Shown here piece after piece: positions 1 to 64,000 of a stretch of DNA of 64,000 bases. The notes under the pieces are model-generated. The model did no database searches. It saw only the letters and a program-made list of their open reading frames with translations, and was not told where the DNA came from. The stretch lies in assembly GCA_964419835.1 (NCBI GenBank), contig CAYQPT010000003.1, positions 799 through 64,798 on the forward strand, in the 5' to 3' direction. The DNA comes from an uncultured Candidatus Saccharibacteria bacterium (GTDB taxonomy: Bacteria > Patescibacteriota > UBA1384 > XYA2-FULL-43-10 > 1-14-0-10-43-13). How positions within the stretch are numbered: the first letter of the stretch is position 1; each line of letters starts with the position of its first letter. The translations under genes and the position numbers were made by a program.

Positions 1-156
1 TTCTTGATCTTTTTGTGGATGGAAGAAACTATGATAAAGATCCGATAACGGAGTCTGTCCGAAGTTATTATAAGAATGACGGATTGGAATTTATCTTTGA
101 CGGGACCGAGAATATCACCTACAATAAATAGTAGAACAATTGACTTAAGGAGGAAG

Positions 157-591
157 ATGAAGGCCGATTGGAAATCCCTATTATTTATAATAACTGTCGT
201 GGTCGTGGGAGCGCTGTTTTTTACATTTTTGTCAGGTCAAAAACAAAACAAACAAAGCGCTAGCAAAACAACCGCCGAGGGAAGTGTGGCAGGAGTAACT
301 ACCGTTAAAACTGATTTTGCAGATGAGCTGGCGAAAAATCTAAGAGACAAGGGAATGGTGTTGTACGGTTCCTATCAGAGTGAAGATTCAAAAGCGCAAA
401 AAGAGCTTTTCGGAGATTCGGCTCGGTATCTTGATTATGTTGAATGCGATGCAACGGGAGAAAATGCAAATCCGGACGAATGTGTCTCTCTGAAAGTCGA
501 GAGTTATCCTACTTGGATTTACCAGGGCAAATCTTATATTGGGGTCAAATCCTTAGCTGAATTAGCACAAATTATCGGATTTTCTGAGTAA
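157..591 (+). CDS. membrane-anchored thioredoxin-like protein whose CXXC redox motif is replaced by SEDS (the ORF extends upstream to 76)
   Basis: N-terminal TM helix (SLLFIITVVVVGALFF). The segment LYGSYQSEDSKAQKELFG...YVECD...YPTWIYQGKSY matches the VKOR-associated thioredoxin-like signature (FYGAxWCPHCxxQKxLFG...YPTW) but lacks the two cysteines. An AGGAGG lies just upstream of the ATG at 157. Confidence 0.55.
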   Translation: MKADWKSLLFIITVVVVGALFFTFLSGQKQNKQSASKTTAEGSVAGVTTVKTDFADELAKNLRDKGMVLYGSYQSEDSKAQKELFGDSARYLDYVECDATGENANPDECVSLKVESYPTWIYQGKSYIGVKSLAELAQIIGFSE

Positions 592-848
592 ACATGCTCT
601 TGGGCTGGGGATAACCCATTTACAAAATTTCTAATTCCTAATTTCTAATTCCTAATTCCCCGTAATTCGATTGTATAATTGTTAATACTAGACAACATAA
701 ATATAATTTTCACGAATAAAAATATTTTAAGGACGGATTTTTGAGATCAATTTTGCTTGACAAGCTCGCGTCGTGGCTAATAAAATGATTAAGTAAGGAA
801 TTTTAAATATTAAGAATTTAATTTTTTACGGGAGGAGGTGAAAAAAAT

Positions 849-992
849 ATGCAAGGATATTGTGTAAAATGCAAAGCTAAACAGGAAATCAAAGATGCCG
901 AAGCTGTAACAATGAAAAACGGCAAGCCAGCAACAAAGGGAAAATGCCCAGTTTGCGGTACAACCATGTTTAGAATCGGCAAAGCCGAGTAA
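849..992 (+). CDS. small CxxC...CxxC zinc-ribbon protein, 47 aa (DUF5679-like), absent from the ORF track because it is under 60 aa
   Basis: Translation MQGYCVKCKAKQEIKDAEAVTMKNGKPATKGKCPVCGTTMFRIGKAE. GGAGGAGGTG lies 8 nt upstream. A TTGACA-type promoter sits at about 757 and a GC hairpin plus T-run follows at 1030-1055. The annotated minus-strand ORF 810..1022 is probably spurious. Confidence 0.6.
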   Translation: MQGYCVKCKAKQEIKDAEAVTMKNGKPATKGKCPVCGTTMFRIGKAE

Positions 993-1095
993 TTGAAACA
1001 AAGTTTTTGTTTTTGAATACAAATAGAAATGTCCGGGTCGTTATGATCACGGGCATTTTTATTTAAATAAAATCACCGTTTGACATTTTTTTCAA

Positions 1096-1124
1096 TTGAA
1101 ATATTAACCGTTTTCCATTATAAT
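1096..1124 (+). promoter_or_regulatory. sigma70-like promoter TTGAAA-17 bp-TATAAT giving a near-leaderless transcript for the sugar transferase gene
   Basis: TTGAAA at 1096-1101, a 17 bp spacer, TATAAT at 1119-1124; the ATG lies at 1134. Confidence 0.45.
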
Positions 1125-1133
1125 TTAAGCCAT

Positions 1134-2558
1134 ATGAAAAAATCAGAGCTATTCTTCGCATTCATTCTGCTTCCGGTAGATATTGCTATGATTATCGCCT
1201 CGTTTATTTTGGCGTATTATTTGCGTATCCGTTGGGAAATTATGCCGGTTTTTTCCGACATTGGGATAAGAGAATATTTGCGATATTGTGCATATCTTAT
1301 GCCCGGATGGATCGCTCTACTTGCCCTAAATGGTCTTTACTATATAAAACCGGTGCGAAGTTTTTTTCGTGAAGCATATCGTATTGTAAATGCCTCCTCA
1401 ACGGCAATGATCTTTCTTGTAGTGGTAATATTTTTAACCAAGACCATGTTCTTCTCACGCCTTATCCTAGTTTTTACTTGGGTACTCAGTATTATTACGA
1501 TCATTTTTGGCAGGTCAATAATTCATTTTGTTCAATGGAATCTCCTGAAGTATGGAATTGGGCGGCGCAATGTAATTTTAGTCGGGGATAACCATGTCTC
1601 CGCCAATATTATATCGCATCTTTCCCAGAGCGGTAATCGTGAATATAAAGTTTGTGGTGTGGTTAACGGTGATTCAACAAATTCCAAATTCGGACTCAAA
1701 ATCTTAGGTTCAATTACTGAGATTGCTTCCAAGATAAAACAGTACAACATTGATGAGATTGTATTAACGGATGTCGGAATACCCAAGAATAAAATATTAG
1801 ATATTATTCAAATATGTTCAGATCATAAAGTTACTTTCAAGTATGTACCCGACAACTTCTCGCTTATGACGCTAAACATTTCTTCGGAGACAATTGGTTC
1901 GATGCCGGTTATGGAGCTAAAGCCGATTCCCCTTGACGGTTGGGGCCGAATTGTAAAAAGAATTATTGATGTAGTGTTTTCCTGTTTGTTTTTAACAGTG
2001 ATTTCACCTTTCATTGTTATAATTGCTATTCTGGAGAAAATCACCTCTGCCGGTCCGGTTTTTTACTGGCACGATCGGATTGGAAGAGACGGCAATAGAT
2101 TTAGATGCTACAAGTTCCGTTCCATGTACGCCAACAAATGTGATTACTCCAAGGGCGGCACCAAGTGGACAACGGCAAACGACGAATTAACCAGAATAAC
2201 TCCGCTTGGCCGGATACTTAGAAAAACAAACTTGGACGAAGTTCCGCAATTCTGGAATATTTTACGAGGAGACATGAGCTTTGTTGGTCCAAGGCCTGAG
2301 CAGCCAAAGCTAGTGGAGAGATTTGAAAGTGAAATTCCTGAATACTTCAGGCGTCACAGAGTGAAGGCGGGGCTGACTGGTTGGGCTCAGGTAAACGGTC
2401 TCAAAGGCGATACTTCTATAAAAGAGAGGGTTAGATACGACATCTTTTACATAGAAAACTGGTCTCTGTGGTTTGATATAAAAATACTAATTAAAACGGT
2501 TGGTTTAATAATTTATGAAGCATTTGGCGGAAAATCAGAATATCGCACTCGTTCATGA
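1134..2558 (+). CDS. polyprenyl-phosphate sugar phosphotransferase (bacterial sugar transferase, WbaP/EPS family)
   Basis: N-terminal TM helices. C-terminal domain with KRIIDVVFSCLFL...PVFYWHDRIGRDGNRFRCYKFRSM...LDEVPQFWNILRGDMSFVGPRPE, the hallmark of the bacterial sugar transferase family. Start at 1134 (MKKSEL) is preferred over the ORF start at 1080. Confidence 0.85.
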   Translation: MKKSELFFAFILLPVDIAMIIASFILAYYLRIRWEIMPVFSDIGIREYLRYCAYLMPGWIALLALNGLYYIKPVRSFFREAYRIVNASSTAMIFLVVVIFLTKTMFFSRLILVFTWVLSIITIIFGRSIIHFVQWNLLKYGIGRRNVILVGDNHVSANIISHLSQSGNREYKVCGVVNGDSTNSKFGLKILGSITEIASKIKQYNIDEIVLTDVGIPKNKILDIIQICSDHKVTFKYVPDNFSLMTLNISSETIGSMPVMELKPIPLDGWGRIVKRIIDVVFSCLFLTVISPFIVIIAILEKITSAGPVFYWHDRIGRDGNRFRCYKFRSMYANKCDYSKGGTKWTTANDELTRITPLGRILRKTNLDEVPQFWNILRGDMSFVGPRPEQPKLVERFESEIPEYFRRHRVKAGLTGWAQVNGLKGDTSIKERVRYDIFYIENWSLWFDIKILIKTVGLIIYEAFGGKSEYRTRS

Positions 2559-3630
2559 GTGGCTGACTAATGTAGCCGGCTCAGAGAGGGTTTTACTGGC
2601 GTTAAAGGAGATCTATAAAGATGCTCCCATTTTCACATCTGTCTTTGAGCCAAAAAAATCCCCTCCTTTTCAAGCATTTAATGTTACCACCTCATTTTTA
2701 CAGAAAATCCCATTTATGAAGTCAAAGCGGGAGCTTTTAATCCCTTTTACTCCATTTGCTTTTGAACAATTTAACCTATCAAAATACAATCTAGTTATTT
2801 CAAATACTTCTATGGCTGCAAAAGGTGTGATTACTAAGCCCGAATGTATTCATATTTCATATTGTAACACTCCCCCAAGGTATTTATGGGAGATGAATGT
2901 GGATCCTCGTGCAAGCAAGGGGAGATTTTCATTTTTACGCAAAAATATAATTCATAAAATGCGGCTGTGGGATCGTGTGGCTGCAGACAGGGTTGATTAT
3001 TTTCTTGCAAACTCTAAATACATAGCTAATCGTATTAAAAAGTATTACAAGAGAGATTCTATTGTTGTGTATCCTCCGGTTAATGTGGAAAATTTTTATG
3101 TGGCCGAAAAGAAAGACATCAAAGATTATTATTTGTTTGTAAGCCGTCTAATTAATTATAAAAAATGTGATCTTGTTATTGATGCGTTTAATGACTTAAA
3201 GCTGCCGTTAAAAATTATTGGAACTGGTCCGGATGAACAGTTATTAAAGAAGAGAGCGAAGAGCAATATTGAGTTTCTCGGATTTATCTCAGACGAAAGT
3301 ATGAAAAAGTATTATGCTGAGGCAAAAGCTTTTATATTTCCCGCGGAAGAAGATTTCGGGATTGTACCGGTTGAAGCAATGTCAGCCGGTAGACCGGTGA
3401 TTGCGTTTCAAAATGGCGGAGCCGCAGAAACTGTTGTAGAGGGAGTAACCGGAACATTTTTTGCCGAACAAACTCCGCAATGTTTAATAGATGCTGTTAA
3501 AAATTTTGATCCGGAAAAATTTAATTCCGAAACAATACGTCGTCATGCTGAAAAGTTCTCTCTCGAACGATTCAAGAAAGAATTTAAAGAAACGGTGGAA
3601 AATATTATTAAAAACCACAGGGCAAGCTAG
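2515..3630 (+). CDS. glycosyltransferase family 4 (GT4)
   Basis: IALVHEWL N-terminus and the EEDFGIVPVEAMSAGRPVIAFQNGGAAETV motif (EX7E region). It overlaps the upstream gene by 44 nt. Confidence 0.85.
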   Translation: MKHLAENQNIALVHEWLTNVAGSERVLLALKEIYKDAPIFTSVFEPKKSPPFQAFNVTTSFLQKIPFMKSKRELLIPFTPFAFEQFNLSKYNLVISNTSMAAKGVITKPECIHISYCNTPPRYLWEMNVDPRASKGRFSFLRKNIIHKMRLWDRVAADRVDYFLANSKYIANRIKKYYKRDSIVVYPPVNVENFYVAEKKDIKDYYLFVSRLINYKKCDLVIDAFNDLKLPLKIIGTGPDEQLLKKRAKSNIEFLGFISDESMKKYYAEAKAFIFPAEEDFGIVPVEAMSAGRPVIAFQNGGAAETVVEGVTGTFFAEQTPQCLIDAVKNFDPEKFNSETIRRHAEKFSLERFKKEFKETVENIIKNHRAS

Positions 3631-3733
3631 TAAGCAAGTAAGTGCATAAGCAGGTCAGTAATATTAATAGTAAATATTCCGATTAACTAAAAACTAACTA
3701 CTATTAACCAATAACTAAATTTCCGGAGGGGAA

Positions 3734-5845
3734 TTGCCCAAGTTTGACGATATAAAAAAGAAGAGAGATTTTGACACCTCAAAATACGACAACTTTGATC
3801 CGGCTGATCCGGAAAATTTTAGCGAACCCAGCTATTCTGTTCCACATCTCCCATATTCAAAGATAACAAATTCCGGCCGGAGCTTAGCTAAAAAGATAAG
3901 GCATCAGAAAGTTAATTTTGGACTAAACTTTTCGTGGCGGGCACTACTTATTTTAATTTCCATTCTCTCTATTTCGGCTTTCGGATTGGTCAGGGGTACG
4001 GCAGCAAAAAATAATCTGGACAGATTGACCGTGGACGCAAAGGGTCATTTAAACGAATCTTTTTCTTTGATTGAAGCGGGTGATCTGTCAAGCGCGATGT
4101 TGGAAGCGGATCAGGCAAAGGAGGATCTCTTAAAAATTAAATTGCTAGCCCAATCATGGGGGCAGGACATTGTGTATCTGCGGCTTGCTTCAGCCAGTAA
4201 TTCAAAAATGGTGGCAAGCGAACGGCTTCTGGATGCCTCATACAGTGTGATAAATATAATTTCAGAAATCAATAAACAGTTTTCAAAAATGTCATTTGAC
4301 GGCAGCACTGGAACTACGGAGAAAGGGTCGATTTTTTTCAATATTAAAGAGAATCAGAAGATATTAATAAAAGCAATTGACGATGGAGAGAACCGGCTCG
4401 CAAAGGCGAAAGATGAATTATTGTCAGCTAAAAAAGGGCTGGACAAAGACTCTGGTTTGGAAGTTGATAATGCAATTTCTGCAATTGATGATGCGCTCCA
4501 GAAAATTGGTGATTCAAAAATAATTTTTGACAAGGATTTGACTTGGCTATCGGGGGCTGACGGACAAGAGAAAAATATTTTGATTATTTTTCAGAACAAT
4601 GCCGAGCTCCGAGGTGCGAGCGGAGGGTCTCTTGGCTCATTTGGAATTGCAAAATTTAAAGACGGTAATTTAACCGGTGTAGATTTCGGCACAAATATTT
4701 ACAAATTGGATCATGCCTTTTTAGCAAAGCAAAAAATACCAGTGCCCGATCAATTAAACTGGATTGTTCAGGATGGGCTTGGGATGAAGGATTCAGGATG
4801 GGATATTGATGGACCAGCGGCAATGGAGAAAATAATGTGGTTCTATGAGCAAGAGACAGGCAATCAGATTGATGGAACAATAATGTTGGACAGCTCCGCT
4901 TTTGTATCGCTTTTAATGGAAGTAGGACCTATTGATATAGCGGAAATGGGTAAAACTATAAATGCTTCCAATTTTAGAAGTGAGATAGAGTACGAGGTTC
5001 ATAAGGGATATTTTGAAAGCACTGAAAATATGACTGAAAACGAACCAAAGAAAATCTTGGCAGTAATGATGCCTAAATTTACTGATAAACTTTTCAGTTC
5101 GTTAAAAGATAAAAATACTTCGCCTGCTATCTTGTCATCCCTATCAAAATCGCTTAAGCAGAAAGATATAACCTTATATTTTAAAAATACGGATTTTGAA
5201 AACCGGCTTAAAAATTTAAATTACTCGGCAGCTATAAATTCGGCGTTGGGGGATTATTTTTACATCACAAATTCTAATATTGATGGAGCTAAAAGCAGTC
5301 ATGCTGTCCAAGAAACTGTAAAGCTGGATGCAATAATTTCTGATTCCGGTAATATTAAAAATACTCTCATTTTAACCAGAAAGCACAATGGAAGTAACGA
5401 TTGGCCCGATGGGATGAATAAAAATTTTGTCCGGCTTGCACTGCCTGAAAACTCCAAAATTGAGAACTTTAATCCAGTTGAGGGTTATTTCGAGCAGTTC
5501 TTTGACAGAGGACTGAAGGATGGCAAACCATTTTGGTTAACCTCTGAATTTGGCAGAAATATTTTGAACTTCTGGATGACTACGAAGCCACAAGAAGAAA
5601 GTAAGGTGGAAATTAGCTACTCTTCGGACTATTCAGTTAATACTGGTGGAGACTTTTATTATGCTATAAACTTTCAGAAACAAACAGGTGCTCCAATAGA
5701 TGATATTGAGCTAACACTTAATTATCCAAATGGATTTACTCCGGAAAATGTGAAAAATTATGATGATTCTAAAAATCAAATTATACTTAAGTTTAAACTC
5801 GATCAAGACAAAATGATAAAAATCCGGTTTAAAAAAAGCTCATAA
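3734..5845 (+). CDS. DUF4012 domain membrane-anchored extracytoplasmic protein
   Basis: N-terminal TM anchor followed by a large domain. The IFQNNAELRGASGGSLGSFGIAKFKDGNL motif is typical of DUF4012. TTG start with a GGAGGG upstream. Confidence 0.65.
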   Translation: MPKFDDIKKKRDFDTSKYDNFDPADPENFSEPSYSVPHLPYSKITNSGRSLAKKIRHQKVNFGLNFSWRALLILISILSISAFGLVRGTAAKNNLDRLTVDAKGHLNESFSLIEAGDLSSAMLEADQAKEDLLKIKLLAQSWGQDIVYLRLASASNSKMVASERLLDASYSVINIISEINKQFSKMSFDGSTGTTEKGSIFFNIKENQKILIKAIDDGENRLAKAKDELLSAKKGLDKDSGLEVDNAISAIDDALQKIGDSKIIFDKDLTWLSGADGQEKNILIIFQNNAELRGASGGSLGSFGIAKFKDGNLTGVDFGTNIYKLDHAFLAKQKIPVPDQLNWIVQDGLGMKDSGWDIDGPAAMEKIMWFYEQETGNQIDGTIMLDSSAFVSLLMEVGPIDIAEMGKTINASNFRSEIEYEVHKGYFESTENMTENEPKKILAVMMPKFTDKLFSSLKDKNTSPAILSSLSKSLKQKDITLYFKNTDFENRLKNLNYSAAINSALGDYFYITNSNIDGAKSSHAVQETVKLDAIISDSGNIKNTLILTRKHNGSNDWPDGMNKNFVRLALPENSKIENFNPVEGYFEQFFDRGLKDGKPFWLTSEFGRNILNFWMTTKPQEESKVEISYSSDYSVNTGGDFYYAINFQKQTGAPIDDIELTLNYPNGFTPENVKNYDDSKNQIILKFKLDQDKMIKIRFKKSS

Positions 5846-5995
5846 AATTAATAAAACTGCTTGAAGAGGGCAGATAAGAGTGATACAATACATTTAGATT
5901 ATCGATCACCAAAATTAACATATTTTGCTAATTTTGTTTGTTACCGCTAAATTTTAGTTATGAGCATATCTAACAAGTCCCAAGGAGAGAAAATA

Positions 5996-8083
5996 ATGGA
6001 AGAAATCAAAAAAGCGGCTGCAACTGACACTTATGACGCATCGAAAATTACCGTTCTAGAAGGACTTGCGCCCGTAAGAAAAAGGCCGGGTATGTATATT
6101 GGTGGAACGGGGCTAGATGGACTTCACCACTTGGTTTGGGAAATCGTTGACAACGCTGTTGACGAAGCTATGGCTGGGTTTTGCGACAAAATCATCATAA
6201 TTCTTCATAGAGATGGTTCGGTTTCGGTTGATGATAATGGACGAGGTATTCCGGTCGACAAACATAAAGTAACGGGTAAATCAGCGCTTGAAACAATTCT
6301 AACAACACTACATGCCGGCGGTAAATTTGGGGACGACGGCTATAAAGTTTCAGGCGGTTTGCATGGTGTGGGCGCATCTGTTGTTAACGCTCTTTCTGTC
6401 TGGGTCAAAGCCGAAGTTAAGAAGAATGGCAAGCTATATTTTCAAGAGTACGACAAGGGTGTTGCAAAAGCCGAAATCAAAGCAATTGGCGATGCAACCA
6501 CAACTGGAACTAAAATCACTTTCTTGCCTGATCCTGAAATATTTAAAAATACAACATTCTCGTATAAAACTATTTTGAATCATTGCCGCCAGCAGGCGTA
6601 TTTAACCAAGGCAGTAATGCTTACTGTGATTGATGAACGCGAAGAGGGTGAAATTAAAAAAGAGATTGTTGAGGAAGACAGAGAAAATATCCCTGATGAG
6701 GATAATGAAGAGAGCGAAGATGATAAAAATATGCGTACCGGACGAGGTTCTTTGGGGGAAGAAGAGGCAGATCCGTCAACTGACGGAGAAAAAATCGGGC
6801 ACCAGCAATATTCATTCTACTTTGAAGGTGGTATTGCATCCTATGTCCGGCACATCAATAAAAACCGCGATGTAATAAACGATCCTCCAATGTATGTGGA
6901 AAAAGAAATGAATGATGTGGTGGTCGAGCTATCCTTAGCTTACACCGATGATTTTAAAGAGCATCTTCACTCTTTTGCCAACAATATTAATACCGCTGAA
7001 GGCGGAACTCACTTAACCGGTTTTAGAACTGCATTGACACGGGCGATTAATGATTACGCAAAGAAACACAATCTTTTGATCAAGGGAGTTGGCTTGACCG
7101 GTGAGGATGTCCGCGAGGGATTGACCTGTGTCTTATCAGTAAAATTATCCGACCCGCAATTTGAAGGTCAGACCAAGGCGAAACTTGGCAATACTGAAGT
7201 CAGGACAATTGTTGATTCCGTTAGTGCTACTGCTTTAACCAATTATTTTGATGAAAATCCGGTTGAAGCCAAGAAGATTATTGAAAAATGTTCTCTTTCA
7301 GCTAGGGCAAGAATGGCGGCGCGGGCAGCCAGAGATACTATTATTAGAAAAGGCGCGCTTGAGGGGATGACTCTTCCAGGCAAGCTTGCAGACTGTTCGT
7401 CCAAAGATTCAAAACGGACCGAGATATATATTGTTGAGGGAGATTCCGCCGGTGGTTCTGCTAAGCAGGGACGCGACCGTAATTTTCAAGCTATTCTACC
7501 TCTCCGCGGTAAAATTTTAAATGTTGAAAGGGCACGGCTTGACCGGATGCTCACTTCCGATGAAATTAAAGCTCTAATTGTCGCCATGGGAGTTGGTGTC
7601 GGCGAAGAAATCAACTATGCAAAGCTTCGGTATGACAGAATCATAATAATGACTGATGCTGATGTTGATGGCGCCCATATTAGAACGCTTCTTCTCACAT
7701 TCTTCTTTAGAAATTTTCCAGATCTAATCGAAAAAGGTCATATTTATATTGCTCAGCCACCGCTTTTCTCCGTGCAAAAGGGCAAGGAAAAACATTGGGT
7801 ATACACTGACGCTGAAAGGGATGCGGTTGTTAAAAAAATTAAAGGCAATAAAGACGAGGTCTCCGGAATTATGATCCAGCGATTTAAAGGTTTGGGCGAA
7901 ATGAATCCTACTCAATTATGGGATACTACCATGAATCCGGAAAACCGCATTTTGCTTCAAGTTGCTACTGGAGACGCTGAGAAAGCGGACGAAACTTTTT
8001 CAATGTTGATGGGCGACCAAGTTGCACCGCGCAAAAAATTTATCCAAACACGGGCAAAGAGTGTGAAGAATCTGGACACATAA
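5996..8083 (+). CDS. gyrB: DNA gyrase subunit B
   Basis: GHKL ATPase, TOPRIM and tail motifs (LEGLAPVRKRPGMYIG, EGDSAGGSAKQGRDR, PLRGKILNVE, IMTDADVDGAHI). AGGAGA lies 8 nt before the ATG at 5996. An in-frame ATG at 5960 has no SD. An acidic insertion of about 45 aa lies in the ATPase-to-transducer region (see the gyrase finding). Confidence 0.93.
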   Translation: MEEIKKAAATDTYDASKITVLEGLAPVRKRPGMYIGGTGLDGLHHLVWEIVDNAVDEAMAGFCDKIIIILHRDGSVSVDDNGRGIPVDKHKVTGKSALETILTTLHAGGKFGDDGYKVSGGLHGVGASVVNALSVWVKAEVKKNGKLYFQEYDKGVAKAEIKAIGDATTTGTKITFLPDPEIFKNTTFSYKTILNHCRQQAYLTKAVMLTVIDEREEGEIKKEIVEEDRENIPDEDNEESEDDKNMRTGRGSLGEEEADPSTDGEKIGHQQYSFYFEGGIASYVRHINKNRDVINDPPMYVEKEMNDVVVELSLAYTDDFKEHLHSFANNINTAEGGTHLTGFRTALTRAINDYAKKHNLLIKGVGLTGEDVREGLTCVLSVKLSDPQFEGQTKAKLGNTEVRTIVDSVSATALTNYFDENPVEAKKIIEKCSLSARARMAARAARDTIIRKGALEGMTLPGKLADCSSKDSKRTEIYIVEGDSAGGSAKQGRDRNFQAILPLRGKILNVERARLDRMLTSDEIKALIVAMGVGVGEEINYAKLRYDRIIIMTDADVDGAHIRTLLLTFFFRNFPDLIEKGHIYIAQPPLFSVQKGKEKHWVYTDAERDAVVKKIKGNKDEVSGIMIQRFKGLGEMNPTQLWDTTMNPENRILLQVATGDAEKADETFSMLMGDQVAPRKKFIQTRAKSVKNLDT

Positions 8084-8191
8084 CATTTATCAATTACCAG
8101 TTATCAATTTCCATTCATTTATCATTGAAAATCTACGTGACTAAATGATCAATGGAAAATGAGCAATGAGCAATAATTCACGAGGATAGAT

Positions 8192-11100
8192 ATGGACGAC
8201 AATAACATTGACGAAAACGAAATAATTCCTACAGAAGATTCTGAACAATCAAAAGAGGTTGGATCAGAAGAAGTTTCTGAAAATCCGGCGGATGATGCTG
8301 AGATCATCGAAGAAGTATCAGTTTCTCCTGTGGTTGCAGATAGAGATTCAGGGTCTCCTACCAGCGATCTTATGAGAAACAATACTGTAGAAGAAGATAT
8401 GTTTGTTCCGGAGGTCGGTAATCTGGTTCGCCGTGATCTTACAGTTGAGATGGAAACTTCATACCTAGACTATGCCATGAGCGTCATTGTTTCGCGTGCT
8501 CTTCCGGATGTTAGAGATGGTCTAAAGCCGGTTCATAGACGCGTTCTTTACGCTATGCATGCGACAGGGCTTCATCATTCCTCAAAATACCGTAAATCCG
8601 CCAAAGTTGTAGGTGAGGTTATTGGTAACTACCATCCACATGGTGATGTGGCAGCTTATGATACTTTAGTCCGCTTGGCTCAGGATTTCTCAATGCGTTA
8701 TCCCTTGGTTGACGGTCAGGGAAACTTTGGTTCAATGGATGGCGACTCTGCCGCTGCTATGCGATACACAGAATGTCGAATGTCCTCAATTGCTGAAGAA
8801 ATGGTTGCTGATATAGATAAAGATACCGTTGACTGGCAGGATAACTATGATGGCTCAACGCAAGAGCCGATCGTAATGCCGGCCAGAGTGCCGCAGCTTC
8901 TCCTAAACGGTACTATGGGTATTGCCGTTGGTATGGCAACAAACATTCCGCCTCACAATTTAGGAGAACTTTGCAATGGAATCGGTGCCTTGATTGATAA
9001 TCCTGAAGTTACTGTCGAGGACTTAATGGAGCACATTAAGGGTCCGGATTTTCCTACTGGAGGCGTTATTTACAATAATGAAGATATCAAGATGGCCTAT
9101 GCTACTGGTAAGGGCCGTATTATGATGCGGGCAAAGGCAGATATTGAAGAGGGAAAGCGTGGATTCAAGATTGTAATTACAGAGATTCCATATCAGGTTA
9201 ACAAAGCGACTATGATTGAAAAGATTGCCGATCTTGTGAAGGAAAAGAAAATTGACGGCATTTCAGATCTACGGGATGAATCCGACCGTCACGGTGTTCG
9301 GGTTGTAATCGAGCTTAAAGCTAATTCGTATCCGAAGAAAGTTCTAAACCGCCTTTTCGAATTGACCCAGATGCAGACGGCTTTCCATGTTAACATGCTC
9401 GCCTTAACTCCAGATCTTGAACCGGTCGTGATGACATTAAAAGATGTTCTCTCATATTATATTGAACATAGAAAGAATGTTATTGAGCGGCGAAGTCGAT
9501 ATGAACTAAAGAAGGCAAAAGACCGCGCTCACATACTGGAAGGGCTCCGGATCGCGCTTGATAATATAGATGAAGTAATCAACACTATCCGAGCTTCTGC
9601 AAACAGGGATGAAGCTAAAAAGAATTTAATTGCCAAATTTAAACTCTCAGAGCTCCAAGCTGATGCGATTTTAGATATGCGTCTTTCTGCTTTGGCAGCG
9701 TTGGAGCGAAAAAAGATTGAAGATGAATATGACGAAATTATGAAACGGATTGCCTACTTGGAAGATCTTCTGGCGCATCCGGAAAAAATTCTTTCTCTCA
9801 TCAAGACAGACCTAAAAGAAGTTGCTGATAAATATGGTGATGACAGAAGAACAGCCATTGTCCCTGGTGCTCTTGGTAGCTTCAATGCCGAAGATTTAAT
9901 TCCTGACCAGAAAGTGATTGTCGCATTTTCACGAAGCAATTACATTAAGCGTCAAGAGATTGAAACTTACCGAAAGCAGACAAGAGGCGGCTTCGGTGTT
10001 GTTGGCATGACAACAAAAGAAGAAGACATCGTCGATAATTTGGCTTGTGCCAGTACGCATGATGACATATATTTCTTCTCCAACAAAGGCCGCGTCTTTA
10101 AGAGTAAGGTTTACGAATTACCGGCATCTTCTAGGCAATCTAAAGGCACACCTATCGTAAACATTGTTCAAATCTCCCAAGATGAGAAAGTGACTGCAAT
10201 TTTGACCGTGCCGAAGACAAATAAGAGTAAATTCTTCATTATGGGCACTAAGAATGGACAGATTAAAAAGACTGAAATAGAAAAGTATGAAAATATAAGA
10301 AAAACCGGAATAATCGCTGTTGGACTAAAAGGCGATGACGAGCTAAAATGGGTTAAGATGTCAGGCGGTAAAGACATAATTGTTGAGGTTTCAGTAAAAG
10401 GACAGGCAATTTGCTATCCAGAAACAGATGTCCGTCCAATGGGCAGAAGCGCTTCAGGGGTTACTGGAATGCGTCTGCGTAAGTCTGATCAGGTAATGTC
10501 AATGGACATCGTTCCAGGTGAAATGGCCGGATTTGATAAGCCGACGAATTTCCGCGGGCCCGATATGCTGATTGTTCTTGAGAACGGTTTTGGCAAGCGA
10601 ACAATGCTGAGGAATTTTCACCTCCAAAAACGTGGTGGTATGGGTATTCGCGCTGCAAACTGTACACCGAAGACCGGTAATGTAATTGGCATGCATATTA
10701 CGTACACAGACTTGGGTGATGTTATTCTGGCATCTCAAAAGGGACAATTTATTAGAATGGAACTGGCCAAGATTAAGCGCTTAGGAAGAGATACTCAGGG
10801 AGTAACTCTAATGAAACTACGCGCTGACGATAAAGTTTCATCAGTTGCTCTTATCTTGCCTGACGAAGAAGAAGTGGTGCAGAATGAAATTCCTCTAGAT
10901 TTAAACTCCCCTAAAGCCCCAGAAGAGAAGACGGTAAGGGACAACGGATCTGCAAAATTAGAAAAAACAGAGAAGAAAATAGCAATTAAAGAAAAAAATG
11001 TTTCAAATAAGCCCGATAAAAAAGTAATACAAAGTATGACAAAAGATATTCCAACCAAAGACAAAAAGGAAAATGAGACTGAATCTAAATTCAAAGTCAA

Positions 11101-11236
11101 TTATTACGAGCCAAAGAAAGATGAAAAAATGGTTGAAGCATCAGAAGATGACTCTAAAATAGATTTTCATACTAAGAAATTACCCGAAAATCCCCCAATT
11201 ATTAAAGATGACACGAACTACTGGGGCGCGAAATAA
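8192..11236 (+). CDS. gyrA: DNA gyrase subunit A with an acidic N-terminal extension and a lysine-rich C-terminal tail
   Basis: [33 protein letters not shown], the active-site region and C-terminal beta-pinwheel repeats. About 75 extra N-terminal residues and a ~140 aa K/E-rich tail. GAGGA lies 7 nt before the ATG at 8192. Confidence 0.92.
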
Positions 11237-11438
11237 ACATAGAATCAAGTATTTTGAATTACGAATTATGGCAGAGTTACTATTATATTGAATTGATAGC
11301 GCCGAATTAGTGTTATCTATAATTCGGGTTGCTTTTAGAACTATTTTTCAGTATAATAAAAGGCACAGTTATTGATCGCCGAAGTTTAAGCAGCCAGAAA
11401 CACCATTATTCATTATTCCATATTCATAATTCCATCCT

Positions 11439-13337
11439 ATGGCCCGATTCCAAAAAAGAAAATTGAGCAAGAAAGAACAAAAGGCAGTGGACAAAAATGG
11501 CCCACAGCTTACTTTTGAGGAGAGAAAAGCTCAAAAGGAAGCTTCGGCCGAGCCAAAAGCAAAAAAACAAGTCCACATTCCAAATGTAATCTCAGTAAAA
11601 GATTTTGCAGAAATTTCTGGTTTACCTGTAACTCAGGTTATCACTGTTCTGATGAAGAATGGTATTTTGGCAACAATTAATGAAACAATTGACTTTGAAA
11701 CAGCTGCCATCGTTGGAGATGACTTGGGTCTTGAAATCATTCCGTCTGAAGAAGAGGAAGCAGAAGGCAAGCAGATAGAAGAAAAAGTGGAGAATAAAAA
11801 CTTAGTTCATCGTCCGCCAGTTGTTACTATTATGGGCCATGTTGACCACGGAAAGACAACTCTTTTAGACCAGATCCGTTCCGCTCATGTCGCTGAAGGT
11901 GAGTCAGGCGGTATAACTCAACACATTTCCGCGTATCAAGTTACGCTAAAAGACACTAAGAATAAAAACTTAAAGAATAGAACTATTACTTTTATTGACA
12001 CTCCCGGCCATGCTGCTTTTTCGGCCATGCGGGAGCACGGTTCGGCGATCACTGACATTGTTGTCCTAATTATCGCCGTAACTGACGGTGTTATGCCGCA
12101 AACAATTGAGGTAATCAAACAAGCTCAGGGAAATAATGTACCAATCATTGTGGCTATTAATAAAGTTGATGTGCCTGATGCCGATATAATGAAAACCAAA
12201 CAACAGCTCTCCGAATATGATCTTGTGCCAGAGGAGTGGGGCGGAAAAACTGTTATGTCGGAAATATCCGCTAAGACAGGCAAGGGCGTTGATGATCTTT
12301 TGGAGCTTATTCTTTTGCAAGCCGATTTAATGGAGCTAAAAGCTGATCCGAAAGAGGATGCGCTTGGAATTGTCATTGAATCACACATGCAAAAAGGCGC
12401 TGGTGCCATGGCGTTGGCTTTAATTGAAAATGGAACATTACGAAAAGGCGACGCCGTCGCGATTGGCGCTTCGTTCGGCCGAATTAGAATTCTTGAAGAC
12501 ACGCTGGGCAAACCGGTTGAAAGCGCGGGTCCAAGTTTCCCCGTTCTTCTCGCTGGATTGAAGTCACTACCAAACTTTGGCGATCGGCTTTTGGCATTTA
12601 AAAATGAAAAAGCTGCCCGTGAGACAGCTCAGAAATATCAGAGAGCAGATGTTAAGATTAAAATTGCAACTGCCAGAAAATATTCTAAAGAAGGTGCTGC
12701 GGCAGAAAACATTGAAAAAGCTTTTGATTACAACATCATACTAAAGACTGACGTTCATGGCTCGCTTGAAGCAGTTAAAAAACTTCTTTCAGAGATTAAA
12801 TCGCAGGAAGCTCAAATTCAAATCATCTCTGAAGGAGTTGGCGCTATCTCGGAGTCGGATGTTACTTTGGCGAAGGCAACCGGTGCCCATATTATTGGCT
12901 TTAGAGTTAAAGGACTGGACGCTGCCAGAAAGATTGCCGAAAAAGAAAAAGTCACAATCCAATTATTTGAAATCATTTATGAACTGATCGATACAATTAA
13001 AAGAGATATCGGAAAGATGCTTCCGCCCGAAGTTATTGAGGAAGAGTTAGGCAAAGGTGACGTACTCGGCATTTTCCGCGATGACAGAAAAGGTTTTGTA
13101 GCAGGTGGCAAGATTGAAAAAGGCAAGCTCACGGTTGGTGACGAGATTAAAATATTTCAAAATGACAATGAAAAATATAGAGCCAAGATTGTTTCTCTTC
13201 GAAAAGAAAAAAGTGAGGTTAAAGAGTGTGAATCCGGTTCAGAATGTGGCTTTGGTATGCCGGCCGGCGCAAATGTGGCAGTAGGGGACACCTTCGTTGC
13301 TTTCAAAACAATCCACAAAGAACGCGTCATTGAATAG
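11439..13337 (+). CDS. infB: translation initiation factor IF-2 (short form)
   Basis: GTPase motifs [17 protein letters not shown] and NKVD, and IF-2 C-terminal domains. Confidence 0.92.
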
Positions 13338-13452
13338 CATTCGTGGTCTTTATAGTACTAAAAATTTGTGTGCCATTGGCAGACATTTTTATTTTCTAGG
13401 AACTGCTGTACAATATAAGTATTAAATAATGTTCTAAAAAATGGAGGGTGAT

Positions 13453-14781
13453 ATGAAAAAAATTGGAGCAATGCTTTTTATAGGCATTTTTTCGTTGATG
13501 ACTTTTTGGGGGACAGCGAGTGCCGGCCCATCGGTTGACCAAAGCAACACAAAAATTGAAGATGCCTCAGCTTCCCTGTTGATGGATGCGCCTTATTATA
13601 GGGCTCAAACTTTCCGTCCCGACAGGCAGCATATAGATCAGATAGATATCTATTTAAAAGATAGAGCAGAGGGATCATGGGCACAGATTTATCTTTATAA
13701 TGAAACTAATCATCTAGAGATTGCTAATGTAGGTCATAGGATGGCCGCGGGAACTGGTTGGGAGACCTATCCTCTAAATGTTGACGTAACAGTAGGAGCG
13801 AGATACAGAATTAAACTAGTTGTTAATGCTTCAGGTGTTAAATGGCCTTTTACTACCGGGAATGTTTATATTCGGGGATCATTGTACTACGAAGAAAACA
13901 CTTATTATAGTGGAGCTGATTTTATATTTAGGACTTGGGGCACTGATCCCGTTGAGATGGTTGAGGAGCAAATCATTCCAGAGGACGGAACAGATGAGCC
14001 CGGAACGCCCGGAACGCCAGCGTCCATCCCTGGAACTGCTGAAGGGATAACCGTAGTGGCGGAAACTCCGACAGCGACAGTTGCAACATCAATCGCCAAA
14101 CCAACCGAATTAACCGCCGCTTACACCGATAGCGCAAAACTGACATGGAAAGCATCGACTACTACCGATATCACCGGTTACATCGTCTTCCGATCTGAAA
14201 CCAAGGGAAAGGGGTATACAAAGATAGCAGATGTGGCAAAAAATATATTAGAATATACTGACACAACAGCCGCTGCGTCAAAAACCTACTACTATGTTGT
14301 CAGGGCGGTAAAAGGGACAGTGCAGTCTGCCAGTTCCAATGAAGCAACAGTAGTTGTACCAGCGACCGCTCCGCCAATTGCTCCTCAAAATTTAAAAGTA
14401 AATTTGGTCCAAAGTTCATCCATAAATGTAACTTGGGATAAAAATCCAGAAGAAAATATTTCAGGATATACTTGCACCATTTCTCTCGAAGGCAAAGAGG
14501 TGGAAGTAAAAAATATCGGAGCGGATGACAATAATTGTCTTTTCTCTAATCTGATACCTGACGCAGATTACAAAATTGCCGTTATCGCCAAGAATTCATT
14601 GGGAGAATCCTCATCTCCTTCAGAGATAACACAAAAGACCGCTTTAGAAACTGTTGTCCAGAAAGAGCCAATATTGCCTTTGCTTCTCTGGGTGCTCCTA
14701 TCCTTTGCCGCCGCTCTTACAATAGTTCTAATGATAATGATCTGCCGCAGACATAAAAAAGCTAAACAGCAGTCAGTTTAA
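13453..14781 (+). CDS. secreted, C-terminally membrane-anchored protein with two fibronectin type III-like repeats
   Basis: Signal peptide MKKIGAMLFIGIFSLMTFWGTASA. Two FN3-like repeats (LTWKAS...YYYVVRAV and VTWDKNP...YKIAVIAKN). C-terminal TM helix followed by a basic tail. GGAGGGTG SD before the ATG at 13453. Confidence 0.7.
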   Translation: MKKIGAMLFIGIFSLMTFWGTASAGPSVDQSNTKIEDASASLLMDAPYYRAQTFRPDRQHIDQIDIYLKDRAEGSWAQIYLYNETNHLEIANVGHRMAAGTGWETYPLNVDVTVGARYRIKLVVNASGVKWPFTTGNVYIRGSLYYEENTYYSGADFIFRTWGTDPVEMVEEQIIPEDGTDEPGTPGTPASIPGTAEGITVVAETPTATVATSIAKPTELTAAYTDSAKLTWKASTTTDITGYIVFRSETKGKGYTKIADVAKNILEYTDTTAAASKTYYYVVRAVKGTVQSASSNEATVVVPATAPPIAPQNLKVNLVQSSSINVTWDKNPEENISGYTCTISLEGKEVEVKNIGADDNNCLFSNLIPDADYKIAVIAKNSLGESSSPSEITQKTALETVVQKEPILPLLLWVLLSFAAALTIVLMIMICRRHKKAKQQSV

Positions 14782-14795
14782 CTTAAGTTTACAAT

Positions 14796-15887
14796 ATGTC
14801 AGAAAAAATAAATAATATCCTACACAGGTTTTTTGCTTTTGTCGTTCGAAGAAAATTACTCTGCGTCCTACTGGTGGTATTGTGTTGTTCTTTGTTTGCT
14901 GCCAAAGTATCGATTTCGGCGCAAAATATTGGCGCCGGTGAAGCCGTCTCAAAAATATCAAAAGCAATCACCATGGGATCGCTGGCGCCGATTACTGGAC
15001 CGGGGGAGAAGAATGAAAGCAGTGTAGATACTGATAATACAACCGAGAATACCTCATCTTCTACCCCATTGTCAGTAGGGAAGTCAAACAGCACAACCGG
15101 AATCACAAGTTCATCCAACACTTCCTCGACAACACCTCCTAATTCATCTTCTGGATCTTCTGGCTCCAACCCCAGTTCCCCTGCTTTGCCGGTTGACGAA
15201 ACGCCATCAGCAGTTGTGGCTTTTTATGCTGATAACCAGTCGGACACAGACGCCGAGGATGAAAATCACCTGAGAGTTGTTGATTATATCTTAGCAACTG
15301 GTGCTAATCCGGTATTTCACGCTGGTGATTTAATGGAAGACGGGACACAGGATAGTTTAAACCGCTTTAATGCGGTGACAGGAACAATGCGTTCGAGCCG
15401 GTCTTTCTATGCCGCATTGGGTAATAACGACCGCAAATACGGCGACTCTTCCACCCCATCGTCACTGTTTTTGAACAACTTTGTTTTCCCGAACAACGAA
15501 CAATGGTATTCAGTAAATGTTGGCAATCTGCACATGGTCGTTTTGGACAGCGCTTTCTCTAGAAGCAGCACTACTCAGCGTAATTGGCTTATCGCTGATC
15601 TGCAGAGCGCGTCTTCCCAATCAAAAGTAACGGGCGTAATGTATCATCACCCTGATTTTTCAGCAGATATTTCACAGTATCTTACAGATAATGGCGTTGA
15701 TTTCGTTATTTCGGGACACACCCATTCCTATACACATGCGATTTCCGGTGGAGTTCACTATTTTGTGACAAGCGGACAGCCGGGGATAGGGTATCTTTTA
15801 GCAAGAATCTATCAAGATAATGTTTCAATCTCGTACTACAATAGTAGTAATAGCGTAGTTGAAACATTCAATTTTAACGAGAGATAA
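14796..15887 (+). CDS. secreted calcineurin-like metallophosphoesterase with a Ser/Thr-rich linker
   Basis: N-terminal signal anchor, a long S/T/N-rich low-complexity linker, and metallophosphatase motifs (GDLMEDG, GNND, HHP, GHTHSY). Confidence 0.7.
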   Translation: MSEKINNILHRFFAFVVRRKLLCVLLVVLCCSLFAAKVSISAQNIGAGEAVSKISKAITMGSLAPITGPGEKNESSVDTDNTTENTSSSTPLSVGKSNSTTGITSSSNTSSTTPPNSSSGSSGSNPSSPALPVDETPSAVVAFYADNQSDTDAEDENHLRVVDYILATGANPVFHAGDLMEDGTQDSLNRFNAVTGTMRSSRSFYAALGNNDRKYGDSSTPSSLFLNNFVFPNNEQWYSVNVGNLHMVVLDSAFSRSSTTQRNWLIADLQSASSQSKVTGVMYHHPDFSADISQYLTDNGVDFVISGHTHSYTHAISGGVHYFVTSGQPGIGYLLARIYQDNVSISYYNSSNSVVETFNFNER

Positions 15888-15891
15888 TTGT

Positions 15892-16395
15892 TTAAATATT
15901 TCTACTGTCATACGCCCAGTGAAGTACTGCCTGGCGTTGTTTTGGTCTGCAGGACAGATCCTTTGATCGACAGTTTCTTTTTATTTGGGCGATATGGCGA
16001 TTGATTGCTTTCCATCGCTTAATTTGCCGCGCGTCTTCTTTCGGAATTCTTCTCCCCATGTAGTATCGGCAGTACCACTGGAACCATCCGCGCGGGTCCT
16101 CTTCATATATCCAGCCGTTTTTTCTCCAAACAAATAGAGGTTGGCTGGCGTTTACTTTAAAATAGTTTAAATTTGAGTCGTGTTTCTCGGGGCATAATTT
16201 GGCATTATTAAACCAATCTTTGGGAAACTCATCTTTACAATCGGTCATATATTTTCCACCAAACACGCCCAGTTCGAGCATTTCTTTGGGAGTCAAATCG
16301 GGCTTAAATTCCGGATCAAAGTTTCTTCCCATTGGCTCGGAAAGTATATAGGAATAACCCTTCTGCATTTTGTCATTTATAACGACTTTTTTCAT
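15892..16395 (-). CDS. conserved hypothetical cytoplasmic protein (Trp/Cys-rich, GWFQWYCRYYMGRR motif)
   Basis: Intact 167 aa ORF with protein-like composition; I cannot assign a family from memory. Confidence 0.55.
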   Translation of the reverse strand: MKKVVINDKMQKGYSYILSEPMGRNFDPEFKPDLTPKEMLELGVFGGKYMTDCKDEFPKDWFNNAKLCPEKHDSNLNYFKVNASQPLFVWRKNGWIYEEDPRGWFQWYCRYYMGRRIPKEDARQIKRWKAINRHIAQIKRNCRSKDLSCRPKQRQAVLHWAYDSRNI

Positions 16396-16455
16396 TGCAT
16401 ATTACGATTATAGACCAACCAAAAACCTGTGTCATATAGCATTTTAATGCATAAT

Positions 16456-16464
16456 TGTGGATAA
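16456..16464 (+). promoter_or_regulatory. perfect DnaA box (TGTGGATAA, the reverse complement of TTATCCACA)
   Basis: Exact 9-mer match to the DnaA box consensus, in an AT-rich 325 bp intergenic region. Confidence 0.5.
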
Positions 16465-16543
16465 GTACGAACATAAACCGAACATAAGATTATCACAATC
16501 TGATCTTAAAATTAATCATGAGCATAAACATTTTGCGTGACAT

Positions 16544-16552
16544 TGTGGATAA
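16544..16552 (+). promoter_or_regulatory. second perfect DnaA box (TGTGGATAA) in the same orientation, 88 bp from the first
   Basis: Exact 9-mer match; both boxes sit within the extended repeat ATTGTGGATAAG. Confidence 0.5.
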
Positions 16553-16719
16553 GCCAGATACATCGCGAAAAAATAAAAGCAATAGAATATAATTGTTGTA
16601 AAAATAGTTTAAAAATTAACTGTAAGGATAAAAGGAGCGTTGCTTGCTAAATAAGTTTGGCATTTCTATTATTAGATATGGTAAAATGTAATTGAAAACA
16701 ATTCTTTAGGAGGACTAAA

Positions 16720-17034
16720 GTGAAAAAAGGATTTACATTACTGGAATTGCTTATAGTCATTGCTATTATTGGTATTTTGGCCACGATCATTACTTTAAAT
16801 GTGGCTAACGCTAAAGACAGCGCCAAAAAAGCCAAAGCAATTTCCGACCTTGATACAATTGCGAAGATGGAAGAATATTACAAAAGCCAGAATACCACTC
16901 AAAAATATACAATAAGTCGCAGTGAATATTCTTGTGATATTTATCTCCCGGTTGAAGAGTTGTCAACAATTTCCCTCTACAGGAAAACAAATGGTTGGTT
17001 TGGGGTATATCGAAAGAATGCCGACTTATTTTGA
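16720..17034 (+). CDS. type IV pilin / pseudopilin with prepilin N-terminal methylation motif
   Basis: MKKGFTLLELLIVIAIIGILA is a class III signal peptide (G|FTLLE). GTG start with AGGAGG 6 nt upstream. Confidence 0.85.
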   Translation: MKKGFTLLELLIVIAIIGILATIITLNVANAKDSAKKAKAISDLDTIAKMEEYYKSQNTTQKYTISRSEYSCDIYLPVEELSTISLYRKTNGWFGVYRKNADLF

Positions 17035-17434
17035 TAAGGATGGAAACGAGCAAGAGTACGCATATTCAAGTAAAGACGGAAGCTCCTTTATTATCGAAGC
17101 AGCCGATGTAACAAATCAGACGGAATTGCTTCGGGTAACTCCCTCGGGTTTAGTTAAAGAGGGCGCTAATCAGTCAATTACTCAGACAGATGCACTATGC
17201 AGAGCGTTTGATACAAATGGAGATGGTATTTTAAGGTCTGATATAAATGAGTGGAATGCGACACAAGCGACTATGCATGCTTGTCGCGTTTATCCTTTGA
17301 CGGATGAATGCAAAAAGTTTGACATGAATAAAGATGACACAATTGACTCTATAGATGCCATCATGCTCTTTAATTTTATACAAGCTGCTTCTTCCTCCTA
17401 TATTGACACAAACTGCAGTCAACTGGGATACTAA
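17018..17434 (+). CDS. dockerin-like / EF-hand-like calcium-binding repeat protein in the +1 frame overlapping the pilin 3' end; possibly the pilin C-terminal domain separated by a frameshift
   Basis: DTNGDGILRSDINEW and DMNKDDTIDSIDAIMLFNFI resemble dockerin type I Ca-binding repeats. No signal peptide of its own. The ORF opens at 16916, with in-frame starts at GTG 16922, ATG 16991 and ATG 17018. Confidence 0.4.
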   Translation: MPTYFDKDGNEQEYAYSSKDGSSFIIEAADVTNQTELLRVTPSGLVKEGANQSITQTDALCRAFDTNGDGILRSDINEWNATQATMHACRVYPLTDECKKFDMNKDDTIDSIDAIMLFNFIQAASSSYIDTNCSQLGY

Positions 17435-17716
17435 CAGTTTTTCGGGGCAGCAAAAGAGAGAGCCCGTATGCTGCGACTCTCCCGATTAGATCGATCAAAA
17501 GATTGCTCCTCTAAAAAATCGTAATCTGTATCTATATAGTACTCCTGCCACAGACCCTGTCAATGACGGGAGGGATGAGGTATTTTTTAGTATATTTGCA
17601 ATCTCATCTATTAAAATAGAACCTTTTTTTGCGAGGCCGTCTTTATCTTTTTCCTAATTCATGTAATTATACAGTTAGCCCAGCGGGGCAATTCCAACTT
17701 GAAAGGTGGCAATCCA

Positions 17717-19147
17717 ATGTCGAAGAAGTCAAAAGGATTCCCAGTTCTGTTTCAGGCTGGGATGGGATCGAGAGTTTCAAGCTGGGTGATGGCCCGCATA
17801 GTTTCTATGCTGGGTGCACTCGGCGTTGTCTCTTCTGTCGGACTGCGCACAGTCATGATCGAGGAGGTTAGGCGAGGCAACCAAAAGGTGATCGAGATGG
17901 CCAAGAGGTTTCCATTTCCTGGCCATATCGAAGAGTTGCTGGCATTTGCCAAGGGATGCAAGTGGCACAAAAAGCCAGTCCCAATGGACCAGTTCGGTCC
18001 AAAAGGCGAGCTTGCCAAACGGCTGTCTACGATAGCCGCGTTCATTGAAGTGTCCTTGGCAAAAGAGGGGCACAACGGTCTGATCGGGATCAATGTGATG
18101 TGGAAGCTGCCGCTGACGGTGCTGCCGGTGATATACGGCGCAATGCTTGCAGGCGTCAATATCATCATTGCCGGGGCAGGGGTCCCGATGGAGCTACCAG
18201 CTATTGTCGAGGCAATCCGATCCGGTCAAGACCTGGCTTTCAAACTGGGGACGGACGCGGAATTCACTTTGCGGATTGTTCCTGGAACTTCTGAGCTCAT
18301 AAGCTCGCGTGACAGGCCGAAGCTGGCACCGATTTTGTCCAACTTTGTGTTTTGCAGAAAACTCAAGGATGGATGGAAAGAGAAATACGGCGTCGAGCCG
18401 GATTTCTTCATTCTTGAGGACTACAAGGCAGGCGGCCACAATGCTCCACCTCGTAACAAGGAAGTGCATTCCGTTGAGAAAGACGGGATCGACAGCTACT
18501 TCGACGAAGTCGTAGAGCTGGGAATTCCGGTGGTCGTCGCAGGCGCATTTGAGCACGGCGGAACACGGGCAGATCTGCTTTACTGGCAGAAGAGGGGCGC
18601 TCATGGGATCCAGGTCGGATCCCGGTTTGCTCTTTCTTCTGATTCAGGAATGCTCGAGATCTACCGTCATCAGATCCTTGAGCTCAACAAAGCAGGCAAG
18701 CTGGAGATAATAACCCGCATGTCGGACTCACCAACGGGTTATCCGATCAAGATGGCGGTCCTTCAAGGTACTCTAGCCGATCCCGAGATCTACCGTGCAC
18801 GCAGGCGTGCTTGCAAACAAGGGTACCTTCGTGAGGTGCACACCTATACTGACGAGTCTGGCCAGGAGGTCCAAGTACTGTCTTGTAAGGCCATGCCTCT
18901 TGATCAGTATATGGCCCTAAATCCAGACAAGACCAGAGAGCAGTGCGAGGAGGACTCTGACGGTAAGGTCTGTCTGTGCGACGGACTCTTGGGTGCGATT
19001 GGGTTCAAGGCCGTACCAGCGTACATAACGTTGGGCGAAAGTGGGAGGATACCAACTGAGGAAGAGTCTGCCCGGGAGATTGCCCTAGAGATTCTGACTC
19101 CGAGGGACGACGAGGATACAGGGATTGACCTACGACTTGCCGCCTAA
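17717..19147 (+). CDS. FMN-dependent nitronate monooxygenase / FabK-like oxidoreductase (COG2070 family) with a Cys-rich C-terminal extension; GC-rich, probably horizontally acquired
   Basis: FQAGMG...LGALGVVSS, GAGVP and LEDYKAGGHNAP resemble NMO/2-nitropropane dioxygenase motifs. About 55% GC against about 38% in the flanks. An SD-like AAAGGTGG precedes the ATG at 17717. Confidence 0.55.
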   Translation: MSKKSKGFPVLFQAGMGSRVSSWVMARIVSMLGALGVVSSVGLRTVMIEEVRRGNQKVIEMAKRFPFPGHIEELLAFAKGCKWHKKPVPMDQFGPKGELAKRLSTIAAFIEVSLAKEGHNGLIGINVMWKLPLTVLPVIYGAMLAGVNIIIAGAGVPMELPAIVEAIRSGQDLAFKLGTDAEFTLRIVPGTSELISSRDRPKLAPILSNFVFCRKLKDGWKEKYGVEPDFFILEDYKAGGHNAPPRNKEVHSVEKDGIDSYFDEVVELGIPVVVAGAFEHGGTRADLLYWQKRGAHGIQVGSRFALSSDSGMLEIYRHQILELNKAGKLEIITRMSDSPTGYPIKMAVLQGTLADPEIYRARRRACKQGYLREVHTYTDESGQEVQVLSCKAMPLDQYMALNPDKTREQCEEDSDGKVCLCDGLLGAIGFKAVPAYITLGESGRIPTEEESAREIALEILTPRDDEDTGIDLRLAA

Positions 19148-19166
19148 GGCAGATCGTATTTCCAGA

Positions 19167-19199
19167 GCCGGCCGCTGATTGTGGCCGGACTCTTTTTTT
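19167..19199 (+). terminator. rho-independent terminator (CCGGCC-loop-GGCCGG followed by a T7 run)
   Basis: Stem 19168-19173 pairs with 19183-19188, 9 nt loop, then TCTTTTTTT. Confidence 0.7.
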
Positions 19200-19220
19200 A
19201 AATTATAAATATTTATTATT

Positions 19221-19556
19221 TTACTTTTTAATTGCCAGCCATTTCCAGAGTGCGGCAAGAGCAAAAATCAGTGCAAAAAATGACAAGATTGCGTTGAAAA
19301 CCATTATCACTGAGAATGTTTTTGCCCACCAGGGCCAAGTCAGCTTGGTATTTTGTTCAGCATTGGCGGTGGCATTCGTCTGTTGCTGCTGTTGGACTGT
19401 CTTTTTCTGTTGCTGGCTTTGAAGATAGCTGTTTAAGGCGTCTGTCTTGGGATCTGTTTCGGCCGCAAAAACATTTGATGATATCGGCCAAAATATTGGA
19501 AGTGCACCAATCAGTAAAAGTGCCGACGCAAATAAACTTACTAATAATTTTCTCAT
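19221..19556 (-). CDS. small secreted/membrane protein (signal peptide, Q-rich middle, C-terminal TM)
   Basis: MRKLLVSLFASALLLIGALPIF signal, a QQQKKTVQQQQQ stretch and a C-terminal hydrophobic helix. AGGAGA lies 5 nt before the ATG on the minus strand. Confidence 0.55.
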   Translation of the reverse strand: MRKLLVSLFASALLLIGALPIFWPISSNVFAAETDPKTDALNSYLQSQQQKKTVQQQQQTNATANAEQNTKLTWPWWAKTFSVIMVFNAILSFFALIFALAALWKWLAIKK

Positions 19557-19718
19557 TCAATCTCCTTTTATTACTTGCCGAAAGAGTAGCAGAGTGCTTT
19601 CTTGGATTCATTGGGTGAGATAACAAAAATACTTCAACTTCAAAATATATCATTTGATGTTGAGAAAAAAATAATTTTAGTTTATCTTGTAGATGAATTA
19701 CTAAAAGAAAGGTTAATT

Positions 19719-20192
19719 ATGAATTTTATGTTTAGAAGAACTTTTTGGGGAATTTTAATTGTGCTAATTGGGGTGCTTTACATTATAAATAATATCTTTG
19801 GGACTAATATTCCGGTCTGGAACATTTTCTGGCCTTTTGTAATTATTATGGTCGGAATTAGTTTGCTTTATGGCCACCGCGGTATTAAAACCGAGAGTCA
19901 GATAATTTTTGATGAGGGCGATTTGGAAATTTCTTCGGAAAACCGTGATTACAGCACGGTTTTCGGTAGCAGTACATATGACTTTCGTAAGATCAAGCTA
20001 AACAAAAAAACCATAAATATTGAAGCCAGTACCGTATTTGGCGCAACCAAAATTCTAATAGATGAGAAAATACCGATGCGGATAAAAGCAAGCAGCGCTT
20101 TCGGTGGAGTCAAGCTTCCTGATGGCAGCACAGTGGCATTTAGCGAAAGAGAGTACTTTACAAAATCTTATAAAAAAATACTCCGCATGTAA
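19719..20192 (+). CDS. LiaF-like (DUF2154-like) membrane protein with a C-terminal beta-repeat domain; the C-terminus is probably truncated by a frameshift in an A7 run
   Basis: Two N-terminal TM helices and repeated I-N-I-x-A-S-x-V-F-G motifs. A +2-frame continuation directly after the stop encodes VNVNVSAVFGGTEIIS, matching the internal repeats. SD AAAGAAAGG lies before the ATG at 19719. Confidence 0.5.
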   Translation: MNFMFRRTFWGILIVLIGVLYIINNIFGTNIPVWNIFWPFVIIMVGISLLYGHRGIKTESQIIFDEGDLEISSENRDYSTVFGSSTYDFRKIKLNKKTINIEASTVFGATKILIDEKIPMRIKASSAFGGVKLPDGSTVAFSEREYFTKSYKKILRM

Positions 20193-20282
20193 ATGTTAAT
20201 GTGAGTGCCGTATTTGGCGGGACAGAAATAATCTCATAAACCAAGTTAATTTTGAACTAATTTTTCAAAACTGCCGACTTTT

Positions 20283-20291
20283 TGGTATAAT
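20283..20291 (+). promoter_or_regulatory. extended -10 promoter element (TGgTATAAT) upstream of cdaA
   Basis: TGG followed by TATAAT at 20286-20291, about 30 nt upstream of the cdaA start. Confidence 0.4.
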
Positions 20292-20318
20292 TTAATCGAA
20301 CTAATTTTGTGAGGGGAA

Positions 20319-21137
20319 ATGTTGGATGTTTCTGGAAAAATTTTAGGTATCTCGGATAAAGCGAGTTATTTTTACGATAATTTGCGTTTAAATTCCAGTC
20401 CGCTTCTTATATTGGACATTTTAATTGTGGCCGTCCTATTTTATTGGGTTTATATTTTTCTAAAAGAAACACGGGCAATGCGAATTCTTTATGGGCTGGT
20501 ATTCTTGCTTATTTTGATGGCAGTGGGAAAGCTTTTCAATCTTATCTTGCTTAACTGGCTCCTAAAAAGTTTAATGGCGATGCTCATTGTTGCTATCCCC
20601 GTCGTTTTTCAGCCGGAGCTTAGAAATGCCCTTGAGAAACTGGGCCGGTCAAAGCTCTTGGGTGAACTAATAGGTAGAGAAGATTTTGACCGTGTCATAA
20701 ATGAGATCGTTTCCGCTGCATCAACATTGTCCGACAAGCGGATTGGGGCGCTCATCATTTTAAAAAGACAAACAGGGCTTAAGGAATATATCGATAACGG
20801 AGTTCCTGTAAATGCACCTGTTTCAGCAAAGCTTCTTTTATCAATCTTTTTTCCCCGTTCGCCTATGCATGATGGCGCAGTCATTATATCGGGGGAGAAA
20901 ATTCTTTCCGCCTGCTCAATCCTTCCTGTCTCGCAGGTCAGTTTAAGTTCAAATTTGGGAACGCGTCATAAAGCCGGAATTGGCATTACGGAAGTTTCTG
21001 ATGCCATCGCAATAATCGTTTCTGAGGAAACGGGGTCAATTTCTGTGGCCGTAGGGGGTAAACTCGAGCAAAGAATCTCGGAGGAAAAATTAAAAAACCG
21101 TTTAATTTCATTCTCAGGACAAAAAAAGAGTAAATAA
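20319..21137 (+). CDS. cdaA: diadenylate cyclase CdaA (c-di-AMP synthase, DAC domain) with N-terminal TM helices
   Basis: DAC motifs PMHDGAVII and LGTRHKAGIGITE...IIVSEETGSIS, and three N-terminal TM helices. Confidence 0.9.
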   Translation: MLDVSGKILGISDKASYFYDNLRLNSSPLLILDILIVAVLFYWVYIFLKETRAMRILYGLVFLLILMAVGKLFNLILLNWLLKSLMAMLIVAIPVVFQPELRNALEKLGRSKLLGELIGREDFDRVINEIVSAASTLSDKRIGALIILKRQTGLKEYIDNGVPVNAPVSAKLLLSIFFPRSPMHDGAVIISGEKILSACSILPVSQVSLSSNLGTRHKAGIGITEVSDAIAIIVSEETGSISVAVGGKLEQRISEEKLKNRLISFSGQKKSK

Positions 21138-21138
21138 T

Positions 21139-22362
21139 ATGTGGAAAATAATTACCAAAAATTTGTGGATAAAAATATTCTGCCTTTTAGCGGCGGCCGG
21201 GCTTTGGCTTTACATTGCCTCCGGACAAAATTCTGTTGGCAAGTTCCCCGGCAGTATAACAGTTCGCGCCATAAATGTTCCAGCAGGATTGGTTGCCACT
21301 TACGACATAAAAACAGTTAATATAAAGGTAATGGGGGATTCTTCCGTATGGCGCAAATTATCCTCAGACACTTTTTCGGCATATGTTGATTTGTCGGCGC
21401 ACTCGGAAGGAACATATGAACTCCCGGTTAATGTTGTTTCTTCGGTGCAGGGTGTACAAATTGTGGAAAAGGATCCAGAGAAAATATTTGTGAGCTTGGA
21501 GCCGGTTATTTCTAAAAAAGTTAATGTTAATAAAAAAATTGAAGGAAGTGCAGGCGAGGGATTGGTGGCTGGCAATATTGATCTTGACCCAACAGAGGTT
21601 GATGCAAAGGGTCCAAAGAGCTTAATAGATAAACTCACCGAAGCTACTGCAACCATAAATCTAAATGGCGAGACAGATAACTTTACAAAAACGGTTTCTG
21701 TTGTCGCATATGATGAAAATGGTGATCCTGAAAATAACATTGAATTTGTTCCGGCTGAGGTAAAAGCGTCTGTTTCCATCGTTAAAGCATCAAACAATAA
21801 AACAGTCGGGATTAAAGTTTTAACTAGTGGTTCGCCCAAATCCGGCTATTTTGTATCAGACATTTCGACGACTCCGGCCACCGTCGACATTACCGGTCCG
21901 GCTGACATTTTAGTTAAAACCAGTTACGCCGAGACCTTTAGCGTCGACATAGGCGGTGCTTCCTTGGATATGGAAAAAAGCGTGTCATTAAATTTAAAAG
22001 ATGGGATAGCTCTGCAAGCCGGTACGACGCCTAAAATATTGGTGAAAATTAAATTTAGCCGTGCCGATATATCGAAGGAAATGACCGCTAACATTACGGC
22101 AAAAAATCTCGATTCGTCATATTACTTAAGTTCTGTTAACCCGATTCAGATAAATGTAACATGCTCCGGCCCCGCTGATTTAATTGCTAATCTGAAAAAT
22201 TCTGATGTCAATCTGGCACTTGATTTTGCAGACAAAAGAATTTTATCCGGTGCCGTTTACAACTTTGAATTAAGCGCAAAAAACTTCTCTGTTCCTGACG
22301 GAGTATCCGTCTCGAGTATTGTCCCCTCATCAGTCAGTGTTGCAGTAGACAAAAAACACTAA
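21139..22362 (+). CDS. cdaR: CdaR (YbbR-like domain protein), regulator of CdaA
   Basis: N-terminal TM anchor and repeated YbbR-like beta domains. Lies immediately downstream of cdaA in the conserved arrangement. Confidence 0.8.
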   Translation: MWKIITKNLWIKIFCLLAAAGLWLYIASGQNSVGKFPGSITVRAINVPAGLVATYDIKTVNIKVMGDSSVWRKLSSDTFSAYVDLSAHSEGTYELPVNVVSSVQGVQIVEKDPEKIFVSLEPVISKKVNVNKKIEGSAGEGLVAGNIDLDPTEVDAKGPKSLIDKLTEATATINLNGETDNFTKTVSVVAYDENGDPENNIEFVPAEVKASVSIVKASNNKTVGIKVLTSGSPKSGYFVSDISTTPATVDITGPADILVKTSYAETFSVDIGGASLDMEKSVSLNLKDGIALQAGTTPKILVKIKFSRADISKEMTANITAKNLDSSYYLSSVNPIQINVTCSGPADLIANLKNSDVNLALDFADKRILSGAVYNFELSAKNFSVPDGVSVSSIVPSSVSVAVDKKH

Positions 22363-22642
22363 TTTTTTCTATTTATCCCCGCTAAAAGAAGATTTTTTGC
22401 TAATATTTCTGTATTTCAAAAAGGATATCTTGGTTGAAAAATTTGATTTGGGATAACCCTTCCGTAGCTCATTCAGCAGATTGATACAAGTCATAGTTGC
22501 CCTATAGAGGGCGAAGGAGGGTCTACGATATTTTATTAGCTGCAGTGTTAAAAAAATGCATCGCTTGTCTTATGGGCTTGACAAAAACCAACCGTTTGCT
22601 AAACTTAACCCTTGTATCGTCCAAAAAACGATATAAAAAACT

Positions 22643-23755
22643 ATGGCATTACTAGAAGAAATCGAACCTCCGTCGTATAAAAATACTACGGATAAAACAA
22701 AAAATCTAAAAAAAGACACTGAAAATAAATATCAGCTTGTTCCTTCCGCCAGCTGGCGGATTCAACTATTCCTGACAAGAAGTTTTGATAAAATCCGAAC
22801 CATTTCGGGTAGTTTCAAAACCCTTTCTTCCTACTCTCTAAGATCTGTCAGGAATTTTATTTTGAGCAATAAATACCTACCTCACGCAGTATTGGCCGTG
22901 CTGGGTCTTTTGGTTGCGATGACGAATCTTGGCGAGAAATTGCAGGCAAACGCATTTTATCAGGACATTGTTTCAACAGGTCCTGACGCTGAGTTTGCAG
23001 TTGCCAGCGCTGTCAGCCCATTTACTCCGCTTATTAAAAATGCCCCTGAGCTTGTGGACAAAGCCGCTGCCGCCTCAGTTTCGTCGGATGGATTTACAAG
23101 CGCCACTACCTCTGTTGATACCATAATCACGGCAAGGCAAGAGCCCTTGCCGGACAATTCCGCTCAAACAGTCAAATATACTGTTAAGAATGGTGATACG
23201 CTCTCAATGATCGGCATGGAATTTGATGTAAAAATCGCCACTTTAAAATATTTAAATGACATAAGTGATGTTGATATGCTGAAGCCGGGCTCAACCATCA
23301 AAGTTCCTCAAAAAGGATATGAAGTTTCCGCGTCTGCGATTGCCAAGAAAGAAAATGACAAAAAAGCCAAATTAGCCGCAGCTCAGAGAAATACTGTTGC
23401 CAGAAGCACCACCTCTTCCAGATACTCCAATACAACGCAAGGTGTTGCCACTATCAATGGTGTCAGATATGTTAGAAAAGCAAAAAGCAACGAAATGCAG
23501 TGTTACACATATGTAACATCACAGGGTTACGGCGTTGGCGGTTATGGACTGGCTCGTTTTATTCCTACTAATTCAAAATCTCCCAAGGTTGGCGGACTTG
23601 TGGTTACTTACGAAAGTTGGGCCGGACATGTAGCCGTTGTTACAGGGGTTAACGGAGACGGTACATTTAACATCCGCGAGAGCAACTATACCCACGGTTG
23701 GATTACAGAACGGACAATGTCCATGGGCAAAGGAATAAAAGGGTTTGTGAACTAA
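22643..23755 (+). CDS. LysM-domain plus CHAP-domain peptidoglycan hydrolase with an N-terminal membrane anchor
   Basis: LysM motif YTVKNGDTLSMIGMEFDVKIATLKYLNDISDVDMLKPGSTIKVP. C-terminal CHAP domain (QCYTYV...GHVAVV...). TM helix AVLAVLGLLVAMT. Confidence 0.8.
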   Translation: MALLEEIEPPSYKNTTDKTKNLKKDTENKYQLVPSASWRIQLFLTRSFDKIRTISGSFKTLSSYSLRSVRNFILSNKYLPHAVLAVLGLLVAMTNLGEKLQANAFYQDIVSTGPDAEFAVASAVSPFTPLIKNAPELVDKAAAASVSSDGFTSATTSVDTIITARQEPLPDNSAQTVKYTVKNGDTLSMIGMEFDVKIATLKYLNDISDVDMLKPGSTIKVPQKGYEVSASAIAKKENDKKAKLAAAQRNTVARSTTSSRYSNTTQGVATINGVRYVRKAKSNEMQCYTYVTSQGYGVGGYGLARFIPTNSKSPKVGGLVVTYESWAGHVAVVTGVNGDGTFNIRESNYTHGWITERTMSMGKGIKGFVN

Positions 23756-23786
23756 ATAATTGCTAATTCTCCATAAAATGCGAAAA

Positions 23787-23814
23787 CCCCACAGCATTGC
23801 TGTGGGGTTTTCTG
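23787..23814. terminator. bidirectional rho-independent terminator (9 bp perfect stem CCCCACAGC/GCTGTGGGG, A-run on one side and T-run on the other)
   Basis: GCGAAAACCCCACAGCattGCTGTGGGGTTTTCT. Confidence 0.8.
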
Positions 23815-23913
23815 GCTTTCGTCGCAATTTTCAGCGACTCATCGGAACACTTGTGTGTTGAGCCAAGAGATACCGGGGGTGATATCTCAAGGGTAAATCT
23901 TGAGCCATGAGGC

Positions 23914-24312
23914 TCAGAAATGGGGAAAAGGTGAGGAAAGGTCGGGTGCTGGTATCCCGCGGATAATCTGCTCTGTTCTTTGCCAAGTTGCGGCATCTTG
24001 GCGCTTCCCCAAGAAGTCCGAGTATGACGCTGGTCCGTAGACTATGGCGAAGATCGCAAAAAACGCAATCGCGGCCCTCGTGGCCTTCTGTACATTTCCT
24101 CGGGTAGCATAGAGTATGCAAAATGCGCATATTGCCGATGCTACCGGGACTGCGATCCCTCTGAGAATCGCGTATGCGATGCTCGTGTCAGGGAACTGGT
24201 TGGACGCATAGACAAGGATGAGTGTCATTACAATACTTACGACGATCGCAAGATTGCCACCAATCATAGCCTTGCCAAGATCAGAAAATGGGTTCGGAGA
24301 ATTATCACTCAT
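23914..24312 (-). CDS. small hypothetical integral membrane protein (3 TM helices) in a GC-rich segment; start uncertain
   Basis: Hydrophobic helices (LAIVVSIVMTLILVY, ILRGIAVPVASAICAFCILY, AIAFFAIFAIVYG). The region is about 50% GC, unlike its surroundings; coding status is uncertain. Confidence 0.3.
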   Translation of the reverse strand: MSDNSPNPFSDLGKAMIGGNLAIVVSIVMTLILVYASNQFPDTSIAYAILRGIAVPVASAICAFCILYATRGNVQKATRAAIAFFAIFAIVYGPASYSDFLGKRQDAATWQRTEQIIRGIPAPDLSSPFPHF

Positions 24313-24343
24313 CTGGCTCACCTCTGATGAATTTATATCACTA

Positions 24344-24372
24344 TTGACTGAATTTGTCAATCCTGCTAATAT
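24344..24372 (+). promoter_or_regulatory. sigma70-like promoter TTGACT-17 bp-TAATAT giving a leaderless obg transcript
   Basis: TTGACT at 24344-24349 and TAATAT at 24367-24372; the ATG lies at 24383, about 10 nt after the -10 element, with no SD. Confidence 0.45.
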
Positions 24373-24382
24373 GAATATTATT

Positions 24383-25354
24383 ATGTTTATTGATCACGCT
24401 GAAATTTATGTGAAAGCAGGCAAAGGCGGAAATGGGTCCGTTTCTTTTCGTCGTGAAAAATATATCCCTTGGGGTGGTCCAAATGGCGGAGATGGAGGCA
24501 ACGGTGGAGACATCTTGGTGTTAGTGGACAATCACTGCCACGGATTGGCTCAGTACAACCGCGAGAAGCAGTTTATAGCCCAAAACGGACAAAACGGCAT
24601 GGGGAGTAATAAACACGGTAAAAACGGCGATGATTTGGTAATTAGAGTGCCTGCAGGCACGCAAATATATCATGAAGGCAAGCTTTTATTCGATTTCACT
24701 GAAGAAGGTAAGCAAATCACTCTCGCGAAGGGTGGTAATGGAGGTTGGGGCAATCAGCATTTCGCCTCCTCTATCAAACAAGCTCCAAAATGGTCAAAAG
24801 ACGGCCTTCCCGGTGAGTCTATGAAGATCCAACTTGAGCTCAAAACTATCGCTAATGTTGGCTTGGTTGGGCTTCCTAATGCGGGAAAATCAACCTTGCT
24901 CTCAGTTCTGTCAAATGCACGGCCAAAAATTGCCGATTATCCCTTTACCACGCTCGAGCCGAACTTAGGCACTATTAAAAATATTGATAAAAACATCATC
25001 ATTGCTGACATTCCGGGCTTGATTGAAGGCGCCTCAGAGGGTAAAGGGCTGGGCGACAAGTTTTTAAAGCATATTGAGCGCACTCAAATAATCGTCCATT
25101 TAATTGACGCAAGCTCGGATGATGTTCTTCGCGACTACAAAACAATCCGCAAGGAATTGAAGCAATTCTCAAAAATACTTATAAATAAAGTCGAAATTCT
25201 TGTTCTAAATAAATCTGATATCATCTCTGAGGAAGATCTGGCAGAGAAAATGAAAGTACTCAAGAAGAAAAAACTAAAACCAATCGCAATCTCAGCTGCA
25301 ACCAATAAAAACATTGCAGAGCTAATAACTAAGATGCGAGAAACAATCTCGTAA
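24383..25354 (+). CDS. obg: GTPase Obg/CgtA
   Basis: MFIDHAEIYVKAGKGGNGSVSFRREKYIPWGGPNGGDGGNGGDI is the Obg fold with glycine-rich repeats. G1 GLPNAGKST, DIPGLIEGAS and NKSD motifs. The ORF extends upstream to 24218, but N-terminal homology begins at MFID. Confidence 0.9.
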   Translation: MFIDHAEIYVKAGKGGNGSVSFRREKYIPWGGPNGGDGGNGGDILVLVDNHCHGLAQYNREKQFIAQNGQNGMGSNKHGKNGDDLVIRVPAGTQIYHEGKLLFDFTEEGKQITLAKGGNGGWGNQHFASSIKQAPKWSKDGLPGESMKIQLELKTIANVGLVGLPNAGKSTLLSVLSNARPKIADYPFTTLEPNLGTIKNIDKNIIIADIPGLIEGASEGKGLGDKFLKHIERTQIIVHLIDASSDDVLRDYKTIRKELKQFSKILINKVEILVLNKSDIISEEDLAEKMKVLKKKKLKPIAISAATNKNIAELITKMRETIS

Positions 25355-25574
25355 ATATTCTTCGAGCTCGTCGAGAAGTCTAGAATAGTCCTACACTCGA
25401 GAAATATTATTAAAAAAAATCTCGTATAAATAACAACGGCCGTTGCTGTCTCTACGAGATTTTTGTCTAAGAAATAATAAATTATAGTAAAATGAAATGA
25501 GGCCGCCCAACGGATGTCGGGTGGCCTCGGAAGTTGTCAATGGCAGGATCGCTTGCTTGCGAACTAGTAGGGCG

Positions 25575-26387
25575 TTAGCCGGACTCTCCTTTCCTCCATG
25601 GAGGGATATTCCCAGCTACCCATTCGCCCGCCATATCATCGATCACCATCAGTCTGGCGATCAGTCTGGCCTCCTCGTCCATGAGAACTTGTCCAGAAGG
25701 ACCCATCACTATCTTGTGCATCCATAAGCCCTCGAGCTTGGCGTGAATGATATCGATCTCGTGTAGTCTCTCCATCTCGGCCTCGGCTTCTGAGGGTTTT
25801 TTGCCTTGTAGGCACTTCCGCGTCAGACACCAAGCGTCCCACGGGCCGATCTCATCAAAGATGGCTCCTCCAATTATGTCTCGCAGAAGGAGACGGTTCA
25901 TTTTGATCTCCAGTCCCTCTGCTAGTTCGTCAGACTGCTCGATGCCGAGTTCATGAACATACCGGCGTACAAGGCTACGAGTTTTGCCATCAAACTCAAT
26001 GGAAGAATGCTGTAAAATAAAGCAGCAAAGCCTCAGCCTGTCCGGTCGACTTTCGGCATCATCCACGCGACGAAGGGCTAGCTTCCAAGCGGCATCTATG
26101 ATCTTCGCGTAGGGCCCCATCACTGTCTGGATATCGACCACCTCCTGGTAGCGCGCCAGGGCGTCGATGAAATGCTCAATGTTTCCACGGAAGCAAGTGA
26201 TTCTCACTTCGTCAACGAGTCGACTGATTCCAGATTCGGAAAGCCTCGTAAGCGCCGATAAAGTGGAGGCATCGTTTCCGAGTAGTCGGTGGAGGTAAAT
26301 TGCCCCATGATCTTCGTCGGGGGCATCTACTCCAATGGCGATTCCCTTCACAAAAGTGCTGATGCTTTCATCCGTCGTGAATTCCAA
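25575..26387 (-). CDS. hypothetical protein in a GC-rich (about 53%) segment, probably horizontally acquired; TTG start
   Basis: 270 aa intact ORF with no family I can recognise. GGAGGA lies 9 nt before the TTG on the minus strand. GC content departs from the host. Confidence 0.45.
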   Translation of the reverse strand: MEFTTDESISTFVKGIAIGVDAPDEDHGAIYLHRLLGNDASTLSALTRLSESGISRLVDEVRITCFRGNIEHFIDALARYQEVVDIQTVMGPYAKIIDAAWKLALRRVDDAESRPDRLRLCCFILQHSSIEFDGKTRSLVRRYVHELGIEQSDELAEGLEIKMNRLLLRDIIGGAIFDEIGPWDAWCLTRKCLQGKKPSEAEAEMERLHEIDIIHAKLEGLWMHKIVMGPSGQVLMDEEARLIARLMVIDDMAGEWVAGNIPPWRKGESG

Positions 26388-26554
26388 GTTCTTGTTTCCT
26401 CCTGCCTTGCGATAAGGCGAGTCGTTTGAGGCACGATTACCTCGTTATCCCGAAAGTGCGATACTCTCGAAACTGGTTCTAGATTACCATATTTTTTGAT
26501 TTAGTCAATTTAGGATGCAAGATTCCCACCTGCGCGGGAATGACAAAAAGACAC

Positions 26555-26592
26555 GGGGATGACATAAAGAGTGGGGGATGACATAAAGAGTG
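26555..26592 (+). repeat. tandem direct repeat 2 x 19 bp (GGGGATGACATAAAGAGTG), with a degenerate third copy at 26536-26554
   Basis: CACGGGGATGACATAAAGAGTGGGGGATGACATAAAGAGTGG, preceded by CGGGAATGACAAAAAGACA. Confidence 0.8.
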
Positions 26593-26668
26593 GTCAAGTT
26601 TGGGAATTAAATTAACGATATTATCCGCTCTGGAACTTATTATTATCTTTTGAAAAACCAGATCCATA

Positions 26669-26696
26669 TTGACAGGAAACCTAGCTGATCTATAAT
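26669..26696 (+). promoter_or_regulatory. near-consensus sigma70 promoter TTGACA-16 bp-TATAAT upstream of rpoB
   Basis: TTGACA at 26669-26674 and TATAAT at 26691-26696. Confidence 0.5.
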
Positions 26697-26732
26697 TCAA
26701 TGTGTAATGTTAACAACTAAGCGATAGCGATG

Positions 26733-26761
26733 TTGACAAGCTCTTTTTAATGTGCTACTAT
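26733..26761 (+). promoter_or_regulatory. second sigma70-like promoter TTGACA-17 bp-TACTAT upstream of rpoB
   Basis: TTGACA at 26733-26738 and TACTAT at 26756-26761. Hairpins at about 26840-26865 and 26890-26920 lie in the leader. Confidence 0.4.
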
Positions 26762-26939
26762 TCTTGCGTATAGACAATTAGTTAATATCCAGGTCTTTAA
26801 TGCGTTCTACCCTTCGTTTCTAACAATGAAATGAAAGCCCCACTCACACGGGGAATTTTTGTAGTGAAAATTTAAAAAAATCGACGAAAGAGGATATTTT
26901 TTCGTCGGAATCAACGAACATATAAATAAGGAGAGCGAT

Positions 26940-29900
26940 ATGGCAAAGAAAACTAGCGAAATGGAGAGAATTATCCCACGACCAGTTGAAGCATGGGAAT
27001 CACTCCCGAATCTCGTTGAGATTCAAACTAAATCCTACGATTGGTTCTTTAAAGAAGGATTGAACGAGCTTTTCGATGAAATTTCACCGATCGAAGACTT
27101 TACCGGCGAACTTTACTCACTTTCTTTCGGCAAATACTTCCTTGAGAAGCCAAAAGTTGATGAGAAAACCGCTAGAGAAAAGAATTTGACCTACAAAGCC
27201 CCTCTCCGCGTTCAGGTTTCCCTGCTTAATAAAAAGACCAAAGAAATCAAAGACGGTGAAGTTTTCTTGGGAGATTTTCCGCTGATGACCGATGTCGGCA
27301 CTTTCATTATCAATGGTGTTGAAAGAGTTGTCGTTTCTCAGATTGTCCGTTCCTACGGTGTATTATTTACTGCTGACAAAGTTAACGGCGAAAACTACTT
27401 CGGTGCCAAAGTTATTCCTTCAAGAGGTGCTTGGCTTGAAATCGAGACAAACTCCAAAGGTGTTATTTCGGTAAAGGTTGACCGAAAACGAAGAATTCCT
27501 ATTACCACATTCTTGCGCTCTCTTGGCATAGGCGACGAAGCAGAAATGAAAGCTCTCTTTTCAGATGTTGATGACAATGACGAGCTCAATTACATTGATG
27601 CAACTTTAGCTAAAGATCCCGCAAGCAACTACGAAGAAGGATTGGTTGAAACATATAAACGAATCCGTCCTGGTGACCTGGCTACTGCAGAATCAGCAAA
27701 ACAATTTATTGAAGCAATGTTCTTCAACCCAAAGAGATATGATTTGGGCAGAGTCGGCCGCTATAAGCTTAATCAGCGGCTTGATTTAAATGTGGAGAAC
27801 ACTCCTCTTAACAGAATAATGCGAAAAGAAGACTTAATTGAGGTTATTCGCGAGATTATCCGATTAAACAACACTCCCGGAGCAGAGCCGGACGATACGG
27901 ATAGCTTGAAGAACCGAAGAATTAGAGCCGTTGGAGAATCAATCCAAGGCCGTGTTCGAGTCGGTCTTCTTCGAGTAGAGAGAATTGTCAAAGACAGAAT
28001 GAGCATTTGTGATCCTGTTGAAGTTACTCCTTCCGCTCTTGTTAACTCCCGTCCGGTTGTTGCCGCACTTCAGGAATTCTACGCCAGCTCTCAGCTTTCA
28101 CAGTTTATGAACCAAACGAACCCGCTTTCAGAGCTTGAGCATAAAAGAACTCTTTCCGCTACCGGTCCCGGTGGTCTCTCGCGAGAGCGCGCCGGCTTCG
28201 AAGTAAGAGATGTTCACTCTACTCACTACGGTCGAATTTGTCCGATTGAATCTCCTGAAGGTCCAAACATTGGTTTGGTTTCATATCTTGCCTGTTATTC
28301 ACGAATAAACGAATACGGTTTTCTGGAAACTCCTTATAGAAAAGTAAAAATTGAAAATGGCAAAGCCAAAGTTACCCACGAGATCGTCTACATTGACGCC
28401 GGCACAGAGGAAAAAGCGATTATTGCTCCCGCTTCAGTCGAGATTGATAAAGACGGCTACATTGTCGGCAAAAGGGTAATTGTTAGAAAGTATTCCGAAC
28501 CGGAAATTGAAGATGCACTCAAAGTGCAGTACATGGACATCTCGCCTCGGCAGATCGTCTCGATTGCAACTTCACTCATTCCTTTTGTAGAGCACGATGA
28601 CGGTGCAAGGGCGATGATGGGATCGAATATGCAACGACAGGCCGTTCCGCTCATTTGCCCCGATTCTCCAATCGTCGGCACCGGAATGGAAAAGAACGCC
28701 GCCAAAGACTCCGGCCAGATTGCAGTAGCTGAAAAGGACGGTGAAGTAATTCATGTTTCGTCCGATTTGATAAAAGTCAGAGATAAAGACGGCCAAACAG
28801 AAGAATATTTACTCGAAAAATTTGTTCGTTCAAACCAAGGTACTTCCATCAATCAGCGTCCGACCGTTAATCTTGGTGACAAGGTTAAAAAAGGACAGGT
28901 TATTGCCGATTCCTCCGCTACAGACAATGGTGAATTGGCACTCGGCCAAAACCTTATGGTCGCCTTCATGTCATGGGGCGGAAACAACTTTGAAGACGCT
29001 ATAATCCTTTCAAACCGAATCGTAAAAGATCATGTATTATCCTCAGTTCACATCGAACAATATTCAATTGAAGTGCGCGACACCAAATTGGGTCCTGAGG
29101 TTTTAACCCGCGACATCCCAAATGTTTCAGAAGAAGCTCTTTCAAACTTGGATGAAATGGGTGTTGTCCGAATTGGCGCTGAAGTTAAATCGGGCGACAT
29201 TTTGATCGGAAAAATTTCTCCAAAGGGTGAAACCGAACTTACTTCAGAGGAAAAGCTTCTTCGCGCAATCTTCGGCGAAAAAGCTAAAGATGTACGAGAC
29301 TCATCCCTTAGATTGCCTCATGGCGAATACGGCAAGGTTGTTGAAGTTAAAATGTTCTCCAAGGAAGCCGGAGATGAGCTTCCAGCCGGTGTATATCAAA
29401 TGGTAGAAGTTTCAGTAGCACAGCTTAGAAAAATTTCAATCGGTGATAAATTAGCCGGACGACACGGTAATAAAGGTGTTATTTCAGTAATCCTGCCACA
29501 GGAAGACATGCCGTTTATGCCTGATGGAACTCCAGTTGATGTTGTTTTGAACCCGCTTGGTGTTATTTCCCGTATGAATGTCGGCCAGATTTTGGAAACT
29601 CACCTTGGACTAGCAGCTAAGCATGGCGGATATAAGATTGCCACGCCGGCTTTCGAAGGCATTACTATTGATGAAATAAAGTCACGGCTTAAGACAGAAG
29701 GATATGGGGAAGACGGAAAAATCCAACTTTATGATGGCGAAAGCGGTGAACCATTTGCAAGAAAATCCACGGTCGGGATTATGTACATATTGAAGCTTCA
29801 TCACTTGGTTGATGACAAGATGCATACTCGTTCAGTCGGTCCTTACTCAATGATTACTCAGCAGCCACTTGGTGGTAAAGCCCAGTTCGGTGGGCAGAGA

Positions 29901-30302
29901 TTCGGAGAGATGGAAGTTTGGGCGCTTGAAGCTTACGGCGCAGCTCATACTCTTCAGGAAATGCTTACAATCAAATCTGACGATGTTGTTGGACGAAGCA
30001 AAACATACGAATCAATTATTAAGGGTGAGAAGATACAAAAGCCGCTTATCCCAGAAGCGTTCAATGTTATGGTGAAGGAACTTCAGAGCTTGGGCTTAAA
30101 GGTGGATCTTTTGGCACCGAAAATTGATCCAAACGCAATCGAAGACGAAATAGTAAGCCCTGTAGTATTAAAAACAGAAAAAGAGGATTCTCTTCCAATT
30201 GAAAATGACGAAGATATTGACGAGAAGTTGACCGAGATTGCAGCTGAGCAAACCGGAGAAGATGAAGATATTGTTTCAGAAGAGATCGACGAAGATAAAT
30301 AA
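26940..30302 (+). CDS. rpoB: DNA-directed RNA polymerase subunit beta (compact form)
   Basis: Conserved RpoB blocks throughout, for example [30 protein letters not shown] and [20 protein letters not shown]. Length is 1120 aa. Confidence 0.97.
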
Positions 30303-30427
30303 ATAATTAGGTAACGGTTAGGGCAACGATGCCCGTATCGGCTAGGTTGTTTGGTAGCGTAACCGTAACCCATCCGCCAGCTGGCGGAACGATACTGGTT
30401 TCGTAACCGATTAACGAAAACCGATAA
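30303..30427 (+). repeat. about 120 bp hairpin-rich intergenic element, copy 1 (after rpoB), core palindrome CCGCCAGCTGGCGG
   Basis: Near-identical to 34810-34934. It contains hairpins GGGCA-acga-TGCCC and TTCGT...ACGAA, and a closing helix GGTAACGG/CCGTAACC. Confidence 0.85.
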
Positions 30428-30458
30428 AAATTAGAATAATTTACTCCGAAGGAGTCAT

Positions 30459-33400
30459 ATGGCGAACATAGAAATTAAAGACCAGCTTAATGCAACCGAC
30501 TTTGAGGCAATTCAACTTTCTGTTGCCTCATCAGACGACATTCTAGCATGGTCTCACGGTGAAGTTTTAAAGCCGGAAACAATCAACTACCGTACACAAA
30601 AGCCGGAAAGAGACGGTCTTTTCTGCGAAAAAATCTTCGGTCCGACTAAGGACTGGGAATGTTATTGTGGAAAATACCGGAAGATCCGTTACAAAGGCGT
30701 TGTCTGCGACAAGTGCGGCGTTGAAGTAACAAGGTCATCAGTAAGACGCGTACGGCTTGGCCATATTGACCTTGCTGTTCCAGTTTCTCATATCTGGTAC
30801 GCAAAAGGTGCTTCCAGTATTGTTTCTATGATTTTAGATATGACTACTTCCGATTTGGAAAAAGTCGTCTATTTTGCCAGCTTCGTAACACTCTCAGTTA
30901 ATGAGGATCTAAAGAAGGCCAGCATGGAAGGTCTTGAGAAAGAGTATAAAGAATATCTGGAAGAAATAAAGAAATCGGGTGCAGAATCCGAGATTACAAA
31001 AGAAGATGTCGAGATTGCTTACAAATCGGCAAAAACTGAATTAAACGGTCTCACAATTGGAAAAATAATCTCTGAGCAGGTATATCATGAACTAAATATG
31101 AAATACGGCCAGATTATTGAAGTCGGCATTGGCGCTGAAGCAATTCTTAAACTGCTTAAGAATCTAGATATCGACAAAGAAACCGTTAGAGCTAAAGACG
31201 AATCCAAAAAACAGATCGGTTTGCAACGGGGCAAAATGCTAAAACGGCTTCGAGCTTTGACAAACCTAAAAGCAGCTAACATTGACCCCGCTTCACTCAT
31301 CTTAACCCGCCTGCCAGTTATTCCGCCGGATTTACGTCCAATGGTTCAGCTTGACGGTGGACGATTTGCCGCTTCCGACTTAAACGATCTTTATAGAAGA
31401 GTTTTGAACAGGAATAACCGGCTAAAGCGGCTTATGTCTCAGGGCGCTCCTGAGGTTATCTGTCGAAATGAGAAGAGAATGCTGCAGGAAGCTGTTGATG
31501 CTGTGATTGACAACTCAGCCAGAAAAGGCAAAGTTGCCTCATCGGCAGGAGGAAAAAGAAAATTGCGCTCACTTTCAGATATGCTTCGAGGCAAACAGGG
31601 ACGATTCCGACAGAACTTGCTTGGAAAACGTGTAGACTATTCAGGACGATCAGTTATTGTTGTTGGTCCACGGCTTAAGCTGCATCAGTGTGGTCTTCCT
31701 AAAATTATGGCTTTGGAGCTATTTAAACCGTTCATTATCGGACGGCTTATTTCCGATGGCTATGTACACAATGTTAAAAACGCAACCAGATTAATTGAAA
31801 GAGGCGAGTCATTTGTTTGGGATATTCTGGAAGATATTATTAAAGATAAATATGTTCTTCTAAACCGCGCCCCAACACTTCACAGACTTGGTATCCAGGC
31901 ATTCCAGCCGATCTTGATTGAAGGTAAAGCCATTCAAATTCATCCGCTCGTCTGTGCGGCTTTCAATGCTGACTTTGACGGGGACCAGATGGCCGTTCAT
32001 GTACCTTTGTCCGACAAGGCACAGGAAGAAGCCAGAACCATCATGCTTTCAGCCAATAACCTCTTAAAACCGGCTTCAGGTGATCCTGTGGTTACTCCTT
32101 CGTACGATATGATTTTGGGCGCCTTCTATGTTACCAAAATGGAAGAAAAAGCTAAGGGAACCGGTATGGTATTTAAGTCGGAAGATGAAGCTATTTCTGC
32201 TTATGACGGCGGTAACATTGATCTTGGTGCAAAAATAAAAGTCCGGCTAAACACTAAAGAAATTGTTGAAACTACAGTCGGCAGAATTATTTTTAACGAG
32301 ATTATTCCTAATGAACTTGGTTTCATAAACGACATATTCAATAAAAAGGCAATCTCCAAATTGGTTGACAAGATTTACCGTCAATTAGGAACGGAGAGAA
32401 CAGCTCAATTTGTAGATGACTTAAAGGATTTGGGCTTCAAATACGCTCAAAAGTCCGGATTAACCTTTGCCGTTGACGATATTCACATCCCTTCAACCAA
32501 AGCGGCTATCCTCAAGTCTTCAGAAGACCAGCTTTCAATTATCGACAAACAGTATCAAAGGGGTCTTATTACCGACGAAGAAAGATACGCCAAAACAATT
32601 GAGCTTTGGATGAACGCTCAGGGCCAGATCGAAAAAGATATGATGGATCAATACTCAAAGGAAAATGACCTTTTCATTGTTATGACATCAGGTGCCAGAG
32701 GTAATGTTGCTCAGATGATTCAGGTTGCCGGCATGAAGGGGCTCGTTGCAGATACAACCGGTTCCATTATAGAACTTCCGATTAAATCAAACTTTAAAGA
32801 AGGTCTCTCCGTATTTGAGTATTTTAACTCAACCCACGGCTCCCGAAAAGGCCGAGCTGACACCGCTCTTCGAACTTCAGAAGCAGGTTATTTGACTAGA
32901 AGATTGGTTGATGTTTCTCAAGACACAGTTATTACTGAAGATGATTGTAAGAGCAAAAACGGAAGAATTATTTCCAGGGAATTTTATGCTGCGCTGGGTG
33001 AAAAGTGGGACAAATACCTTCTTGGCAGAGTTTTGTCAAAAGCCGCTGCGGGCGTTAAGGAAGGCACGATAATTACTCACGCCGAGGTCGAGAAATTTGA
33101 TACCGCAAAGCTAAACGAAATTGAAATAAGATCACTTCTTGGTTGTCATGCTAAACGGGGCGTCTGTAAAGCATGTTATGGCCTAGACTTGGCGACAGGT
33201 AAGTTGGTCGAAGCTGGCGCAACTGTTGGTATTGTTGCGGCTCAGGCAATCGGCGAACCTGGAACACAGCTTACCATGCGTACCTTCCATACTGGTGGTG
33301 CTGCTGGTGAAGATATCACTACCGGCTTGCCTCGAGTTGAAGAGCTTTTTGAGTCTAGAGTACCCAAGAAACCGGCAATCCTCTCAGAAATTGACGGCAA

Positions 33401-34184
33401 GGTAGTCATTCGAACAGAAAAAGACGGATCTATTTTGACCGTGTCGGGTAAGGGAGAAAAATCAGAAGCTATCAGCTTAACTGAAGGATACAACTGGGTC
33501 GTTGAGGACGGATCAAAGCTTAAAGCAAAACAGATTATTGCTGAAAAAGAAGGTGAAAAGCCAATCAGAAGCAAAGTTAACGGCGAGATCAGATTGAATA
33601 ATCGAAAAGCCATTATTAATAGCGCCGGCAACATTGTCCGCGAATACTCTGTCGGAAGATTGACTCAGCTTAAAGTCAAAGACGGCGATTTGGTTTCCAA
33701 GGGTCAGCCATTGACTGAAGGACATTATGATTTGTCCATGAGCTTAAAGTTTGCTGGAAGATCAAAAACCATCAACTATATCATCAAGCAGGTACAGTCA
33801 ATTTATGAGTCTCAGGGACAAGATATTAACGACAAGCACCTTGAGGTTATTGTCCGATTGATGCTTTCCAAAGTTAAGATTACACTTTCCGGAGATTCAA
33901 AACTTCTTCCGGGACAGGTCACAAACTTGGTGGATGTTGAGTTGATTAATCAAAAACTTGAAAAAGAAGGCAAGAAGAAAGCCGATTTTGAGGACATCAT
34001 CATGGGTATCACCCGTGTGGCCTTAAAGACCGAAAGTTTCCTTTCAGCAGCTTCCTTCCAAGAAACCACAACCGTTTTGATCGAAGCAGCAACTTCTGCA
34101 AAAATTGATCATTTGCGCGGTCTTAAGGAAAATGTAATTATCGGTAAATTGATCCCAGCTGGAACCGGCCTGAATCAATCGTAG
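30459..34184 (+). CDS. rpoC: DNA-directed RNA polymerase subunit beta-prime
   Basis: Zinc finger CX2C...CX2C near the N-terminus, the NADFDGDQM catalytic motif, and trigger loop and bridge helix regions. Confidence 0.97.
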   Translation: MANIEIKDQLNATDFEAIQLSVASSDDILAWSHGEVLKPETINYRTQKPERDGLFCEKIFGPTKDWECYCGKYRKIRYKGVVCDKCGVEVTRSSVRRVRLGHIDLAVPVSHIWYAKGASSIVSMILDMTTSDLEKVVYFASFVTLSVNEDLKKASMEGLEKEYKEYLEEIKKSGAESEITKEDVEIAYKSAKTELNGLTIGKIISEQVYHELNMKYGQIIEVGIGAEAILKLLKNLDIDKETVRAKDESKKQIGLQRGKMLKRLRALTNLKAANIDPASLILTRLPVIPPDLRPMVQLDGGRFAASDLNDLYRRVLNRNNRLKRLMSQGAPEVICRNEKRMLQEAVDAVIDNSARKGKVASSAGGKRKLRSLSDMLRGKQGRFRQNLLGKRVDYSGRSVIVVGPRLKLHQCGLPKIMALELFKPFIIGRLISDGYVHNVKNATRLIERGESFVWDILEDIIKDKYVLLNRAPTLHRLGIQAFQPILIEGKAIQIHPLVCAAFNADFDGDQMAVHVPLSDKAQEEARTIMLSANNLLKPASGDPVVTPSYDMILGAFYVTKMEEKAKGTGMVFKSEDEAISAYDGGNIDLGAKIKVRLNTKEIVETTVGRIIFNEIIPNELGFINDIFNKKAISKLVDKIYRQLGTERTAQFVDDLKDLGFKYAQKSGLTFAVDDIHIPSTKAAILKSSEDQLSIIDKQYQRGLITDEERYAKTIELWMNAQGQIEKDMMDQYSKENDLFIVMTSGARGNVAQMIQVAGMKGLVADTTGSIIELPIKSNFKEGLSVFEYFNSTHGSRKGRADTALRTSEAGYLTRRLVDVSQDTVITEDDCKSKNGRIISREFYAALGEKWDKYLLGRVLSKAAAGVKEGTIITHAEVEKFDTAKLNEIEIRSLLGCHAKRGVCKACYGLDLATGKLVEAGATVGIVAAQAIGEPGTQLTMRTFHTGGAAGEDITTGLPRVEELFESRVPKKPAILSEIDGKVVIRTEKDGSILTVSGKGEKSEAISLTEGYNWVVEDGSKLKAKQIIAEKEGEKPIRSKVNGEIRLNNRKAIINSAGNIVREYSVGRLTQLKVKDGDLVSKGQPLTEGHYDLSMSLKFAGRSKTINYIIKQVQSIYESQGQDINDKHLEVIVRLMLSKVKITLSGDSKLLPGQVTNLVDVELINQKLEKEGKKKADFEDIIMGITRVALKTESFLSAASFQETTTVLIEAATSAKIDHLRGLKENVIIGKLIPAGTGLNQS

Positions 34185-34392
34185 ATTGATAAAATCCAAA
34201 ATTCGAATATCGAAATCCGAAACAAATTCGAATGACAAAAATTGAGAAATGTTTAAAACATTAGAAAATTAAGATTTATAATTTGTTTCGAACATTCGGG
34301 TTTCGTGCTTCGAGTTTGAGATGGTTAGAACAATTGACCGCAAGATAAATTTATGTTAAAGTGATAAAGTTAAATATCAATTTGAGAAAAAA

Positions 34393-34812
34393 ATGCCAAC
34401 AGTAAACCAATTAGTAAAATACGGTCGCAAAAAGACCAAAAATAAAACCAAAACTACCGCTATTAAGACAACTTTTAACTATCTAAAGAACAAACCGGTT
34501 AAGATTGATAGTGGTTGCCCTCAAAAGCGCGGTGTTTGTATTAAAGTCGGAACAATGACTCCTAAGAAACCAAACTCGGCTTTGCGTAAATTCGCCAGAG
34601 TACGGCTTACTAATGGTTTTGAAGTAAATGCATATATTGGCGGAGAAGGCCATCAGCTTCAGGAACACTCGGTTGTGCTTATCCGTGGCGGTCGTGTAAA
34701 AGACCTTCCCGGTATGCGATATCATATTGTCCGTGGTAAGCTTGATTTAACTGGTGTAAAAGACCGCAAGAAAGCCCGAAGCAAATACGGCGTTAAAAAA
34801 GCAGTAGAGTAA
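34393..34812 (+). CDS. rpsL: 30S ribosomal protein S12 with an N-terminal insertion of about 25 aa
   Basis: PQKRGVC...[10 protein letters not shown]...RLTNGFEV...[12 protein letters not shown]...[19 protein letters not shown]. An extra [26 protein letters not shown] segment is present relative to typical S12. Confidence 0.95.
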
Positions 34813-34934
34813 ATAAGGTAACGGCTAGGGTAACGATGCCCGTATCGGTTAGGTTGTTCGGTAACGCAGCCGTAACCCATCCGCCAGCTGGCGGAACGAT
34901 ACTGGTTTCGTAACCGATTAACGAAAAACGATAA
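34810..34934 (+). repeat. about 120 bp hairpin-rich intergenic element, copy 2 (between rpsL and rpsG)
   Basis: About 93% identical to 30303-30427. Compared with copy 1, two sub-sites exchange C and T in a correlated way. Confidence 0.85.
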
Positions 34935-34941
34935 GGAAATC

Positions 34942-35418
34942 ATGAGTAGAGGAAATGCAAAAACAAAGCAGCACAGAATAACACCTGACGCCAAATACGA
35001 CAGCGTTATTTTGGCAAAGTTTACCAACTACATCATGCTAAACGGCAAAAAGACTGTTGCAGAAAAGACAGTTCATGCTGCGTTAAAGCATGCCAATGAA
35101 AAGATAAATGCTCCTGAAATGGATATTTTTGATCAGGCATTGAAAAATGTCGGACCAATTCTAGAAGTAAAAAGCAAGCGAATCGGTGGTGCAAACTACC
35201 AAGTCCCCATTGAAGTTTCGAAAGACAGAAGAAATACTTTGGCAATGCGCTGGATAATTTCCGCAGCCAGATCAGGCAAAGGAAAACCAATGTCAGAAAA
35301 ACTTGCTGCTGAGTTCATCAATGCATACAACGGTGAAGGCGCAGCCATGAAGAAGAAACAGGAAACACACAGAATGGCAGAAGCCAATAAAGCATTTGCT
35401 CATTTCGCACGGTTCTGA
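34942..35418 (+). CDS. rpsG: 30S ribosomal protein S7
   Basis: S7 family sequence (MSRGNAKTKQHRITPDAKYDSVILAKFTNYIMLNGKKTVAEKTV...). Confidence 0.95.
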   Translation: MSRGNAKTKQHRITPDAKYDSVILAKFTNYIMLNGKKTVAEKTVHAALKHANEKINAPEMDIFDQALKNVGPILEVKSKRIGGANYQVPIEVSKDRRNTLAMRWIISAARSGKGKPMSEKLAAEFINAYNGEGAAMKKKQETHRMAEANKAFAHFARF

Positions 35419-35465
35419 GAATACGGATATACGGATTTAACTCAGATATACAGATTTACAAATAA
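35419..35465 (+). repeat. TACGGAT/TACAGAT heptamer repeat element (partial copy of the 95 bp family) after rpsG
   Basis: AATACGGATATACGGATTTAACTCAGATATACAGATTTACA. A hairpin and T-run follow at 35475-35510. Confidence 0.7.
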
Positions 35466-35612
35466 ATAATTATAAAAAAACACCCATTCGACTACGCTCA
35501 GGGTGTTTTTTTGTGGAAGATTGTCCGATGAGATTGAGGATAACCCATGTTATTGTTCGAGATAGGTTCCACAACAATTTAACCGTTTAACAATTTAACT
35601 ATTTAACCAACC

Positions 35613-36059
35613 ATGAACCTAACATCGGACGATTTCAATAATTGTGACTACATTCCGGAGGAATACACTTACGACGGTGAAAATATGAATCCACCGCTCG
35701 AGATTCACGATGTGCCGGAAAAAGCCAAAAGCTTGGCTTTAATTATGGAGGATCCCGACGCCCCTAATGGCGAACTCATTCATTGGCTACTTTGGAATAT
35801 CCCTCCGGCTGAGAAAGAGATCGACAGTGAACAATCATTGCCTTTAAACGGTGTTTGCGGGATTACCAGCGCCGGTAAGCCGGGTTATACCGGCCCCTGT
35901 CCGCCCACAGGAGAGGAACACAGGTATTTTTTTAAGCTTTATGCGTTAGATATCAAGCTTGATCTGTTTTGTAGCGCAAATAAAATTGATCTAAAGCGGG
36001 CAATGGATGGCCATATTATAGAAAAAGCCGAACTAGTCGGACTTTATAGAAGGAAATAG
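35613..36059 (+). CDS. YbhB/YbcL family phosphatidylethanolamine-binding protein (PEBP)
   Basis: DPDAP...HW conserved motif and C-terminal GPCPPTGEEHRYFFKLYALD. Confidence 0.8.
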   Translation: MNLTSDDFNNCDYIPEEYTYDGENMNPPLEIHDVPEKAKSLALIMEDPDAPNGELIHWLLWNIPPAEKEIDSEQSLPLNGVCGITSAGKPGYTGPCPPTGEEHRYFFKLYALDIKLDLFCSANKIDLKRAMDGHIIEKAELVGLYRRK

Positions 36060-36630
36060 ACCACCAATAAAAGGAGTAGCCCACCGTCGTTGGAAGCGAC
36101 GGTGGGCGATGGATCCGAGCGTGCAACCGATTGGTCGCCGCTGAGTGAAACGGACATGTCCGCTGGTATTTCTTACACTCTTTCAGTCAGAGTTGTCGGT
36201 TGCCAGGTCGAGATGAATCCGACCAAAGTTTCGCCGAAAAGCGAGTCAATGCGCACATAATTGTGCGACTGGGAGGTGGGGGCATCTTTCGTCGCCCCCA
36301 GAGTCAAGCAAATTGCCTGCTAGCGAACCCAAGGGCTCGCATTGCTTCCCAAGTCGGGGCGATCATAGACTGACCCTGCGAACCGACCCTCGAAATCGGG
36401 GTCGAAACGCAGTTACTACCGCCAGTGACAATCGCTGCCAGGGCTACTTCCGTTGGTGTAGCACCGACGAGGTAGGGTGTCGCAGACACACGTAAGAGGA
36501 AAATCGAAGCCGTTAAGAGCAAATCTCCCATCCTCCTTTCACAAGCACAACGAACAATACGCTTGATAATAGGAAATATAGCACTAGTAAAAATACCGTG
36601 CAATAGGGTGCAACTGTGTATAACTCATAA

Positions 36631-37752
36631 CTAGATCACTTTCTTATCGGCCAGGTATTTGGCGATGTCATCCACGGTTAATATTCCTACAAGCTGATTA
36701 TCTTCAAGAATGGTGACAAAGCCAACATTTTTTGAAACCATCAGCTTTAATGCGTCAATCGCTTTGTCATTTTCCTGAAGATAAAAATTATGCAAAAAAC
36801 TTCTCATCAATTCGTAAACACGCGTTTCTTCGGTAATATGAGCACTATTTTTACGGATATCATCCAGCGAAATTGTCCCTACAACGGTGTTGTCTAAAAT
36901 CACAGGCAAATTATCGACATTATATTTCAGAAAAAATTCTTCAATAAGAGAATTAATAGTTAAATATGGTGTAACTGTCAGCATATTTCTATTTAAAATC
37001 TGCTTGATTTGTACTTTTTCAAGCGCAGTTCTAATCAAGAGCTCCATATACCCCTGTCCCGCCGCTTGATATAAAAACAAACCGATCAAAATGAGCCAAG
37101 CACCGCTGAACAAATCGGTTGTAATAATCCGTACTATTCCAAATACCACAACTAAAACGGCAATCATTTTACCGCTGTCGCTGGCGATTTGCGTTGCTTT
37201 TTTTAGATTTTTGGTATAGCTCCAAGCAATTGAGCGTAAAATTCTACCTCCGTCGAGCGGGAAACCGGGCAAGAGGTTAAACATACCGAATAGAAGATTG
37301 ATCTGCGATAGAGTCGAAGCAAGCACGGTCACATTAAATAGCAGGCCATGCTGTCTTGTAAGTAAATAAATTACAAAAAATATGCCGGATAAAACAAAGC
37401 TGGTAATGGGACCGGCAATTGCAACGCGGAATTCAGTTCTGGCGTTGTCGGGCTCCTCGAAAAGCTCGGCGATCCCGCCAAATAAAAATAATGTAATACG
37501 ATTAATTTTAAAACCATTCTTTTTAGCTGTGATAGAGTGAGCTAGTTCATGAATGAGAGCGGAAGAAAATAAGAGCACTGAAGTTATGGCGGCGAGAATA
37601 ATATTAGTTTGGATGCTGGCGGTTGAATTTAAAGTAGGGAAGTATTTTGCCGAAAGAAGCCATATTAAAAGTGCGAAAATTATAAACCAAGAATAATCAA
37701 GAAATATCTCGATGCCAAAGAGCTTTCCAATTTTAATACCGCTTGTTCGCAC
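36631..37752 (-). CDS. site-2 protease family (M50) zinc metalloprotease with tandem C-terminal CBS domains
   Basis: HELAHS zinc-binding motif and NLLPGFPLDGGR motif in TM helices, with two CBS-like domains at the C-terminus. GTG start. Confidence 0.8.
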   Translation of the reverse strand: MRTSGIKIGKLFGIEIFLDYSWFIIFALLIWLLSAKYFPTLNSTASIQTNIILAAITSVLLFSSALIHELAHSITAKKNGFKINRITLFLFGGIAELFEEPDNARTEFRVAIAGPITSFVLSGIFFVIYLLTRQHGLLFNVTVLASTLSQINLLFGMFNLLPGFPLDGGRILRSIAWSYTKNLKKATQIASDSGKMIAVLVVVFGIVRIITTDLFSGAWLILIGLFLYQAAGQGYMELLIRTALEKVQIKQILNRNMLTVTPYLTINSLIEEFFLKYNVDNLPVILDNTVVGTISLDDIRKNSAHITEETRVYELMRSFLHNFYLQENDKAIDALKLMVSKNVGFVTILEDNQLVGILTVDDIAKYLADKKVI

Positions 37753-38117
37753 GGGTATGAGAGTAGCAAAGCAAGTTAACTTAATCGTTATGATTTATCA
37801 TAAATATAAAAAATACCTGCAAAAAAGCAGGATTTTTATGTATTTGGTATTATTGAGGGGAGGCGGCTGGCAAGACCGGGGAGGTCTATGCCAGCATGTT
37901 TTGGGGATCGAAAGAAGTCGAATCCAATAGGGGTCTTTGAGGTAATCCCGATAGCTAACTACCGATTGTCGTTTCTGATAGAGTAGCTACCGTAATGAAG
38001 TAGCCAAATCTTTGGTCTCTACAACAAAGAAGTGGCAATGCTGCGACTCGTGCATCTTGCACTCCTCACAACAGCCTTATTTTCGCACAAATTGAGATCA
38101 AAGTCAAGCGTGTCCGA

Positions 38118-38146
38118 TTGACATTTGAGCGCTAGTATGCTATAAT
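38118..38146 (+). promoter_or_regulatory. perfect consensus sigma70 promoter TTGACA-17 bp-TATAAT inside the GC-rich island
   Basis: TTGACA at 38118-38123 and TATAAT at 38141-38146, followed by a 120 nt GC-rich leader with a CCCCTAAGGGG hairpin. Confidence 0.55.
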
Positions 38147-38270
38147 ACTAAAGTAATCTGCTGGAGAAGGGTTCCCCTAAGGGGATCTCATCTCGGGCAG
38201 GCAACATTAGGCAACTGCTCGACATCACATCCGGCCCAGGTCGGATTTCCACGGAAGGACTGGTGAGAGA

Positions 38271-38627
38271 ATGTTCAGAGACAGAAGGTTCATCGCGGTT
38301 GTGCTGCTTGCGTTAGTGGTTGGAGGAGTGTGGGGACTGTTCCACAACGACGTTTTGGGCACCAAGCGTGCTCGAGCCAACTACAATGAAGGTGTCAGAG
38401 CCTTCAAAGCCGACCTGAACGGTCGCGTATGGGTTTCTCACAAGATTCGCACGGGCGAAGGATATTACGACGCCTGTGTGGTCTCCGGATTTCACAAGGA
38501 GATAACGGATTATCGGCGTGATGTGATCGAGGAAACGCTTCAAGCGTATCCCCTTAACACTCACATCGATGTTACCTTTCTCCACCCCGGAGATGTTGTC
38601 TGGGTGCCTGTCGGTCGAGACGACTGA
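38271..38627 (+). CDS. hypothetical signal-anchored small protein (GC-rich island ORF)
   Basis: N-terminal TM helix RRFIAVVLLALVVGGVWGLF. Lies downstream of the perfect promoter. Coding status is uncertain. Confidence 0.35.
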   Translation: MFRDRRFIAVVLLALVVGGVWGLFHNDVLGTKRARANYNEGVRAFKADLNGRVWVSHKIRTGEGYYDACVVSGFHKEITDYRRDVIEETLQAYPLNTHIDVTFLHPGDVVWVPVGRDD

Positions 38628-39603
38628 TTGGCCCGCAAGTGGCTTCGGTCACAGAGTAGTTTCCCGAGCGTGCTTTCACGCTCGGGAACATCCCCCTTTT
38701 CTTCTCATGTGTGGAATCAGTTGAATTCATCATGAGCAGAGAAAGAAACGTCTGCCGGTTAGGGGAAGAAAGATGAAATTGCATCGCATTATTTACGTCT
38801 TCATTGTCCTTTCCACCTTCCAGTATGCTCGTGTGTGGAACGGCGACCTTGCGTCGTATGTACGTTTACACACGAACAATCATGGATACGCGGCATTATC
38901 CGCGTTGCTGGCCTACCTGACAGAACTCGCTCTTGCGAGCTGGGTAATGGTAACAATAACCGCGCGCGAGCGACAGGACCAAGCCAGAGAGAAGGTCAGC
39001 AATGCTGGCCCTCGAGCGCCTGGCCCGAACGATGTAGCGCCTCTCTAAACTAGCAGAGTCGCTAACCGGCTTTGCATTGACTGCTTCCCGAGTGAGGTTA
39101 TGGAGAATTAGAATGCGAACAACAGTAGTTGTCGACTCAACGAGGAGAGATAGCTGCACAAATGGGACCGATTCCCCGACAATACTGGGGCTCAAAGAGG
39201 CCCTCGAACTCATCAAAGTGATGATCGAGGACACCGGTCAGATGTTCGCAGCTCTCCCTCTTACGTATGGCCAGAAAGGAGACTGGCCGACGAAGTACAT
39301 CATATATTCTGCGCACTATATGGCAGGATAATATGATAACTCGTCATGGACCGGTCCGCACGTACGGGTGCGGACCATTAACCTCGAGAATCGAATCATC
39401 CGCCAGCTGGCGGATTGGATTTTCGAGAGTTGATTAAATAACTGATTAGATCCCTTGTTCATCAAAATAGTTTGATGAAGTAGAGGACTAATTAAGAGAG
39501 ATATCCACACCTTACGAGGTGTGATTTTTTTACACAAAAATGTTTTGGGTGTAGAATTGGGGTGGAGAAATTCTCTGATAGTTCTACCGACAGGGGGTAC
39601 GAT

Positions 39604-39870
39604 ATGTTCACGGAAATGTCACGGGATCATTTCTATCTGCTAGTACAGACAGCCGTACTACTCATCTCTGCTCTGCTTGCTCTGCAGTACTTCGGACTCA
39701 ATGCGATTGTCCATTCTTGGCACACTTGGGTCTTAATGGGTGCTCTCGTGCTATGCTGGCTGAACGCCATACTTCGTAATGGCAGGCCACTGTCTTGGGA
39801 ACCGAGCGCACTCTTGATGTTCGTGCTGGTAGCTCTCAGCTGCATCCAGGTAGGGGTAGGCAAGCATTAG
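39604..39870 (+). CDS. hypothetical small membrane protein (GC-rich island ORF; the ORF extends upstream to 39562)
   Basis: Three hydrophobic helices. GGGGGT lies 5 nt before the ATG at 39604. Confidence 0.3.
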   Translation: MFTEMSRDHFYLLVQTAVLLISALLALQYFGLNAIVHSWHTWVLMGALVLCWLNAILRNGRPLSWEPSALLMFVLVALSCIQVGVGKH

Positions 39871-40232
39871 GTTCTCATTCTGCAGGCATTAGTAATCCTG
39901 CAAACCCGTCCTGCACTATTCAGTGCAGGTTCGAGGTTTGTAGCAGATTTGTACCATATGCGATAGGATCTCTCGCCTTCCTCGATCCACCCACCGGTGG
40001 GCTCGTAATGGGTCGGGATGACAGGGGGGGGTTGTTGGGGGAAACAATTGACAGCGCAGGAAAAATTATGTTATTATTGCTCTGAAAGAGGGGCGTTTTT
40101 GTTTTTACTACGTAAAAAAATTCTTAATTTTTAAGTATTAATTTCTAAATTAAGTCCAAAATTTATTAAAATATTTAAAATTGAATAAAAATTTAAAATT
40201 ATAAATTAGAAATTCAATTCCGAAGGAATTCC

Positions 40233-42305
40233 ATGGCACGAGATTACACCCTAGAAAAAGTTAGAAACTTTGGCACAATTGCCCACATTGACGCCGGTAA
40301 AACCACTGTTACTGAAGGCATTTTGTACATTTCTGGAAAAGTGCACAAAATCGGTGAGGTGCACGAAGGCGAAGCAACAATGGACTGGATGGAACAAGAG
40401 CGCGAACGTGGTATTACCATCACCTCTGCTGCTACAACCGCATTCTGGAAAGATAACCGTATTAATATCATTGACACTCCCGGTCACGTTGACTTCACAG
40501 TTGAAGTTGAACGGTCTCTTCGCGTACTCGACGGCGCTGTTGTTATTCTCGACGGAAAAATGGGTGTTGAGCCACAGTCGGAAACTGTTTGGCGACAGGC
40601 CGACAAATATCAAGTTCCTCGAATGTTTTTCTGCAATAAAATCAACCAAACCGGCGGTGATTTTTACCGCTCTTTGGACTCAGTTCATGAGAGATTATCT
40701 AAAAACGCCTACCCAATTCAGCTTCCAATCGGTTTCGAACAAGCCATCAACGGTGTTGTCGATTTAGTGGAAATGAAAGCATTAACCTATAAAGAATATA
40801 CAGACAAAGCCCTTACGGTTGGCGAAATTCCTGCCGATATGGTTGAAAAGGCCAACGAGTATAGAGAGAAATTAGTTGAAAAAGTTGTCGAGTATGATGA
40901 CGCAGCTATGGAAAAATACTTGGGCGGTGAAGAAATCTCTAACGACGAACTAAGGAAATTGATTCGAAAAGCTACCATTTCAGGCGAATTTTACCCAATG
41001 CTCGGTGGAGACGGAAGAGGCGTAATCGTTTCTGCCTTGCTTGATGCCATTGTTGATTATTTGCCTTCGCCGCTTGATGTTGTTCCTGCTAAAGCAACCG
41101 ATGCTAAAACCGGCGAAGAACTTGAGATCAAACCTACTGATACTGAGCCTCTTGCTGCTTTGGCATTCAAAGTTGCTTCAGACCCATTTGTTGGCAAATT
41201 GATCTTCTTCCGCGTTTATAGAGGCGTTATGAAAAAAGGATCCTACGTATTAAACGCAACTTCCGGAGAAAAAGAGAGAATCGGCCGAATTGTTCGATTA
41301 CACGCTAATCATCGGGAAGAAGTTGACGAAGTTTTTGCAGGTGAAATTGCCGCTGCGGTAGGACTGGCCAAGACAACCACAGGTGACACTCTTTGTGAAC
41401 TAACTGCTCCTGTAATTCTAGAAAAAATTGTATTTCCAGAGCCAGTTATTGATATTGCAATCGAGCCAAAAACTAAGGCCGACCAAGAGAAAATGGGTAT
41501 TGCTCTGCAGAGATTGGCCGAAGAAGATCCAACTTTTAGAGTTAGGAGCGATGAAGAAACAGGACAAACCATTATTGCCGGTATGGGCGAACTTCACCTT
41601 GAGATCATTGTCGACCGAATGAAACGCGAATTCAAAGTTGAAGCAAACGTTGGACAACCTCAGGTTGCTTTCCGTGAAACCTGCAAACAAGAAGTTACTC
41701 AAGAAGGTAAATATATCCGTCAGACCGGTGGCCGAGGACAATACGGTCATGTTTGGATCAAACTCATCCCTCAGGAAGCAGGTAAGGGCTTTGAATTTAT
41801 CAACAAAATTACCGGTGGTGCAATTCCTAAAGAGTTCATCAATCCTGTTCAGGCCGGCATTAAAGAAGCAATGGAACGGGGAGTAATGGCCGGTTATCCG
41901 GTTGTCGACGTTGCCGTTGAGCTTTACGATGGTTCCTTCCACGAAGTTGACTCTTCTGAAATCGCCTTTAAAATTGCCGCTTCGACAGCATTTCAAGATG
42001 GTTTTAAGAAAGCAGACCCTGTTATTCTAGAGCCAATCATGAAAGTTGAAGTAACAACTCCTGAAGAATCAATGGGTGATATTATCGGCGACCTTAACGC
42101 TAAGCGTGGTCAAATTCACAAAATGGAAGACCGAGCCAACTATAAAGTTATAAGAGCAGATGTACCACTTGCCTCAATGTTTGGTTATACTACAAACTTG
42201 CGCTCTATGTCACAGGGACGAGCATCTTCCGTAATGGAATTTTCACATTATGCCGAAGTTCCTGCGCATGTGGCAAAAGAAATCATCGAAAAACGATCAA
42301 AATAA
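40233..42305 (+). CDS. fusA: translation elongation factor G
   Basis: AHIDAGKTT and DTPGHVDF GTPase motifs and the full five-domain EF-G architecture. Confidence 0.97.
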
Positions 42306-42405
42306 TACGGATATACGGATTACAACAAGATATAGGGATGTACGGATAAATAACAAATCTGTAAATCTGTAAATCAGCGAAAGATCTGTAAATCTGTATT
42401 GCAGA
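42306..42405 (+). repeat. about 95 bp TACGGAT/ATCTGTA inverted heptamer-repeat element (after fusA)
   Basis: TACGGATATACGGAT...GATGTACGGATAA...ATCTGTAAATCTGTAAATCAGCGAAAGATCTGTAAATCTGTA. The arms pair with G-U wobbles only in the + strand RNA. Confidence 0.8.
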
Positions 42406-42409
42406 GATA

Positions 42410-42438
42410 TTGCATTATTATAGGTTATTTGTTATAAT
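42410..42438 (+). promoter_or_regulatory. sigma70-like promoter TTGCAT-17 bp-TATAAT upstream of tuf
   Basis: TTGCAT at 42410-42415 and TATAAT at 42433-42438; GGAAAGGAGA SD lies before the tuf ATG. Confidence 0.5.
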
Positions 42439-42520
42439 CAATCAGAAATATAAAATTAAATAAGTTACTAGTGCCCCACTTTATTAAGCGGGGTAATTCC
42501 CATTCGGGAAAGGAGAATTA

Positions 42521-43699
42521 ATGGCTGCAGAAAAATTCGAACGAACAAAGCCGCATGTAAACGTCGGTACCATCGGTCACGTTGACCACGGTAAGACTAC
42601 TTTGACTGCGGCTATTACTCACGTCCTTGCTAAAAAAGGCATGGCTGCTGAGAAGAAATTTGAGGACATTGACAATGCTCCTGAAGAGAAAGAGCGTGGT
42701 ATTACCATTGCTACTTCCCACCAAGAGTATGAAACAGACAAAAGACACTACGCTCACGTAGACTGTCCGGGCCACGCTGACTATGTTAAAAACATGATCA
42801 CCGGTGCTGCACAGATGGACGGCGCAATTTTGGTTGTTTCAGCTGCTGATGGTCCTATGCCTCAAACAAGAGAGCATATCCTTCTTGCAAACCAGATTGG
42901 TGTTCCGGCAATCGTTGTTTACCTAAACAAGTGCGATATGGTTGACGATGCTGAGCTTTTGGATCTTGTTGAGATGGAAGTAAGAGAACTTTTGACCAAG
43001 TACAAATATGATGGCGACAATGCCAAGATTATTCGCGGATCAGCCCTTAAGGCGCTTGAAGATGATGCAAATTACACAAAATCAATTGACGAACTTATGG
43101 ACGCCATTGATGAAGCTATTCCAGAACCAAAAAGAGAAATCGATAAACCTTTCTTGATGCCGGTTGAAGATGTCTTCTCAATCAAAGGCCGAGGCACAGT
43201 TGCCACAGGCAGAATTGAGCAGGGTATCGTAAAAATCGGTGATGAAGTTGAAATCGTTGGTATTAAAAAGACTTCCAAAACTGTTGTTACTGGTGTTGAA
43301 ATGTTTAAAAAGCAGCTCGACCAAGGTCAAGCCGGCGACAATGTCGGACTTTTGATTCGAGGTATTGAGCGAGAAGATATTGAAAGAGGTCAAGTTTTGG
43401 CCAAACCAGGTTCAATTACTCCTCACACAGAGTTTGATGCAGAAATTTACGCTTTGACCAAAGAGGAAGGCGGACGACACAGCCCATTCTTCAAAGGTTA
43501 CAAACCTCAATTCTACATCCGAACAACCGATGTAACCGGTGAAATCGAATTTGAGCAAGAAATGATCATGCCTGGCGATACTGCCAAAGTTAAAGTTAAA
43601 CTTATCCAGCCGATTGCTATGGACGAAGGACTTAAGTTTGCTATCAGAGAAGGTGGTAAAACAGTTGGTGCCGGCGTCGTAACAAAGATCAATAAATAA
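42521..43699 (+). CDS. tuf: translation elongation factor Tu
   Basis: [23 protein letters not shown] and NKCD motifs. Confidence 0.98.
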
Positions 43700-43790
43700 A
43701 TTTTCAGTTGTCAGTAAATCAGTAAATCGGTTGTCAGTTCTTATACTTACAACTGATTCACTTACAACTTACAACTAGTAATATCGTTCG
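43700..43790 (+). repeat. intercistronic imperfect palindrome of tandem heptamers (GTAAATCAG arm / CTTACAACT arm) after tuf
   Basis: CAGTTGTCAGTAAATCAGTAAATCGGTTGTCAG...ACTTACAACTGATTCACTTACAACTTACAACT. Confidence 0.75.
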
Positions 43791-43855
43791 CAGTGGGGCC
43801 TAATCTAAAATTGGGCTTCACACGAAAAGTATCAACATAATTCAAGAAAAAAGAA

Positions 43856-44179
43856 ATGCCAGAGAAAAGTGCAGTAAAACAGAAGATTAGGATCAAGCTT
43901 AAAGCTTATGATTATCGAATCATCGACAAATCAGCTGAGCAGATCATTCAAACCGCTATCCGATCAGGCGCAGCTGTCGCCGGACCGGTTCCGCTTCCTA
44001 CAGAAACAAGCAAGGTGACTGTTATCAAGTCTCCCCATGTTCACAAGGATTCACGCGAACAGTTTGAAATGAGAGTTCACAAACGATTGATTGATATCTT
44101 AAATCCTACTTCCAAAACAATCGATAACCTTATGGGGCTTGACCTTCCGCACGGCGTTGACATTGAGATCAAAATGTAG
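43856..44179 (+). CDS. rpsJ: 30S ribosomal protein S10
   Basis: [20 protein letters not shown]...GPVPLPT...[13 protein letters not shown]. Confidence 0.95.
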
Positions 44180-45188
44180 TATGCTGGTCTAAGCGATCAG
44201 TTATATTTGCGCTTAATAAAAAGGTCCTGGATATCGTCTCGCCAATCGGCGGATGGATCCAAGACATATTATTTATGTAGCAGGCAAATAAATGACGATT
44301 AGTCATTTATTGTTTGCCACTTAAGTAGGCAAAAACCTTAACATTATTACTGTCCTTAGGCCGTCTGGGATCCTGCATGACCAGGATGGATTGGGCGGCT
44401 CTCGCTCTCCCTTTATGGGGAGATCGCTGAGATTGAGCGTACAACGCTCTCTAAGGATGAGGTCTCGGAGATCTTACCTAAGCCCGGTGGCTGCTGGGGG
44501 ATCACTTCTTGGGTTTGAAATCTGAGACTTCAATTTACCACGCAGTGCGTGTAATATCGCCTGTGTGGGAGGGTTATGTGCTTACTTTTCCTGGATTGGA
44601 GACTCGCAAACGTTGCCTTTCAGATCAGGTAAGTATCATCACCCCCCGGAGAGCAGCCCACTTAGCGACCCTCGAGTTGCGGGTATAGGGGCGACTCTCT
44701 CACTCTTTCTGGCAGTTCTTGGAAAGATGAGAGTTTTGAGTAAGAGGCTCTACCCTCTCCGGGAAACAAGTTCCATCAGTCTTTCGCACAGCGTTTGTAT
44801 TGCGTAGTGCCGCTGTGGGGAAGGAAGCAGAATCAGCACTCAGGTCGGTTGATTCTGTCAAGTAGCAGGGTACTCCCCCTGCTGCTACCAAGGGGTATTA
44901 TACCCCTTCTGTCGGAGTAGGTGGTGCGTTCAGTGCTCCTGCACCACCTACTCAAAATCTTTAACAATTTATTGTTTGAACAAAGTGAGAACTAAAGCAA
45001 TTTACTTATCGCTCCGCTCGAAGAATAAATAGGATCCTTAAACAAGATACAGATCCCGAAACAAGTTTGGGATGACGCAAAGCGTCAGTTCAGGATGACG
45101 ACAAAATTATCATTCGCTATCTGTAAATTCGTAAAATTAGTAATCTCCTGCAGCAGCAGGATCCCGCTTCCAGCGGGGCATAGTCACG
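44180..45188 (+). ncRNA. about 1 kb GC-rich, ORF-free, hairpin-dense segment inserted between rpsJ and rplC: candidate large structured RNA or non-coding inserted element of unknown class
   Basis: No ORF longer than 80 aa on either strand, and none with protein-like composition. GC is about 50% against about 38% in the flanks. Many perfect stems: GGCAAATAAATGAC/GTCATTTATT-TTTGCC at 44280-44318, GAGTAGGTGGTGC/GCACCACCTACTC at 44908-44950, AGCAGGG/CCCTGCT, AAGGGG/CCCCTT and GAGCG/CGCTC. Confidence 0.3.
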
Positions 45189-45935
45189 ATGAAATTCATA
45201 TTAGCAAGAAAAATTGGGATGACACGCGTATTCGACCAAGACGGCCGAAGTTTTGCAGTTACTAAAATTGCCGCTTTGCCTTGCTCTATCTCACAGGTTA
45301 AGGACAAAGAGAAAGACAAATACAAAGCAGTTCAAGTTTCCGCCTATAAAGGCGAGACCTCGCCCGTTAAGGGCGGGAGTGCCATCAAAAGGAAAACCGT
45401 GAAGATTGCTGAATTCAAAGAGCAAAACAGTAAAAGATATAAAATGGGTGAAGATGTTAACCTGAAACAGTTTAAGAAAGACGAAATGGTAACTGTTGAA
45501 GGCACAGGAAAAGGCAAAGGTTTTGCCGGTACAGTTAAACGACATGGTTTTGCCATGGGTCCTGTTTCACACGGCTCAAAGAACATTCGAAAGCCCGGTT
45601 CAATCGGCGGCGGATATCCACAAAGAGTCGTAAAAGGACGAAAAATGGCCGGACGGATGGGTGGACAAAATGTTACTGTTAAAAACCTAAAAATTGTTGA
45701 TGTAGATGACCAGTTTATCTTGATTGCAGGAAGCATTCCCGGACCAAACAAATCAATCGTAAAAGTTTATGGCAAAGGCGAAAAAGCCGAAGAAGTAATT
45801 GACCACGCAGCCGAGGAAGAAAAATTGGCACAGGAAAAGATGCTTGAAGCTGACAAAGAAGCCAAAGAGGAGAAGAAAGAAGATCAAGTTGTGAGTGAAG
45901 CTTCACCGGTCGAAGAGTCAACAGAAGATAAATAA
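45189..45935 (+). CDS. rplC: 50S ribosomal protein L3 with a K/E-rich C-terminal extension
   Basis: MKFILARKIGMTRVFD...TVEGTGKGKGFAGTVKRHGF. Confidence 0.95.
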   Translation: MKFILARKIGMTRVFDQDGRSFAVTKIAALPCSISQVKDKEKDKYKAVQVSAYKGETSPVKGGSAIKRKTVKIAEFKEQNSKRYKMGEDVNLKQFKKDEMVTVEGTGKGKGFAGTVKRHGFAMGPVSHGSKNIRKPGSIGGGYPQRVVKGRKMAGRMGGQNVTVKNLKIVDVDDQFILIAGSIPGPNKSIVKVYGKGEKAEEVIDHAAEEEKLAQEKMLEADKEAKEEKKEDQVVSEASPVEESTEDK

Positions 45936-46012
45936 TCGTAGCAGGTATCAGGTAGCAGGTATTATGCAACCTCCTGATACATACTACCTAATACATTATA
46001 CGAAACAAGAAA

Positions 46013-46687
46013 ATGAAAGTATCAGTTTTTACAAAATCGGGTGAGAAAAAAGAAGATTTGACACTGTCAAACATATTCGGCGTAGAAGTTAGCGGAAAAG
46101 CGGCTACTCTTTATATTAATTATTTGCGTGCAGCGCTCAGGTTTCCTGTTGCAAACACAAAAAACCGAGGCGAGGTATCTGGCGGTGGACGCAAACCTTA
46201 CAGACAAAAAGGTACTGGTAATGCTCGAGCCGGTTCAAGCCGTTCCCCTCTATGGGTTGGCGGTGGTGTAACATTTGGCCCGACAAACGACCAGAACTTT
46301 CACAAAAGAATCAATTCAAGAGAGAAAAGACGGGTTATCCTAGGTCTTATTTCGGAGTTGATTAAAGACAACAAAATGATTGTCTTGGAAGGAATTTCCG
46401 AGGAAATCAAAAAGACTAAAGAAGCAGCACAAATTTTATCCAGCGTTAAAGCCGAAGGTAAAGTTTCAGTAATCCTGTCCAAGGAAAACGGCACAGCATA
46501 TGTATCTTTCAGAAACATTGCCGGTGTTAAAATCATGAGCCCTTCAAAACTGGACATGATTTACCTGACATCTTCCGATAAAGTTGTTGTTTCAAAAGAA
46601 GCACTTGCACAATTGGAAAGTATTTTTACCCCAAAAGACAAGTCACTTTCAGATTCAACGGAAATAGAAAAAGGAGAGCATAAGTAA
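46013..46687 (+). CDS. rplD: 50S ribosomal protein L4
   Basis: [21 protein letters not shown] motif. Confidence 0.95.
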
Positions 46688-46761
46688 ATCAGTAAATCAG
46701 TTGTCAGTAAATCAGATACAAAACTTACAACTTATTCACTTACAACTTACAACTTAAAATC
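46688..46761 (+). repeat. intercistronic heptamer-repeat palindrome (GTAAATCAG / CTTACAACT family) after rplD
   Basis: ATCAGTAAATCAGTTGTCAGTAAATCAG...AACTTACAACTTATTCACTTACAACTTACAACTT. Confidence 0.75.
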
Positions 46762-47121
46762 ATGAGTAATATCATCAAAAAAGTATTAGTTTCAGAAAAG
46801 AGTTTTAGAGATGCCACTTTAGGCAAATATACTTTTGTTGTTGACTCTGGCGCCGATAAAGAAGGCATTGCTAGAATGTGCGAAAGATTGTTTAATGTAA
46901 CTGTTCTTTCTGTTAATTCAATGAATGTTATGGGTAAAGTTAAGACCACCAAACGGATCAAAGGAAGAAGAAGCGATTTCAAAAAAGTCATCTTGACTCT
47001 AAAACCTGGAGACAAAATAGATTTATTTGAAACAGAAGACAAAGAGGACAAGAAAAAAGACAAAAAGGCAGAAAAGAAACTAGAAAAGTCAAAAGTTAAA
47101 GATAAAGATAAGGCAAAATAA
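46762..47121 (+). CDS. rplW: 50S ribosomal protein L23 with a lysine-rich C-terminal extension
   Basis: VLVSEKS...KYTFVVDSGADKEGIARMCERLFNVTVLSVNSMN, followed by a KKDKKAEKKLEKSKVKDKDKAK tail. Confidence 0.9.
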   Translation: MSNIIKKVLVSEKSFRDATLGKYTFVVDSGADKEGIARMCERLFNVTVLSVNSMNVMGKVKTTKRIKGRRSDFKKVILTLKPGDKIDLFETEDKEDKKKDKKAEKKLEKSKVKDKDKAK

Positions 47122-47206
47122 TTAAGCTGTAGTATGTATAAGGTATCATGTATTAGGCGGTTTTCGTCCCTACTACTTACTACCTACTACTTACTACCTA
47201 CTAAGA

Positions 47207-48043
47207 ATGGCACTTCGAATCGTAAAACCTACCGGAAATGCTCGAAGACAGATGTCTGTCACTAATTTTTCGTCTCTTGATAAAAATCCAAAGAGAATCA
47301 AAAGCTTAACTTTCGGCGTTAAGAGAATTTCAGGTAGAAACAGTGCCGGTCAGCTTGTTGTTAGAAGAAGAGGCGGCGGAGCCAAAAAGCTTTACAGAAT
47401 GGTTGATTTTTCCAGAGTTTCTCATATGGGCGAAAAAGCAACCGTAATCGGTATAGAATACGATCCAAACAGAACTGCTCATATTGCACTTATTCAGTAC
47501 GAATCAGGTGAAAAATCATATATTTTAGCGCCTAATGGTCTGGAAAAAGGCAAAGATGTAGTTTGCGACGAAAAGACTTTGGTAAAAACCGGAAATTGCA
47601 TGAAGATTAAAAACATTCCGGTTTCAACTCAAATTCACAATGTCGAATTGGTAAATGGCAAAGGTGGTCAAATATGCCGCGGTGCTGGTAGTTTCGCAAC
47701 ACTTCTTGGTGTTGACGGAAAATATGCCCAGCTTCGAATGCCATCGGGTGAGATTAGAAAGGTTCTGGCGGAAAATTTCGCTTCTATTGGTATTGTGTCC
47801 AACTTGGATCACAGTAACATTAAAATCGGAAAAGCTGGCAGAACACGTTACATGGGAATTCGTCCTTCCGTTCGCGGTAAGGCAATGAACCCTTGCGATC
47901 ATCCACATGGTGGTGGTGAAGGCGGTACCTCAATCGGTATGTCGCATCCAAAGACTCCATGGGGTGCTCCAGCGCTTGGTCCAAGAACACGAAACAAGAA
48001 GAAACCTAATGCCAAGTTGGTATTAAACAGAAGGAAGAAATAA
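47207..48043 (+). CDS. rplB: 50S ribosomal protein L2
   Basis: C-terminal [28 protein letters not shown]. Confidence 0.97.
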
Positions 48044-48330
48044 TGTCCAGATCACTCAAAAAAGGCCCATTTATTGATGAAAAGTTGATGAAGAAGGTTT
48101 TGAAAGCGAATTCGACAAATGATCGAAAACCGATTAAGACCTGGGCAAGATTTTCTACTATTACCCCTGAAATGGTTGGTTTAACCTTCGCAGTTCACAA
48201 TGGTAAAGATCACCTTCCCGTATTCGTTGTTGAGGACATGGTTGGTTATAAGCTGGGTGAATTTTCTCCTACGAGAAAGTTTAGAAGCCACGGCGGTAAG
48301 ATGGCCAAAGAACAAGCTAAGGGAAAGTAA
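48043..48330 (+). CDS. rpsS: 30S ribosomal protein S19
   Basis: [15 protein letters not shown]...[14 protein letters not shown]; overlaps rplB by 1 nt. Confidence 0.95.
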
Positions 48331-48429
48331 ATATTAATCAAGTAGTCAGTAAATCAGTTGTCAGTAAATCAGCAGATATAAAACTTACAACTTATTCACT
48401 TACAACTTACAACTTACAACTGAAATATT
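48331..48429 (+). repeat. intercistronic heptamer-repeat palindrome (GTAAATCAG / CTTACAACT family) after rpsS
   Basis: AGTAGTCAGTAAATCAGTTGTCAGTAAATCAGCAG...AAACTTACAACTTATTCACTTACAACTTACAACTTACAACTG. Confidence 0.75.
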
Positions 48430-48840
48430 ATGGAAATCAAAGTAAAAAGTTTATATTTGAAAGCATCACCCTTCAAAGTCAGACCGGCATTGCATGGTCT
48501 TTTAGGGCAAAATGCACAGAAAGCTTATGTTGCGCTTAGGTTTACAAATAAAAAAGGCGCAGGGTTCATGGCGGGACTTTTAAAGTCAGCAATTGCCATT
48601 GGCAAAGAAAACGACCTTGACCTTGATAAACTTTACATTAAATCAGTTAACTGCACCGAAGGCCCAAGATTAAAGAGAAGACAGATTAAGGCAAGAGGCC
48701 GTTCTGACGCTATACAGAAGAGAATGTGTCACTTGAATCTTATTATTTCAGATATTGCCGACCAAAAGATTAAAGAGAAGAAGCCGGAAGTTAAAAAAGT
48801 TAAAGAAAAACCCGCTAAGAAACCAGCAGTAAAAAGCTAA
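48430..48840 (+). CDS. rplV: 50S ribosomal protein L22
   Basis: L22 family sequence with a K/P-rich C-terminal tail. Confidence 0.9.
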   Translation: MEIKVKSLYLKASPFKVRPALHGLLGQNAQKAYVALRFTNKKGAGFMAGLLKSAIAIGKENDLDLDKLYIKSVNCTEGPRLKRRQIKARGRSDAIQKRMCHLNLIISDIADQKIKEKKPEVKKVKEKPAKKPAVKS

Positions 48841-48847
48841 GGAAATT

Positions 48848-49486
48848 ATGGGACAAAAAGTCAATCCAACATCAATGCGACTGAAGATCAACGAGAGCTG
48901 GAAATCTCTCTGGTTTGGCGGACAAAATTACGCCGACAACCTTATATCTGACTTGAAAATCAGAAAAATGTTGGAAACACGGCTTAAAGAAGCATCACTT
49001 TCTGAGATTATCATCCGACGAGATGCAAATAAGGTTACAATTGACATTCATTCCGGTAGACCCGGTGTTATCATCGGACGAGGCGGAGCAGGTACAGATG
49101 AATTGAAGAAAATACTTCAGAAAAGCTTAACCGGACGAGTTCAGATAAACATCATTGAAGTCAAAAAGCCCGATGCAGATGCCAGCATAATCGCACAAAA
49201 TGTTGCCTCCCAGATTGAAAGAAGAATTCCATTCCGAAGAGCAATCAAGCAGGCAATTGAGAAAGCAAAGGAATCCGGAGTTCAAGGTATTAAAATCCTT
49301 GTCTCAGGACGATTAAACGGTGCAGACATTGCAAGGTCAGAAAAAAATTCCTTCGGAACAGTTCCGCTTTCAATGTTTAAGAGCAATATTGAGTTCAAAC
49401 ATATCCAAGCCCATACCACTTTCGGTGTAATTGGAGTCAAAGTCTGGGTGTACAAGGGCGAACGAGGAATGAAAGAAGAAGCTTAA
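48848..49486 (+). CDS. rpsC: 30S ribosomal protein S3
   Basis: MGQKVNPTSMRL, KH domain and the GRPGVIIGRGG motif. Confidence 0.95.
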   Translation: MGQKVNPTSMRLKINESWKSLWFGGQNYADNLISDLKIRKMLETRLKEASLSEIIIRRDANKVTIDIHSGRPGVIIGRGGAGTDELKKILQKSLTGRVQINIIEVKKPDADASIIAQNVASQIERRIPFRRAIKQAIEKAKESGVQGIKILVSGRLNGADIARSEKNSFGTVPLSMFKSNIEFKHIQAHTTFGVIGVKVWVYKGERGMKEEA

Positions 49487-49580
49487 ATACAAATATACGG
49501 ATTTATAAACAAGATATACAGATGTACGGATAATCTGTAAATCTGTAAATCCGAGCAAGATCCGTAAATCGGTATAAAGG
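49487..49580 (+). repeat. about 95 bp TACGGAT/ATCTGTA inverted heptamer-repeat element (after rpsC)
   Basis: ATACGGATTTATAAACAAGATATACAGATGTACGGATAATCTGTAAATCTGTAAATCCGAGCAAGATCCGTAAATCGGTA. Confidence 0.8.
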
Positions 49581-49589
49581 AAATAAATC

Positions 49590-50003
49590 ATGTTGATGCC
49601 AAAGAAAATGAAATTTAGAAAGCAGCAAAGAGGAAGCAACCGCGGACAAGCAACTCGCGGCAATACTCTTGCTTTTGGTAAGTTTGGTATCAAGACATTG
49701 GAAGGCGGCTGGATTTCGGCAAGAGAGATAGAAGCTGCACGACGAGCCATGACAAGATATATTAAGCGTGGTGGTGAAGTTTGGATCCGCGTATTTCCCG
49801 ACAAGCCAGTTACCATGACTTCGGCAGAAGTGCCTATGGGATCAGGAAAAGGTGCCGTAGATCACTTTGTTGCAGTTATCCAACCCGGTAGAATATTATT
49901 TGAAATGGATGGCGTTGAAGGAATAGTTGCTAAAGAGGCAATGCGTTTAGCACAACACAAACTTTCTGTTAAGACCAAATTCGTCAGCAAGGAGGAAATG
50001 TGA
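49590..50003 (+). CDS. rplP: 50S ribosomal protein L16
   Basis: [15 protein letters not shown]... Confidence 0.95.
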
Positions 50004-50215
50004 AAGTAAAAGAACAAATGAAGAAATATAGAGAAATGAAAGATTCCGATCTTGCAGCTGAGCTTAAAAATATTAAGAAAGAATTAACTCTAGCTTCTCT
50101 TAAAGTTAAAGTCGGAAAGCAGTCAGATATTTCACAGGTAAAGAAAATTAAGAAGAATATCGCCAGAATTAATTCAATCGTTACTGAAAAAGCATACGGA
50201 GTATCAAATGAATAA
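50000..50215 (+). CDS. rpmC: 50S ribosomal protein L29
   Basis: Short coiled-coil protein with L29-like [15 protein letters not shown], directly after rplP (4 nt overlap). Confidence 0.85.
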
Positions 50216-50453
50216 TAAAGTCATAAGAACCAAAAAAGGCACAGTTGTTTCTGACAAGATGGATAAAACCGTTGTTGTTTCAGTTGACCGGATTAAAGAG
50301 CACCCACTTTACAAGAAGAAGTATACTGTAAGCAAGAAATATAAGGCAGACGATCAGGAAAATCAGTACAAAGTCGGCGATGTTGTTGAGATAACAGGAA
50401 CAAGACCGATCAGTAGAGATAAGAAGTATAAGGTATTAAGGAAGGTTAATTAG
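50208..50453 (+). CDS. rpsQ: 30S ribosomal protein S17
   Basis: [39 protein letters not shown]...[20 protein letters not shown]. Confidence 0.93.
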
Positions 50454-50551
50454 TAAGTTAGCCGGGTAGTCGGGTAGTTGGGTAACAGATGATGTTGAGA
50501 ACACTAACTAACAAACAAACCAACTAACCAACGATCAAACTAGGAATTATT
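50454..50551 (+). repeat. intercistronic repeat palindrome (GGTAGTYGG arm / AACTAAC arm) after rpsQ
   Basis: TTAGTAAGTTAGCCGGGTAGTCGGGTAGTTGGGTAAC...ACTAACTAACAAACAAACCAACTAACCAAC. Confidence 0.7.
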
Positions 50552-50917
50552 ATGATCCAGATGGGAACAAGATTAAAAGTTGCAGACAACACAGGTGCAA
50601 AAGAAATACAGTGCATCACTGTTCTTGGACGTGCAAAAAGAGATCAGGCACAGGTTGGCGATATTATTTCCGCATCAGTTAAAAGCGCAATTCCACGAGG
50701 CACAGTAAAGAAAAAGGAAGTTGTTAAGGCGGTTATTGTTCGCCAGAAAAAGCAAATTTCAAGAGAAGACGGCTCCTATATCAGTTTTTCAGAAAATGCA
50801 GCCGTTATCATTGACGATGCCGGCAATCCACGAGGAACACGTATCTTCGGGCCGATCCCACGAGAACTTCGAAGAGGATATATGAAGATAATTTCATTAG
50901 CACCGGAAGTATTATAA
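50552..50917 (+). CDS. rplN: 50S ribosomal protein L14
   Basis: [22 protein letters not shown]... Confidence 0.96.
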
Positions 50918-50999
50918 TCAGTAAATCAGTAAATAAGTAAATCAGTAAATAAGTTCAAAACAGACAACTGATTCACTGACAACTGACAACTAAAACAAC
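50918..50999 (+). repeat. intercistronic heptamer-repeat palindrome (GTAAATMAG / CTGACAACT family) after rplN
   Basis: CAGTAAATCAGTAAATAAGTAAATCAGTAAATAAG...CAACTGATTCACTGACAACTGACAACT. Confidence 0.75.
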
Positions 51000-51320
51000 A
51001 TGAAGATTAAAAAAAATGACAATGTAATGATCATCGCAGGCAAAGACAAAGGCAAAACCGGAGTCGTTGAGCGAGTTTTCCCATCAATGGGCAAACTGGT
51101 TGTCAAAGGAATTGCTTTGGCTAAGAAACATGTTAAGCCAAGCAAAAAAAATCCTTCAGGCGGTATCATTGATATAAATCAAAAAATACAAGCATCCAAC
51201 GCAATGGTAGTCTGCCCAAGCTGCGGCAAGCCAACCAGAGTTGGTTATAATGTTTCGGAAAAAGGTAAAATTCGCATCTGCAAAAAATGCAGCCAAAGCG
51301 TTGAAGGCGGGACTAAATAA
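51000..51320 (+). CDS. rplX: 50S ribosomal protein L24 carrying a CxxC...CxxC zinc-ribbon insertion
   Basis: KOW-type N-terminus (MKIKKNDNVMIIAGKDKGKTGVV) and a VVCPSCGKPTRVGYNVSEKGKIRICKKC four-cysteine motif. Confidence 0.85.
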   Translation: MKIKKNDNVMIIAGKDKGKTGVVERVFPSMGKLVVKGIALAKKHVKPSKKNPSGGIIDINQKIQASNAMVVCPSCGKPTRVGYNVSEKGKIRICKKCSQSVEGGTK

Positions 51321-51877
51321 TGGAAAAATTGATTGAAAAATACAATAAGGTTATCATTCCTGAGCTTAGAAAAGAATTGTCCAAGAAGAATATCATGGAA
51401 GTTCCAAAGCTTTTAAAGGTTGTCGTTTCTACCGGTGTAGGAGATTTTAAAGAAGACGACAAAGCAATCGCAAAGATTGGCGCCGAGCTTTCAAAGCTAA
51501 CGGGAATGAAACCAAAGATAAACCGTTCCAGAAAAGCGGTATCCGCCTTTAAGCTTAGAATCGGTCAGCCGGTTGGGTTGACAGTCACCCTGCGCGGCGA
51601 GAAGATGTATGACTTTCTTGATCGATTGGTCAATGTATCATTTCCACGCGTACGAGACTTCCGCGGATTGCCCATGAAAGCTTTTGACGGACAAGGCAAT
51701 TATTCGATCGGTATTAAAGACTACTCGATTTTCCCTGAAATAAAATACGAAGATATTACAAACGCATTCGGAATTCAGATTAATGTAAGAACAAACTGCA
51801 AAAACACTGAGGATGCAAAGGCATTACTAGTTAAACTAGGTTTTCCATTCGAGAAAAATAAGGAGCAAAATGGCTAA
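51320..51877 (+). CDS. rplE: 50S ribosomal protein L5
   Basis: L5 family sequence ([10 protein letters not shown]...[11 protein letters not shown]). Confidence 0.95.
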
Positions 51878-52055
51878 GAAATCAATGATTGTTAAGGCGA
51901 ATAGAAAGCCAAAATATTCATCCCGTATCATACGTCGATGTAAAGTTTGCGGCCGACCAAGAGCATACATCAGAAAATTTAGCCTTTGCCGTATTTGTTT
52001 CAGAGAATTTGCATCAAAGGGCGAAATTCCAGGTGTATCAAAGTCGAGCTGGTAA
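51870..52055 (+). CDS. rpsZ: 30S ribosomal protein S14 type Z (zinc-binding C+ form)
   Basis: 61 aa with CKVCGRP...CRIC; overlaps the rplE end. Confidence 0.93.
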
Positions 52056-52156
52056 TAGAGGATAAGTAAATCAGTAAATAAGTTGTAAGTAAATAAGTTC
52101 TTGTAAATAAACAGTAACCGAGAACTGACAACTGACAACTGACAACTAAGGAAATT
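52056..52156 (+). repeat. intercistronic heptamer-repeat palindrome (GTAAATAAG / CTGACAACT family) after rpsZ
   Basis: AAGTAAATCAGTAAATAAGTTGTAAGTAAATAAG...GAACTGACAACTGACAACTGACAACT. Confidence 0.75.
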
Positions 52157-52537
52157 ATGACAGATCACATCGCAGATTTATTGGTAAGAATCAAAAATGC
52201 TTCACTTGTTAAAAAGTACGAAGTCACTCTTCCATTTTCAAAAATGAAAGAGGCAATTTTGAAAATCCTTGAACGCGAAGAATTCATTAAGAATATTGAA
52301 GTTTCAGGAGAGGCCAATAAAAAAGTGATTAGCTTCCGAATTTCACATACAAAAACCCCAACCCACATCAAACAGATTTCAAAGCCGGGACAGAGAATCT
52401 ATGTCAAAAGCAAAGATATCCCAAATCCGCTTAGAGGTCTAGGACTTGTAATAATCTCAACCCCAAAGGGTGTTATTACTGCAAAAGAGGCCTCAAAAAC
52501 AGGATTGGGCGGGGAATTAATCTGTGAAATCTGGTAG
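52157..52537 (+). CDS. rpsH: 30S ribosomal protein S8
   Basis: MTDHIADLLVRIKNA... Confidence 0.95.
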   Translation: MTDHIADLLVRIKNASLVKKYEVTLPFSKMKEAILKILEREEFIKNIEVSGEANKKVISFRISHTKTPTHIKQISKPGQRIYVKSKDIPNPLRGLGLVIISTPKGVITAKEASKTGLGGELICEIW

Positions 52538-52631
52538 AGAGCAAGTAGTCGGTAAATCAGTAGTCAGTAAATCAGTAATAAATTAATAACTTACAACTTA
52601 TTCACTTACAACTGACAACTAAGGAAAAAAA
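52538..52631 (+). repeat. intercistronic heptamer-repeat palindrome (GTAAATCAG / CTTACAACT family) after rpsH
   Basis: AGTAGTCGGTAAATCAGTAGTCAGTAAATCAG...AACTTACAACTTATTCACTTACAACTGACAACT. Confidence 0.75.
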
Positions 52632-53168
52632 ATGAGCAGAATAGGCAAAAGACCAATAAAAATTAAAGAGGGCGTAACAATTGAAATTACGCCATCAAAA
52701 GTAGTCGCTAAAAAAGATCAAAATTCTTTGGAATTAAAGATTCCCGAAGGAATAGTTGTCAAGCAAGACGGGAACGATCTTTTGGTTACAAGAAAAGACG
52801 AATCGAAGGATTTAAGATCAAAACATGGTCTAATTGCACGACTGCTCAAGAACATTATTACCGGAGTCCACGAAGGTTTCGTTCGAGAGCTTGAGTTCAA
52901 GGGAACTGGTTACAGGGCATCTGTTAATGGCAATGAAATCGTCCTAAACATGGGCTATTCGCACGAAATTACTCTTCCTATTGGAGAAGGCATTACAGTG
53001 CAAGTTAAGAAAAATTCAATCATATTGGCCGGAATGGATAAAGAGCGGCTTGGCGCACTAGCAGCGTCTATCCGAGAAGTTAGACCGCCGGAAGTTTATA
53101 AGGGCAAGGGCATTAAATATAAAGAAGAGTTGATTAGGCGAAAGGCCGGCAAGAAAGCCGCAGCATAA
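52632..53168 (+). CDS. rplF: 50S ribosomal protein L6
   Basis: MSRIGKRPIKI...; two L6 repeats. Confidence 0.95.
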   Translation: MSRIGKRPIKIKEGVTIEITPSKVVAKKDQNSLELKIPEGIVVKQDGNDLLVTRKDESKDLRSKHGLIARLLKNIITGVHEGFVRELEFKGTGYRASVNGNEIVLNMGYSHEITLPIGEGITVQVKKNSIILAGMDKERLGALAASIREVRPPEVYKGKGIKYKEELIRRKAGKKAAA

Positions 53169-53262
53169 AAATACAGATATACGGATAATGACAAGATATA
53201 CGGATGTACGGATGATCTGTAAATCTGTAAATCCGCGAAAGATCTGTAAATCCGTATTAAGG
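53169..53262 (+). repeat. about 95 bp TACGGAT/ATCTGTA inverted heptamer-repeat element (after rplF)
   Basis: ATACAGATATACGGATAATGACAAGATATACGGATGTACGGATGATCTGTAAATCTGTAAATCCGCGAAAGATCTGTAAATCCGTA. Confidence 0.8.
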
Positions 53263-53270
53263 AATACATT

Positions 53271-53585
53271 ATGGCACAAGAGTTTAATAAAAAATTTACT
53301 GGCACCGACGCAAGACCTAGAGTCTCGGTTTTTAGATCAAACGCCGCAATTTGCGCTCAGATTATCAATGATGGTACTGGCAAGACTTTGGTATCTGCCT
53401 CATCCAAAGAAATCAAAGAGAGTGGAAAACCGGTAGAAAAAGCTTCGCTTTGCGGAAAACTCCTTGCTAAGAAAGCCAAAGAAAAAAAGATTGAGGCAAT
53501 CGTTTTTGATAGAAATGGTTACCGATACCATGGCAGGGTAAAAGCTCTAGCAGAAGGTATGCGTGAGGGCGGACTTAAGTTTTAG
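53271..53585 (+). CDS. rplR: 50S ribosomal protein L18
   Basis: L18 family sequence (ARPRVSVFRSNAAICAQIIND...GYRYHGRVKALAEGMREGGLKF). Confidence 0.93.
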   Translation: MAQEFNKKFTGTDARPRVSVFRSNAAICAQIINDGTGKTLVSASSKEIKESGKPVEKASLCGKLLAKKAKEKKIEAIVFDRNGYRYHGRVKALAEGMREGGLKF

Positions 53586-53673
53586 TAAATCAGTAAATCA
53601 GTAAATCAGTAAATCAGCACTATTAAAATAGTAACTGAGAACTGAGAACTGACAACTTACAACTAAGGATAAT
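53586..53673 (+). repeat. intercistronic heptamer-repeat palindrome (AGTAAATC x 4 / CTGAGAACT family) after rplR
   Basis: AGTAAATCAGTAAATCAGTAAATCAGTAAATCAG...AACTGAGAACTGAGAACTGACAACTTACAACT. Confidence 0.75.
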
Positions 53674-54321
53674 ATGACAGCAGCAGAAAAAAACATAATG
53701 AGACAACGCGGTTCTTACGAAAAAAGAGAACCAAAAGAATATGACGAAAAGGTGATTGAAGTCGCCAGAGTTTCGCGTGTGGTTAAAGGTGGTCGAAGAA
53801 TCCGGTTTCGAGCTTTAGTTGTGATTGGTAATCACAACGGAAAAGTCGGGATGGGTATTGCAAAAGCAACCGAGGTTTCAGAAGCAGTCAGGAAAGCCAC
53901 TACTTACGCTAAAAAGCACATTATTATAGTCCCAATCATTAGCGGCACTATTCCTTATGAAATCACCATGAAACATGGTGGAGCACGAGTGCTTTTAAAA
54001 CCCGCAACCGAAGGTACTTCAGTTGTTGCCGGTGGAAGCATAAGGTCTGTAGCTGAACTAGCTGGTATTTCAGATCTTCTGTCAAAATCACTTGGAAGCT
54101 CAAACAAGATTAACTGTGTAACCGCCACCATTAAAGCGCTTTCATCCTTCAATCCCGACATTGTTGAAAAGGTAAGAAAAGCTTCAGAACGATCAAAGCC
54201 AAAGGGCGAGCCGGTTGTGGTCAAAGAGGCGCCTGTCCCCGAAGAAAAAGTGGAAGAGAAAGTTGCTCCGGAGAAACCAAAAAAGTCAGTAAAAGCTAAA
54301 AAGGCAGCTGCCAAGAAATAG
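53674..54321 (+). CDS. rpsE: 30S ribosomal protein S5 with K/E-rich N- and C-terminal extensions; rplO follows directly, with no L30 gene between
   Basis: VIEVARVSRVVKGGRRIRFRALVVIGNHNGKVGMGIAKATEV... The C-terminal tail is rich in K, E, P and A. Confidence 0.95.
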   Translation: MTAAEKNIMRQRGSYEKREPKEYDEKVIEVARVSRVVKGGRRIRFRALVVIGNHNGKVGMGIAKATEVSEAVRKATTYAKKHIIIVPIISGTIPYEITMKHGGARVLLKPATEGTSVVAGGSIRSVAELAGISDLLSKSLGSSNKINCVTATIKALSSFNPDIVEKVRKASERSKPKGEPVVVKEAPVPEEKVEEKVAPEKPKKSVKAKKAAAKK

Positions 54322-54421
54322 ATTAGTTAATCAGTTAAACTGTTAATCGGTTAACTGGTGACAATACTCAAGAATTATCAATAAACCATTTAACTATCTA
54401 ACAATTTAACCATTCAACATT

Positions 54422-54952
54422 ATGAAGCTAATATCAGTACAAACTAAAAATAAGAAAAGACCTGGCCGAGGCATTTCAGCCGGTCAAGGTAAAACTGCAG
54501 GTCGCGGAACAAAAGGACAAAAGTCGCGAAGTGGTTTTAATATTCCAAATCGACATGAAGGTGGACAGACCCCGCTTTCAATGAGACTGCCTAAGTTGCC
54601 AGGTTTTAAATCCCTAAAGAAAAAAGCGGCAATCATTTCACTCGATCAAATCTCAAAAGAATTCAAAGATAAAGAAATTGTTTCTCTGGATGCTTTGGAG
54701 AAAAAAGGCCTGATCAAGACGGGCGAGAAAGCCAAAATCCTTAACAATGGTAAGCTCACAGTTAAAGTTACTCTTGGTGAAGGCGTCAAAGTGTCAGAGA
54801 AGATTGCAAATCTATTCGCTTCGGATCTTCCGGTTGTTAAGGCAGAAACTCTGCCTGAGAAAGCAAAAGGATTAGCACCTGAAGTCAAAAAAGACGAAAC
54901 TCCGGTTAAAGTCAAAAAAGCCCCTGCCAAAAAGCCAACAGCCAAAGCCTAA
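54422..54952 (+). CDS. rplO: 50S ribosomal protein L15
   Basis: RPGRGISAGQGKTAGRGTKGQKSRSG motif. Confidence 0.93.
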   Translation: MKLISVQTKNKKRPGRGISAGQGKTAGRGTKGQKSRSGFNIPNRHEGGQTPLSMRLPKLPGFKSLKKKAAIISLDQISKEFKDKEIVSLDALEKKGLIKTGEKAKILNNGKLTVKVTLGEGVKVSEKIANLFASDLPVVKAETLPEKAKGLAPEVKKDETPVKVKKAPAKKPTAKA

Positions 54953-55169
54953 TGCTCCCCTTAGGGGAAAAACCACAAAATAGATATTCCAGTTATACAT
55001 AAATAAAAATGCTCCAGCGAATGGAGTATTTTTATTTGGCAAATATGACTATATAGCTCAGAAAAAGGACTTTTTAGATAATGCTCAGCTTGATTTAATT
55101 AAAGCAAACCTCTAAGTTGTTAAACCGTACGCTCATGATGGAGCGGTTTTTAATAAGGAAAGGTTTGTT

Positions 55170-55565
55170 ATGAGTGAAGCTATTAAAGAAAAACTAGGGA
55201 TGTTCCGCAATACTTTCTTTCGGGAAAAGTACCGTTTTGATCAGGGAAACGCTTTTTTGGTTTTTTTAAACTTTACAATGCTCGTAACTTCTCTGGTTAA
55301 ACAAAGTCATGGCAATCAAAGCTTGGTTGCTTGGTATGTGGTTTTGGGGTTTACGGGAACATGGATTTTGGGCTATTTCTTAGACAAAATTGTCCGCGTA
55401 CAGGACGCATCTGAAAGAGTGGCTTTTAAGAGAAGCCCGATTTGGAAAAGAAATTTTGATCATCATAGCCAAATAAATCGTAAGATTGAGAACATTAATA
55501 AGAAAATCGATAATATTCATAAATTGGTTGAGGACATCAAAAAGCTTGAAAAAGAAAATCAATAA
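55170..55565 (+). CDS. hypothetical small membrane protein (2 TM plus a C-terminal coiled coil) inserted between rplO and secY
   Basis: Two hydrophobic helices, then RKIENINKKIDNIHKLVEDIKKLEKENQ. Confidence 0.5.
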   Translation: MSEAIKEKLGMFRNTFFREKYRFDQGNAFLVFLNFTMLVTSLVKQSHGNQSLVAWYVVLGFTGTWILGYFLDKIVRVQDASERVAFKRSPIWKRNFDHHSQINRKIENINKKIDNIHKLVEDIKKLEKENQ

Positions 55566-55581
55566 TACCATTCTATAGTTC

Positions 55582-55935
55582 ATGGATACTTATTGTGATA
55601 TTATGGACTATATGGAAAATGAGCTTTTAAAAATATGTGTAGGAGTGCCTGAAAGCCATGCAGATGCCGTTCGCGAAGCACTTGGAAGTGCAGGTGCAGG
55701 TAAAATTGGCAATTATGACTTCTGTAGCTTTTCCTGCAAAGGCGTTGGCAGATTCCGTCCTCTCTCGGGCGCTAAGCCGGCGATAGGTGAAATCGGCCAA
55801 ATTGAGACCGTTTCTGAGGAGCAGATACAAACTGTTTGCTATAGGTCTGATCTCGATAAAATCATCAAAGCAATAAAACAGGTTCATCCTTACGAAGAGC
55901 CAGTTATTGATGTGTATCCTTTGGCTCAAATTTAA
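55582..55935 (+). CDS. small protein resembling the C-terminal domain of Nif3 / GTP cyclohydrolase 1 type 2 family (COG3323-like)
   Basis: ESHADAVREALGSAGAGKIGNYDFCSFSCKGVGRFRPLSGAKPAIGEIGQIE...HPYEEPVIDVYPL closely follows the Nif3 C-terminal consensus. Confidence 0.55.
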   Translation: MDTYCDIMDYMENELLKICVGVPESHADAVREALGSAGAGKIGNYDFCSFSCKGVGRFRPLSGAKPAIGEIGQIETVSEEQIQTVCYRSDLDKIIKAIKQVHPYEEPVIDVYPLAQI

Positions 55936-56030
55936 TATATGATAAATACTCAACAATACAAACTGTTTTTGTATTTTGCGACACAATAAATGAATTGATT
56001 TTAACCTCCAAATAAGTTAAGATAAGCGTG

Positions 56031-57302
56031 ATGGATAAACTCGAAAAAATATGGCGGTTTCCCGACCTACGCAACAAAATTTTAGTTGCGGTCGGTTTGC
56101 TATTGGTTACCCGTTTATTGTCACATATTCCTCTTCCCGGAGTTGATCTTGCAAGATTGCAGCAGTTTTTTCAGCAGAATCAGGCCTTTGGACTCCTAAA
56201 TATGTTTTCCGGTGGTACGATGAGCAATTTTTCGATCATTTTAATGGGTGTTGGACCATATATTACATCTTCAATTATTTTTCAGTTATTGGGTATGATT
56301 TTCCCTGCTGTAGAGCGCTTACAGAAAGAAGGAGAGGAAGGGAAGCAGAAGATCAATCAATGGACAAGGATGGCAACCATACCATTTGCGATAATCCAAG
56401 CATTTTCAATGCTAGTGATTCTTCGTAATCAAGGCATTATTCCCGGGTGGACACCATTTGATCTTTCGGTCATGTTGATTTCAGTCTGTGCCGGCACAAT
56501 ATTGCTCATGTGGATTGGTGAAATTATTTCTGAAAAGGGGATAGGGAATGGCGTTTCATTAATCATCGGGTTGGGTATTCTCTCTGGATTTCCGGAGCAG
56601 ATTAGAAATACCGCCGCATTGGTCAGCACTGGCGATACAAGCAAGATAATCGGCGTTTTTGCATTTTTAGCAATCTTATTAATTACAATTGCCGGTATTA
56701 TCTTTGTTCAGGAGGGACAACGCAACATTCCTATTTCGTATGCAAAAAACATGCGTTTTGGTGCACATAGCGGGGTTGCAAGTCACCTGCCTATCCGAGT
56801 AAATATAGCCGGCGTAATTCCAATCATTTTTGCCATGAGCTTGCTCGTTATGCCTGGGGTCGTGTCCAAGTACTTGGAAAACGCCCATACGCCATGGATT
56901 GCGCACAGCGCCAAATTTACATCTGATCTGTTTGCCAACCAAGTATTTTATGGGATAGCATACTTTTTACTAGTGGTCATTTTTACATACTTTTACACCT
57001 CCGTTGTATTTAAGCCGGATCAGATTGCAGAGAATCTACAGAAACAGAGCGGGTATGTTCCCGGTATTCGCCCCGGAACGGAAACAAAAGAATATTTAAG
57101 CGGAATTATTACCAGAATCACCCTTTTCGGCGCCACATTCTTGGGCGTTATTGCCGTTCTGCCGTTCATTGTTCAATCAGTCACTCACATCACAACTATT
57201 GTTCTTGGCGGAACGGGAATATTGATTATTGTTTCGGTTGTGGTTGAAACCATGCGTCAGGTTGAATCGCAGATTACAATGCACACATATGACACATATT
57301 AA
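56031..57302 (+). CDS. secY: preprotein translocase subunit SecY
   Basis: Ten TM helices and SecY signature blocks. GTG at 56028 is an alternative start. Confidence 0.95.
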   Translation: MDKLEKIWRFPDLRNKILVAVGLLLVTRLLSHIPLPGVDLARLQQFFQQNQAFGLLNMFSGGTMSNFSIILMGVGPYITSSIIFQLLGMIFPAVERLQKEGEEGKQKINQWTRMATIPFAIIQAFSMLVILRNQGIIPGWTPFDLSVMLISVCAGTILLMWIGEIISEKGIGNGVSLIIGLGILSGFPEQIRNTAALVSTGDTSKIIGVFAFLAILLITIAGIIFVQEGQRNIPISYAKNMRFGAHSGVASHLPIRVNIAGVIPIIFAMSLLVMPGVVSKYLENAHTPWIAHSAKFTSDLFANQVFYGIAYFLLVVIFTYFYTSVVFKPDQIAENLQKQSGYVPGIRPGTETKEYLSGIITRITLFGATFLGVIAVLPFIVQSVTHITTIVLGGTGILIIVSVVVETMRQVESQITMHTYDTY

Positions 57303-57402
57303 TTTTTAAAAATTAATATGTGTAAAATTCAAATCTCAAATTTCAAATCTCAAAATAGGGAATTTTACTATTAAAGCATTTAACAGCTCAGTTAGGAGAA
57401 AA

Positions 57403-58041
57403 ATGAAGAAAATCTACTCATTTATTGGTTTGCCCGCATCAGGCAAAGGAACACAGGCTAAAATTTTCGCCGACAAGCATAATTTGGATCTTATTGGCAT
57501 GGGAGACTTAATTCGTGCTGCCATTACCGAGAGCGAAGGCAAAGATGATCCATTTGTAAATGAAATTAAGAAAAGATATGATGCAGGCGTTCCACAGCCC
57601 GACGAAGTGGCTTTTGACCTGCTTTCAAAAAAGCTCTCAACCTTAACTAAAGACGGCGCCGTTTTTGATAATTTTCCCTTCACAGTCAAACAGGCGGAGC
57701 TTTTGATTGATTTCACTAAGGAAAATGATTGGGAATTGCCGACTTTAATTCACATCAAACTAGATCCCGAAACCACAATTGAACGAATCGCCCACAGGAA
57801 AATCTGTCCGCAGTGCAACCGTATCTACAGCAAAAAAGACATCACAATTTGCGAGGAGTGTGGTATTGCTTTGGTCTCGAGAGCAGACGACAACGAGGAA
57901 ACAGCACGGACAAGAATTGAGCACTATGTTCCAAAAATTAATGAACTAGTTGATTATTATAAGGGTGTAGGCCGTCTGATTGATATTGACGGTGAACCTT
58001 CAGTCGAGCAAGTTACCGAGGAAATTGAAAAGGCACTATGA
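57403..58041 (+). CDS. adk: adenylate kinase (zinc-lid type)
   Basis: GLPASGKGTQ P-loop and CPQC...CEEC lid. Confidence 0.95.
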   Translation: MKKIYSFIGLPASGKGTQAKIFADKHNLDLIGMGDLIRAAITESEGKDDPFVNEIKKRYDAGVPQPDEVAFDLLSKKLSTLTKDGAVFDNFPFTVKQAELLIDFTKENDWELPTLIHIKLDPETTIERIAHRKICPQCNRIYSKKDITICEECGIALVSRADDNEETARTRIEHYVPKINELVDYYKGVGRLIDIDGEPSVEQVTEEIEKAL

Positions 58042-58796
58042 GCAATATTCTTTCCAAGAAAGAAATAAAAGACATAAAAGTTTGCGGCAAGATTTTAAAG
58101 GACTCTTTAAATGAAGTCAAAAATGCCGTCAAACCCGGAGTTTCTACGTTGGAATTAGATAAAATAGCCGAAGACGCCATCGTAAGGCAGGGCGCCGTCC
58201 CGTCATTTAAGGATTATGAGGTTAAGGGATCCGGAAATTTCCCTTTTACCACATGTGTTTCGATAAATGATGAGGTAGTACACGGTCTTCCATCTAAAAG
58301 GATTATTAACAATGGAGATGTCGTGTCGCTTGATCTTGGTGCCATATACAATGGTGTATGTACCGACATGGCGATTACGCTTCCTGTAGGTGATGTAAGT
58401 GAATCCGCTCTAAAGTTGATCTCAGTCACCCGCGAATGCCTGAATCTGGGTATAAACGAGGCCAAAGCAGGCAAATATATTGGTGATATTGGAAATGCTG
58501 TTCAAACTCATGCTGAGAGGAACAAATTTGGTGTTGTAAGGGACTTGGTTGGGCATGGAATAGGAACTGAGCCCCATATGCAACCAAGTATTCCTAATTT
58601 TGGGAAAAAAGGCGCTGGAGCCAAGATTATCGAAGGAATGGCACTTGCAATTGAGCCAATGCTGACGGAAGGAAATTATGAAGTTAAAGTGGGTATGGAC
58701 GGATGGACGGTGCTCACTCGCGACGGCTCCATAGCAGCTCATTTTGAGCACACAATCGTTATTGTAGAGGGAAAACCTATTGTCGTTACTGCGTAA
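58038..58796 (+). CDS. map: methionine aminopeptidase type I
   Basis: Pita-bread fold motifs with metal-binding residues; overlaps adk by 4 nt. Confidence 0.93.
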   Translation: MSNILSKKEIKDIKVCGKILKDSLNEVKNAVKPGVSTLELDKIAEDAIVRQGAVPSFKDYEVKGSGNFPFTTCVSINDEVVHGLPSKRIINNGDVVSLDLGAIYNGVCTDMAITLPVGDVSESALKLISVTRECLNLGINEAKAGKYIGDIGNAVQTHAERNKFGVVRDLVGHGIGTEPHMQPSIPNFGKKGAGAKIIEGMALAIEPMLTEGNYEVKVGMDGWTVLTRDGSIAAHFEHTIVIVEGKPIVVTA

Positions 58797-58972
58797 TGAC
58801 GCAATTTAAAATTTATAATTTTTAATTCAAAATTGTTGTGGACACTGCGTGTTGGCACTAGAGTAATCCAGCCACTGAGTGGCTTCAAAAGCATCTATCT
58901 ACTAACTACTATCTACTAACCACTAAATGTGTTGACTTATACCATAAATTGTGTTAAATTTTATAATGAAAT

Positions 58973-59218
58973 ATGTCAAAAAATGATGCAATCGAAATGA
59001 CCGGTAAGGTGGTCGAAGTTTTACCTGATTCAAAGCTGAGAATAGAACTAGAAACAGGACATTCTGTTTTAGGTTATTTATCGGGTAAAATGATCAAAAA
59101 CCGCATTCAGGTTATGGCAGGAGACAATGTAATTGTCGAGTTAACACCTTATGATTTGTCTAGAGGACGAATTGTGAGGCGGTTAAATCCCGAGAGAAAA
59201 TTCGGTTCTGGCTCATAA
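58973..59218 (+). CDS. infA: translation initiation factor IF-1
   Basis: S1-like OB fold: [30 protein letters not shown]... Confidence 0.93.
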
Positions 59219-59257
59219 ATAGCATCGCCATGGGGGAGTTTTTAATTTTGGAATATA

Positions 59258-59404
59258 ATGAAGGTTCAGTCATCCGTTAAAAAAATCTGCGATAAATGTA
59301 AGATTATCATTAGAAGCAAAAAGGGCAAATCAAAGCGTGTAAGTTCAAAGAAACGCTTGTTTGTCATCTGCTCTAATCCAAAGCATAAACAGAGACAAGG
59401 ATAA
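59258..59404 (+). CDS. rpmJ: 50S ribosomal protein L36 with an 11 aa insertion in the zinc-ribbon loop (48 aa; not in the ORF track)
   Basis: [48 protein letters not shown]: C-x2-C...C-x4-H L36 pattern. Lies between infA and rpsM in the conserved position. Confidence 0.8.
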
Positions 59405-59406
59405 AT

Positions 59407-59793
59407 ATGGCCCGAATAGCTGGTGTTAACATTCCAAACGAAAAAAGAATTGAGATAGGTCTAACCTATGTATTTGGTATTGGTCCGTCTACGAGTAAGA
59501 AAATTCTTAGCCAGACCAGCATTAATCCCGATATTCGCGTTAAGGATTTGACAGAATCAGACTTGGAAAAAATCCGGAATATTATAGGAAAAAACATTCG
59601 AGTTGAAGGCGACCTTAAGATGGAGGTTACTCAGAATATTAAGCGCTTAAAAGAGATTAATTCATATAGGGGAACTCGGCATTTGAGAGGGCTGCCAGCA
59701 AGAGGACAAAGAACAAAGACAAATGCCAGAACCAAAAGAGGCAAAAAAGTAACAGTCGGATCAGGAAGAAAAGCTGCAGCACAAAAAACATAA
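59407..59793 (+). CDS. rpsM: 30S ribosomal protein S13
   Basis: [30 protein letters not shown]... Confidence 0.96.
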
Positions 59794-59888
59794 TTAGAAA
59801 AATAGTCGGTTAGTAGGGTAGTTAGTTAGTAAATTAATTATCAAATCTCTAACCATCTAATCCACTAACAAACTAATGAACCATTATC

Positions 59889-60296
59889 ATGGCCAAAGAA
59901 ACACCTAAAAAGTCAACTAAAAAAATAGTCAAAAAGAGATCGAAAACCCCCGTTCTTTCAGGAAGCATTTTCGTTCAATCATCTTTCAACAACACGATTA
60001 TTTCAATTACCGATGAAACCGGAAACGTTATTGCCTGGGCAACAGCGGGTTCCAGTGGCTTTAAAGGTGCTAGAAAATCCACTCCTTACGCTGCTCAGAT
60101 AGCAGCAGCAGCTGCAATTGAAAAGGCAAAAGCAAGAGGATTTTCCAAAGCCAAGGTTTATGTAACCGGTGTCGGATCAGGACGAGAATCCGCCGTTAGA
60201 GCCATCACAAACACTGACATTGAAGTTACATTAATCAAAGATACAACACCGGTAGCGCACAATGGCTGCCGTCCTAAAAAAGCCCGAAGAGTATAA
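59889..60296 (+). CDS. rpsK: 30S ribosomal protein S11
   Basis: S11 family sequence (...TPYAAQIAAAAAIEKAKARGF...VGSGRESAVRAI...). Confidence 0.95.
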   Translation: MAKETPKKSTKKIVKKRSKTPVLSGSIFVQSSFNNTIISITDETGNVIAWATAGSSGFKGARKSTPYAAQIAAAAAIEKAKARGFSKAKVYVTGVGSGRESAVRAITNTDIEVTLIKDTTPVAHNGCRPKKARRV

Positions 60297-60384
60297 ACAG
60301 TAAATAAGGATTAAGTAAATATGTAAATAAGTAATATGCAACCAAACTTACTACTTATTCACTTACAACTTACAACTTAAAATT
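60297..60384 (+). repeat. intercistronic repeat palindrome (GTAAATAAG arm / CTTACAACT arm) after rpsK
   Basis: CAGTAAATAAGGATTAAGTAAATATGTAAATAAGTAAT...AACTTACTACTTATTCACTTACAACTTACAACTT. Confidence 0.7.
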
Positions 60385-60978
60385 ATGATAGACGCATGCA
60401 AAAAATGTAGAAGAGAAGGCGAGAAGTTACTCCTTAAAGGTGAGCGATGTTTGGGACCAAAATGTGCAGTCGTAAAAAGACCCTATGCACCAGGTCAACA
60501 TGGACAAGCTCGTTTTACTAAAATGAGTGAGTATGGAAAGCAGCTCAGGGAAAAACAAAAAGCCCGACGCATTTATGGTATGGGAGAAACTCAGTTTGCT
60601 AATTACGCTGAAGCAGCCGGAAAAGCCGAGGGTAATACTTCATTAAACCTTATGAAATTGCTTGAAACACGTCTAGATAATGTTGTTTACAGACTAAACT
60701 TTGCAGATTCAAGATCAAAGAGCCGGCAAATGGTTTCTCATGGTCTTGTTCTTGTTAACGGCAAAAAGCTTTCACTTCCTTCATATCACTTAAAAGAAGG
60801 TGATGAAATTAGCTTAAAACACCCAGATAAAGAAGCCGATGCAAGAAAAGTAAATATTCCTTCATGGATGGAGCTAGATGCTAAAAAAGGTATCGGCAAA
60901 GTCAAACATATTCCAACGCGGGAAGAAATTGATACAACTGTGAATGAGAATTTAATAATTGAGTTTTACTCTAGATAA
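60385..60978 (+). CDS. rpsD: 30S ribosomal protein S4 (zinc-binding form)
   Basis: CKKCRREGEKLLLKGERCLGPKC zinc motif and an S4 domain. Confidence 0.95.
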   Translation: MIDACKKCRREGEKLLLKGERCLGPKCAVVKRPYAPGQHGQARFTKMSEYGKQLREKQKARRIYGMGETQFANYAEAAGKAEGNTSLNLMKLLETRLDNVVYRLNFADSRSKSRQMVSHGLVLVNGKKLSLPSYHLKEGDEISLKHPDKEADARKVNIPSWMELDAKKGIGKVKHIPTREEIDTTVNENLIIEFYSR

Positions 60979-61006
60979 TCCGCCAGCCGGCGGAACAGGA
61001 GATATT

Positions 61007-61963
61007 ATGGAAAAAATTGGACTACCTAAAATTTTTGAAGAGAAAATTGACAAAAATCACTCACGGTTTACAATCGAACCGCTTTATCCGGGTTATGGCC
61101 CAACATTAGGAAATTCACTCCGAAGAGTACTCTTGTCGTCAATTACCGGAGCAGCAGCCACATCATTCAAGGTTGAAGGCATCAATCATGAGTTTTCATC
61201 TATTCCTCATGTTAAAGAGGATGTTGTTGAACTTATGATGAACCTAAAGCAAATTAACTTCAAAGCTTTCTCAGACGAGCCAGTGATTATTGAGCTTACA
61301 AAGAAAGGCCCGGGAGTTGTTAAAGCTGGTGATTTTAAAGCAAACAGTAATATTGAGATTACAAATCCCGACCAACACCTTCTCTCACTTGATAATAAGG
61401 CAGACTTCTATATGGAAGTTATTGTAGAGAAAGACAGGGGATTTAGACCTGCTTCTGTCGCAACCGGCGAAAAGAAAGAAATCGGCCGAATTGCAGTTGA
61501 TGCTTCATTCTCACCAATCGAAAGAATCAGCTTCACAGTTGAGGATACTCGAGTTGGACAAATGACAAACTTTGACAAATTAGTGCTTGATGTTATCACA
61601 AACGGTACAGTTACAGCCGAGTATGCGTTGAAAGAGGCGTCAAAAGTTTTGGTTGACCATTACTCCTCTATTATGAATGACGAAAGCTTTGATTTGGAAG
61701 TTACAGAAAAATTCCAGAAGGAAGAGGAAATTATTGAGCCATCTGAAACTCTAGAAGAGATGGAAGACGGCGGTTCAGTTAGTTTTGAGGGAAAGCTAAA
61801 GATTGAAGAAGCCGGATTTTCACCGCGAACAACAAATGCTTTAGTTAACGCCGGAATCAAAACAATTGCAGGACTCAAGAGATTATCCACCTTGAAGATT
61901 GAAGAAATCAAAGGTCTTGGTAAAAAGGGAATTGACGAAATCAAAGATAAGTTAAACAGCTAG
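61007..61963 (+). CDS. rpoA: DNA-directed RNA polymerase subunit alpha
   Basis: N-terminal domain (LRRVLLSSITGAAATSFKVEGINHEFSSIPHVKEDV) and C-terminal domain. AGGAGA lies before the ATG at 61007. The ORF extends upstream to 60959, overlapping rpsD. Confidence 0.93.
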   Translation: MEKIGLPKIFEEKIDKNHSRFTIEPLYPGYGPTLGNSLRRVLLSSITGAAATSFKVEGINHEFSSIPHVKEDVVELMMNLKQINFKAFSDEPVIIELTKKGPGVVKAGDFKANSNIEITNPDQHLLSLDNKADFYMEVIVEKDRGFRPASVATGEKKEIGRIAVDASFSPIERISFTVEDTRVGQMTNFDKLVLDVITNGTVTAEYALKEASKVLVDHYSSIMNDESFDLEVTEKFQKEEEIIEPSETLEEMEDGGSVSFEGKLKIEEAGFSPRTTNALVNAGIKTIAGLKRLSTLKIEEIKGLGKKGIDEIKDKLNS

Positions 61964-61984
61964 ACGGTTAATCGGTATTCTACA

Positions 61985-62461
61985 ATGAGAAAATTTGGAA
62001 GAAAAAAATCAAATAGAGAACATATGCTTCGAAACTTGGCCACTTCGCTTGTTTTATTTGAAACAGTCGACACCACAGAAGCCAAGGCAAAAGAAGTAAA
62101 AACTTTTTTGGATATAATTTTAGCCCGAAACATGGGAACCGAGTTGGTTAACAGACGAGCACTGCTTGCAACTTTCTTTGATAGAAATGCAGTAGAGAAA
62201 ATTATTAACGAATTAACCCCTAGATACGCAGGTAGAAAAAGCGGCTATATCCGATCATTTCATTTAAAAAACCGTCTTGGTGATAACGCTCCTATGATGC
62301 GTCTCGAACTGGTTGATAAAAAAGTATTTGTTGGCGAAGAGAAAACAGTAGCCACTTCCGTTAAAACCAAAGCAGATAAAAAAGAAGAAAAAGCTGACAA
62401 AAAAAGCGAAGCTACTGTTACGGTAAAGCCAAAAGGTGAAAAGAAAACGGAGAAGAAATAA
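61985..62461 (+). CDS. rplQ: 50S ribosomal protein L17 with a K-rich C-terminal extension
   Basis: L17 family N-terminus (MRKFGRKKSNREHMLRNLATSLVLFET...TTEAKAKE) and a lysine-rich tail. Confidence 0.9.
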   Translation: MRKFGRKKSNREHMLRNLATSLVLFETVDTTEAKAKEVKTFLDIILARNMGTELVNRRALLATFFDRNAVEKIINELTPRYAGRKSGYIRSFHLKNRLGDNAPMMRLELVDKKVFVGEEKTVATSVKTKADKKEEKADKKSEATVTVKPKGEKKTEKK

Positions 62462-62871
62462 TGCAAAAAAGCGAAATTAAAAGAGATTGGTATATATTCG
62501 ATGCAAAAGATGCTGTTCTCGGACGATTGTGCACAGAGATTGCAGACCTTTTGCGTGGAAAGAAGAAGCCATCATTTGTGAACAACCAAGACTATGGTGA
62601 CTATGTGGTTGTTATCAATGCTGAAAAGGTTGTTCTAACTGGTAAAAAAGAAGAAACAAAGAGATATTACAAACATACCGGATACATTGGCAACCTAAAG
62701 ACCAAAACTCTTACTGAAATCAGAGAAAGCAAACCTGAATTCATTATCAAAAATGCTGTCTTAGGAATGCTCCCAAAAAACAAACTACGAGATCAATTTG
62801 CCAGCAGGTTGAAAATATATGCTGGCAAAGATCATCCACATGTAAACGCAAAGTTCATTAATCAGCAGTAA
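62461..62871 (+). CDS. rplM: 50S ribosomal protein L13
   Basis: WYIFDAKDAVLGRL... Confidence 0.95.
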   Translation: MQKSEIKRDWYIFDAKDAVLGRLCTEIADLLRGKKKPSFVNNQDYGDYVVVINAEKVVLTGKKEETKRYYKHTGYIGNLKTKTLTEIRESKPEFIIKNAVLGMLPKNKLRDQFASRLKIYAGKDHPHVNAKFINQQ

Positions 62872-62980
62872 GCGTGTAAGCGAATAAGTCACCGCCTTTG
62901 GCGGGATCCCCTCAGAATGCGGGACAAGTAATCAATATTGAAACCCAATCAACTAACTACTATCAACTAACTACTAATTT

Positions 62981-63367
62981 ATGGCTGAAACAACAAAAAC
63001 AACAGAATATTGGAGCGGTACAGGCAGAAGAAAAACTGCAGTAGCTTCCGTACGGATTTATGAGAATAGCAAAGAAATGACAGTAAATGCTAAAACTATA
63101 GATCTGGCAGAACCAACACTAGCACCTTTTGAACTGGTTGGTAAAAAAGGTTCATTTGGTATTACTGTAAAGGTAAGCGGCGGCGGAAAAGAAAGCCAGT
63201 TAGATGCTATTAGACATGGAATTGCCAGAGCGCTTGAGAAATTTAACCCGGAATTCAGATCTTCACTTAAAAAAGCAGGATTCCTAACACGAGATTCAAG
63301 AGAGAAAGAGCGAAAGAAACCAGGCCTAAAGGGCGCTCGACGAGCCCCACAATGGGCGAAGAGGTAA
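62981..63367 (+). CDS. rpsI: 30S ribosomal protein S9
   Basis: C-terminal ...RRAPQWAKR and an S9 fold. Confidence 0.95.
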   Translation: MAETTKTTEYWSGTGRRKTAVASVRIYENSKEMTVNAKTIDLAEPTLAPFELVGKKGSFGITVKVSGGGKESQLDAIRHGIARALEKFNPEFRSSLKKAGFLTRDSREKERKKPGLKGARRAPQWAKR

Positions 63368-63562
63368 CGAGCCCATTGAGGGACAAAAGGGGTCGGGAAA
63401 AAGGATTTTTCCCGTGTGGGGTGACCTGAGCGGAGCGAGAATCAGAGGGCGGAAGCCCTATGAAGAGCACAAGCGACCCACGAGTGGGCCAAGAGGTAAT
63501 ACCCTTTTGTCATTCCCGAGAAGTCGGGAATCTTGCACAGCAAATATCAGACTATATACATC

Positions 63563-63590
63563 AAAAAATCGAGAGCAATCTCGATTTTTT
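63563..63590. terminator. bidirectional rho-independent terminator (TCGAGA-gcaa-TCTCGA flanked by A6 and T6)
   Basis: AAAAAATCGAGAGCAATCTCGATTTTTT. Confidence 0.8.
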
Positions 63591-63600
63591 GTATTCTAGA

Positions 63601-63849
63601 CTATTTTTTTGACCAAAGTGCGCTCTTTTCCTCTCTTTTCAATCGCTTAATCTCAAGCTCTCTTTTTCTGGCCTCGGCGATAGTTCCATACTGCTCATAA
63701 TATTTTAAGATGACTGGCCGGCGGATCTTTGTATAGTGTGCTCCTGATTTTGACTCATTGTGCTGCAGTAATCTCTTCTTTAGGTTATTTGTACAGCCCG
63801 TGTAATAAGTGCTGTCCGCACACTCCAGTATGTAAACAAAATAAGACAC
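63601..63849 (-). CDS. GIY-YIG nuclease family protein (UPF0213/YhbQ-like)
   Basis: YFVYILECADSTYYTGCTNNLKKRLLQHN is the GIY-YIG motif. Confidence 0.8.
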   Translation of the reverse strand: MSYFVYILECADSTYYTGCTNNLKKRLLQHNESKSGAHYTKIRRPVILKYYEQYGTIAEARKRELEIKRLKREEKSALWSKK

Positions 63850-63851
63850 TT

Positions 63852-63977
63852 TTATTGCTTGTCGTATTTTTCAACAAACTTTTTTATCTCTTCAATGTTT
63901 TCTAAAACCAATTTTGCTTTTTTGACGCCAAATTGAAAAGGGTATTGGTCGTCCTCATTGTTCTTGATTACGATCAT
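63852..63977 (-). CDS. possible 41 aa small protein immediately upstream of the GIY-YIG gene on the minus strand
   Basis: MIVIKNNEDDQYPFQFGVKKAKLVLENIEEIKKFVEKYDKQ. AAAGGT SD lies 7 nt before the ATG on the minus strand. Not in the ORF track. Confidence 0.3.
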   Translation of the reverse strand: MIVIKNNEDDQYPFQFGVKKAKLVLENIEEIKKFVEKYDKQ

Positions 63978-64000
63978 GCGGTTACCTTTGAATTCCGATT

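Follow-up and report, generated by a model that had tools for sequence, protein, structure and literature searches.

The window, the whole stretch of 64,000 nucleotides analysed here, carries in its translation operons a repeat of about 95 bases, TACGGAT/ATCTGTA (family 1), and the question that it raises is whether this is a hairpin maintained in the sense mRNA or a repeat element that spreads through intercistronic spacers in its own right. Three full copies and one left-half copy are present, 85–89% identical to one another, all on the + strand and all at cistron 3' ends, after fusA, rpsC, rplF and rpsG. Their sequence and positions are as the preliminary description had them, and a MAFFT consensus agrees with its consensus. 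The left-arm pattern ATACGGATNTACGGAT (two mismatches or fewer) matched 10 times in the window against 0.11 expected, and the right-arm pattern ATCTGTAAATCTGTAAATC (three or fewer) 12 times against 0.06.

The copy after fusA (42303..42402, its start at 42303 or 42306) comprises four TACGGAT-type and four ATCTGTA units, contains the stop codon in its stem base; beyond it lie about 115 nt of tuf upstream region. At the rpsC–rplP junction (49487..49578) the stem begins directly 3' of the stop codon and its other end adjoins an AAGGA SD, as does the stem end of the copy at rplF–rplR (53169..53260). The truncated copy after rpsG (35419..35465) consists only of left-arm units, ATACGGATATACGGAT..AGATATACAGAT; a hairpin with a T-run lies 3' of it, at about 35472–35510. 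A location just before the next SD, as originally proposed, therefore applies to the 49487 and 53169 copies, but not to the fusA copy or the truncated rpsG copy. Pfam confirmed S12, S7, EF-G, EF-Tu, L16, L6 and L18 as products of neighbouring genes, and S3 also.

As sense RNA, the full copies are predicted to form an interrupted hairpin of ~31 bp (−28 to −32 kcal/mol, z −5.5 to −8.2). In the order fusA, rpsC, rplF, the values are −31.7, −27.9 and −28.4 kcal/mol (z −8.2, −6.5 and −5.5), as compared with −14.9, −25.2 and −21.4 kcal/mol (z −1.7, −4.5 and −3.5) for the antisense strands. At the variable position of the 12 unit pairs in the window there are eight G.U, one A-U, one G-C, one A.C and one A.G, so the earlier observation of a G-U wobble that makes the sense strand the better folder is correct for these copies; G.U pairs likewise favour the sense-strand fold of the family 1 copy in a second genome, L203. 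The further step taken from the G.U pairs, that the element is selected as a sense-RNA hairpin, is not supported. The copy in a relative, L139, is a perfect TACAGAT/ATCTGTA palindrome whose two strands fold equally (−33.4 vs −34.4), so that the most plausible origin of the G.U state is an A-to-G variant that the copies inherited from the family founder, not many independent events. Pairing is kept among the copies, but the four-copy alignment has no compensatory double change among its 31 pairs; in four pairs one partner alone has changed, between G.U, A-U and G-C, and two genomes share an A.C mismatch at the base of the stem. Every copy was found in the same orientation relative to transcription.

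Family 1 is not alone: at almost all of the remaining junctions there is a comparable element of another flavour. Junction lengths are bimodal, either up to 50 nt or about 67–107 nt (rarely to 122 nt), and the longer spacers form a class with two arms built of 7–8-nt tandem units, which fills most junctions of the rpo, str, S10, spc and alpha operons in this clade of ultra-small bacteria, the Patescibacteria, and includes at least 11 families, family 1 among them. Fifty-six of 83 spacers sort into 11 families, with members at non-orthologous junctions, and matches are on the same strand in 123 of 127 similar pairs and 68 of 68 strong pairs.

The commonest, family 2, occurs in the window on the + strand after tuf (43700..43790; left arm (AGTAAATC)n, right arm (AACTTAC/AACTGAC)n) and at the rplD–rplW (46688..46761), rpsS–rplV (48331..48429), rplN–rplX (50918..50999), rpsN–rpsH (52056..52156), rpsH–rplF (52538..52631), rplR–rpsE (53586..53673) and rpsK–rpsD (60297..60384) junctions. 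Two-armed tandem-unit elements of other flavours, also on the + strand, lie at rplC–rplD (45936..46012; GTAGCAG/CCTACTA type), rplW–rplB (47122..47206), rpsQ–rplN (50454..50551; GGGTAGT/CTAACYA), rpsE–rplO (54322..54421; GTTAATC/AACCATTT, a family found at other junctions in genome L001) and rpsM–rpsK (59794..59888; GGTTAGTAG/CTAACCA); gene names at the rpsM–rpsK and rpsK–rpsD junctions are putative, from gene order. A GGTAACG/CGTAACC element with a CCGCCAGCTGGCGG apex at rpoB–rpoC (30303..30458, +) has a paralogue at rpsL–rpsG (34813..34941, +) and a third copy in L142 (2223–2336). In L141, composites of 200–230 nt carry an inner hairpin at the apex of an outer one. The suggestion that the repeat is lineage-specific is borne out at the level of the clade if the whole element is considered, but not if the ATCTGTAA octamer array, common in Bacteroidota, is taken by itself.

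Fold statistics were obtained for 74 spacers of the class from seven genomes. Values of z fell below −2 for 50 sense strands and 57 antisense strands, as compared with two of 16 coding controls; the antisense strand folded better in 54 of the 74, and after composition control no sense-strand bias was found in this set (mean z −3.12 vs −3.36 antisense, p = 0.11). Translation-apparatus junctions reached z below −2 more often (10/19) than other junctions (2/13). Family 2 has an alignment-consistent structure on neither strand, and Rfam gave no match at gathering thresholds or at E up to 1. Because both strands fold strongly as a class, and because family 1 lacks compensatory changes, we read the elements as palindromes and not as strand-specific RNAs.

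Comparison between genomes showed how readily the spacers come and go. In the relative L202 (S3 88% identical; operon-wide amino-acid identity 0.84) the operon is compact, with junctions of −1 to 48 nt, and contains none of the elements, though the same genes are present; the elements are therefore not required for the operon to work. At rpsQ–rplN, L202, L139 and L140 have an overlapping TAATG, where the window, L002 and L001 have elements of 98, 95 and 100 nt and a changed last rpsQ codon, a pattern that suggests gain at a once-empty site; no target-site duplication was visible when occupied and empty junctions were compared. Between the window and L001, 4-fold sites are 0.86 identical, the flanks at rpsS–rplV, rpsC–rplP and rplN–rplX 92–98% identical right up to the stop and start codons, and the last 60 nt of rpsQ 88% identical. 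The spacers are unrelated at six of eight junctions compared, with an identity of 0.53–0.61, as in random pairs (0.57). Spacer turnover thus outpaces neutral change, and spacers are swapped from stop to start between near-identical genomes. At rplW–rplB the left arm is identical in the two genomes and only the right arm differs, with another repeat unit in L001; here the units seem to have turned over in place, without replacement of a whole element.

The sequence of each family is nevertheless conserved far above synonymous sites. Family 1 copies of the window and L139 are 86–87% identical at different junctions, which matches the identity within the window, although 4-fold sites of the two genomes are only 0.50 identical; a third genome, L203, has its copy at yet another junction. 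Some elements also persist at orthologous junctions across near-saturated divergence: rpsH–rplF is 0.80 identical between the window and L139 (13563–13646), and rpsE–rplO 0.85 between L139 and L140. At rpsH–rplF, L140 has a 50-nt mini-version.

We give an even chance to the reading that family 1 belongs to a clade-specific set of small palindromic repeat elements that spread by copy and paste, REP/REPIN- or MITE-like in behaviour. In its favour are the dispensability seen in L202, the gain at rpsQ–rplN, the rapid turnover of spacers, the conservation of family sequences, the multi-copy families at non-orthologous junctions, the palindromic folding of both strands, the lack of an Rfam match, the nested L141 composites and the truncated left half at 35419. 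Orthologous persistence (rpsH–rplF, rpsE–rplO), the change confined to the right arm at rplW–rplB, the lack of target-site duplications and the lack of a mobilising enzyme in the 64 kb stand on the other side; Pfam scans of unannotated ORFs in the 64-kb window found no transposase.

The RAYT-mobilised REP, BIME and REPIN elements of Gammaproteobacteria are likewise short imperfect extragenic palindromes, present in many copies and co-transcribed at cistron 3' ends, and REPIN hairpins, at about 100 nt, are close in length to the ~95 nt found here. REPs stabilise upstream mRNA and, within about 15 nt of the stop codon, also affect translation of the upstream gene. The present elements differ in the tandem 7–8-nt units of their arms, in the absence of a GTAG-type conserved end from family 1, in their uniform orientation (REPs are found either way round and also as inverted pairs), in the many unrelated families per genome and in their very high density inside the ribosomal-protein operons of a reduced genome; a RAYT gene was not seen in the 64 kb examined. 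Correia elements of Neisseria and ERIC elements of Enterobacteria, which are MITE-like, are also co-transcribed palindromic intergenic repeats (~100–150 nt) whose presence varies between strains, and their hairpins can be cleaved by RNase III or alter mRNA stability. They have no sequence similarity to the elements of this Patescibacteria lineage, in which arms of tandem units, strict stop-to-start placement, strict orientation and the absence of detectable target-site duplications are distinctive. The STRRs of heterocystous cyanobacteria are intergenic tandem heptamers with several families per genome, but are described as simple direct arrays, whereas paired complementary arms span the junction here, and units and lineage differ.

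A hairpin selected by the host in the sense mRNA, which was the original interpretation, is a possible but doubtful alternative. It might block 3' exonucleases, serve as a site of RNase III-type processing between cistrons, or couple the translation of neighbouring cistrons, the terminating ribosome melting the lower stem next to the ribosome-binding site that follows; recognition by a sequence-specific factor may be involved. The strong family 1 hairpin, with G.U pairs that favour the sense strand in two genomes, is consistent with this, as is a stem that reaches from 0–4 nt past the stop codon to 1–2 nt short of the SD, and so is conservation over the neutral level within families and at some orthologous junctions. 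Its upper stem, internal loop and lower stem resemble the RNase III hairpins between each cistron pair of phage T7 early mRNA, where processing leaves a 3' hairpin on the upstream message; the elements in the window, however, are multi-family, fast-changing and dispensable, and RNase III cleavage at their predicted hairpins is hypothetical. Moreover, uniform orientation, and strict stop-to-start placement and a narrow length range shared by unrelated families, together with enrichment in translation operons, exceed what a purely selfish element would predict and fit host-level selection or a targeted mechanism. Against host selection of the hairpin are its complete absence from a close relative with the same genes, the interchange of different families at a single junction, the want of compensatory substitutions in family 1 and of a consensus structure in family 2, the lack of sense-strand bias in the class, and the A.C mismatch kept at the stem base in two genomes.

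It is unlikely that the unit arrays themselves (GUAAAUCW, UACRGAU, ACUUACA), and not the hairpin, are what is maintained, bound as RNA or DNA by a sequence-specific multi-site factor. Arm complementarity lies far beyond that of shuffled controls, which a pure binding-array model leaves unexplained; many unrelated units at equivalent positions imply that no single motif is required, and L202 dispenses with the elements altogether. Such a model would account for the conservation of units between genomes with nearly saturated synonymous sites, and for the GTAAATCW octamer array, which is on the sense strand in 12 of 12 cases although family 1 has it as its 3' arm and family 2 as its 5' arm. In Bacteroidota, ATCTGTAA arrays also tend to the sense strand upstream of gene starts (38 vs 16, of 103). 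The G-poor 3' arms might serve as SD-independent translation enhancers: 50 of 74 occupied spacers have no SD between element and start codon, and G content at −50 to −11 before start codons is 12–13%, as compared with 22% window-wide.

Still less probably, the elements are sites at which a strand-specific recombinase or transposase acts on hairpins of single-stranded DNA, as in IS200/IS605–RAYT or integron attC, with an orientation that would follow replication and not transcription. Orientation is uniform within co-oriented operons, the families have structure and not sequence in common, their lengths are in the range of REPINs and attC sites, and over the class as a whole the fold of the bottom strand is often as good as or better than that of the top. 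However, the top strand folds better in family 1 and the bottom in other families, leaving no single preferred strand; the attC core-site order RYYYAAC...GTTRRRY is absent, and no Y1, HUH or integrase gene was found nearby in the 64-kb window. Replication slippage in AT-rich spacers, with tandem units expanding in place, no copying between sites and palindromy either incidental or kept by arm-to-arm conversion, is the most improbable explanation, since it suits arms of variable unit number, the right-arm turnover at rplW–rplB and the L140 mini-version but fails on nested composites and on whole ~95-nt elements 85–89% identical across junctions and 86–87% across genomes, the multi-copy families largely refuting it as a sole cause.

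In its behaviour family 1 is thus closer to the palindromic repeat elements already known from bacteria than to a proven RNA regulator. As a copy-and-paste palindromic repeat, it would be copied between intercistronic junctions, and lost from them, each element filling exactly the gap between a stop codon and the ribosome-binding site or start codon that follows, in one orientation, and being co-transcribed with the operon. On this view the hairpin would matter first as a palindrome in the DNA, through which the element is propagated and the likeness of its arms maintained. Once transcribed, the insert would fold back on itself, in family 1 as 7-bp blocks with A.A mismatches between them and one internal loop, looping out some 90 extra bases. 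We infer that this folding, by keeping the stop codon and the next start site close, is what allows essential operons with tight coupling to tolerate the inserts; if the hairpin also protects mRNA 3' ends, directs RNase III-type processing or affects translational coupling, such a role would probably be secondary.

The roughly 95-nt TACGGAT/ATCTGTA element, hereafter family 1, is strongly over-represented in the window: its left-arm pattern ATACGGATNTACGGAT gave 10 matches with up to two mismatches (0.11 expected), and its right-arm pattern ATCTGTAAATCTGTAAATC gave 12 with up to three (0.06 expected). The four stretches named in the preliminary description are as it had them. Three are full copies on the + strand, after fusA (42303–42402), rpsC (49487–49578) and rplF (53169–53260), with pairwise identities of 85–89%; the fourth, also on the + strand (35419–35465), is a left half only, followed on its 3′ side by an AT-rich stretch and then by a hairpin and T-run. 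No further copies were found in the window outside junctions, the stop-to-start stretches between neighbouring genes. Pfam identified the upstream genes as those of S7, EF-G and L6, with S3 confirmed separately; the source organism belongs to the Patescibacteria (CPR), its nearest named S3 relatives being ‘Patescibacteria group’ and Berkelbacteria.

Each arm comprises 2 + 2 units (left TACRGAT, right ATCYGTA), and both arms are split by an internal loop of about 8–10 by 6–8 nt, with A·A mismatches separating the 7-bp blocks of the stem. The RNAalifold consensus of four full copies contains 31 pairs. The stem begins 0–4 nt past the stop codon. The element had been described as lying just before the next Shine–Dalgarno (SD) sequence; this holds for two copies, where the stem ends 1–2 nt before an AAGGA SD, but not for the fusA copy, after which come about 115 nt of sequence upstream of tuf. 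The truncated copy lies at the left edge of an rpsG–fusA gap of ∼4.8 kb (35470–40232) that holds a PEBP-family gene, a minus-strand M50 protease with CBS domains and GC-richer ORFs lacking Pfam matches; its position there suggests that a rearrangement or insertion removed the right arm.

The preliminary description took the G·U pairing of family 1 as a sign of selection for a hairpin in the sense mRNA, and sense does fold better than antisense in all three full window copies. Nevertheless, compensatory substitution is not seen: in the RNAalifold alignment none of the 31 pairs has changed on both sides, while four show one-sided changes between G·U, A-U and G-C. At the variable position of 16 unit pairs, from the window and the related locus L139, the combinations were G·U (8), A-U (4), G-C (1), A·C (2) and A·G (1); of the three pairs with C in the right arm, two have a mismatched A in the left. 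L139 has its family 1 copy at a different junction, rplV–rpsC, as a perfect TACAGAT/ATCTGTA palindrome whose two strands are equal in fold (−33.4 and −34.4 kcal/mol). A second relative, L203 (S3 90% identical), carries a shorter copy with G·U pairs at rpsS–rplV, which prefers the sense strand (−20.7 versus −14.9 kcal/mol antisense). Since double changes are absent, the L139 copy is a perfect palindrome and L203 shares the G·U state, this state is most simply a variant inherited from a founder rather than the product of many independent events. For annotation the lesson is that G-U asymmetry in one family is no evidence of RNA-level selection.

Analogous spacers, identified by Tandem Repeats Finder and direct reading, fill nearly all junctions of the rpoBC, str, S10, spc and alpha operons, each with an 8-nt tandem array in one arm and a complementary 7–8-nt array in the other. 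The commonest, family 2, pairs (AGTAAATC)n with (AACTTAC/AACTGAC)n at eight window junctions, and other flavours occur at 45936, 47122, 50454, 54322 and 59794. A GGTAACG/CGTAACC element of ∼130 nt, with the palindrome CCGCCAGCTGGCGG at its apex, occupies rpoB–rpoC (30303–30458) and rpsL–rpsG (34813–34941), and recurs at a different junction in the relative L142 (2223–2336); the 14-nt palindrome itself has five matches in the window against none expected, with extra sites at 22746 and 39400. Junctions of the translation operons had a mean fold z (fold energy relative to shuffled sequence) of −2.78, with z < −2 in 10 of 19, as compared with −0.86 and 2 of 13 for the other window junctions.

A single base separates the octamer repeated in the family 1 right arm (TGTAAATC) from that in the family 2 left arm (AGTAAATC). 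All 12 matches to the octamer array lie on the + strand (42360, 43713, 46683, 49536, 50920–50936, 52065, 53218 and 53584–53600), so the array is sense-oriented although it forms the 3′ arm in family 1 and the 5′ arm in family 2. Its TAA every 8 nt places stops in all three frames. Beyond the main clusters, G-free 7–8-nt tandem arrays (AATTCCT, CATTATT, AACCATTT, CTAACTA) with no obvious complementary arm lie just 5′ of start codons, at 626–659, 11404–11435, 35573–35609, 58895–58926 and 62948–62976. The G content at −50 to −11 of 43 genes is 12–13%, against 22% for the whole window.

The strand question was put to the class as a whole with 74 spacers from seven genomes. Antisense was the better-folding strand in 54 and sense in 18, and the antisense strand had 255 predicted G·U pairs to the sense strand's 145; much of the antisense advantage mirrors the A-rich sense strand. 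After dinucleotide shuffling the mean z was −3.12 (sense) versus −3.36 (antisense; p = 0.11), with z < −2 in 50/74 and 57/74, respectively, and in 2/16 coding controls. Alignment-based structure prediction for family 2 gave no consensus pairs on either strand. The class is one of DNA-level palindromes lacking a sense-RNA signature, family 1 in the window genome being the exception.

The orthologous operon was compared in relatives, all loci being centred on one operon cluster and gene starts being ORF-based. Junctions fall into two length classes, ≤50 nt or about 67–107 nt (rarely up to 122 nt). The elements are few in L140 and wholly absent from the operon compared in L202, a relative whose S3 is 88% identical. 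At rpsQ–rplN, three genomes have a TAATG overlap, and in three others the junction is occupied and the last codon altered. Between the window and L001, four-fold-site identity is 0.86 and the coding flanks at rpsS–rplV, rpsC–rplP and rplN–rplX keep 92–98% identity right to the stop and start codons, while the spacers are unrelated at six of the eight junctions compared (identity 0.53–0.61; random pairs 0.57). The spacers that could be compared in L001, L204, L205 and L207, all samples of the L001-type species, are identical, and are therefore not hypervariable within a population.

Family sequences, in contrast, are much better conserved than neutral sites: family 1 copies of the window and L139 are 86–87% identical where four-fold identity is only 0.50, the orthologous rpsH–rplF element of the same pair is 0.80 identical, and the rpsE–rplO element is 0.85 identical between L139 and L140. 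Eleven families take in 56 of the 83 spacers. Of 127 similar pairs, 123 match strand for strand, as do all 68 strong pairs; the Patescibacteria loci compared contain no minus-strand co-directional junction.

Individual spacers show further kinds of change. At rplW–rplB (window 47122–47206, L001 4123–4201; genomes 97% identical in amino acids) the left arm is identical while the right-arm unit is CCTACTACTTACTA in the window and CTACCAA in L001, so a single arm can turn over in place. The relative L141 (S3 86% identical) has composite spacers of 200–230 nt with one hairpin at the apex of another (3712–3883, 4721–4951, 5240–5473, 6597–6825, 8140–8350 and 8672–8871), as well as single modules, outer only at 10793–10905 and mainly inner at 9609–9781.

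In the GGACAGATTACAAATCAGAC...ATTAGTCATCTGT family (L139 9403–9499, 11932–12017, 14184–14272 and 15350–15441; L140 15092–15183) an SD-like AAAGGA lies just 5′ of the hairpin, the stem base is 8–10 nt from the ATG, and there is no SD between hairpin and start codon. The modelled hairpin could bring the distant SD beside the start codon; the minimum-energy fold, however, partly pairs AAAGGA. For the GGACAGAT family, a split SD bridged by the hairpin was considered but is not supported: AAAGGA is 5′ of the hairpin in 5/5 copies, but is partly buried in the minimum-energy fold. A separate feature is the rpsJ–rplC gap (44180–45188), ∼1 kb without a called gene but with two short ORFs (80 and 63 aa). 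It is present in all relatives compared, at 593–1009 nt (L001 1501–2287, L202 1333–1985, L139 5632–6404, L140 5955–6547, L141 1258–1879), its first ∼170 nt conserved in six genomes and the remainder variable. The gap has no Rfam match and no tRNA call, and T-arm-like strings (GGTTCGAATCC) occur in it in L001 and L140; it may represent a structured RNA or leader not yet described.

Scanning a genome collection with the right-arm 19-mer gave more than 118 loci; among the matches listed, nearly all came from Bacteroidota and other phyla, and none was a Patescibacteria contig. There, (ATCTGTAA)n forms simple tandem arrays that lack TACGGAT arms, as in the Prevotellaceae MAGs Cd354_bin9, Cc175_bin61 and Pcl387_bin40 and in Flavobacterium sp. 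PMG_257, and these often lie within multi-block arrays of differing 8-nt units divided by GC-rich palindromes (GGCGTCAGCC, GCTGGCGCGCCAGC). Among the matches listed, 38 of 103 have a same-strand gene start within 120 nt past the array and 16 of 103 the opposite orientation. A metagenome scan with the apex 22-mer gave no matches, and a protein-anchored one gave 17 loci, mostly distant. The left arm had 59 matches in viral contigs, none with a paired right arm and thus attributable to chance or coding sequence. Scans for tRNA and tmRNA were negative, and a literature search on such elements in Patescibacteria or ribosomal-protein operons returned nothing relevant.

Among known elements the nearest are REP/BIME/REPIN, Correia and ERIC, together with the STRR arrays of cyanobacteria. 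Like REPs, family 1 is an imperfect extragenic palindrome with many copies per genome. REPs carry at their 5′ end a conserved GTAG-type motif recognized by the RAYT (Y1) transposase. Family 1 sequences have GTAG at neither end, and whereas REPs occur in both orientations and as inverted doublets, the elements here keep to one strand. Pfam found no transposase in 10 unannotated or uncertain ORFs of the 64-kb window. Presence/absence polymorphism at orthologous sites recalls MITEs. No flanking direct repeats were seen on comparing occupied with empty junctions, where, however, the whole spacer differs and edges cannot be fixed; the window has no IS, and the left flank of an rve-type gene in L139 (19571) is unlike the element ends.

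Several other identities were rejected. An intrinsic terminator is a GC-rich hairpin directly followed by a U-run; no family 1 copy appeared in a terminator scan, the stems being followed by UUGCAG or UUAAGGA. Integron attC sites have core sites RYYYAAC...GTTRRRY in that order, a nearby integrase and gene cassettes; the core motifs are absent from family 1, their order is reversed in the GTTAATC/AACCATTT family, and the flanks are core ribosomal-protein genes. Rfam families, ribosomal-protein leaders included, gave no match at gathering score across the window, and only two chance-level matches at E up to 1 in 42000–55200. A conserved hairpin with covariation fails on family 1 and family 2 alike. 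CsrA-type sites were considered but are not supported, GGA not being conserved (L139 has TACAGAT); PUF-like UGUANAUA sites were considered as a candidate but not adopted. TIGR arrays are long arrays of ∼36-nt dual-spacer units beside a Nop-domain Tas gene (PMC12045711). The units here are 7–8 nt, in a single hairpin between ribosomal-protein genes, with no adjacent Tas gene.

The elements are dispensable, have been gained at once-empty sites, are replaced faster than neutral sequence yet conserved as families, and occur in nested and truncated forms, all of which argues for copy-and-paste dynamics. Their strict orientation, stop-to-start placement, uniform length and enrichment in translation operons indicate strong filtering or else a targeted mechanism. 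The elements would be copy-and-paste repeats, their sequence constrained by whatever propagates or recognizes them, and the simplest filter would be that only inserts that fold away in the mRNA, leaving stop/start proximity undisturbed, survive in these operons. We give this combined reading about an even chance. That the hairpins truly serve the host in the mRNA, through stability, processing or coupling, we consider unlikely; the remaining rivals stand lower. A further reading, also unlikely, is that the spacers form an undescribed class of the Patescibacteria clade, orientation-locked stop-to-start ‘intercistronic hairpin cassettes’ whose hairpins would replace the overlapping stop/start coupling of compact relatives. 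Dedicated sequence-specific machinery on translation-apparatus operons would then be implied, because cassettes turn over more quickly than synonymous sites change and yet families stay ∼86% identical across genomes with near-saturated synonymous divergence; it might be a mobilizing enzyme, or else a factor that binds or processes RNA.

Few regions of bacterial genomes are as conserved and compact as the ribosomal-protein operons, and the Patescibacteria have undergone strong genome reduction. Interchangeable hairpin spacers of ∼95 nt in this organism, and none in a close relative, constitute a natural experiment that could reveal how much structure between cistrons is compatible with translational coupling in an operon, and by what route small palindromic repeats spread. 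Should a specific factor prove to process or bind the elements, this would amount to lineage-specific control of operon expression in organisms that are not yet genetically tractable.

Follow-up and report, generated by a model that had tools for sequence, protein, structure and literature searches.

The ribosomal-protein genes of the S10-spc-alpha operon studied here are separated by expanded, repeat-built spacers, an observation confirmed by our analysis of the whole 64-kb stretch of DNA (hereafter the window). On balance, these spacers probably belong to several families of short palindromic, non-coding elements, 75–110 nt long with tandem 7–8-nt arms, that spread by copying. Based on called genes, spacers of 74–109 nt were found at 14–16 junctions from tuf to rpsI (Table 1), in agreement with the first-pass annotation, which had reported a long spacer at nearly every junction. 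Most of the sites it listed hold, but rpsC>rplP and rplF>rplR had been left out. No element was present where genes overlap or abut, namely at rplB/rpsS, rplV/rpsC (7 nt), rplP/rpmC/rpsQ, rplX/rplE/rpsZ, adk/map, rpsD/rpoA and rplQ/rplM. An assembly artefact was rejected, as assemblies made independently from other samples (L161, L166, and L168) contain the identical sequence.

Table 1. Repeat-built spacers and related elements in the 64-kb window (dG and z, folding energy and score; D numbers, repeat search).
Position	Strand	Site	Element	Spacer (nt)	Remarks
3631..3733	+	after glycosyltransferase-like gene	hairpin spacer, same style		folding, tandem repeats
8084..8191	+	gyrB>gyrA	palindrome, opposite polarity (C/T-rich arm first)		folding, tandem repeats
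30303..30458	+	rpoB>rpoC	F10, 123-nt GC-richer hairpin element		dG -49; D8
34185..34330	+	after rpoC	long AT-rich hairpin, AAATCCG-type units		dG -33
34813..34941	+	rpsL>rpsG	second F10 copy		dG -42; D8
35419..35470	+	after rpsG	5' half of F4, then terminator-like hairpin		D10
35535..35612	+	ends at PEBP-family gene start codon	lone F5-type 3' arm array (AACAATTTAACCATTT)		D7
42306..42405	+	directly 3' of fusA, outside the range first described	F4		D2
43700..43790	+	after tuf stop	F1 palindrome, 5' AGTTGTCAGTAAATC units, 3' ACTTACAACT units	156 (hairpin, first ~90)	D1; sense dG -23.4, z -6.0
45936..46012	+	rplC>rplD	single-copy palindrome, GTAGCAG heptamers	77	sense z -4.4
46688..46761	+	rplD>rplW	F1, D1 reference copy	74	repeat search
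47122..47206	+	rplW>rplB	F7	85	81% identity
48331..48429	+	rpsS>rplV	F1	99	91% identical to rplD>rplW copy
49487..49589	+	rpsC>rplP	F4 (ATACGGAT / ATCTGTAAATC), 31-pair hairpin	103	D2; stronger on sense strand, dG -27.6, z -6.0
50454..50551	+	rpsQ>rplN	TAGTCGGG 8-mers paired with AACTAACC array	98	weak sense fold, z -0.7
50918..50999	+	rplN>rplX	F1, AATCAGTA x4.9 / AACTGAC x4.6	82	
52056..52156	+	rpsZ>rpsH	F1	101	L001 orthologue, 71-73% identity
52538..52631	+	rpsH>rplF	F1	94	L001 orthologue, 80-81% identity
53169..53270	+	rplF>rplR	F4	102	D2; dG -28.4, z -4.9
53586..53673	+	rplR>rpsE	F1, perfect AGTAAATC x4.2 array	88	74% identity
54322..54421	+	rpsE>rplO	F5 (AGTTAATC / AACAATTT)	100	F5 at rpsQ>rplN and rplN>rplX in species B
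59794..59888	+	rpsM>rpsK	palindrome, TTAGT / CTAAC units	95	sense z -2.9, antisense z -5.2
60297..60384	+	rpsK>rpsD	F1	88	D1, 79% identity
62872..62980	+	rplM>rpsI	small GC-rich hairpins and G-poor ATCAACTAACTACT array up to start codon	109	z -1.2; D11

Each spacer forms a single imperfect palindrome that begins about 5 nt past the stop codon and ends about 10 nt short of the next start, with the exception of rplM>rpsI, which has a 3' array only. The inverted symmetry of the arms proposed earlier exceeds chance when compared with shuffles and with the spacers of other bacteria. The median z-score of the DNA palindromes was 5.0 for 45 spacers of the clade versus 0.33 for 122 long S10/spc spacers from other bacteria, and 19% of intergenic-rich segments lay above the 99th percentile of shuffles versus 0.9% of coding segments. 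According to Tandem Repeats Finder, the "tandem heptamers" first described apply to most 3' arms (AACTTAC, AACTGAC, CCTACTA), but the 5' arms consist mostly of 8-mers such as AGTAAATC, ATACGGAT, AGTTAATC, and TAGTCGGG. In four genomes, pairing began a median of 3–5 nt behind the stop and ended a median of 10–14 nt ahead of the start, and relative L002 keeps this geometry of the outer helix despite a median spacer of 186 nt. The Shine-Dalgarno (SD) sequence lies outside the stems; the AAGGA expected just before each start was seen at about half of the junctions and not at the rest. All element copies have one orientation relative to transcription: the 36 F1 arm-motif matches on the + strand of the window all had the expected polarity (36/36), with zero matches of F1 5'-arm motifs on the - strand. 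Start-codon triplets upstream of the start were depleted (0.3 in the real orientation versus 0.9 when flipped), and promoter-like and terminator-like sites were not enriched in the elements.

A repeat search (D1–D12) and a junction-by-genome family table revealed that the spacers form multi-copy dispersed families, with the likeness among copies reaching their non-repetitive parts. Family F4 occupies fusA>tuf, rpsC>rplP, and rplF>rplR in the window and rplV>rpsC in relative L001, and the rpoB>rpoC copy of F10 is 93% identical to 34812-34934. Repeat D3 joins 46675-46715 to 52057-52097 (90% identical), and the final rplD codons and stop resemble the start of the rplD>rplW element. Identity within a family reached 0.91 inside a genome versus 0.61–0.81 across genomes. 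Moreover, six F1 copies of the window have "ATTCACT" in common, which creates an A.C mismatch, whereas in the L001 orthologue this motif reads "ATTTACT" and pairs perfectly. Elements have thus been copied from junction to junction within the genome. The dispersed families, these diagnostic mismatches, the copying, and a replacement between close species (see below) bear out the earlier term "REP-like". As for "genome-wide", within the 64 kb the style also occurs outside the operon, but the main family is found only at 43.7–60.4 kb. Hairpins of this style were indeed found after the glycosyltransferase-like gene, between gyrB and gyrA, and after rpoC, but two other sites put forward as similar, 626-659 and 57324-57356, are arrays without a full complementary arm, as are 58895-58926 and 62948-62977. 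The F1 copies all lie within a single stretch of 17 kb, a distribution that transposition explains no better than local template switching or gene conversion. Three negative results count against elements spread by copying: no transposase or other mobilising gene in the 64 kb, no inverted-orientation copies, and no evident target-site duplication between filled and empty sites.

Among 117 comparable loci, typical ones had 0–2 junctions of at least 60 nt versus 8–12 in this clade, and the next relatives (L003, L004, L037, and L046) had spacers of mostly 0–40 nt; the spacers described here are specific to one small Patescibacteria clade. Both filled and empty versions of the same junction exist among relatives; L001 and L082 have no spacer (0 nt) at rplD>rplW and at rpsQ>rplN, the latter of which holds an F5 element in species B. 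Nested composites were observed in L002, even where genes normally overlap, and reach 234 nt in one relative. Spacers were stable between strains from different samples. Between the window and its sister species B, genes are 87–98% identical and 4-fold sites 13–15% diverged, and the spacers at 9–10 of 12 junctions are unalignable but alike in length and architecture. With breakpoints at the stop codon and the SD/start region, elements of close species have been replaced wholesale, exactly between these two points. Likewise, rpsS>rplV carries family F3 or F9 (TTACAAATC) in relatives, and a different, terminator-like hairpin follows tuf in species B and L001. The first-pass annotation would have abandoned its pattern if relatives had spacers of equal length, unrelated and without symmetry; unexpectedly, the spacers of close relatives are equally long and unrelated in sequence but do have inverted symmetry. 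Compared with L001, F4 copies are 79% and rpsH>rplF 81% identical at 50% divergence of 4-fold sites, showing that retained elements change much more slowly than synonymous sites. Slow change where elements are kept, combined with wholesale replacement, points to constrained elements spread by copying.

Such elements would have reached the spaces between cistrons once this Patescibacteria clade had split from its next relatives, and would now fill every gap other than overlapping stop/start. They are presumably co-transcribed with the operon, and their RNA is predicted to form mismatch-interrupted, mostly modest hairpins over the whole insertion, which would reduce the effective stop-to-start gap to about 16 nt and keep the SD unpaired. 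An essential operon that relies on translational coupling may tolerate them owing to this geometry and to arms that are rich in stop codons on the 5' side and poor in G and in start codons on the 3' side. The copying may be the work of a dedicated transposase encoded in another part of the genome; alternatively, it may take place among neighbouring junctions by template switching or gene conversion.

Alternatively, near-complete occupancy, the narrow 74–109 nt range, and the uniform orientation could reflect selection for function. It is conceivable, although we lean against it, that the host has selected the hairpins as intercistronic RNA devices, with selection acting on architecture and not on sequence. 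A ribosome terminating on the upstream cistron would cover the hairpin base with its footprint, and upstream translation would melt the hairpin, free the next G-poor leader and SD, and keep coupling. In a variant, the polycistronic mRNA would be divided into units at the stems, which would serve as processing sites of the RNase III type or as stabilising sites. Architecture, length, and position kept while sequence is replaced, the outer-helix geometry shared by four genomes including L002, the single orientation, the start-codon depletion in 3' arms, and conservation well past neutral expectation all favor such a role, as do the quasi-continuous helices of 31–41 pairs in F4 and F10. The same layout also arose in three unrelated lineages, in the r-protein operons of L019 (Thermoanaerobaculia) and L128 and on a viral (phage) contig (L188), which speaks for some contribution of selection on the transcript. 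However, when RNA folds of 16 spacers were scored against dinucleotide shuffles on both strands, the sense fold reached z <= -4 at 5/16 and was no better than shuffles (z > -2) at 6/16. RNAalifold found no consensus fold for F1 on either strand, and F4 had no compensatory double changes. Replacement of a 3' arm in species B weakened the pairing (dG -15.6 vs -20.5), and genes are kept where the element was lost or never present, as at rpsH>rplF (30 nt in species B) and the two empty junctions of L001. The position of the SD outside the stems also speaks against a device.

That the spacers grew in situ without any copying is improbable. Slippage would have produced a 7–8-mer array and strand-switch (quasi-palindrome) replication its complement, favored by repair functions lost from the reduced genome. 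Arrays have indeed changed locally in length and period, in the manner of replication slippage: homogenisation is perfect in some (AGTAAATC x4.2, 100% match), arms differ in period (8 vs 7), the 8-mer array at rplR>rpsE corresponds to AGTAATC 7-mers in species B, and at rplW>rplB the 5' arm is common to both species while the 3' CCTACTACTTACTA array has been exchanged for CTACCAA x3. The arrays without a complementary arm also fit, and among the long simple repeats of prokaryotes, heptamer arrays are the most common, according to the summary of Mrazek et al. (2007) in PMC4679880. "Slippage-generated" therefore describes part of the pattern, but the same complex element, including the non-periodic ACAAGATATAC and ACTTATTCACT, recurs across junctions and genomes, and slippage is therefore not the sole cause. 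The derived mismatch common to six copies, the greater likeness of copies within a genome than at the same junction of other genomes, and the lack of length variation between strains point the same way; the dispersed families largely refute in-situ slippage as sole mechanism.

In E. coli, gyrase and IHF sites in BIMEs relieve supercoiling where operons are heavily transcribed. It is very unlikely that the relevant molecule here is an antisense RNA or the DNA itself, as cruciforms or protein-binding sites of that kind: at most junctions the antisense fold exceeds the sense fold in stability and significance (z <= -3.3 at 11/16), the ratio of sense A.C to G.U mismatches is about 2:1 in each of three genomes (55 vs 23 in the window), in line with the first description, and elements are concentrated in the window's most highly expressed operons (rpoBC, str [rpsL-rpsG-fusA-tuf], S10-spc-alpha, gyrBA), but the asymmetry is absent from the ATACGGAT family (F4) and L002 (47:45), the minus strand shows no excess of promoter-like sites, F1 lacks an antisense consensus fold, and 3–7 bp helices broken by mismatches make poor cruciforms. 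As A.A far exceeds U.U (24:8), the sense strand is simply enriched in A/C at unpaired positions; antisense folding is truly stronger, but this appears to be a by-product, and the antisense RNA hinted at by the G-U pairs was not borne out.

We thus return to elements spread by copying. Like REP, MITE, and STRR sequences, the spacers are copied, dispersed palindromic repeats. Compared with the selfish palindromic repeats of other bacteria and organelles, they represent a variant that saturates the gaps.

The long spacers reported in the first-pass annotation were found at 14 junctions from rplC to rpsD (74-103 nt), along with a tuf-distal gap of 156 nt and a gap of 109 nt between rplM and rpsI. 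As had also been claimed, each spacer carries one imperfect palindrome. We measured inverted symmetry by gapped self-reverse-complement alignment at the DNA level, a strand-neutral score that replaced a gapless inverted-repeat search, which missed the spacers because their arms differ in period (8 vs 7) and gaps are needed. The median z was 5.0 for 45 spacers of this clade and 0.33 for 122 long S10/spc spacers from other bacteria. Inside the window, inverted symmetry was some 20 times as frequent in intergenic windows as in coding windows, the latter showing no enrichment of inverted repeats. Tandem Repeats Finder recovered the predicted arrays, and the 3' arms consist mostly of heptamers as proposed, while the 5' arms are mostly 8-mers. 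The 3' arm arrays (3.6 to 5.6 copies of AACTGAC or AACTTAC) lie on the plus strand only and end 3-21 nt before the start codon. On balance, we lean towards considering the spacers as constrained palindromic tandem-array elements that were spread by copying, occupy every available intercistronic gap, are remodelled by slippage and are replaced wholesale.

The window encodes gyrB-gyrA, rpoB-rpoC, rpsL-rpsG, fusA, tuf, rpsJ, rplC to rplO, secY-adk-map, infA, rpmJ, rpsM-rpsK-rpsD-rpoA-rplQ and rplM-rpsI, nearly all on the plus strand. It has a G+C content of approximately 40% with positive GC and AT skews, and a tRNA scan of it returned no tRNA. The nearest genome records were Patescibacteria (CPR) MAGs, namely L001 (JBAZNP010000004) and L002 (CAYIJI010000037), whose ribosomal protein L5 is 88% and 83% identical to that of the window, followed by a Berkelbacteria MAG (L003) and another CPR contig (L004) at 62-64%. 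A sister species, hereafter species B (L162-L165, L167, L169-L173), was recovered by exact look-up of ribosomal proteins L14 and S19, and the same search with S14 returned the window strain alone. The metagenome scan revealed no relatives closer than those of the genome scan. Independent assemblies from other samples were 100% identical over 9 kb, which excludes an assembly artefact.

To compare spacer lengths, the junctions between rplC and rplO were annotated in all retrieved loci that offered 8 or more scorable ones (n = 117 loci). Typical loci had 0-2 junctions of at least 60 nt; there were 12 of 18 in the window, 11 of 18 in L001, 10 of 16 in L002 and 8 of 15 in species B. The next CPR relatives (L003, L004, L037, L046) had spacers of mostly 0-40 nt, so the expansion appears confined to one small clade, with L082 (L5 identity of 62%) being intermediate. 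Our literature search found no paper on such spacers in CPR genomes.

The position of the hairpins is regular. In four genomes, the median distance of the outermost predicted helix was 3-5 nt from the stop codon upstream and 10-14 nt from the start codon downstream, and the through-space gap is 16-19 nt irrespective of spacer length, including L002 with its median spacer of 186 nt. A-rich sequence closes the spacers, and a Shine-Dalgarno (SD) motif, if present, sits just outside the stem. The last 45 nt hold a mean of 0.3 start-codon triplets in the real orientation vs 0.9 when flipped, and about 1.8 would be expected from composition by our own rough estimate. Scans for promoter-like and terminator-like sites showed no enrichment, and no terminator-like site was found inside the spacers; these most likely belong to the operon transcript. 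The conserved geometry speaks for our main rival explanation, which we regard as rather unlikely, namely that the architecture itself is selected as a coupling-preserving or processing hairpin.

Folding of the RNA gave a divided picture (z-scores taken against dinucleotide shuffles): z was -4 or lower for the sense strand at 5 of the 16 junctions and at chance level (above -2) at 6, with antisense values of -3.3 or lower at 11 of 16. The first-pass claim of A.C mismatches in the sense RNA that would be G.U wobbles in an antisense RNA was numerically correct, the ratio of A.C to G.U on the sense strand being 55:23 in the window, 32:13 in species B, 29:14 in L001 and 47:45 in L002. A.A also greatly exceeded U.U mismatches in the window (24:8) and the region has a strongly positive AT skew, which together indicate that unpaired positions are enriched in A and C on the mRNA-sense strand; the G.U and U.U of the antisense strand follow automatically. 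Family F4, one of the spacer element families, folds better on the sense than on the antisense strand, and minus-strand promoter-like sites were not enriched. Transcription- or replication-linked C-to-T deamination of an exposed sense strand would, by our reasoning, give sense G.U rather than A.C. Since this is the opposite of the pattern found, selection is the more likely source of the asymmetry, whether to weaken the mRNA hairpin or to avoid G ahead of start codons. RNAalifold produced no consensus fold on either strand for 11 copies of family F1 and no consensus structure for a mix of two related families; with four F4 sequences it gave a 31-pair consensus devoid of compensatory double changes. 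These weak sense folds and the lack of covariation count against selection of the architecture itself. Rfam, whose families include ribosomal protein leaders, returned no match at gathering thresholds over the whole window, and a permissive search (E<=1) of 36-45.25 kb gave one sub-threshold miRNA match that we took as chance.

A REP-like organization, one of two origins put forward in the first-pass annotation, was borne out by a direct-repeat search, which found full-length dispersed families, including D1 (75 nt, five copies), D2 (93 nt, three loci) and D8 (123 nt, two copies with 93% identity), in addition to several arm families. Clustering of all spacers from five genomes gave ten families. 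F1 (arms AGTAAATC and ACTTACA or ACTGACA) has 8 copies in the window, all inside 17 kb, 3 in L001 and 1 in species B. F4 (ATACGGAT and ATCTGTAAATC) occupies fusA>tuf (from one gene to the next), rpsC>rplP and rplF>rplR, with a half copy after rpsG, and F5 is found at rpsE>rplO in the window and at rpsQ>rplN and rplN>rplX in species B. Copies of a family have non-periodic segments in common, with conserved arms and variable loops. Identity within a genome reached 0.91 for F1 in the window and 0.88-0.90 for F3 in L001, above the 0.61-0.81 seen within families across genomes. Six F1 copies of the window carry ATTCACT, which gives an A.C mismatch, where the L001 orthologue at rpsH>rplF has the perfectly pairing ATTTACT, indicating that the window copies derive from one founder. 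All arm motifs were on the plus strand in the expected order, and this uniform orientation is a further point for a selected architecture. A candidate inverted copy of the inner L002 element was rejected: being near-palindromic, it scored similarly in both directions, and the forward direction was better against 5 of 6 copies.

Some element sequence touches coding regions. The likeness between the 3' arms of rpsZ>rpsH and rplR>rpsE continues across the SD and takes in the opening codons (ATGACAG) of rpsH and rpsE, which may reflect chance or gene conversion into gene starts. The C-termini of ribosomal protein L22 in L001 (...QIANKANKAK*) and L002 (...NNANKANKKKHSLN*) are translated through a 5' arm of the GCGAATAAAGC type, and the final codons and stop of rplD in the window match the beginning of an F1 element. 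For several ribosomal proteins, the length of the C-terminal tail varies among close relatives.

Spacers turn over quickly between species. Gene DNA identity between species B and the window is 87-98%, and 4-fold degenerate sites differ at 13-15%, from which neutral spacers should be approximately 85% identical. The orthologous spacers of species B proved only in part related: homology was recognisable at rplW>rplB (81%) and rplR>rpsE (74%) alone, and the remaining 9-10 shared junctions were at the level of unrelated sequences (~45-63%). These unalignable spacers keep the length and palindromic tandem-array architecture of the window, and the replacement breakpoints fall at the stop codon and in the SD/start region. 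L001 differs from the window at 50% of 4-fold sites, yet identity is 79% between their F4 copies and 81% for the orthologous spacer at rpsH>rplF. Hence, the elements are conserved well beyond neutrality while present and then replaced as a unit. This sequence constraint also favours a selected architecture. Empty or short sites, which show that junctions are dispensable, argue against it: rplV>rpsC is 7 nt in the window (105 nt when filled, with an F4 copy at this junction in L001), rpsH>rplF is 30 nt in species B (94 nt), and rplD>rplW and rpsQ>rplN are 0 nt (L001, L082; 74-98 nt). Composites of 172-234 nt, in which an inner hairpin is nested within an outer one, were found at eight junctions of L002, even at rplB/rpsS and rplX/rplE, which normally overlap. 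Among species B strains from several samples (genes 99.7-100% identical), the spacers were identical except for two substitutions in one strain, with no phase-variation-like length instability.

Slippage, the other origin suggested at first, accounts for part of these observations. Perfectly homogenised arrays exist (AGTAAATC x4.2, 100% match); in species B, AGTAATC 7-mers make up the orthologous array. The rplW>rplB 3' arm of species B is a substitute array (CTACCAA x3) with poorer pairing (dG -15.6 vs -20.5). The arms thus change array by array rather than through substitutions that preserve pairing, but slippage alone leaves the dispersed families unexplained. According to the explanation that we favour, elements spread by copying would fill every available intercistronic gap, slippage would remodel them, and wholesale replacement would follow. 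They would be tolerated because an insert-spanning hairpin with a stop-rich, start-poor composition would do little harm to expression.

The style recurs in the window away from the ribosomal junctions, as first noted, with three of the five sites named then being complete elements and two being arrays that lack a partner arm (Table). We also observed several other features. The gap between rpsJ and rplC is non-coding and GC-richer, without an Rfam match, and is also long in relatives (743 nt in L001, 622 in L002, 757 in species B, 1447 in L012 and 841 in L037). Its conservation is limited to the first ~100 nt (e.g., CTGGATATCG...GGATCCAAGAC), which could be a ribosomal protein leader; the gap as a whole may represent either hairpin elements piled up one after another or a large structured RNA. 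A short hairpin-forming motif, GATCC[CT]GAAACAAGTT[TC][GA]GGATGAC, occurs at different loci in the window and in L001, in the latter where the rpsJ>rplC gap ends and again shortly before secY. The region before fusA includes ~2.5 kb of hairpin-dense, GC-rich (~50%) DNA with short ORFs only, and the palindromic core ATCCGCCAGCTGGCGGAT found there is shared with the elements at rpoB>rpoC and rpsL>rpsG and with a spacer of species B. Ribosomal protein L36 usually has ~37-38 amino acids; the rpmJ product here has ~48, and L004 has the same internal insertion. The rplO-secY interval is 840 nt in L001 and 86 nt in L082.

Table. Positions of spacer-like elements, arrays and other features (window coordinates unless a locus is named)
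Feature	Position	Remarks
Same-style element	3631-3733	named at first
Same-style element	8084-8191	named at first
Same-style element	34185-34330	named at first
Same-style element	30303-30458	further element
Same-style element	34813-34941	further element
Same-style element	35419-35470	further element
Same-style element	42306-42405	further element
Array without partner arm	626-659	named at first
Array without partner arm	57324-57356	named at first
Array without partner arm	35573-35609	
Array without partner arm	58895-58926	
Array without partner arm	62948-62977	
3' arms, rpsZ>rpsH and rplR>rpsE	52109-52163; 53626-53680	89% identity over 55 nt
Element end now coding	46675-46687	
Element end now coding, L001	7517-7558	
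Element end now coding, L002	~5880-5923	
rpsJ to rplC gap	44180-45188	1009 nt
Fold within rpsJ to rplC gap	44200-45188	-391.8 kcal/mol vs shuffles -296 +/- 6 (z = -15); chain of ~15 strong hairpins
GATCC-type hairpin motif	~45040-45075	
Related 19-mer GGGGATGACATAAAGAGTG	26536-26593	3.1 tandem copies upstream of rpoB
Region between rpsL-rpsG and fusA	35419-40232	~4.8 kb; PEBP-family gene, minus-strand M50 protease-CBS gene
Palindromic core ATCCGCCAGCTGGCGGAT	39398	
rpmJ	59260-59403	inside apparent infA>rpsM spacer
Region after rplO	54953-56027	strong terminator-like hairpin, then two small ORFs before secY
Small ORF	55170-55565	no Pfam match
Small ORF	55582-55935	weak CutA1-like match

The same layout was found in unrelated lineages. 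A Thermoanaerobaculia MAG (L019, DATBSF010000128, 60% GC) has it at rpsJ>rplC, rplX>rplE, rplF>rplR and rpmJ>rpsM, in the order stop, (AGTGCCG)x3-4, loop, (CGGCACT)x3-4 and SD. An unrelated metagenome contig (L128, Ga0265342_10000027, 50% GC) carries GGTAAGY and RCTTACM arrays at no fewer than 8 junctions; ATTTTT follows many of these hairpins, which could thus be internal attenuators. On a 58-kb viral contig (L188/L190, IMGVR_UViG_3300031812_000004), a 225-nt intergenic hairpin fills precisely the interval from a stop codon to the following ATG (stop, (AAAGTNR)x~11, loop, (AACTTNM)x~18, ATG), with more AACTTNM arrays 3 kb off. Other viral contigs scanned with the arm motifs mostly had lone arrays with no hairpin partner, which we took as chance, the full layout being present in this one. 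These cases indicate that the architecture recurs independently; what is special to the present clade is the saturation and the number of families. Recurrence across phyla is the last point for a selected architecture. A third reading, which we judge rather unlikely, is a selected intercistronic device of fixed layout that would have had independent origins in four or more lineages (this CPR clade, the Thermoanaerobaculia MAG, contig L128 and the phage), with families that would be recognised by a sequence-specific partner. Such a device, running from a stop codon through a stop-rich array of G, A and T and a loop to a G-poor complementary array and an SD or start, would accommodate a long insert between translationally coupled cistrons. 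Its hairpin would be melted by the terminating ribosome, allowing handover to the next start, or would mark segmental mRNA processing. A sequence-specific partner would explain family conservation far beyond the neutral expectation.

Known elements of other kinds were rejected. Intrinsic terminators have a GC-rich stem and a U-tract, whereas terminator-like sites were absent from the spacers, which end in A-rich sequence. Integron attC sites are imperfect palindromes that follow the ORF of each mobile cassette and go with an intI gene; here, the universal S10-spc-alpha gene order was found in all relatives, the window has no integrase, and inspection of the spacer ends by eye revealed no attC core-site pair (R''/R', RYYYAAC...GTTRRRY). 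CRISPR, TIGR arrays and DNA uptake sequences were dismissed given the fixed gene order, the lack of repeat-spacer arrays and the several unrelated motifs.

Among bacterial operons, the S10-spc-alpha cluster stands out as the most conserved and compact, and CPR genomes are among the most streamlined; approximately 1.1 kb of repeat DNA is spread here over 12 of the 18 rplC-rplO junctions. If the elements are copied as we favour, their turnover, faster than that of synonymous sites between species yet constrained within families, shows that an active repeat population can exist even in this operon. The spacers also offer a natural experiment on intercistronic content (an insert-spanning hairpin, stop-rich 5' arms and G-poor, start-codon-poor 3' arms), and a general rule, mutational or selective, becomes a testable proposition given that unrelated phyla and a phage show the same layout. 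On the practical side, they break assemblies and alignments of a marker locus much used for MAG phylogeny and could serve as fine-scale lineage markers.

Among known systems, RNase III intercistronic processing sites (T7 early mRNA, rplJL-rpoBC type) are irregular hairpins of about two helical turns with experimentally mapped cleavage; F4 and F10 have predicted helices of 31-41 pairs. The repetitive hairpin elements of sponge mitochondria are an example of hairpin-forming repeats that invade the intergenic DNA of organelle genomes, and resemble the spacers in the repeated invasion of scarce gaps by several families in a small compact genome (PMC2800124). They differ in hosts and sequences and are not described as having tandem heptamers or the stop-to-start geometry (PMC2800124). 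The REP/BIME and REPIN-RAYT elements of Enterobacteria and Pseudomonas are likewise short imperfect palindromes that are extragenic only (PMC3116915, PMC2817692). They are often sited between co-transcribed genes and form multi-copy families that evolve inside a genome and keep a consensus beyond the neutral rate. Unlike them, the spacers have arms of low complexity made of tandem 7-8-mers, several unrelated families occur together with few visible, locally clustered copies each (8 for F1, with 64 kb of genome seen, vs tens to hundreds genome-wide), and all copies of every family have one orientation, where REPs occur in both and as inverted doublets (REPINs/BIMEs). REP/REPIN genomes carry a RAYT gene (IS200/IS605-like Y1 transposase); no transposase domain was found among the unassigned ORFs of the window, which matched PEBP, M50 protease-CBS, Obg, LysM-CHAP or LiaF-like proteins, or nothing.

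Co-transcribed MITE-like repeats include Correia/NEMIS (Neisseria), ERIC (Yersinia) and RUP/BOX (Streptococcus), and are hairpin-forming inserts of ~100-150 nt within operons with known or proposed effects on mRNA processing and stability. The spacers similarly are hairpin-forming inserts between genes of one operon, and their presence varies among relatives as insertion polymorphism. In contrast to MITEs, they have no terminal inverted repeats apart from the element body, the whole element being a palindrome of tandem units; they saturate a ribosomal protein operon and are replaced in place by other families. Comparison of filled and empty sites showed no clear target-site duplication, and no IS element that could be a MITE parent was found in the window. 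Cyanobacterial STRR heptamers are another type of intergenic heptamer array; arrays of this class stand alone and have no predicted structure. Among published descriptions, the one nearest to the 3' arms is that of the TAACTGA heptamer array of Beggiatoaceae, cyanobacteria and Bacteroidetes, which is orientation-specific, lies just upstream of start codons, also inside ribosomal protein operons and often without an SD, and has stop codons in all frames (MacGregor, 2015, PMC4679880). Those of Beggiatoa are direct repeats with no complementary array, being inverted in 1 of 170 sets (PMC4679880). The 3' arms resemble them in being tandem heptamers of one orientation, with a unit of NAACTGA or NAACTTA, that finish a few nt short of the start and have stops in all frames; here several units are used, and hairpins form by pairing of each array with a complementary 8-mer partner.

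Follow-up and report, generated by a model that had tools for sequence, protein, structure and literature searches.

The genes for ribosomal proteins S10 (rpsJ) and L3 (rplC) of a Saccharibacteria-related Patescibacteria lineage are separated by 1009 nt that are best read neither as a foreign insert nor as one conserved large ribozyme-like RNA. We favour, at slightly less than even confidence, the view that this segment is the transcribed leader or spacer RNA of the L3-L4-L23-L2... operon, under selection for its structure and made up of an attenuator-like hairpin followed by modules with fast turnover. Sequence conservation is limited to a few anchors, the first ~150 nt (promoter-like site and hairpins H1 and H2) and a terminal hairpin, the latter among four other lineages; the GC-rich core is a mosaic that differs even between near relatives.

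The stretch of DNA analysed here, 64,000 nt in length, is referred to as the window. Its first-pass annotation, made from the sequence alone, described an ORF-free gap of 1009 bp between rpsJ and rplC, and both parts of this description are borne out. The gap runs from the rpsJ end at 44179 to an rplC start at 45189 (gene callers place this start at 45219), and L4, L23, L2, S19 and the rest of the operon follow 3' of rplC. The window S10 protein is identical to that of the relative L161 and shares 92-95% identity with those of other clade members, whose orthologues are annotated as PF00338. The longest stop-to-stop frame in the gap has 93 codons (80 aa counted from a start codon) and no relative among 5.8 billion predicted proteins, and a Pfam search with the gap ORF fragments gave zero matches. 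The GC contrast with the host also stands, with 47.2% GC in the spacer and 52.4% in its core (44340-44955), although the host figure had been set too low: the window has 41.4% GC rather than 38%, and its ordinary intergenic regions have 26-36%. The spacer is real and no assembly artefact, since independent SRA runs assembled it with 100% identity; two of the SRA contigs cover it entirely, a third covers it from 44442 onward, and a fourth, from the same run as the third, holds its first 208 nt. An enrichment of GGATCC/GATC, present in the window and L161 and missing in other relatives, was dropped as a lead. The region 37753-40232 was considered as a second giant RNA and rejected, as it holds small membrane-protein-like ORFs with a consensus promoter and resembles an acquired gene island.

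Table 1 Features of the rpsJ-rplC region (positions in the window).
Feature	Position	Strand	Description
rpsJ (ribosomal protein S10)	43856-44179	+	Upstream neighbour; 107-aa ORF
Sigma-70-type promoter-like site	44157-44185	+	Scan match at 10/12 positions
H0, small 7-bp hairpin	44183-44201	+	Overlaps the -10 region and the likely transcript start
H1, clade-conserved irregular hairpin with bulged A	44220-44276	+	Alignment A2, model R1
H2, long hairpin	44277-44320	+	16 bp plus 1-nt bulge
H3, small alternative hairpin	44313-44333	+	UUUGCC...GGCAAA; in competition with the H2 base
Core domain A, multi-branch junction	44352-44458	+	Closing stem GUCCUUAG/CUAAGGAU and three hairpins; MFE and centroid structures
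Core domain B, long hairpin	44459-44531	+	Closed by GAGGUCUCG/UGAGACUUC
Core module C-D	44525-44652	+	CARUUUACCACRC..CGYGU..CURUGUGGGAGRG helix, then hairpin D
Core domains E-I	44646-44913	+	Junction with closing stem CCGGAGAG/CUCUCCGG, plus four more hairpins; from fold
Terminal 13-bp perfect GC-rich hairpin	44915-44953	+	Closes the core; -25 kcal/mol; followed by A-rich sequence, no U tract
AT-rich 3' part of leader	44954-45188	+	Shared block and 8-nt repeat units
rplC (ribosomal protein L3)	45189-45935	+	Downstream neighbour

For comparison we fetched ten contigs of relatives, nine of them distinct. The nearest species-level genomes have L3 proteins with 62% and 57% identity to that of the window, a large protein database holds L3 proteins that are 71-89% identical, and a metagenome scan for homologues returned distant relatives only. 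All clade relatives, as well as L171 and the outgroup L002, have an S10-L3 spacer of 243-1042 nt that is gene-free in the sense of lacking protein-coding genes; a long spacer is thus a clade trait and not an insertion peculiar to the window. This contradicts the original description of the segment as an insert, and the premise that S10 is normally followed directly by L3 is borne out only partly. The gap is 3-13 nt in many Actinobacteria, but measures 83-547 nt in other Patescibacteria and about 120-650 nt in Flavobacteriia. tRNA genes occur inside three of the spacers, those of L166, L167 and L170 (Phe-like with an 8-nt anticodon loop, Thr-GGU and Lys-CUU), and in L161 and L163 the spacer has tRNA-like ends around large internal insertions.

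At four-fold degenerate sites, the window and L161 are 75-95% identical (tuf, S10, L3, L2, S19, L22 and S3), and 26% of the spacer aligns between them. A second pair, L164 and L168, shows 71-88% identity at such sites and an alignable fraction of 37% of the spacer. L3 is the most diverged gene in the first pair and near the most diverged in the second, where S19 is marginally lower. L164 and L169 carry a different module set, and L171 has H1 without the GC core, so that the core appears dispensable. A global alignment of the cores proved unworkable and alignments were made module by module (A3, A4).

The front of the spacer begins within the end of rpsJ. A -35 element, TTGACA, occupies 44157-44162 within the rpsJ codons GTT GAC ATT and is separated by 17 nt from a -10 element, TATGCT, at 44180-44185, which lies directly 3' of the rpsJ TAG stop codon. 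The synonymous sites of GGC GTT GAC ATT are invariant in 10/10 clade members, with neighbouring synonymous sites varying freely, and the stop codon followed by TAnnnT is likewise kept in all ten, the middle three bases changing. Because of these invariant synonymous sites and the conserved TAnnnT, we read 44157-44185 as a probable promoter. The outgroups L001 and L002 differ at this site: a hairpin of terminator-like form is seen in L001, with a separate promoter-like site further down, and by eye L002 resembles L001. A hairpin resembling H0 is seen at the same place in L161, L166, L163, L164 and L168 (alignment A1; judged by eye and uncounted).

The 5' strand of H1 reads GUCCUGGAU-A-UCGUC-U-CGCC and its 3' strand GGCG-GAUGG-AUCCAAGAC, with GGAUAYC and GGRUCY as the conserved parts, and a U-rich tract (AUAUUAUUUAUGU) follows; the terminator scan does not call this tract, which is not a canonical terminator tail. 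In alignment A2, 87.5% of the cells pair in register, compared with at most 50% when the register is slid, and the apical helix covaries (CGCC/GGCG, CCGA/UCGG, CUUGA/UCGGG and GGUCGCC/GGCGACC). The covariance model R1, built on H1, hits the window, L002 and seven clade relatives with 49-70 bits (E 1e-10 to 1e-16), and is weak in L164 and L170 (22-27 bits; E 0.02 and 9e-4), both of which have large apical insertions in H1. A scan of about 160 other loci with R1 found no H1. By sequence comparison, H1 thus qualifies as a conserved structured element with covariation, confined to the clade plus L002, the covariation statistics being weak with 9 distinct relatives. In L001, a hairpin that looks like H1, with a U6 run 5 nt after its stem, lies about 45-80 nt before L3 and goes undetected by R1. 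The first-pass annotation also linked this region to a GC-rich segment at 36100-36150 through a shared motif pair. The strings, a 9-mer and an 8-mer, are present: GATGGATCC(R)AG is found both at 44251 and at 36108, and the reverse complement of CCAATCGG (44242) lies at 36127. The link is probably due to chance, because order and orientation differ and R1 finds no H1 at 36100.

Immediately downstream, H2 corresponds to a stem first described as 15 bp long; the long stem is real, but it spans 44280-44317 and consists of 16 bp with a 1-nt bulge. H2 forms in 8 lineages with differing sequences (-18 to -31 kcal/mol), and its 3' strand terminates in an invariant UGCCA. With the 5' arm of H2 left out, H3 forms in 8/8 lineages (-5 to -7 kcal/mol), with the stem variants UUGCC/GGCAA, UGCC/GGCA and UUGCC/GGUAA, and H3 may play a switching role. 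Scanning the + strand revealed no terminator-like site between 44201 and rplC and no promoter-like site between 44185 and rplC. As the scan gave no site of either type between H0 and rplC, the core is most simply taken to be co-transcribed with L3 as its 5' UTR.

The core itself folds far more stably than expected by chance, in agreement with the high hairpin density seen at first reading. Its + strand has an MFE of -277 kcal/mol, compared with -214 +/- 7 kcal/mol in dinucleotide shuffles (z -8.5), and its - strand one of -219 kcal/mol (z -5.2). The advantage of the + strand over the - strand amounts to 61 kcal/mol for the whole spacer and 58.6 kcal/mol for the core alone, and the + strand is the more stable one in 12/12 S10-L3 spacers compared. 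In the predicted fold, 68% of the core bases are paired, G-U makes up 13% of the pairs, and A is depleted to 20%. The cores of relatives have z scores of -5.8 (L161), -8.1 (L166), -7.1 (L170) and -12.5 (L002). These folding calculations support the view that the operon (+) strand of the gap segment encodes a structured RNA, and the strand asymmetry, together with the z scores of the cores, indicates selection at the RNA level.

The modules that compose the core have quite different distributions. In L161, domain A keeps the closing stem and the layout with three hairpins, whose sequences are unrelated to those of the window, and domain B shares the closing stem but has a different interior; the sole core anchors common to the window and L161, ATTACYGTCCTTAG, CTAAGGATGARGTCTCG and YGAGACTTCAATTT, are the closing stems of these two domains. 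Module C-D has 23 consensus pairs in alignment A4, with compensatory changes in 6 of them. Its model, R2, matches only the window (74 bits), L166 (110 bits) and L163 (102 bits), and finds no such module in L161, the closest relative, or in five others. Module C is strongly conserved in sequence among these three lineages despite saturated synonymous sites, which suggests a specific function. For domains E-I, blastn gave no match in any relative. The 12-mer GGAAGGAAGCAG lies in the core at about 44820-44831 and presumably equals part of E. coli 4.5S RNA; it was discarded as an SRP-like element because its GGAA cannot close into the SRP helix-8 tetraloop.

In 10 lineages, the GC cores all end in a strong hairpin (-20 to -29 kcal/mol), located 6-239 nt before the L3 start. 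In the window this is the perfect 13-bp stem GAGTAGGTGGTGC/GCACCACCTACTC, which had been recognized correctly and misplaced to 44908-44950. The terminal hairpin keeps its sequence among L163, L166, L168 and L169, whereas the window and L161 have other sequences there. Within the AT-rich 3' part, a block at 45028-45146 is common to the window and L164 (69% identity over 121 aligned columns) and contains the stem AUCCUKAA/UUCAGGAU followed by UGAC; an equivalent stem, UUCUGAG/CUCAGAA, is visible in L167. The 8-nt repeat units (AUCUGUAA AUUCGUAA) lie just 5' of the rplC start. A boxA-like string, CUUUAACAAUUUAU, is found after the terminal hairpin at 44961-44974, and was rejected as a signal since it is absent as a conserved feature in relatives.

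Among the three origins proposed for the segment at the outset (a new large structured RNA, a degenerate selfish element, or a processed leader inside the ribosomal operon), the processed leader fits best. According to this leader model, transcription would begin at the promoter-like site overlapping the last rpsJ codons and the stop codon. The bulged H1 and the U-rich tract would form first, acting as an attenuator or as a binding site for a ribosomal protein, by analogy with L4 control through the S10 leader of E. coli. They would be followed by the long H2 with the competing small H3, then by about 620 nt of GC-rich stem-loop modules, the strong closing hairpin and an AT-rich stretch leading to the rplC start. 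The modules would be kept for stable folding of the sense strand and not for their sequence, so that they could be swapped, gained or lost between lineages; the same slot would accommodate the tRNA genes of three relatives and the tRNA-like sequences of two more. Stable folding might let a long untranslated tract survive in an essential operon, possibly through resistance to Rho and RNases, through processing sites such as the tRNAs of relatives would give, or through a protective 5' hairpin for the L3 mRNA. The model is weakened by module C, as its conservation is not explained by structure for its own sake. In addition, the gain and loss of modules and the raised divergence of L3 beside the spacer would fit mobile elements or recombination imports too.

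Two explanations outside this framework concern the nature of the core as a product. That it is a diverged known RNA missed by the models (a group I intron in a split tRNA, RNase P RNA, tmRNA, SRP RNA or a T-box) is very improbable. The 4.5S-like 12-mer speaks for it, yet its GGAA fits no helix-8 tetraloop. Group I introns in Patescibacteria tRNA genes are often missed by standard tools and some need a special model (PMC13011429), but RF00028 has no match in the gap at E up to 10, and no T arm or acceptor half flanks the core. As originally stated, the segment matches no RNase P, tmRNA, SRP or intron signature, and in fact no Rfam family accounts for it: Rfam 15 gives 0 hits at the gathering score in the whole window and, with E up to 10, just 9 noise hits of 13-16 bits in 44000-45400. 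This search covered RNase P, tmRNA, SRP, 6S, group I/II introns, T-box, riboswitches and r-protein leaders, as well as GOLLD, ROOL, OLE, HEARO and raiA, and the spacers of 8 relatives gave nothing except the three tRNAs. ARAGORN detected no tRNA or tmRNA in the window (cloverleaf with acceptor and T arm), and made one low-scoring call in the window when introns were allowed and the score was relaxed. Moreover, a core that changes between near relatives is unexpected for RNase P, SRP or tmRNA. A protein gene concealed by decay, a frameshift or a non-standard genetic code is more improbable still and hardly credible. Reassigning UGA does open a frame of 160 codons in the gap, but recoding UGA, UAG or UAA across it yields no convincing gene, the neighbouring genes are open under the standard genetic code, and the Pfam and protein-relative searches are empty. 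The independent assemblies are identical in sequence, the relatives share no frame, and the fold statistics point to RNA.

Two further explanations take the core as something other than part of a leader. It is rather unlikely, in our view, that the core is functionless DNA of selfish or foreign origin that has built up at a permissive hot spot, possibly from REP, MITE-like or palindromic GC-cluster elements, decayed tRNA genes or the scars of integration at tRNAs, and is tolerated because hairpin-rich RNA leaves the operon undisturbed. Of the origins proposed at the outset, the degenerate selfish element is still a serious competitor where the core is concerned: turnover far outpaces point substitution, the modules are patchy, and the slot is taken by different tRNAs and by odd tRNA-like sequences from lineage to lineage. 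Other GC-rich DNA in the window looks acquired, e.g. a 4.8-kb island between S7 and fusA, the genome has intergenic palindromic repeats (a 123-nt repeat at 30305 and 34812, and a pair at 26516/63505), and the divergence of L3 beside the spacer suggests recombination imports. Against this, blastn of all spacers found no second copy of the core modules in the 64-kb window or 185 loci, phage and plasmid collections held no further copy and nothing similar to the spacer, and a pattern scan of viral contigs for module C yielded no extra one. No terminal inverted repeats or target-site duplications were seen at the core boundaries. Selection at the RNA level is also indicated, in every lineage, by a strong asymmetry in favour of the sense strand and by z scores between -7 and -12 (-5.8 for the L161 core), and decaying DNA in an AT-rich genome would be expected to lose GC and structure. 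We consider it unlikely that the core, perhaps with H1 and H2, is instead an independent new class of large, modular, trans-acting ncRNA like GOLLD or ROOL, expressed from the promoter-like site at the rpsJ end and excised from the operon transcript. Such an RNA would agree with the very strong z scores and the sense-strand bias of the cores in all lineages, with an apparent promoter of its own, and with tRNA genes and tRNA-like modules within or beside the cores. It would also agree with the conservation of module C and the terminal hairpin across saturated divergence, and with the junction architecture that domain A retains in the window and L161 despite different hairpins; RNAs of this sort are known to turn up in long, GC-rich intergenic stretches of AT-rich genomes (PMC6429828, PMC8632094). 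However, there is no clade-wide core, with patchy modules, none in L171 and two different module sets, near relatives are almost wholly different, unlike those with OLE, GOLLD or ROOL, a terminator is missing after the core, and Rfam is blank even at E up to 10. The proposal of a new large structured RNA is thus right about structure and about the lack of a known family, but finds no conserved large fold across relatives. Quite doubtful, finally, is the bolder variant that the S10-L3 slot encodes a new large modular RNA with its own promoter, whose stem-loop and tRNA-like modules are exchanged under diversifying selection and which acts in trans, e.g. as a tRNA-related decoy or scaffold or in phage conflict.

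The locus matters because the control of r-protein synthesis in Patescibacteria is essentially unknown, and the putative promoter with H1 and H2 before L3/L4 is a clade-specific candidate regulator. Up to 1 kb of untranslated, hairpin-saturated RNA, sometimes with tRNA genes, is unusual in an essential operon of a reduced genome, and its core is reshaped more rapidly than silent sites diverge. A core with its own function would be a new large RNA; one without would show what kind of sequence is able to persist there. Both readings of the core are testable, since Saccharibacteria are now genetically manipulable (PMC10633639).

Several known systems resemble parts of this region. Like REP/BIME elements and organelle GC clusters, the window modules are GC-rich palindromic hairpins within operons of an AT-rich genome, hypervariable and of a type able to stabilise upstream mRNA; unlike the window modules, which have no second copy in the 64-kb window or 185 loci, these elements are multi-copy with a consensus. 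GOLLD and ROOL reportedly adjoin tRNA genes. Together with OLE, they share with the window core a length of about 600 nt, many stems and the lack of an ORF, but they have a core conserved across species, whereas the window core varies between near relatives and is absent in L171, and their covariance models do not match the window (Rfam, PMC5737381, PMC12286853). The leaders of rRNA operons and the 16S-23S ITS are likewise long, untranslated, highly folded, co-transcribed spacers. Short boxes are conserved in them, whereas stems vary, tRNA genes are optional and length differs widely between close relatives. The boxA-like string of the window adds to this likeness, although it is not conserved in relatives, and the window spacer differs in lying within a protein operon with no rRNA nearby.

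The S10-operon leader of E. coli mediates L4-dependent control, through NusA-dependent attenuation of transcription and through translational control. It precedes rpsJ and has about 170 nt, whereas the window leader comes after rpsJ and has 243-1042 nt in the clade; there is no sequence similarity between the two, and attenuation in the window is putative. Both are untranslated and stand before L3-L4-L23-L2..., with a conserved hairpin and a U-rich tract after the promoter or promoter-like site, and the regulated gene set would be the same. The conserved putative promoter, taken together with H1 and H2, resembles the L4-controlled attenuator in position and form and has the appearance of a regulatory leader specific to the lineage. 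Regulatory RNAs of r-proteins are lineage-restricted, those of E. coli not being conserved outside Gammaproteobacteria (PMC3616713).

Many of the intergenic spacers in the ribosomal-protein operons of the window are built from units with an 8-nt period, arranged in inverted arrays of the pattern AGTAAATC.../...ACTTACAAC or ATACGGAT.../...ATCTGTAA. Judging by their sequence, these arrays between cistrons would form long imperfect hairpins with one regular mismatch per unit. To our knowledge, no equivalent has been described.

Coordinates of arrays, genes, contig ends and tRNA-like sequences in the window, the relatives and the assembly contigs covering parts of the S10-L3 spacer.
Feature	Location	Position	Remark
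8-nt array, family 1	window	43705-43787, 46675-46765, 48332-48425, 50928-51002, 52057-52163, 52535-52622, 53592-53680, 60295-60388
8-nt array, second family	window	35420-35469, 42298-42400, 49482-49575, 53156-53258
PEBP-family gene	window	inside 35419-40232 insertion
M50 peptidase-CBS gene	window	inside 35419-40232 insertion	- strand
2.5-kb GC-rich stretch	window	inside 35419-40232 insertion	small membrane-protein-like ORFs
Contig end	L180, L182-L185	507-583 nt past S10
Contig break	L181	ends at window 44387
Contig break	L174	starts at window 44442
tRNA-like sequence	L161	1741-1888	good acceptor and T arms, 61-nt insertion near position 27-29
tRNA-like sequence	L163	3598-3723	good acceptor and T arms, 39-nt insertion near position 27-29

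The window also carries repeated palindromic elements. A 123-nt repeat is present in the rpoB-rpoC and S12-S7 spacers (30305-30427 and 34812-34934) as two copies that are 93% identical, with the perfect palindrome CCGCCAGCTGGCGG, found again at 22746 and 39400, at its centre. On the opposite strand this centre resembles the apex of H1, the clade-conserved bulged hairpin of the S10-L3 spacer (80% complementarity over 25 nt); a search with R1, the covariance model of H1, gave no match at the repeat with E up to 1. Two far-apart intergenic regions carry small palindromic TTCCC...GGGAA hairpins that form an inverted pair (26516-26548 and 63505-63537, 88% complementary), which suggests a small family of repeated elements.

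Between rpsG (S7) and fusA lies a 4.8-kb insertion (35419-40232) that looks like acquired DNA within the str operon. The small ORFs of its GC-rich stretch have no Pfam matches, and a consensus promoter-like TTGACA-17-TATAAT is located upstream of them, at ~38120-38148. Positions 36060-36630 form a second GC-rich (51-55%), ORF-poor region, which has no Rfam match and folds into structure on both strands (z about -4.6). Its - strand end, downstream of the M50 peptidase gene, carries a strong hairpin followed by a U run (~36075-36105). Possible readings of the region are a 3' UTR and a small RNA.

The S10-L3 spacer is variable, and the adjoining L3 gene shows a four-fold-site identity of 0.73-0.75 in two independent pairs of near relatives, the window (45189-45935) with L161, its closest relative, and L164 with L168. 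Most of the other operon genes in these pairs have higher values (mostly 0.80-0.95; S19 in L164/L168, 0.71). The lowered L3 identity may point to imports by recombination, with the spacer at their centre. Contigs from several independent assemblies end within the GC-rich spacer core, and these breaks could stem from strain heterogeneity or from poor coverage where the DNA is rich in hairpins. The spacer of one relative, L166, contains a tRNA gene (1876-1954; Rfam score 52 bits) resembling tRNA-Phe(GAA); its anticodon loop, UUUGAAAA, has 8 nt, for which possible explanations are an indel, decay into a pseudogene, or a tRNA that reads quadruplets. The tRNA-like sequences of L161 and L163 went unrecognised by Rfam and by default ARAGORN.

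Immediately after the terminal hairpin, the 13-bp GC-rich stem that closes the core, the string CUUUAACAAUUUAU occurs at 44961-44974, adjoining the gene for S10/NusE. It is a near match to the boxA of E. coli rrn operons (GCUCUUUAACAAUUUAU), but relatives do not conserve it, and it is similar to the local TTTAACAA repeat units.
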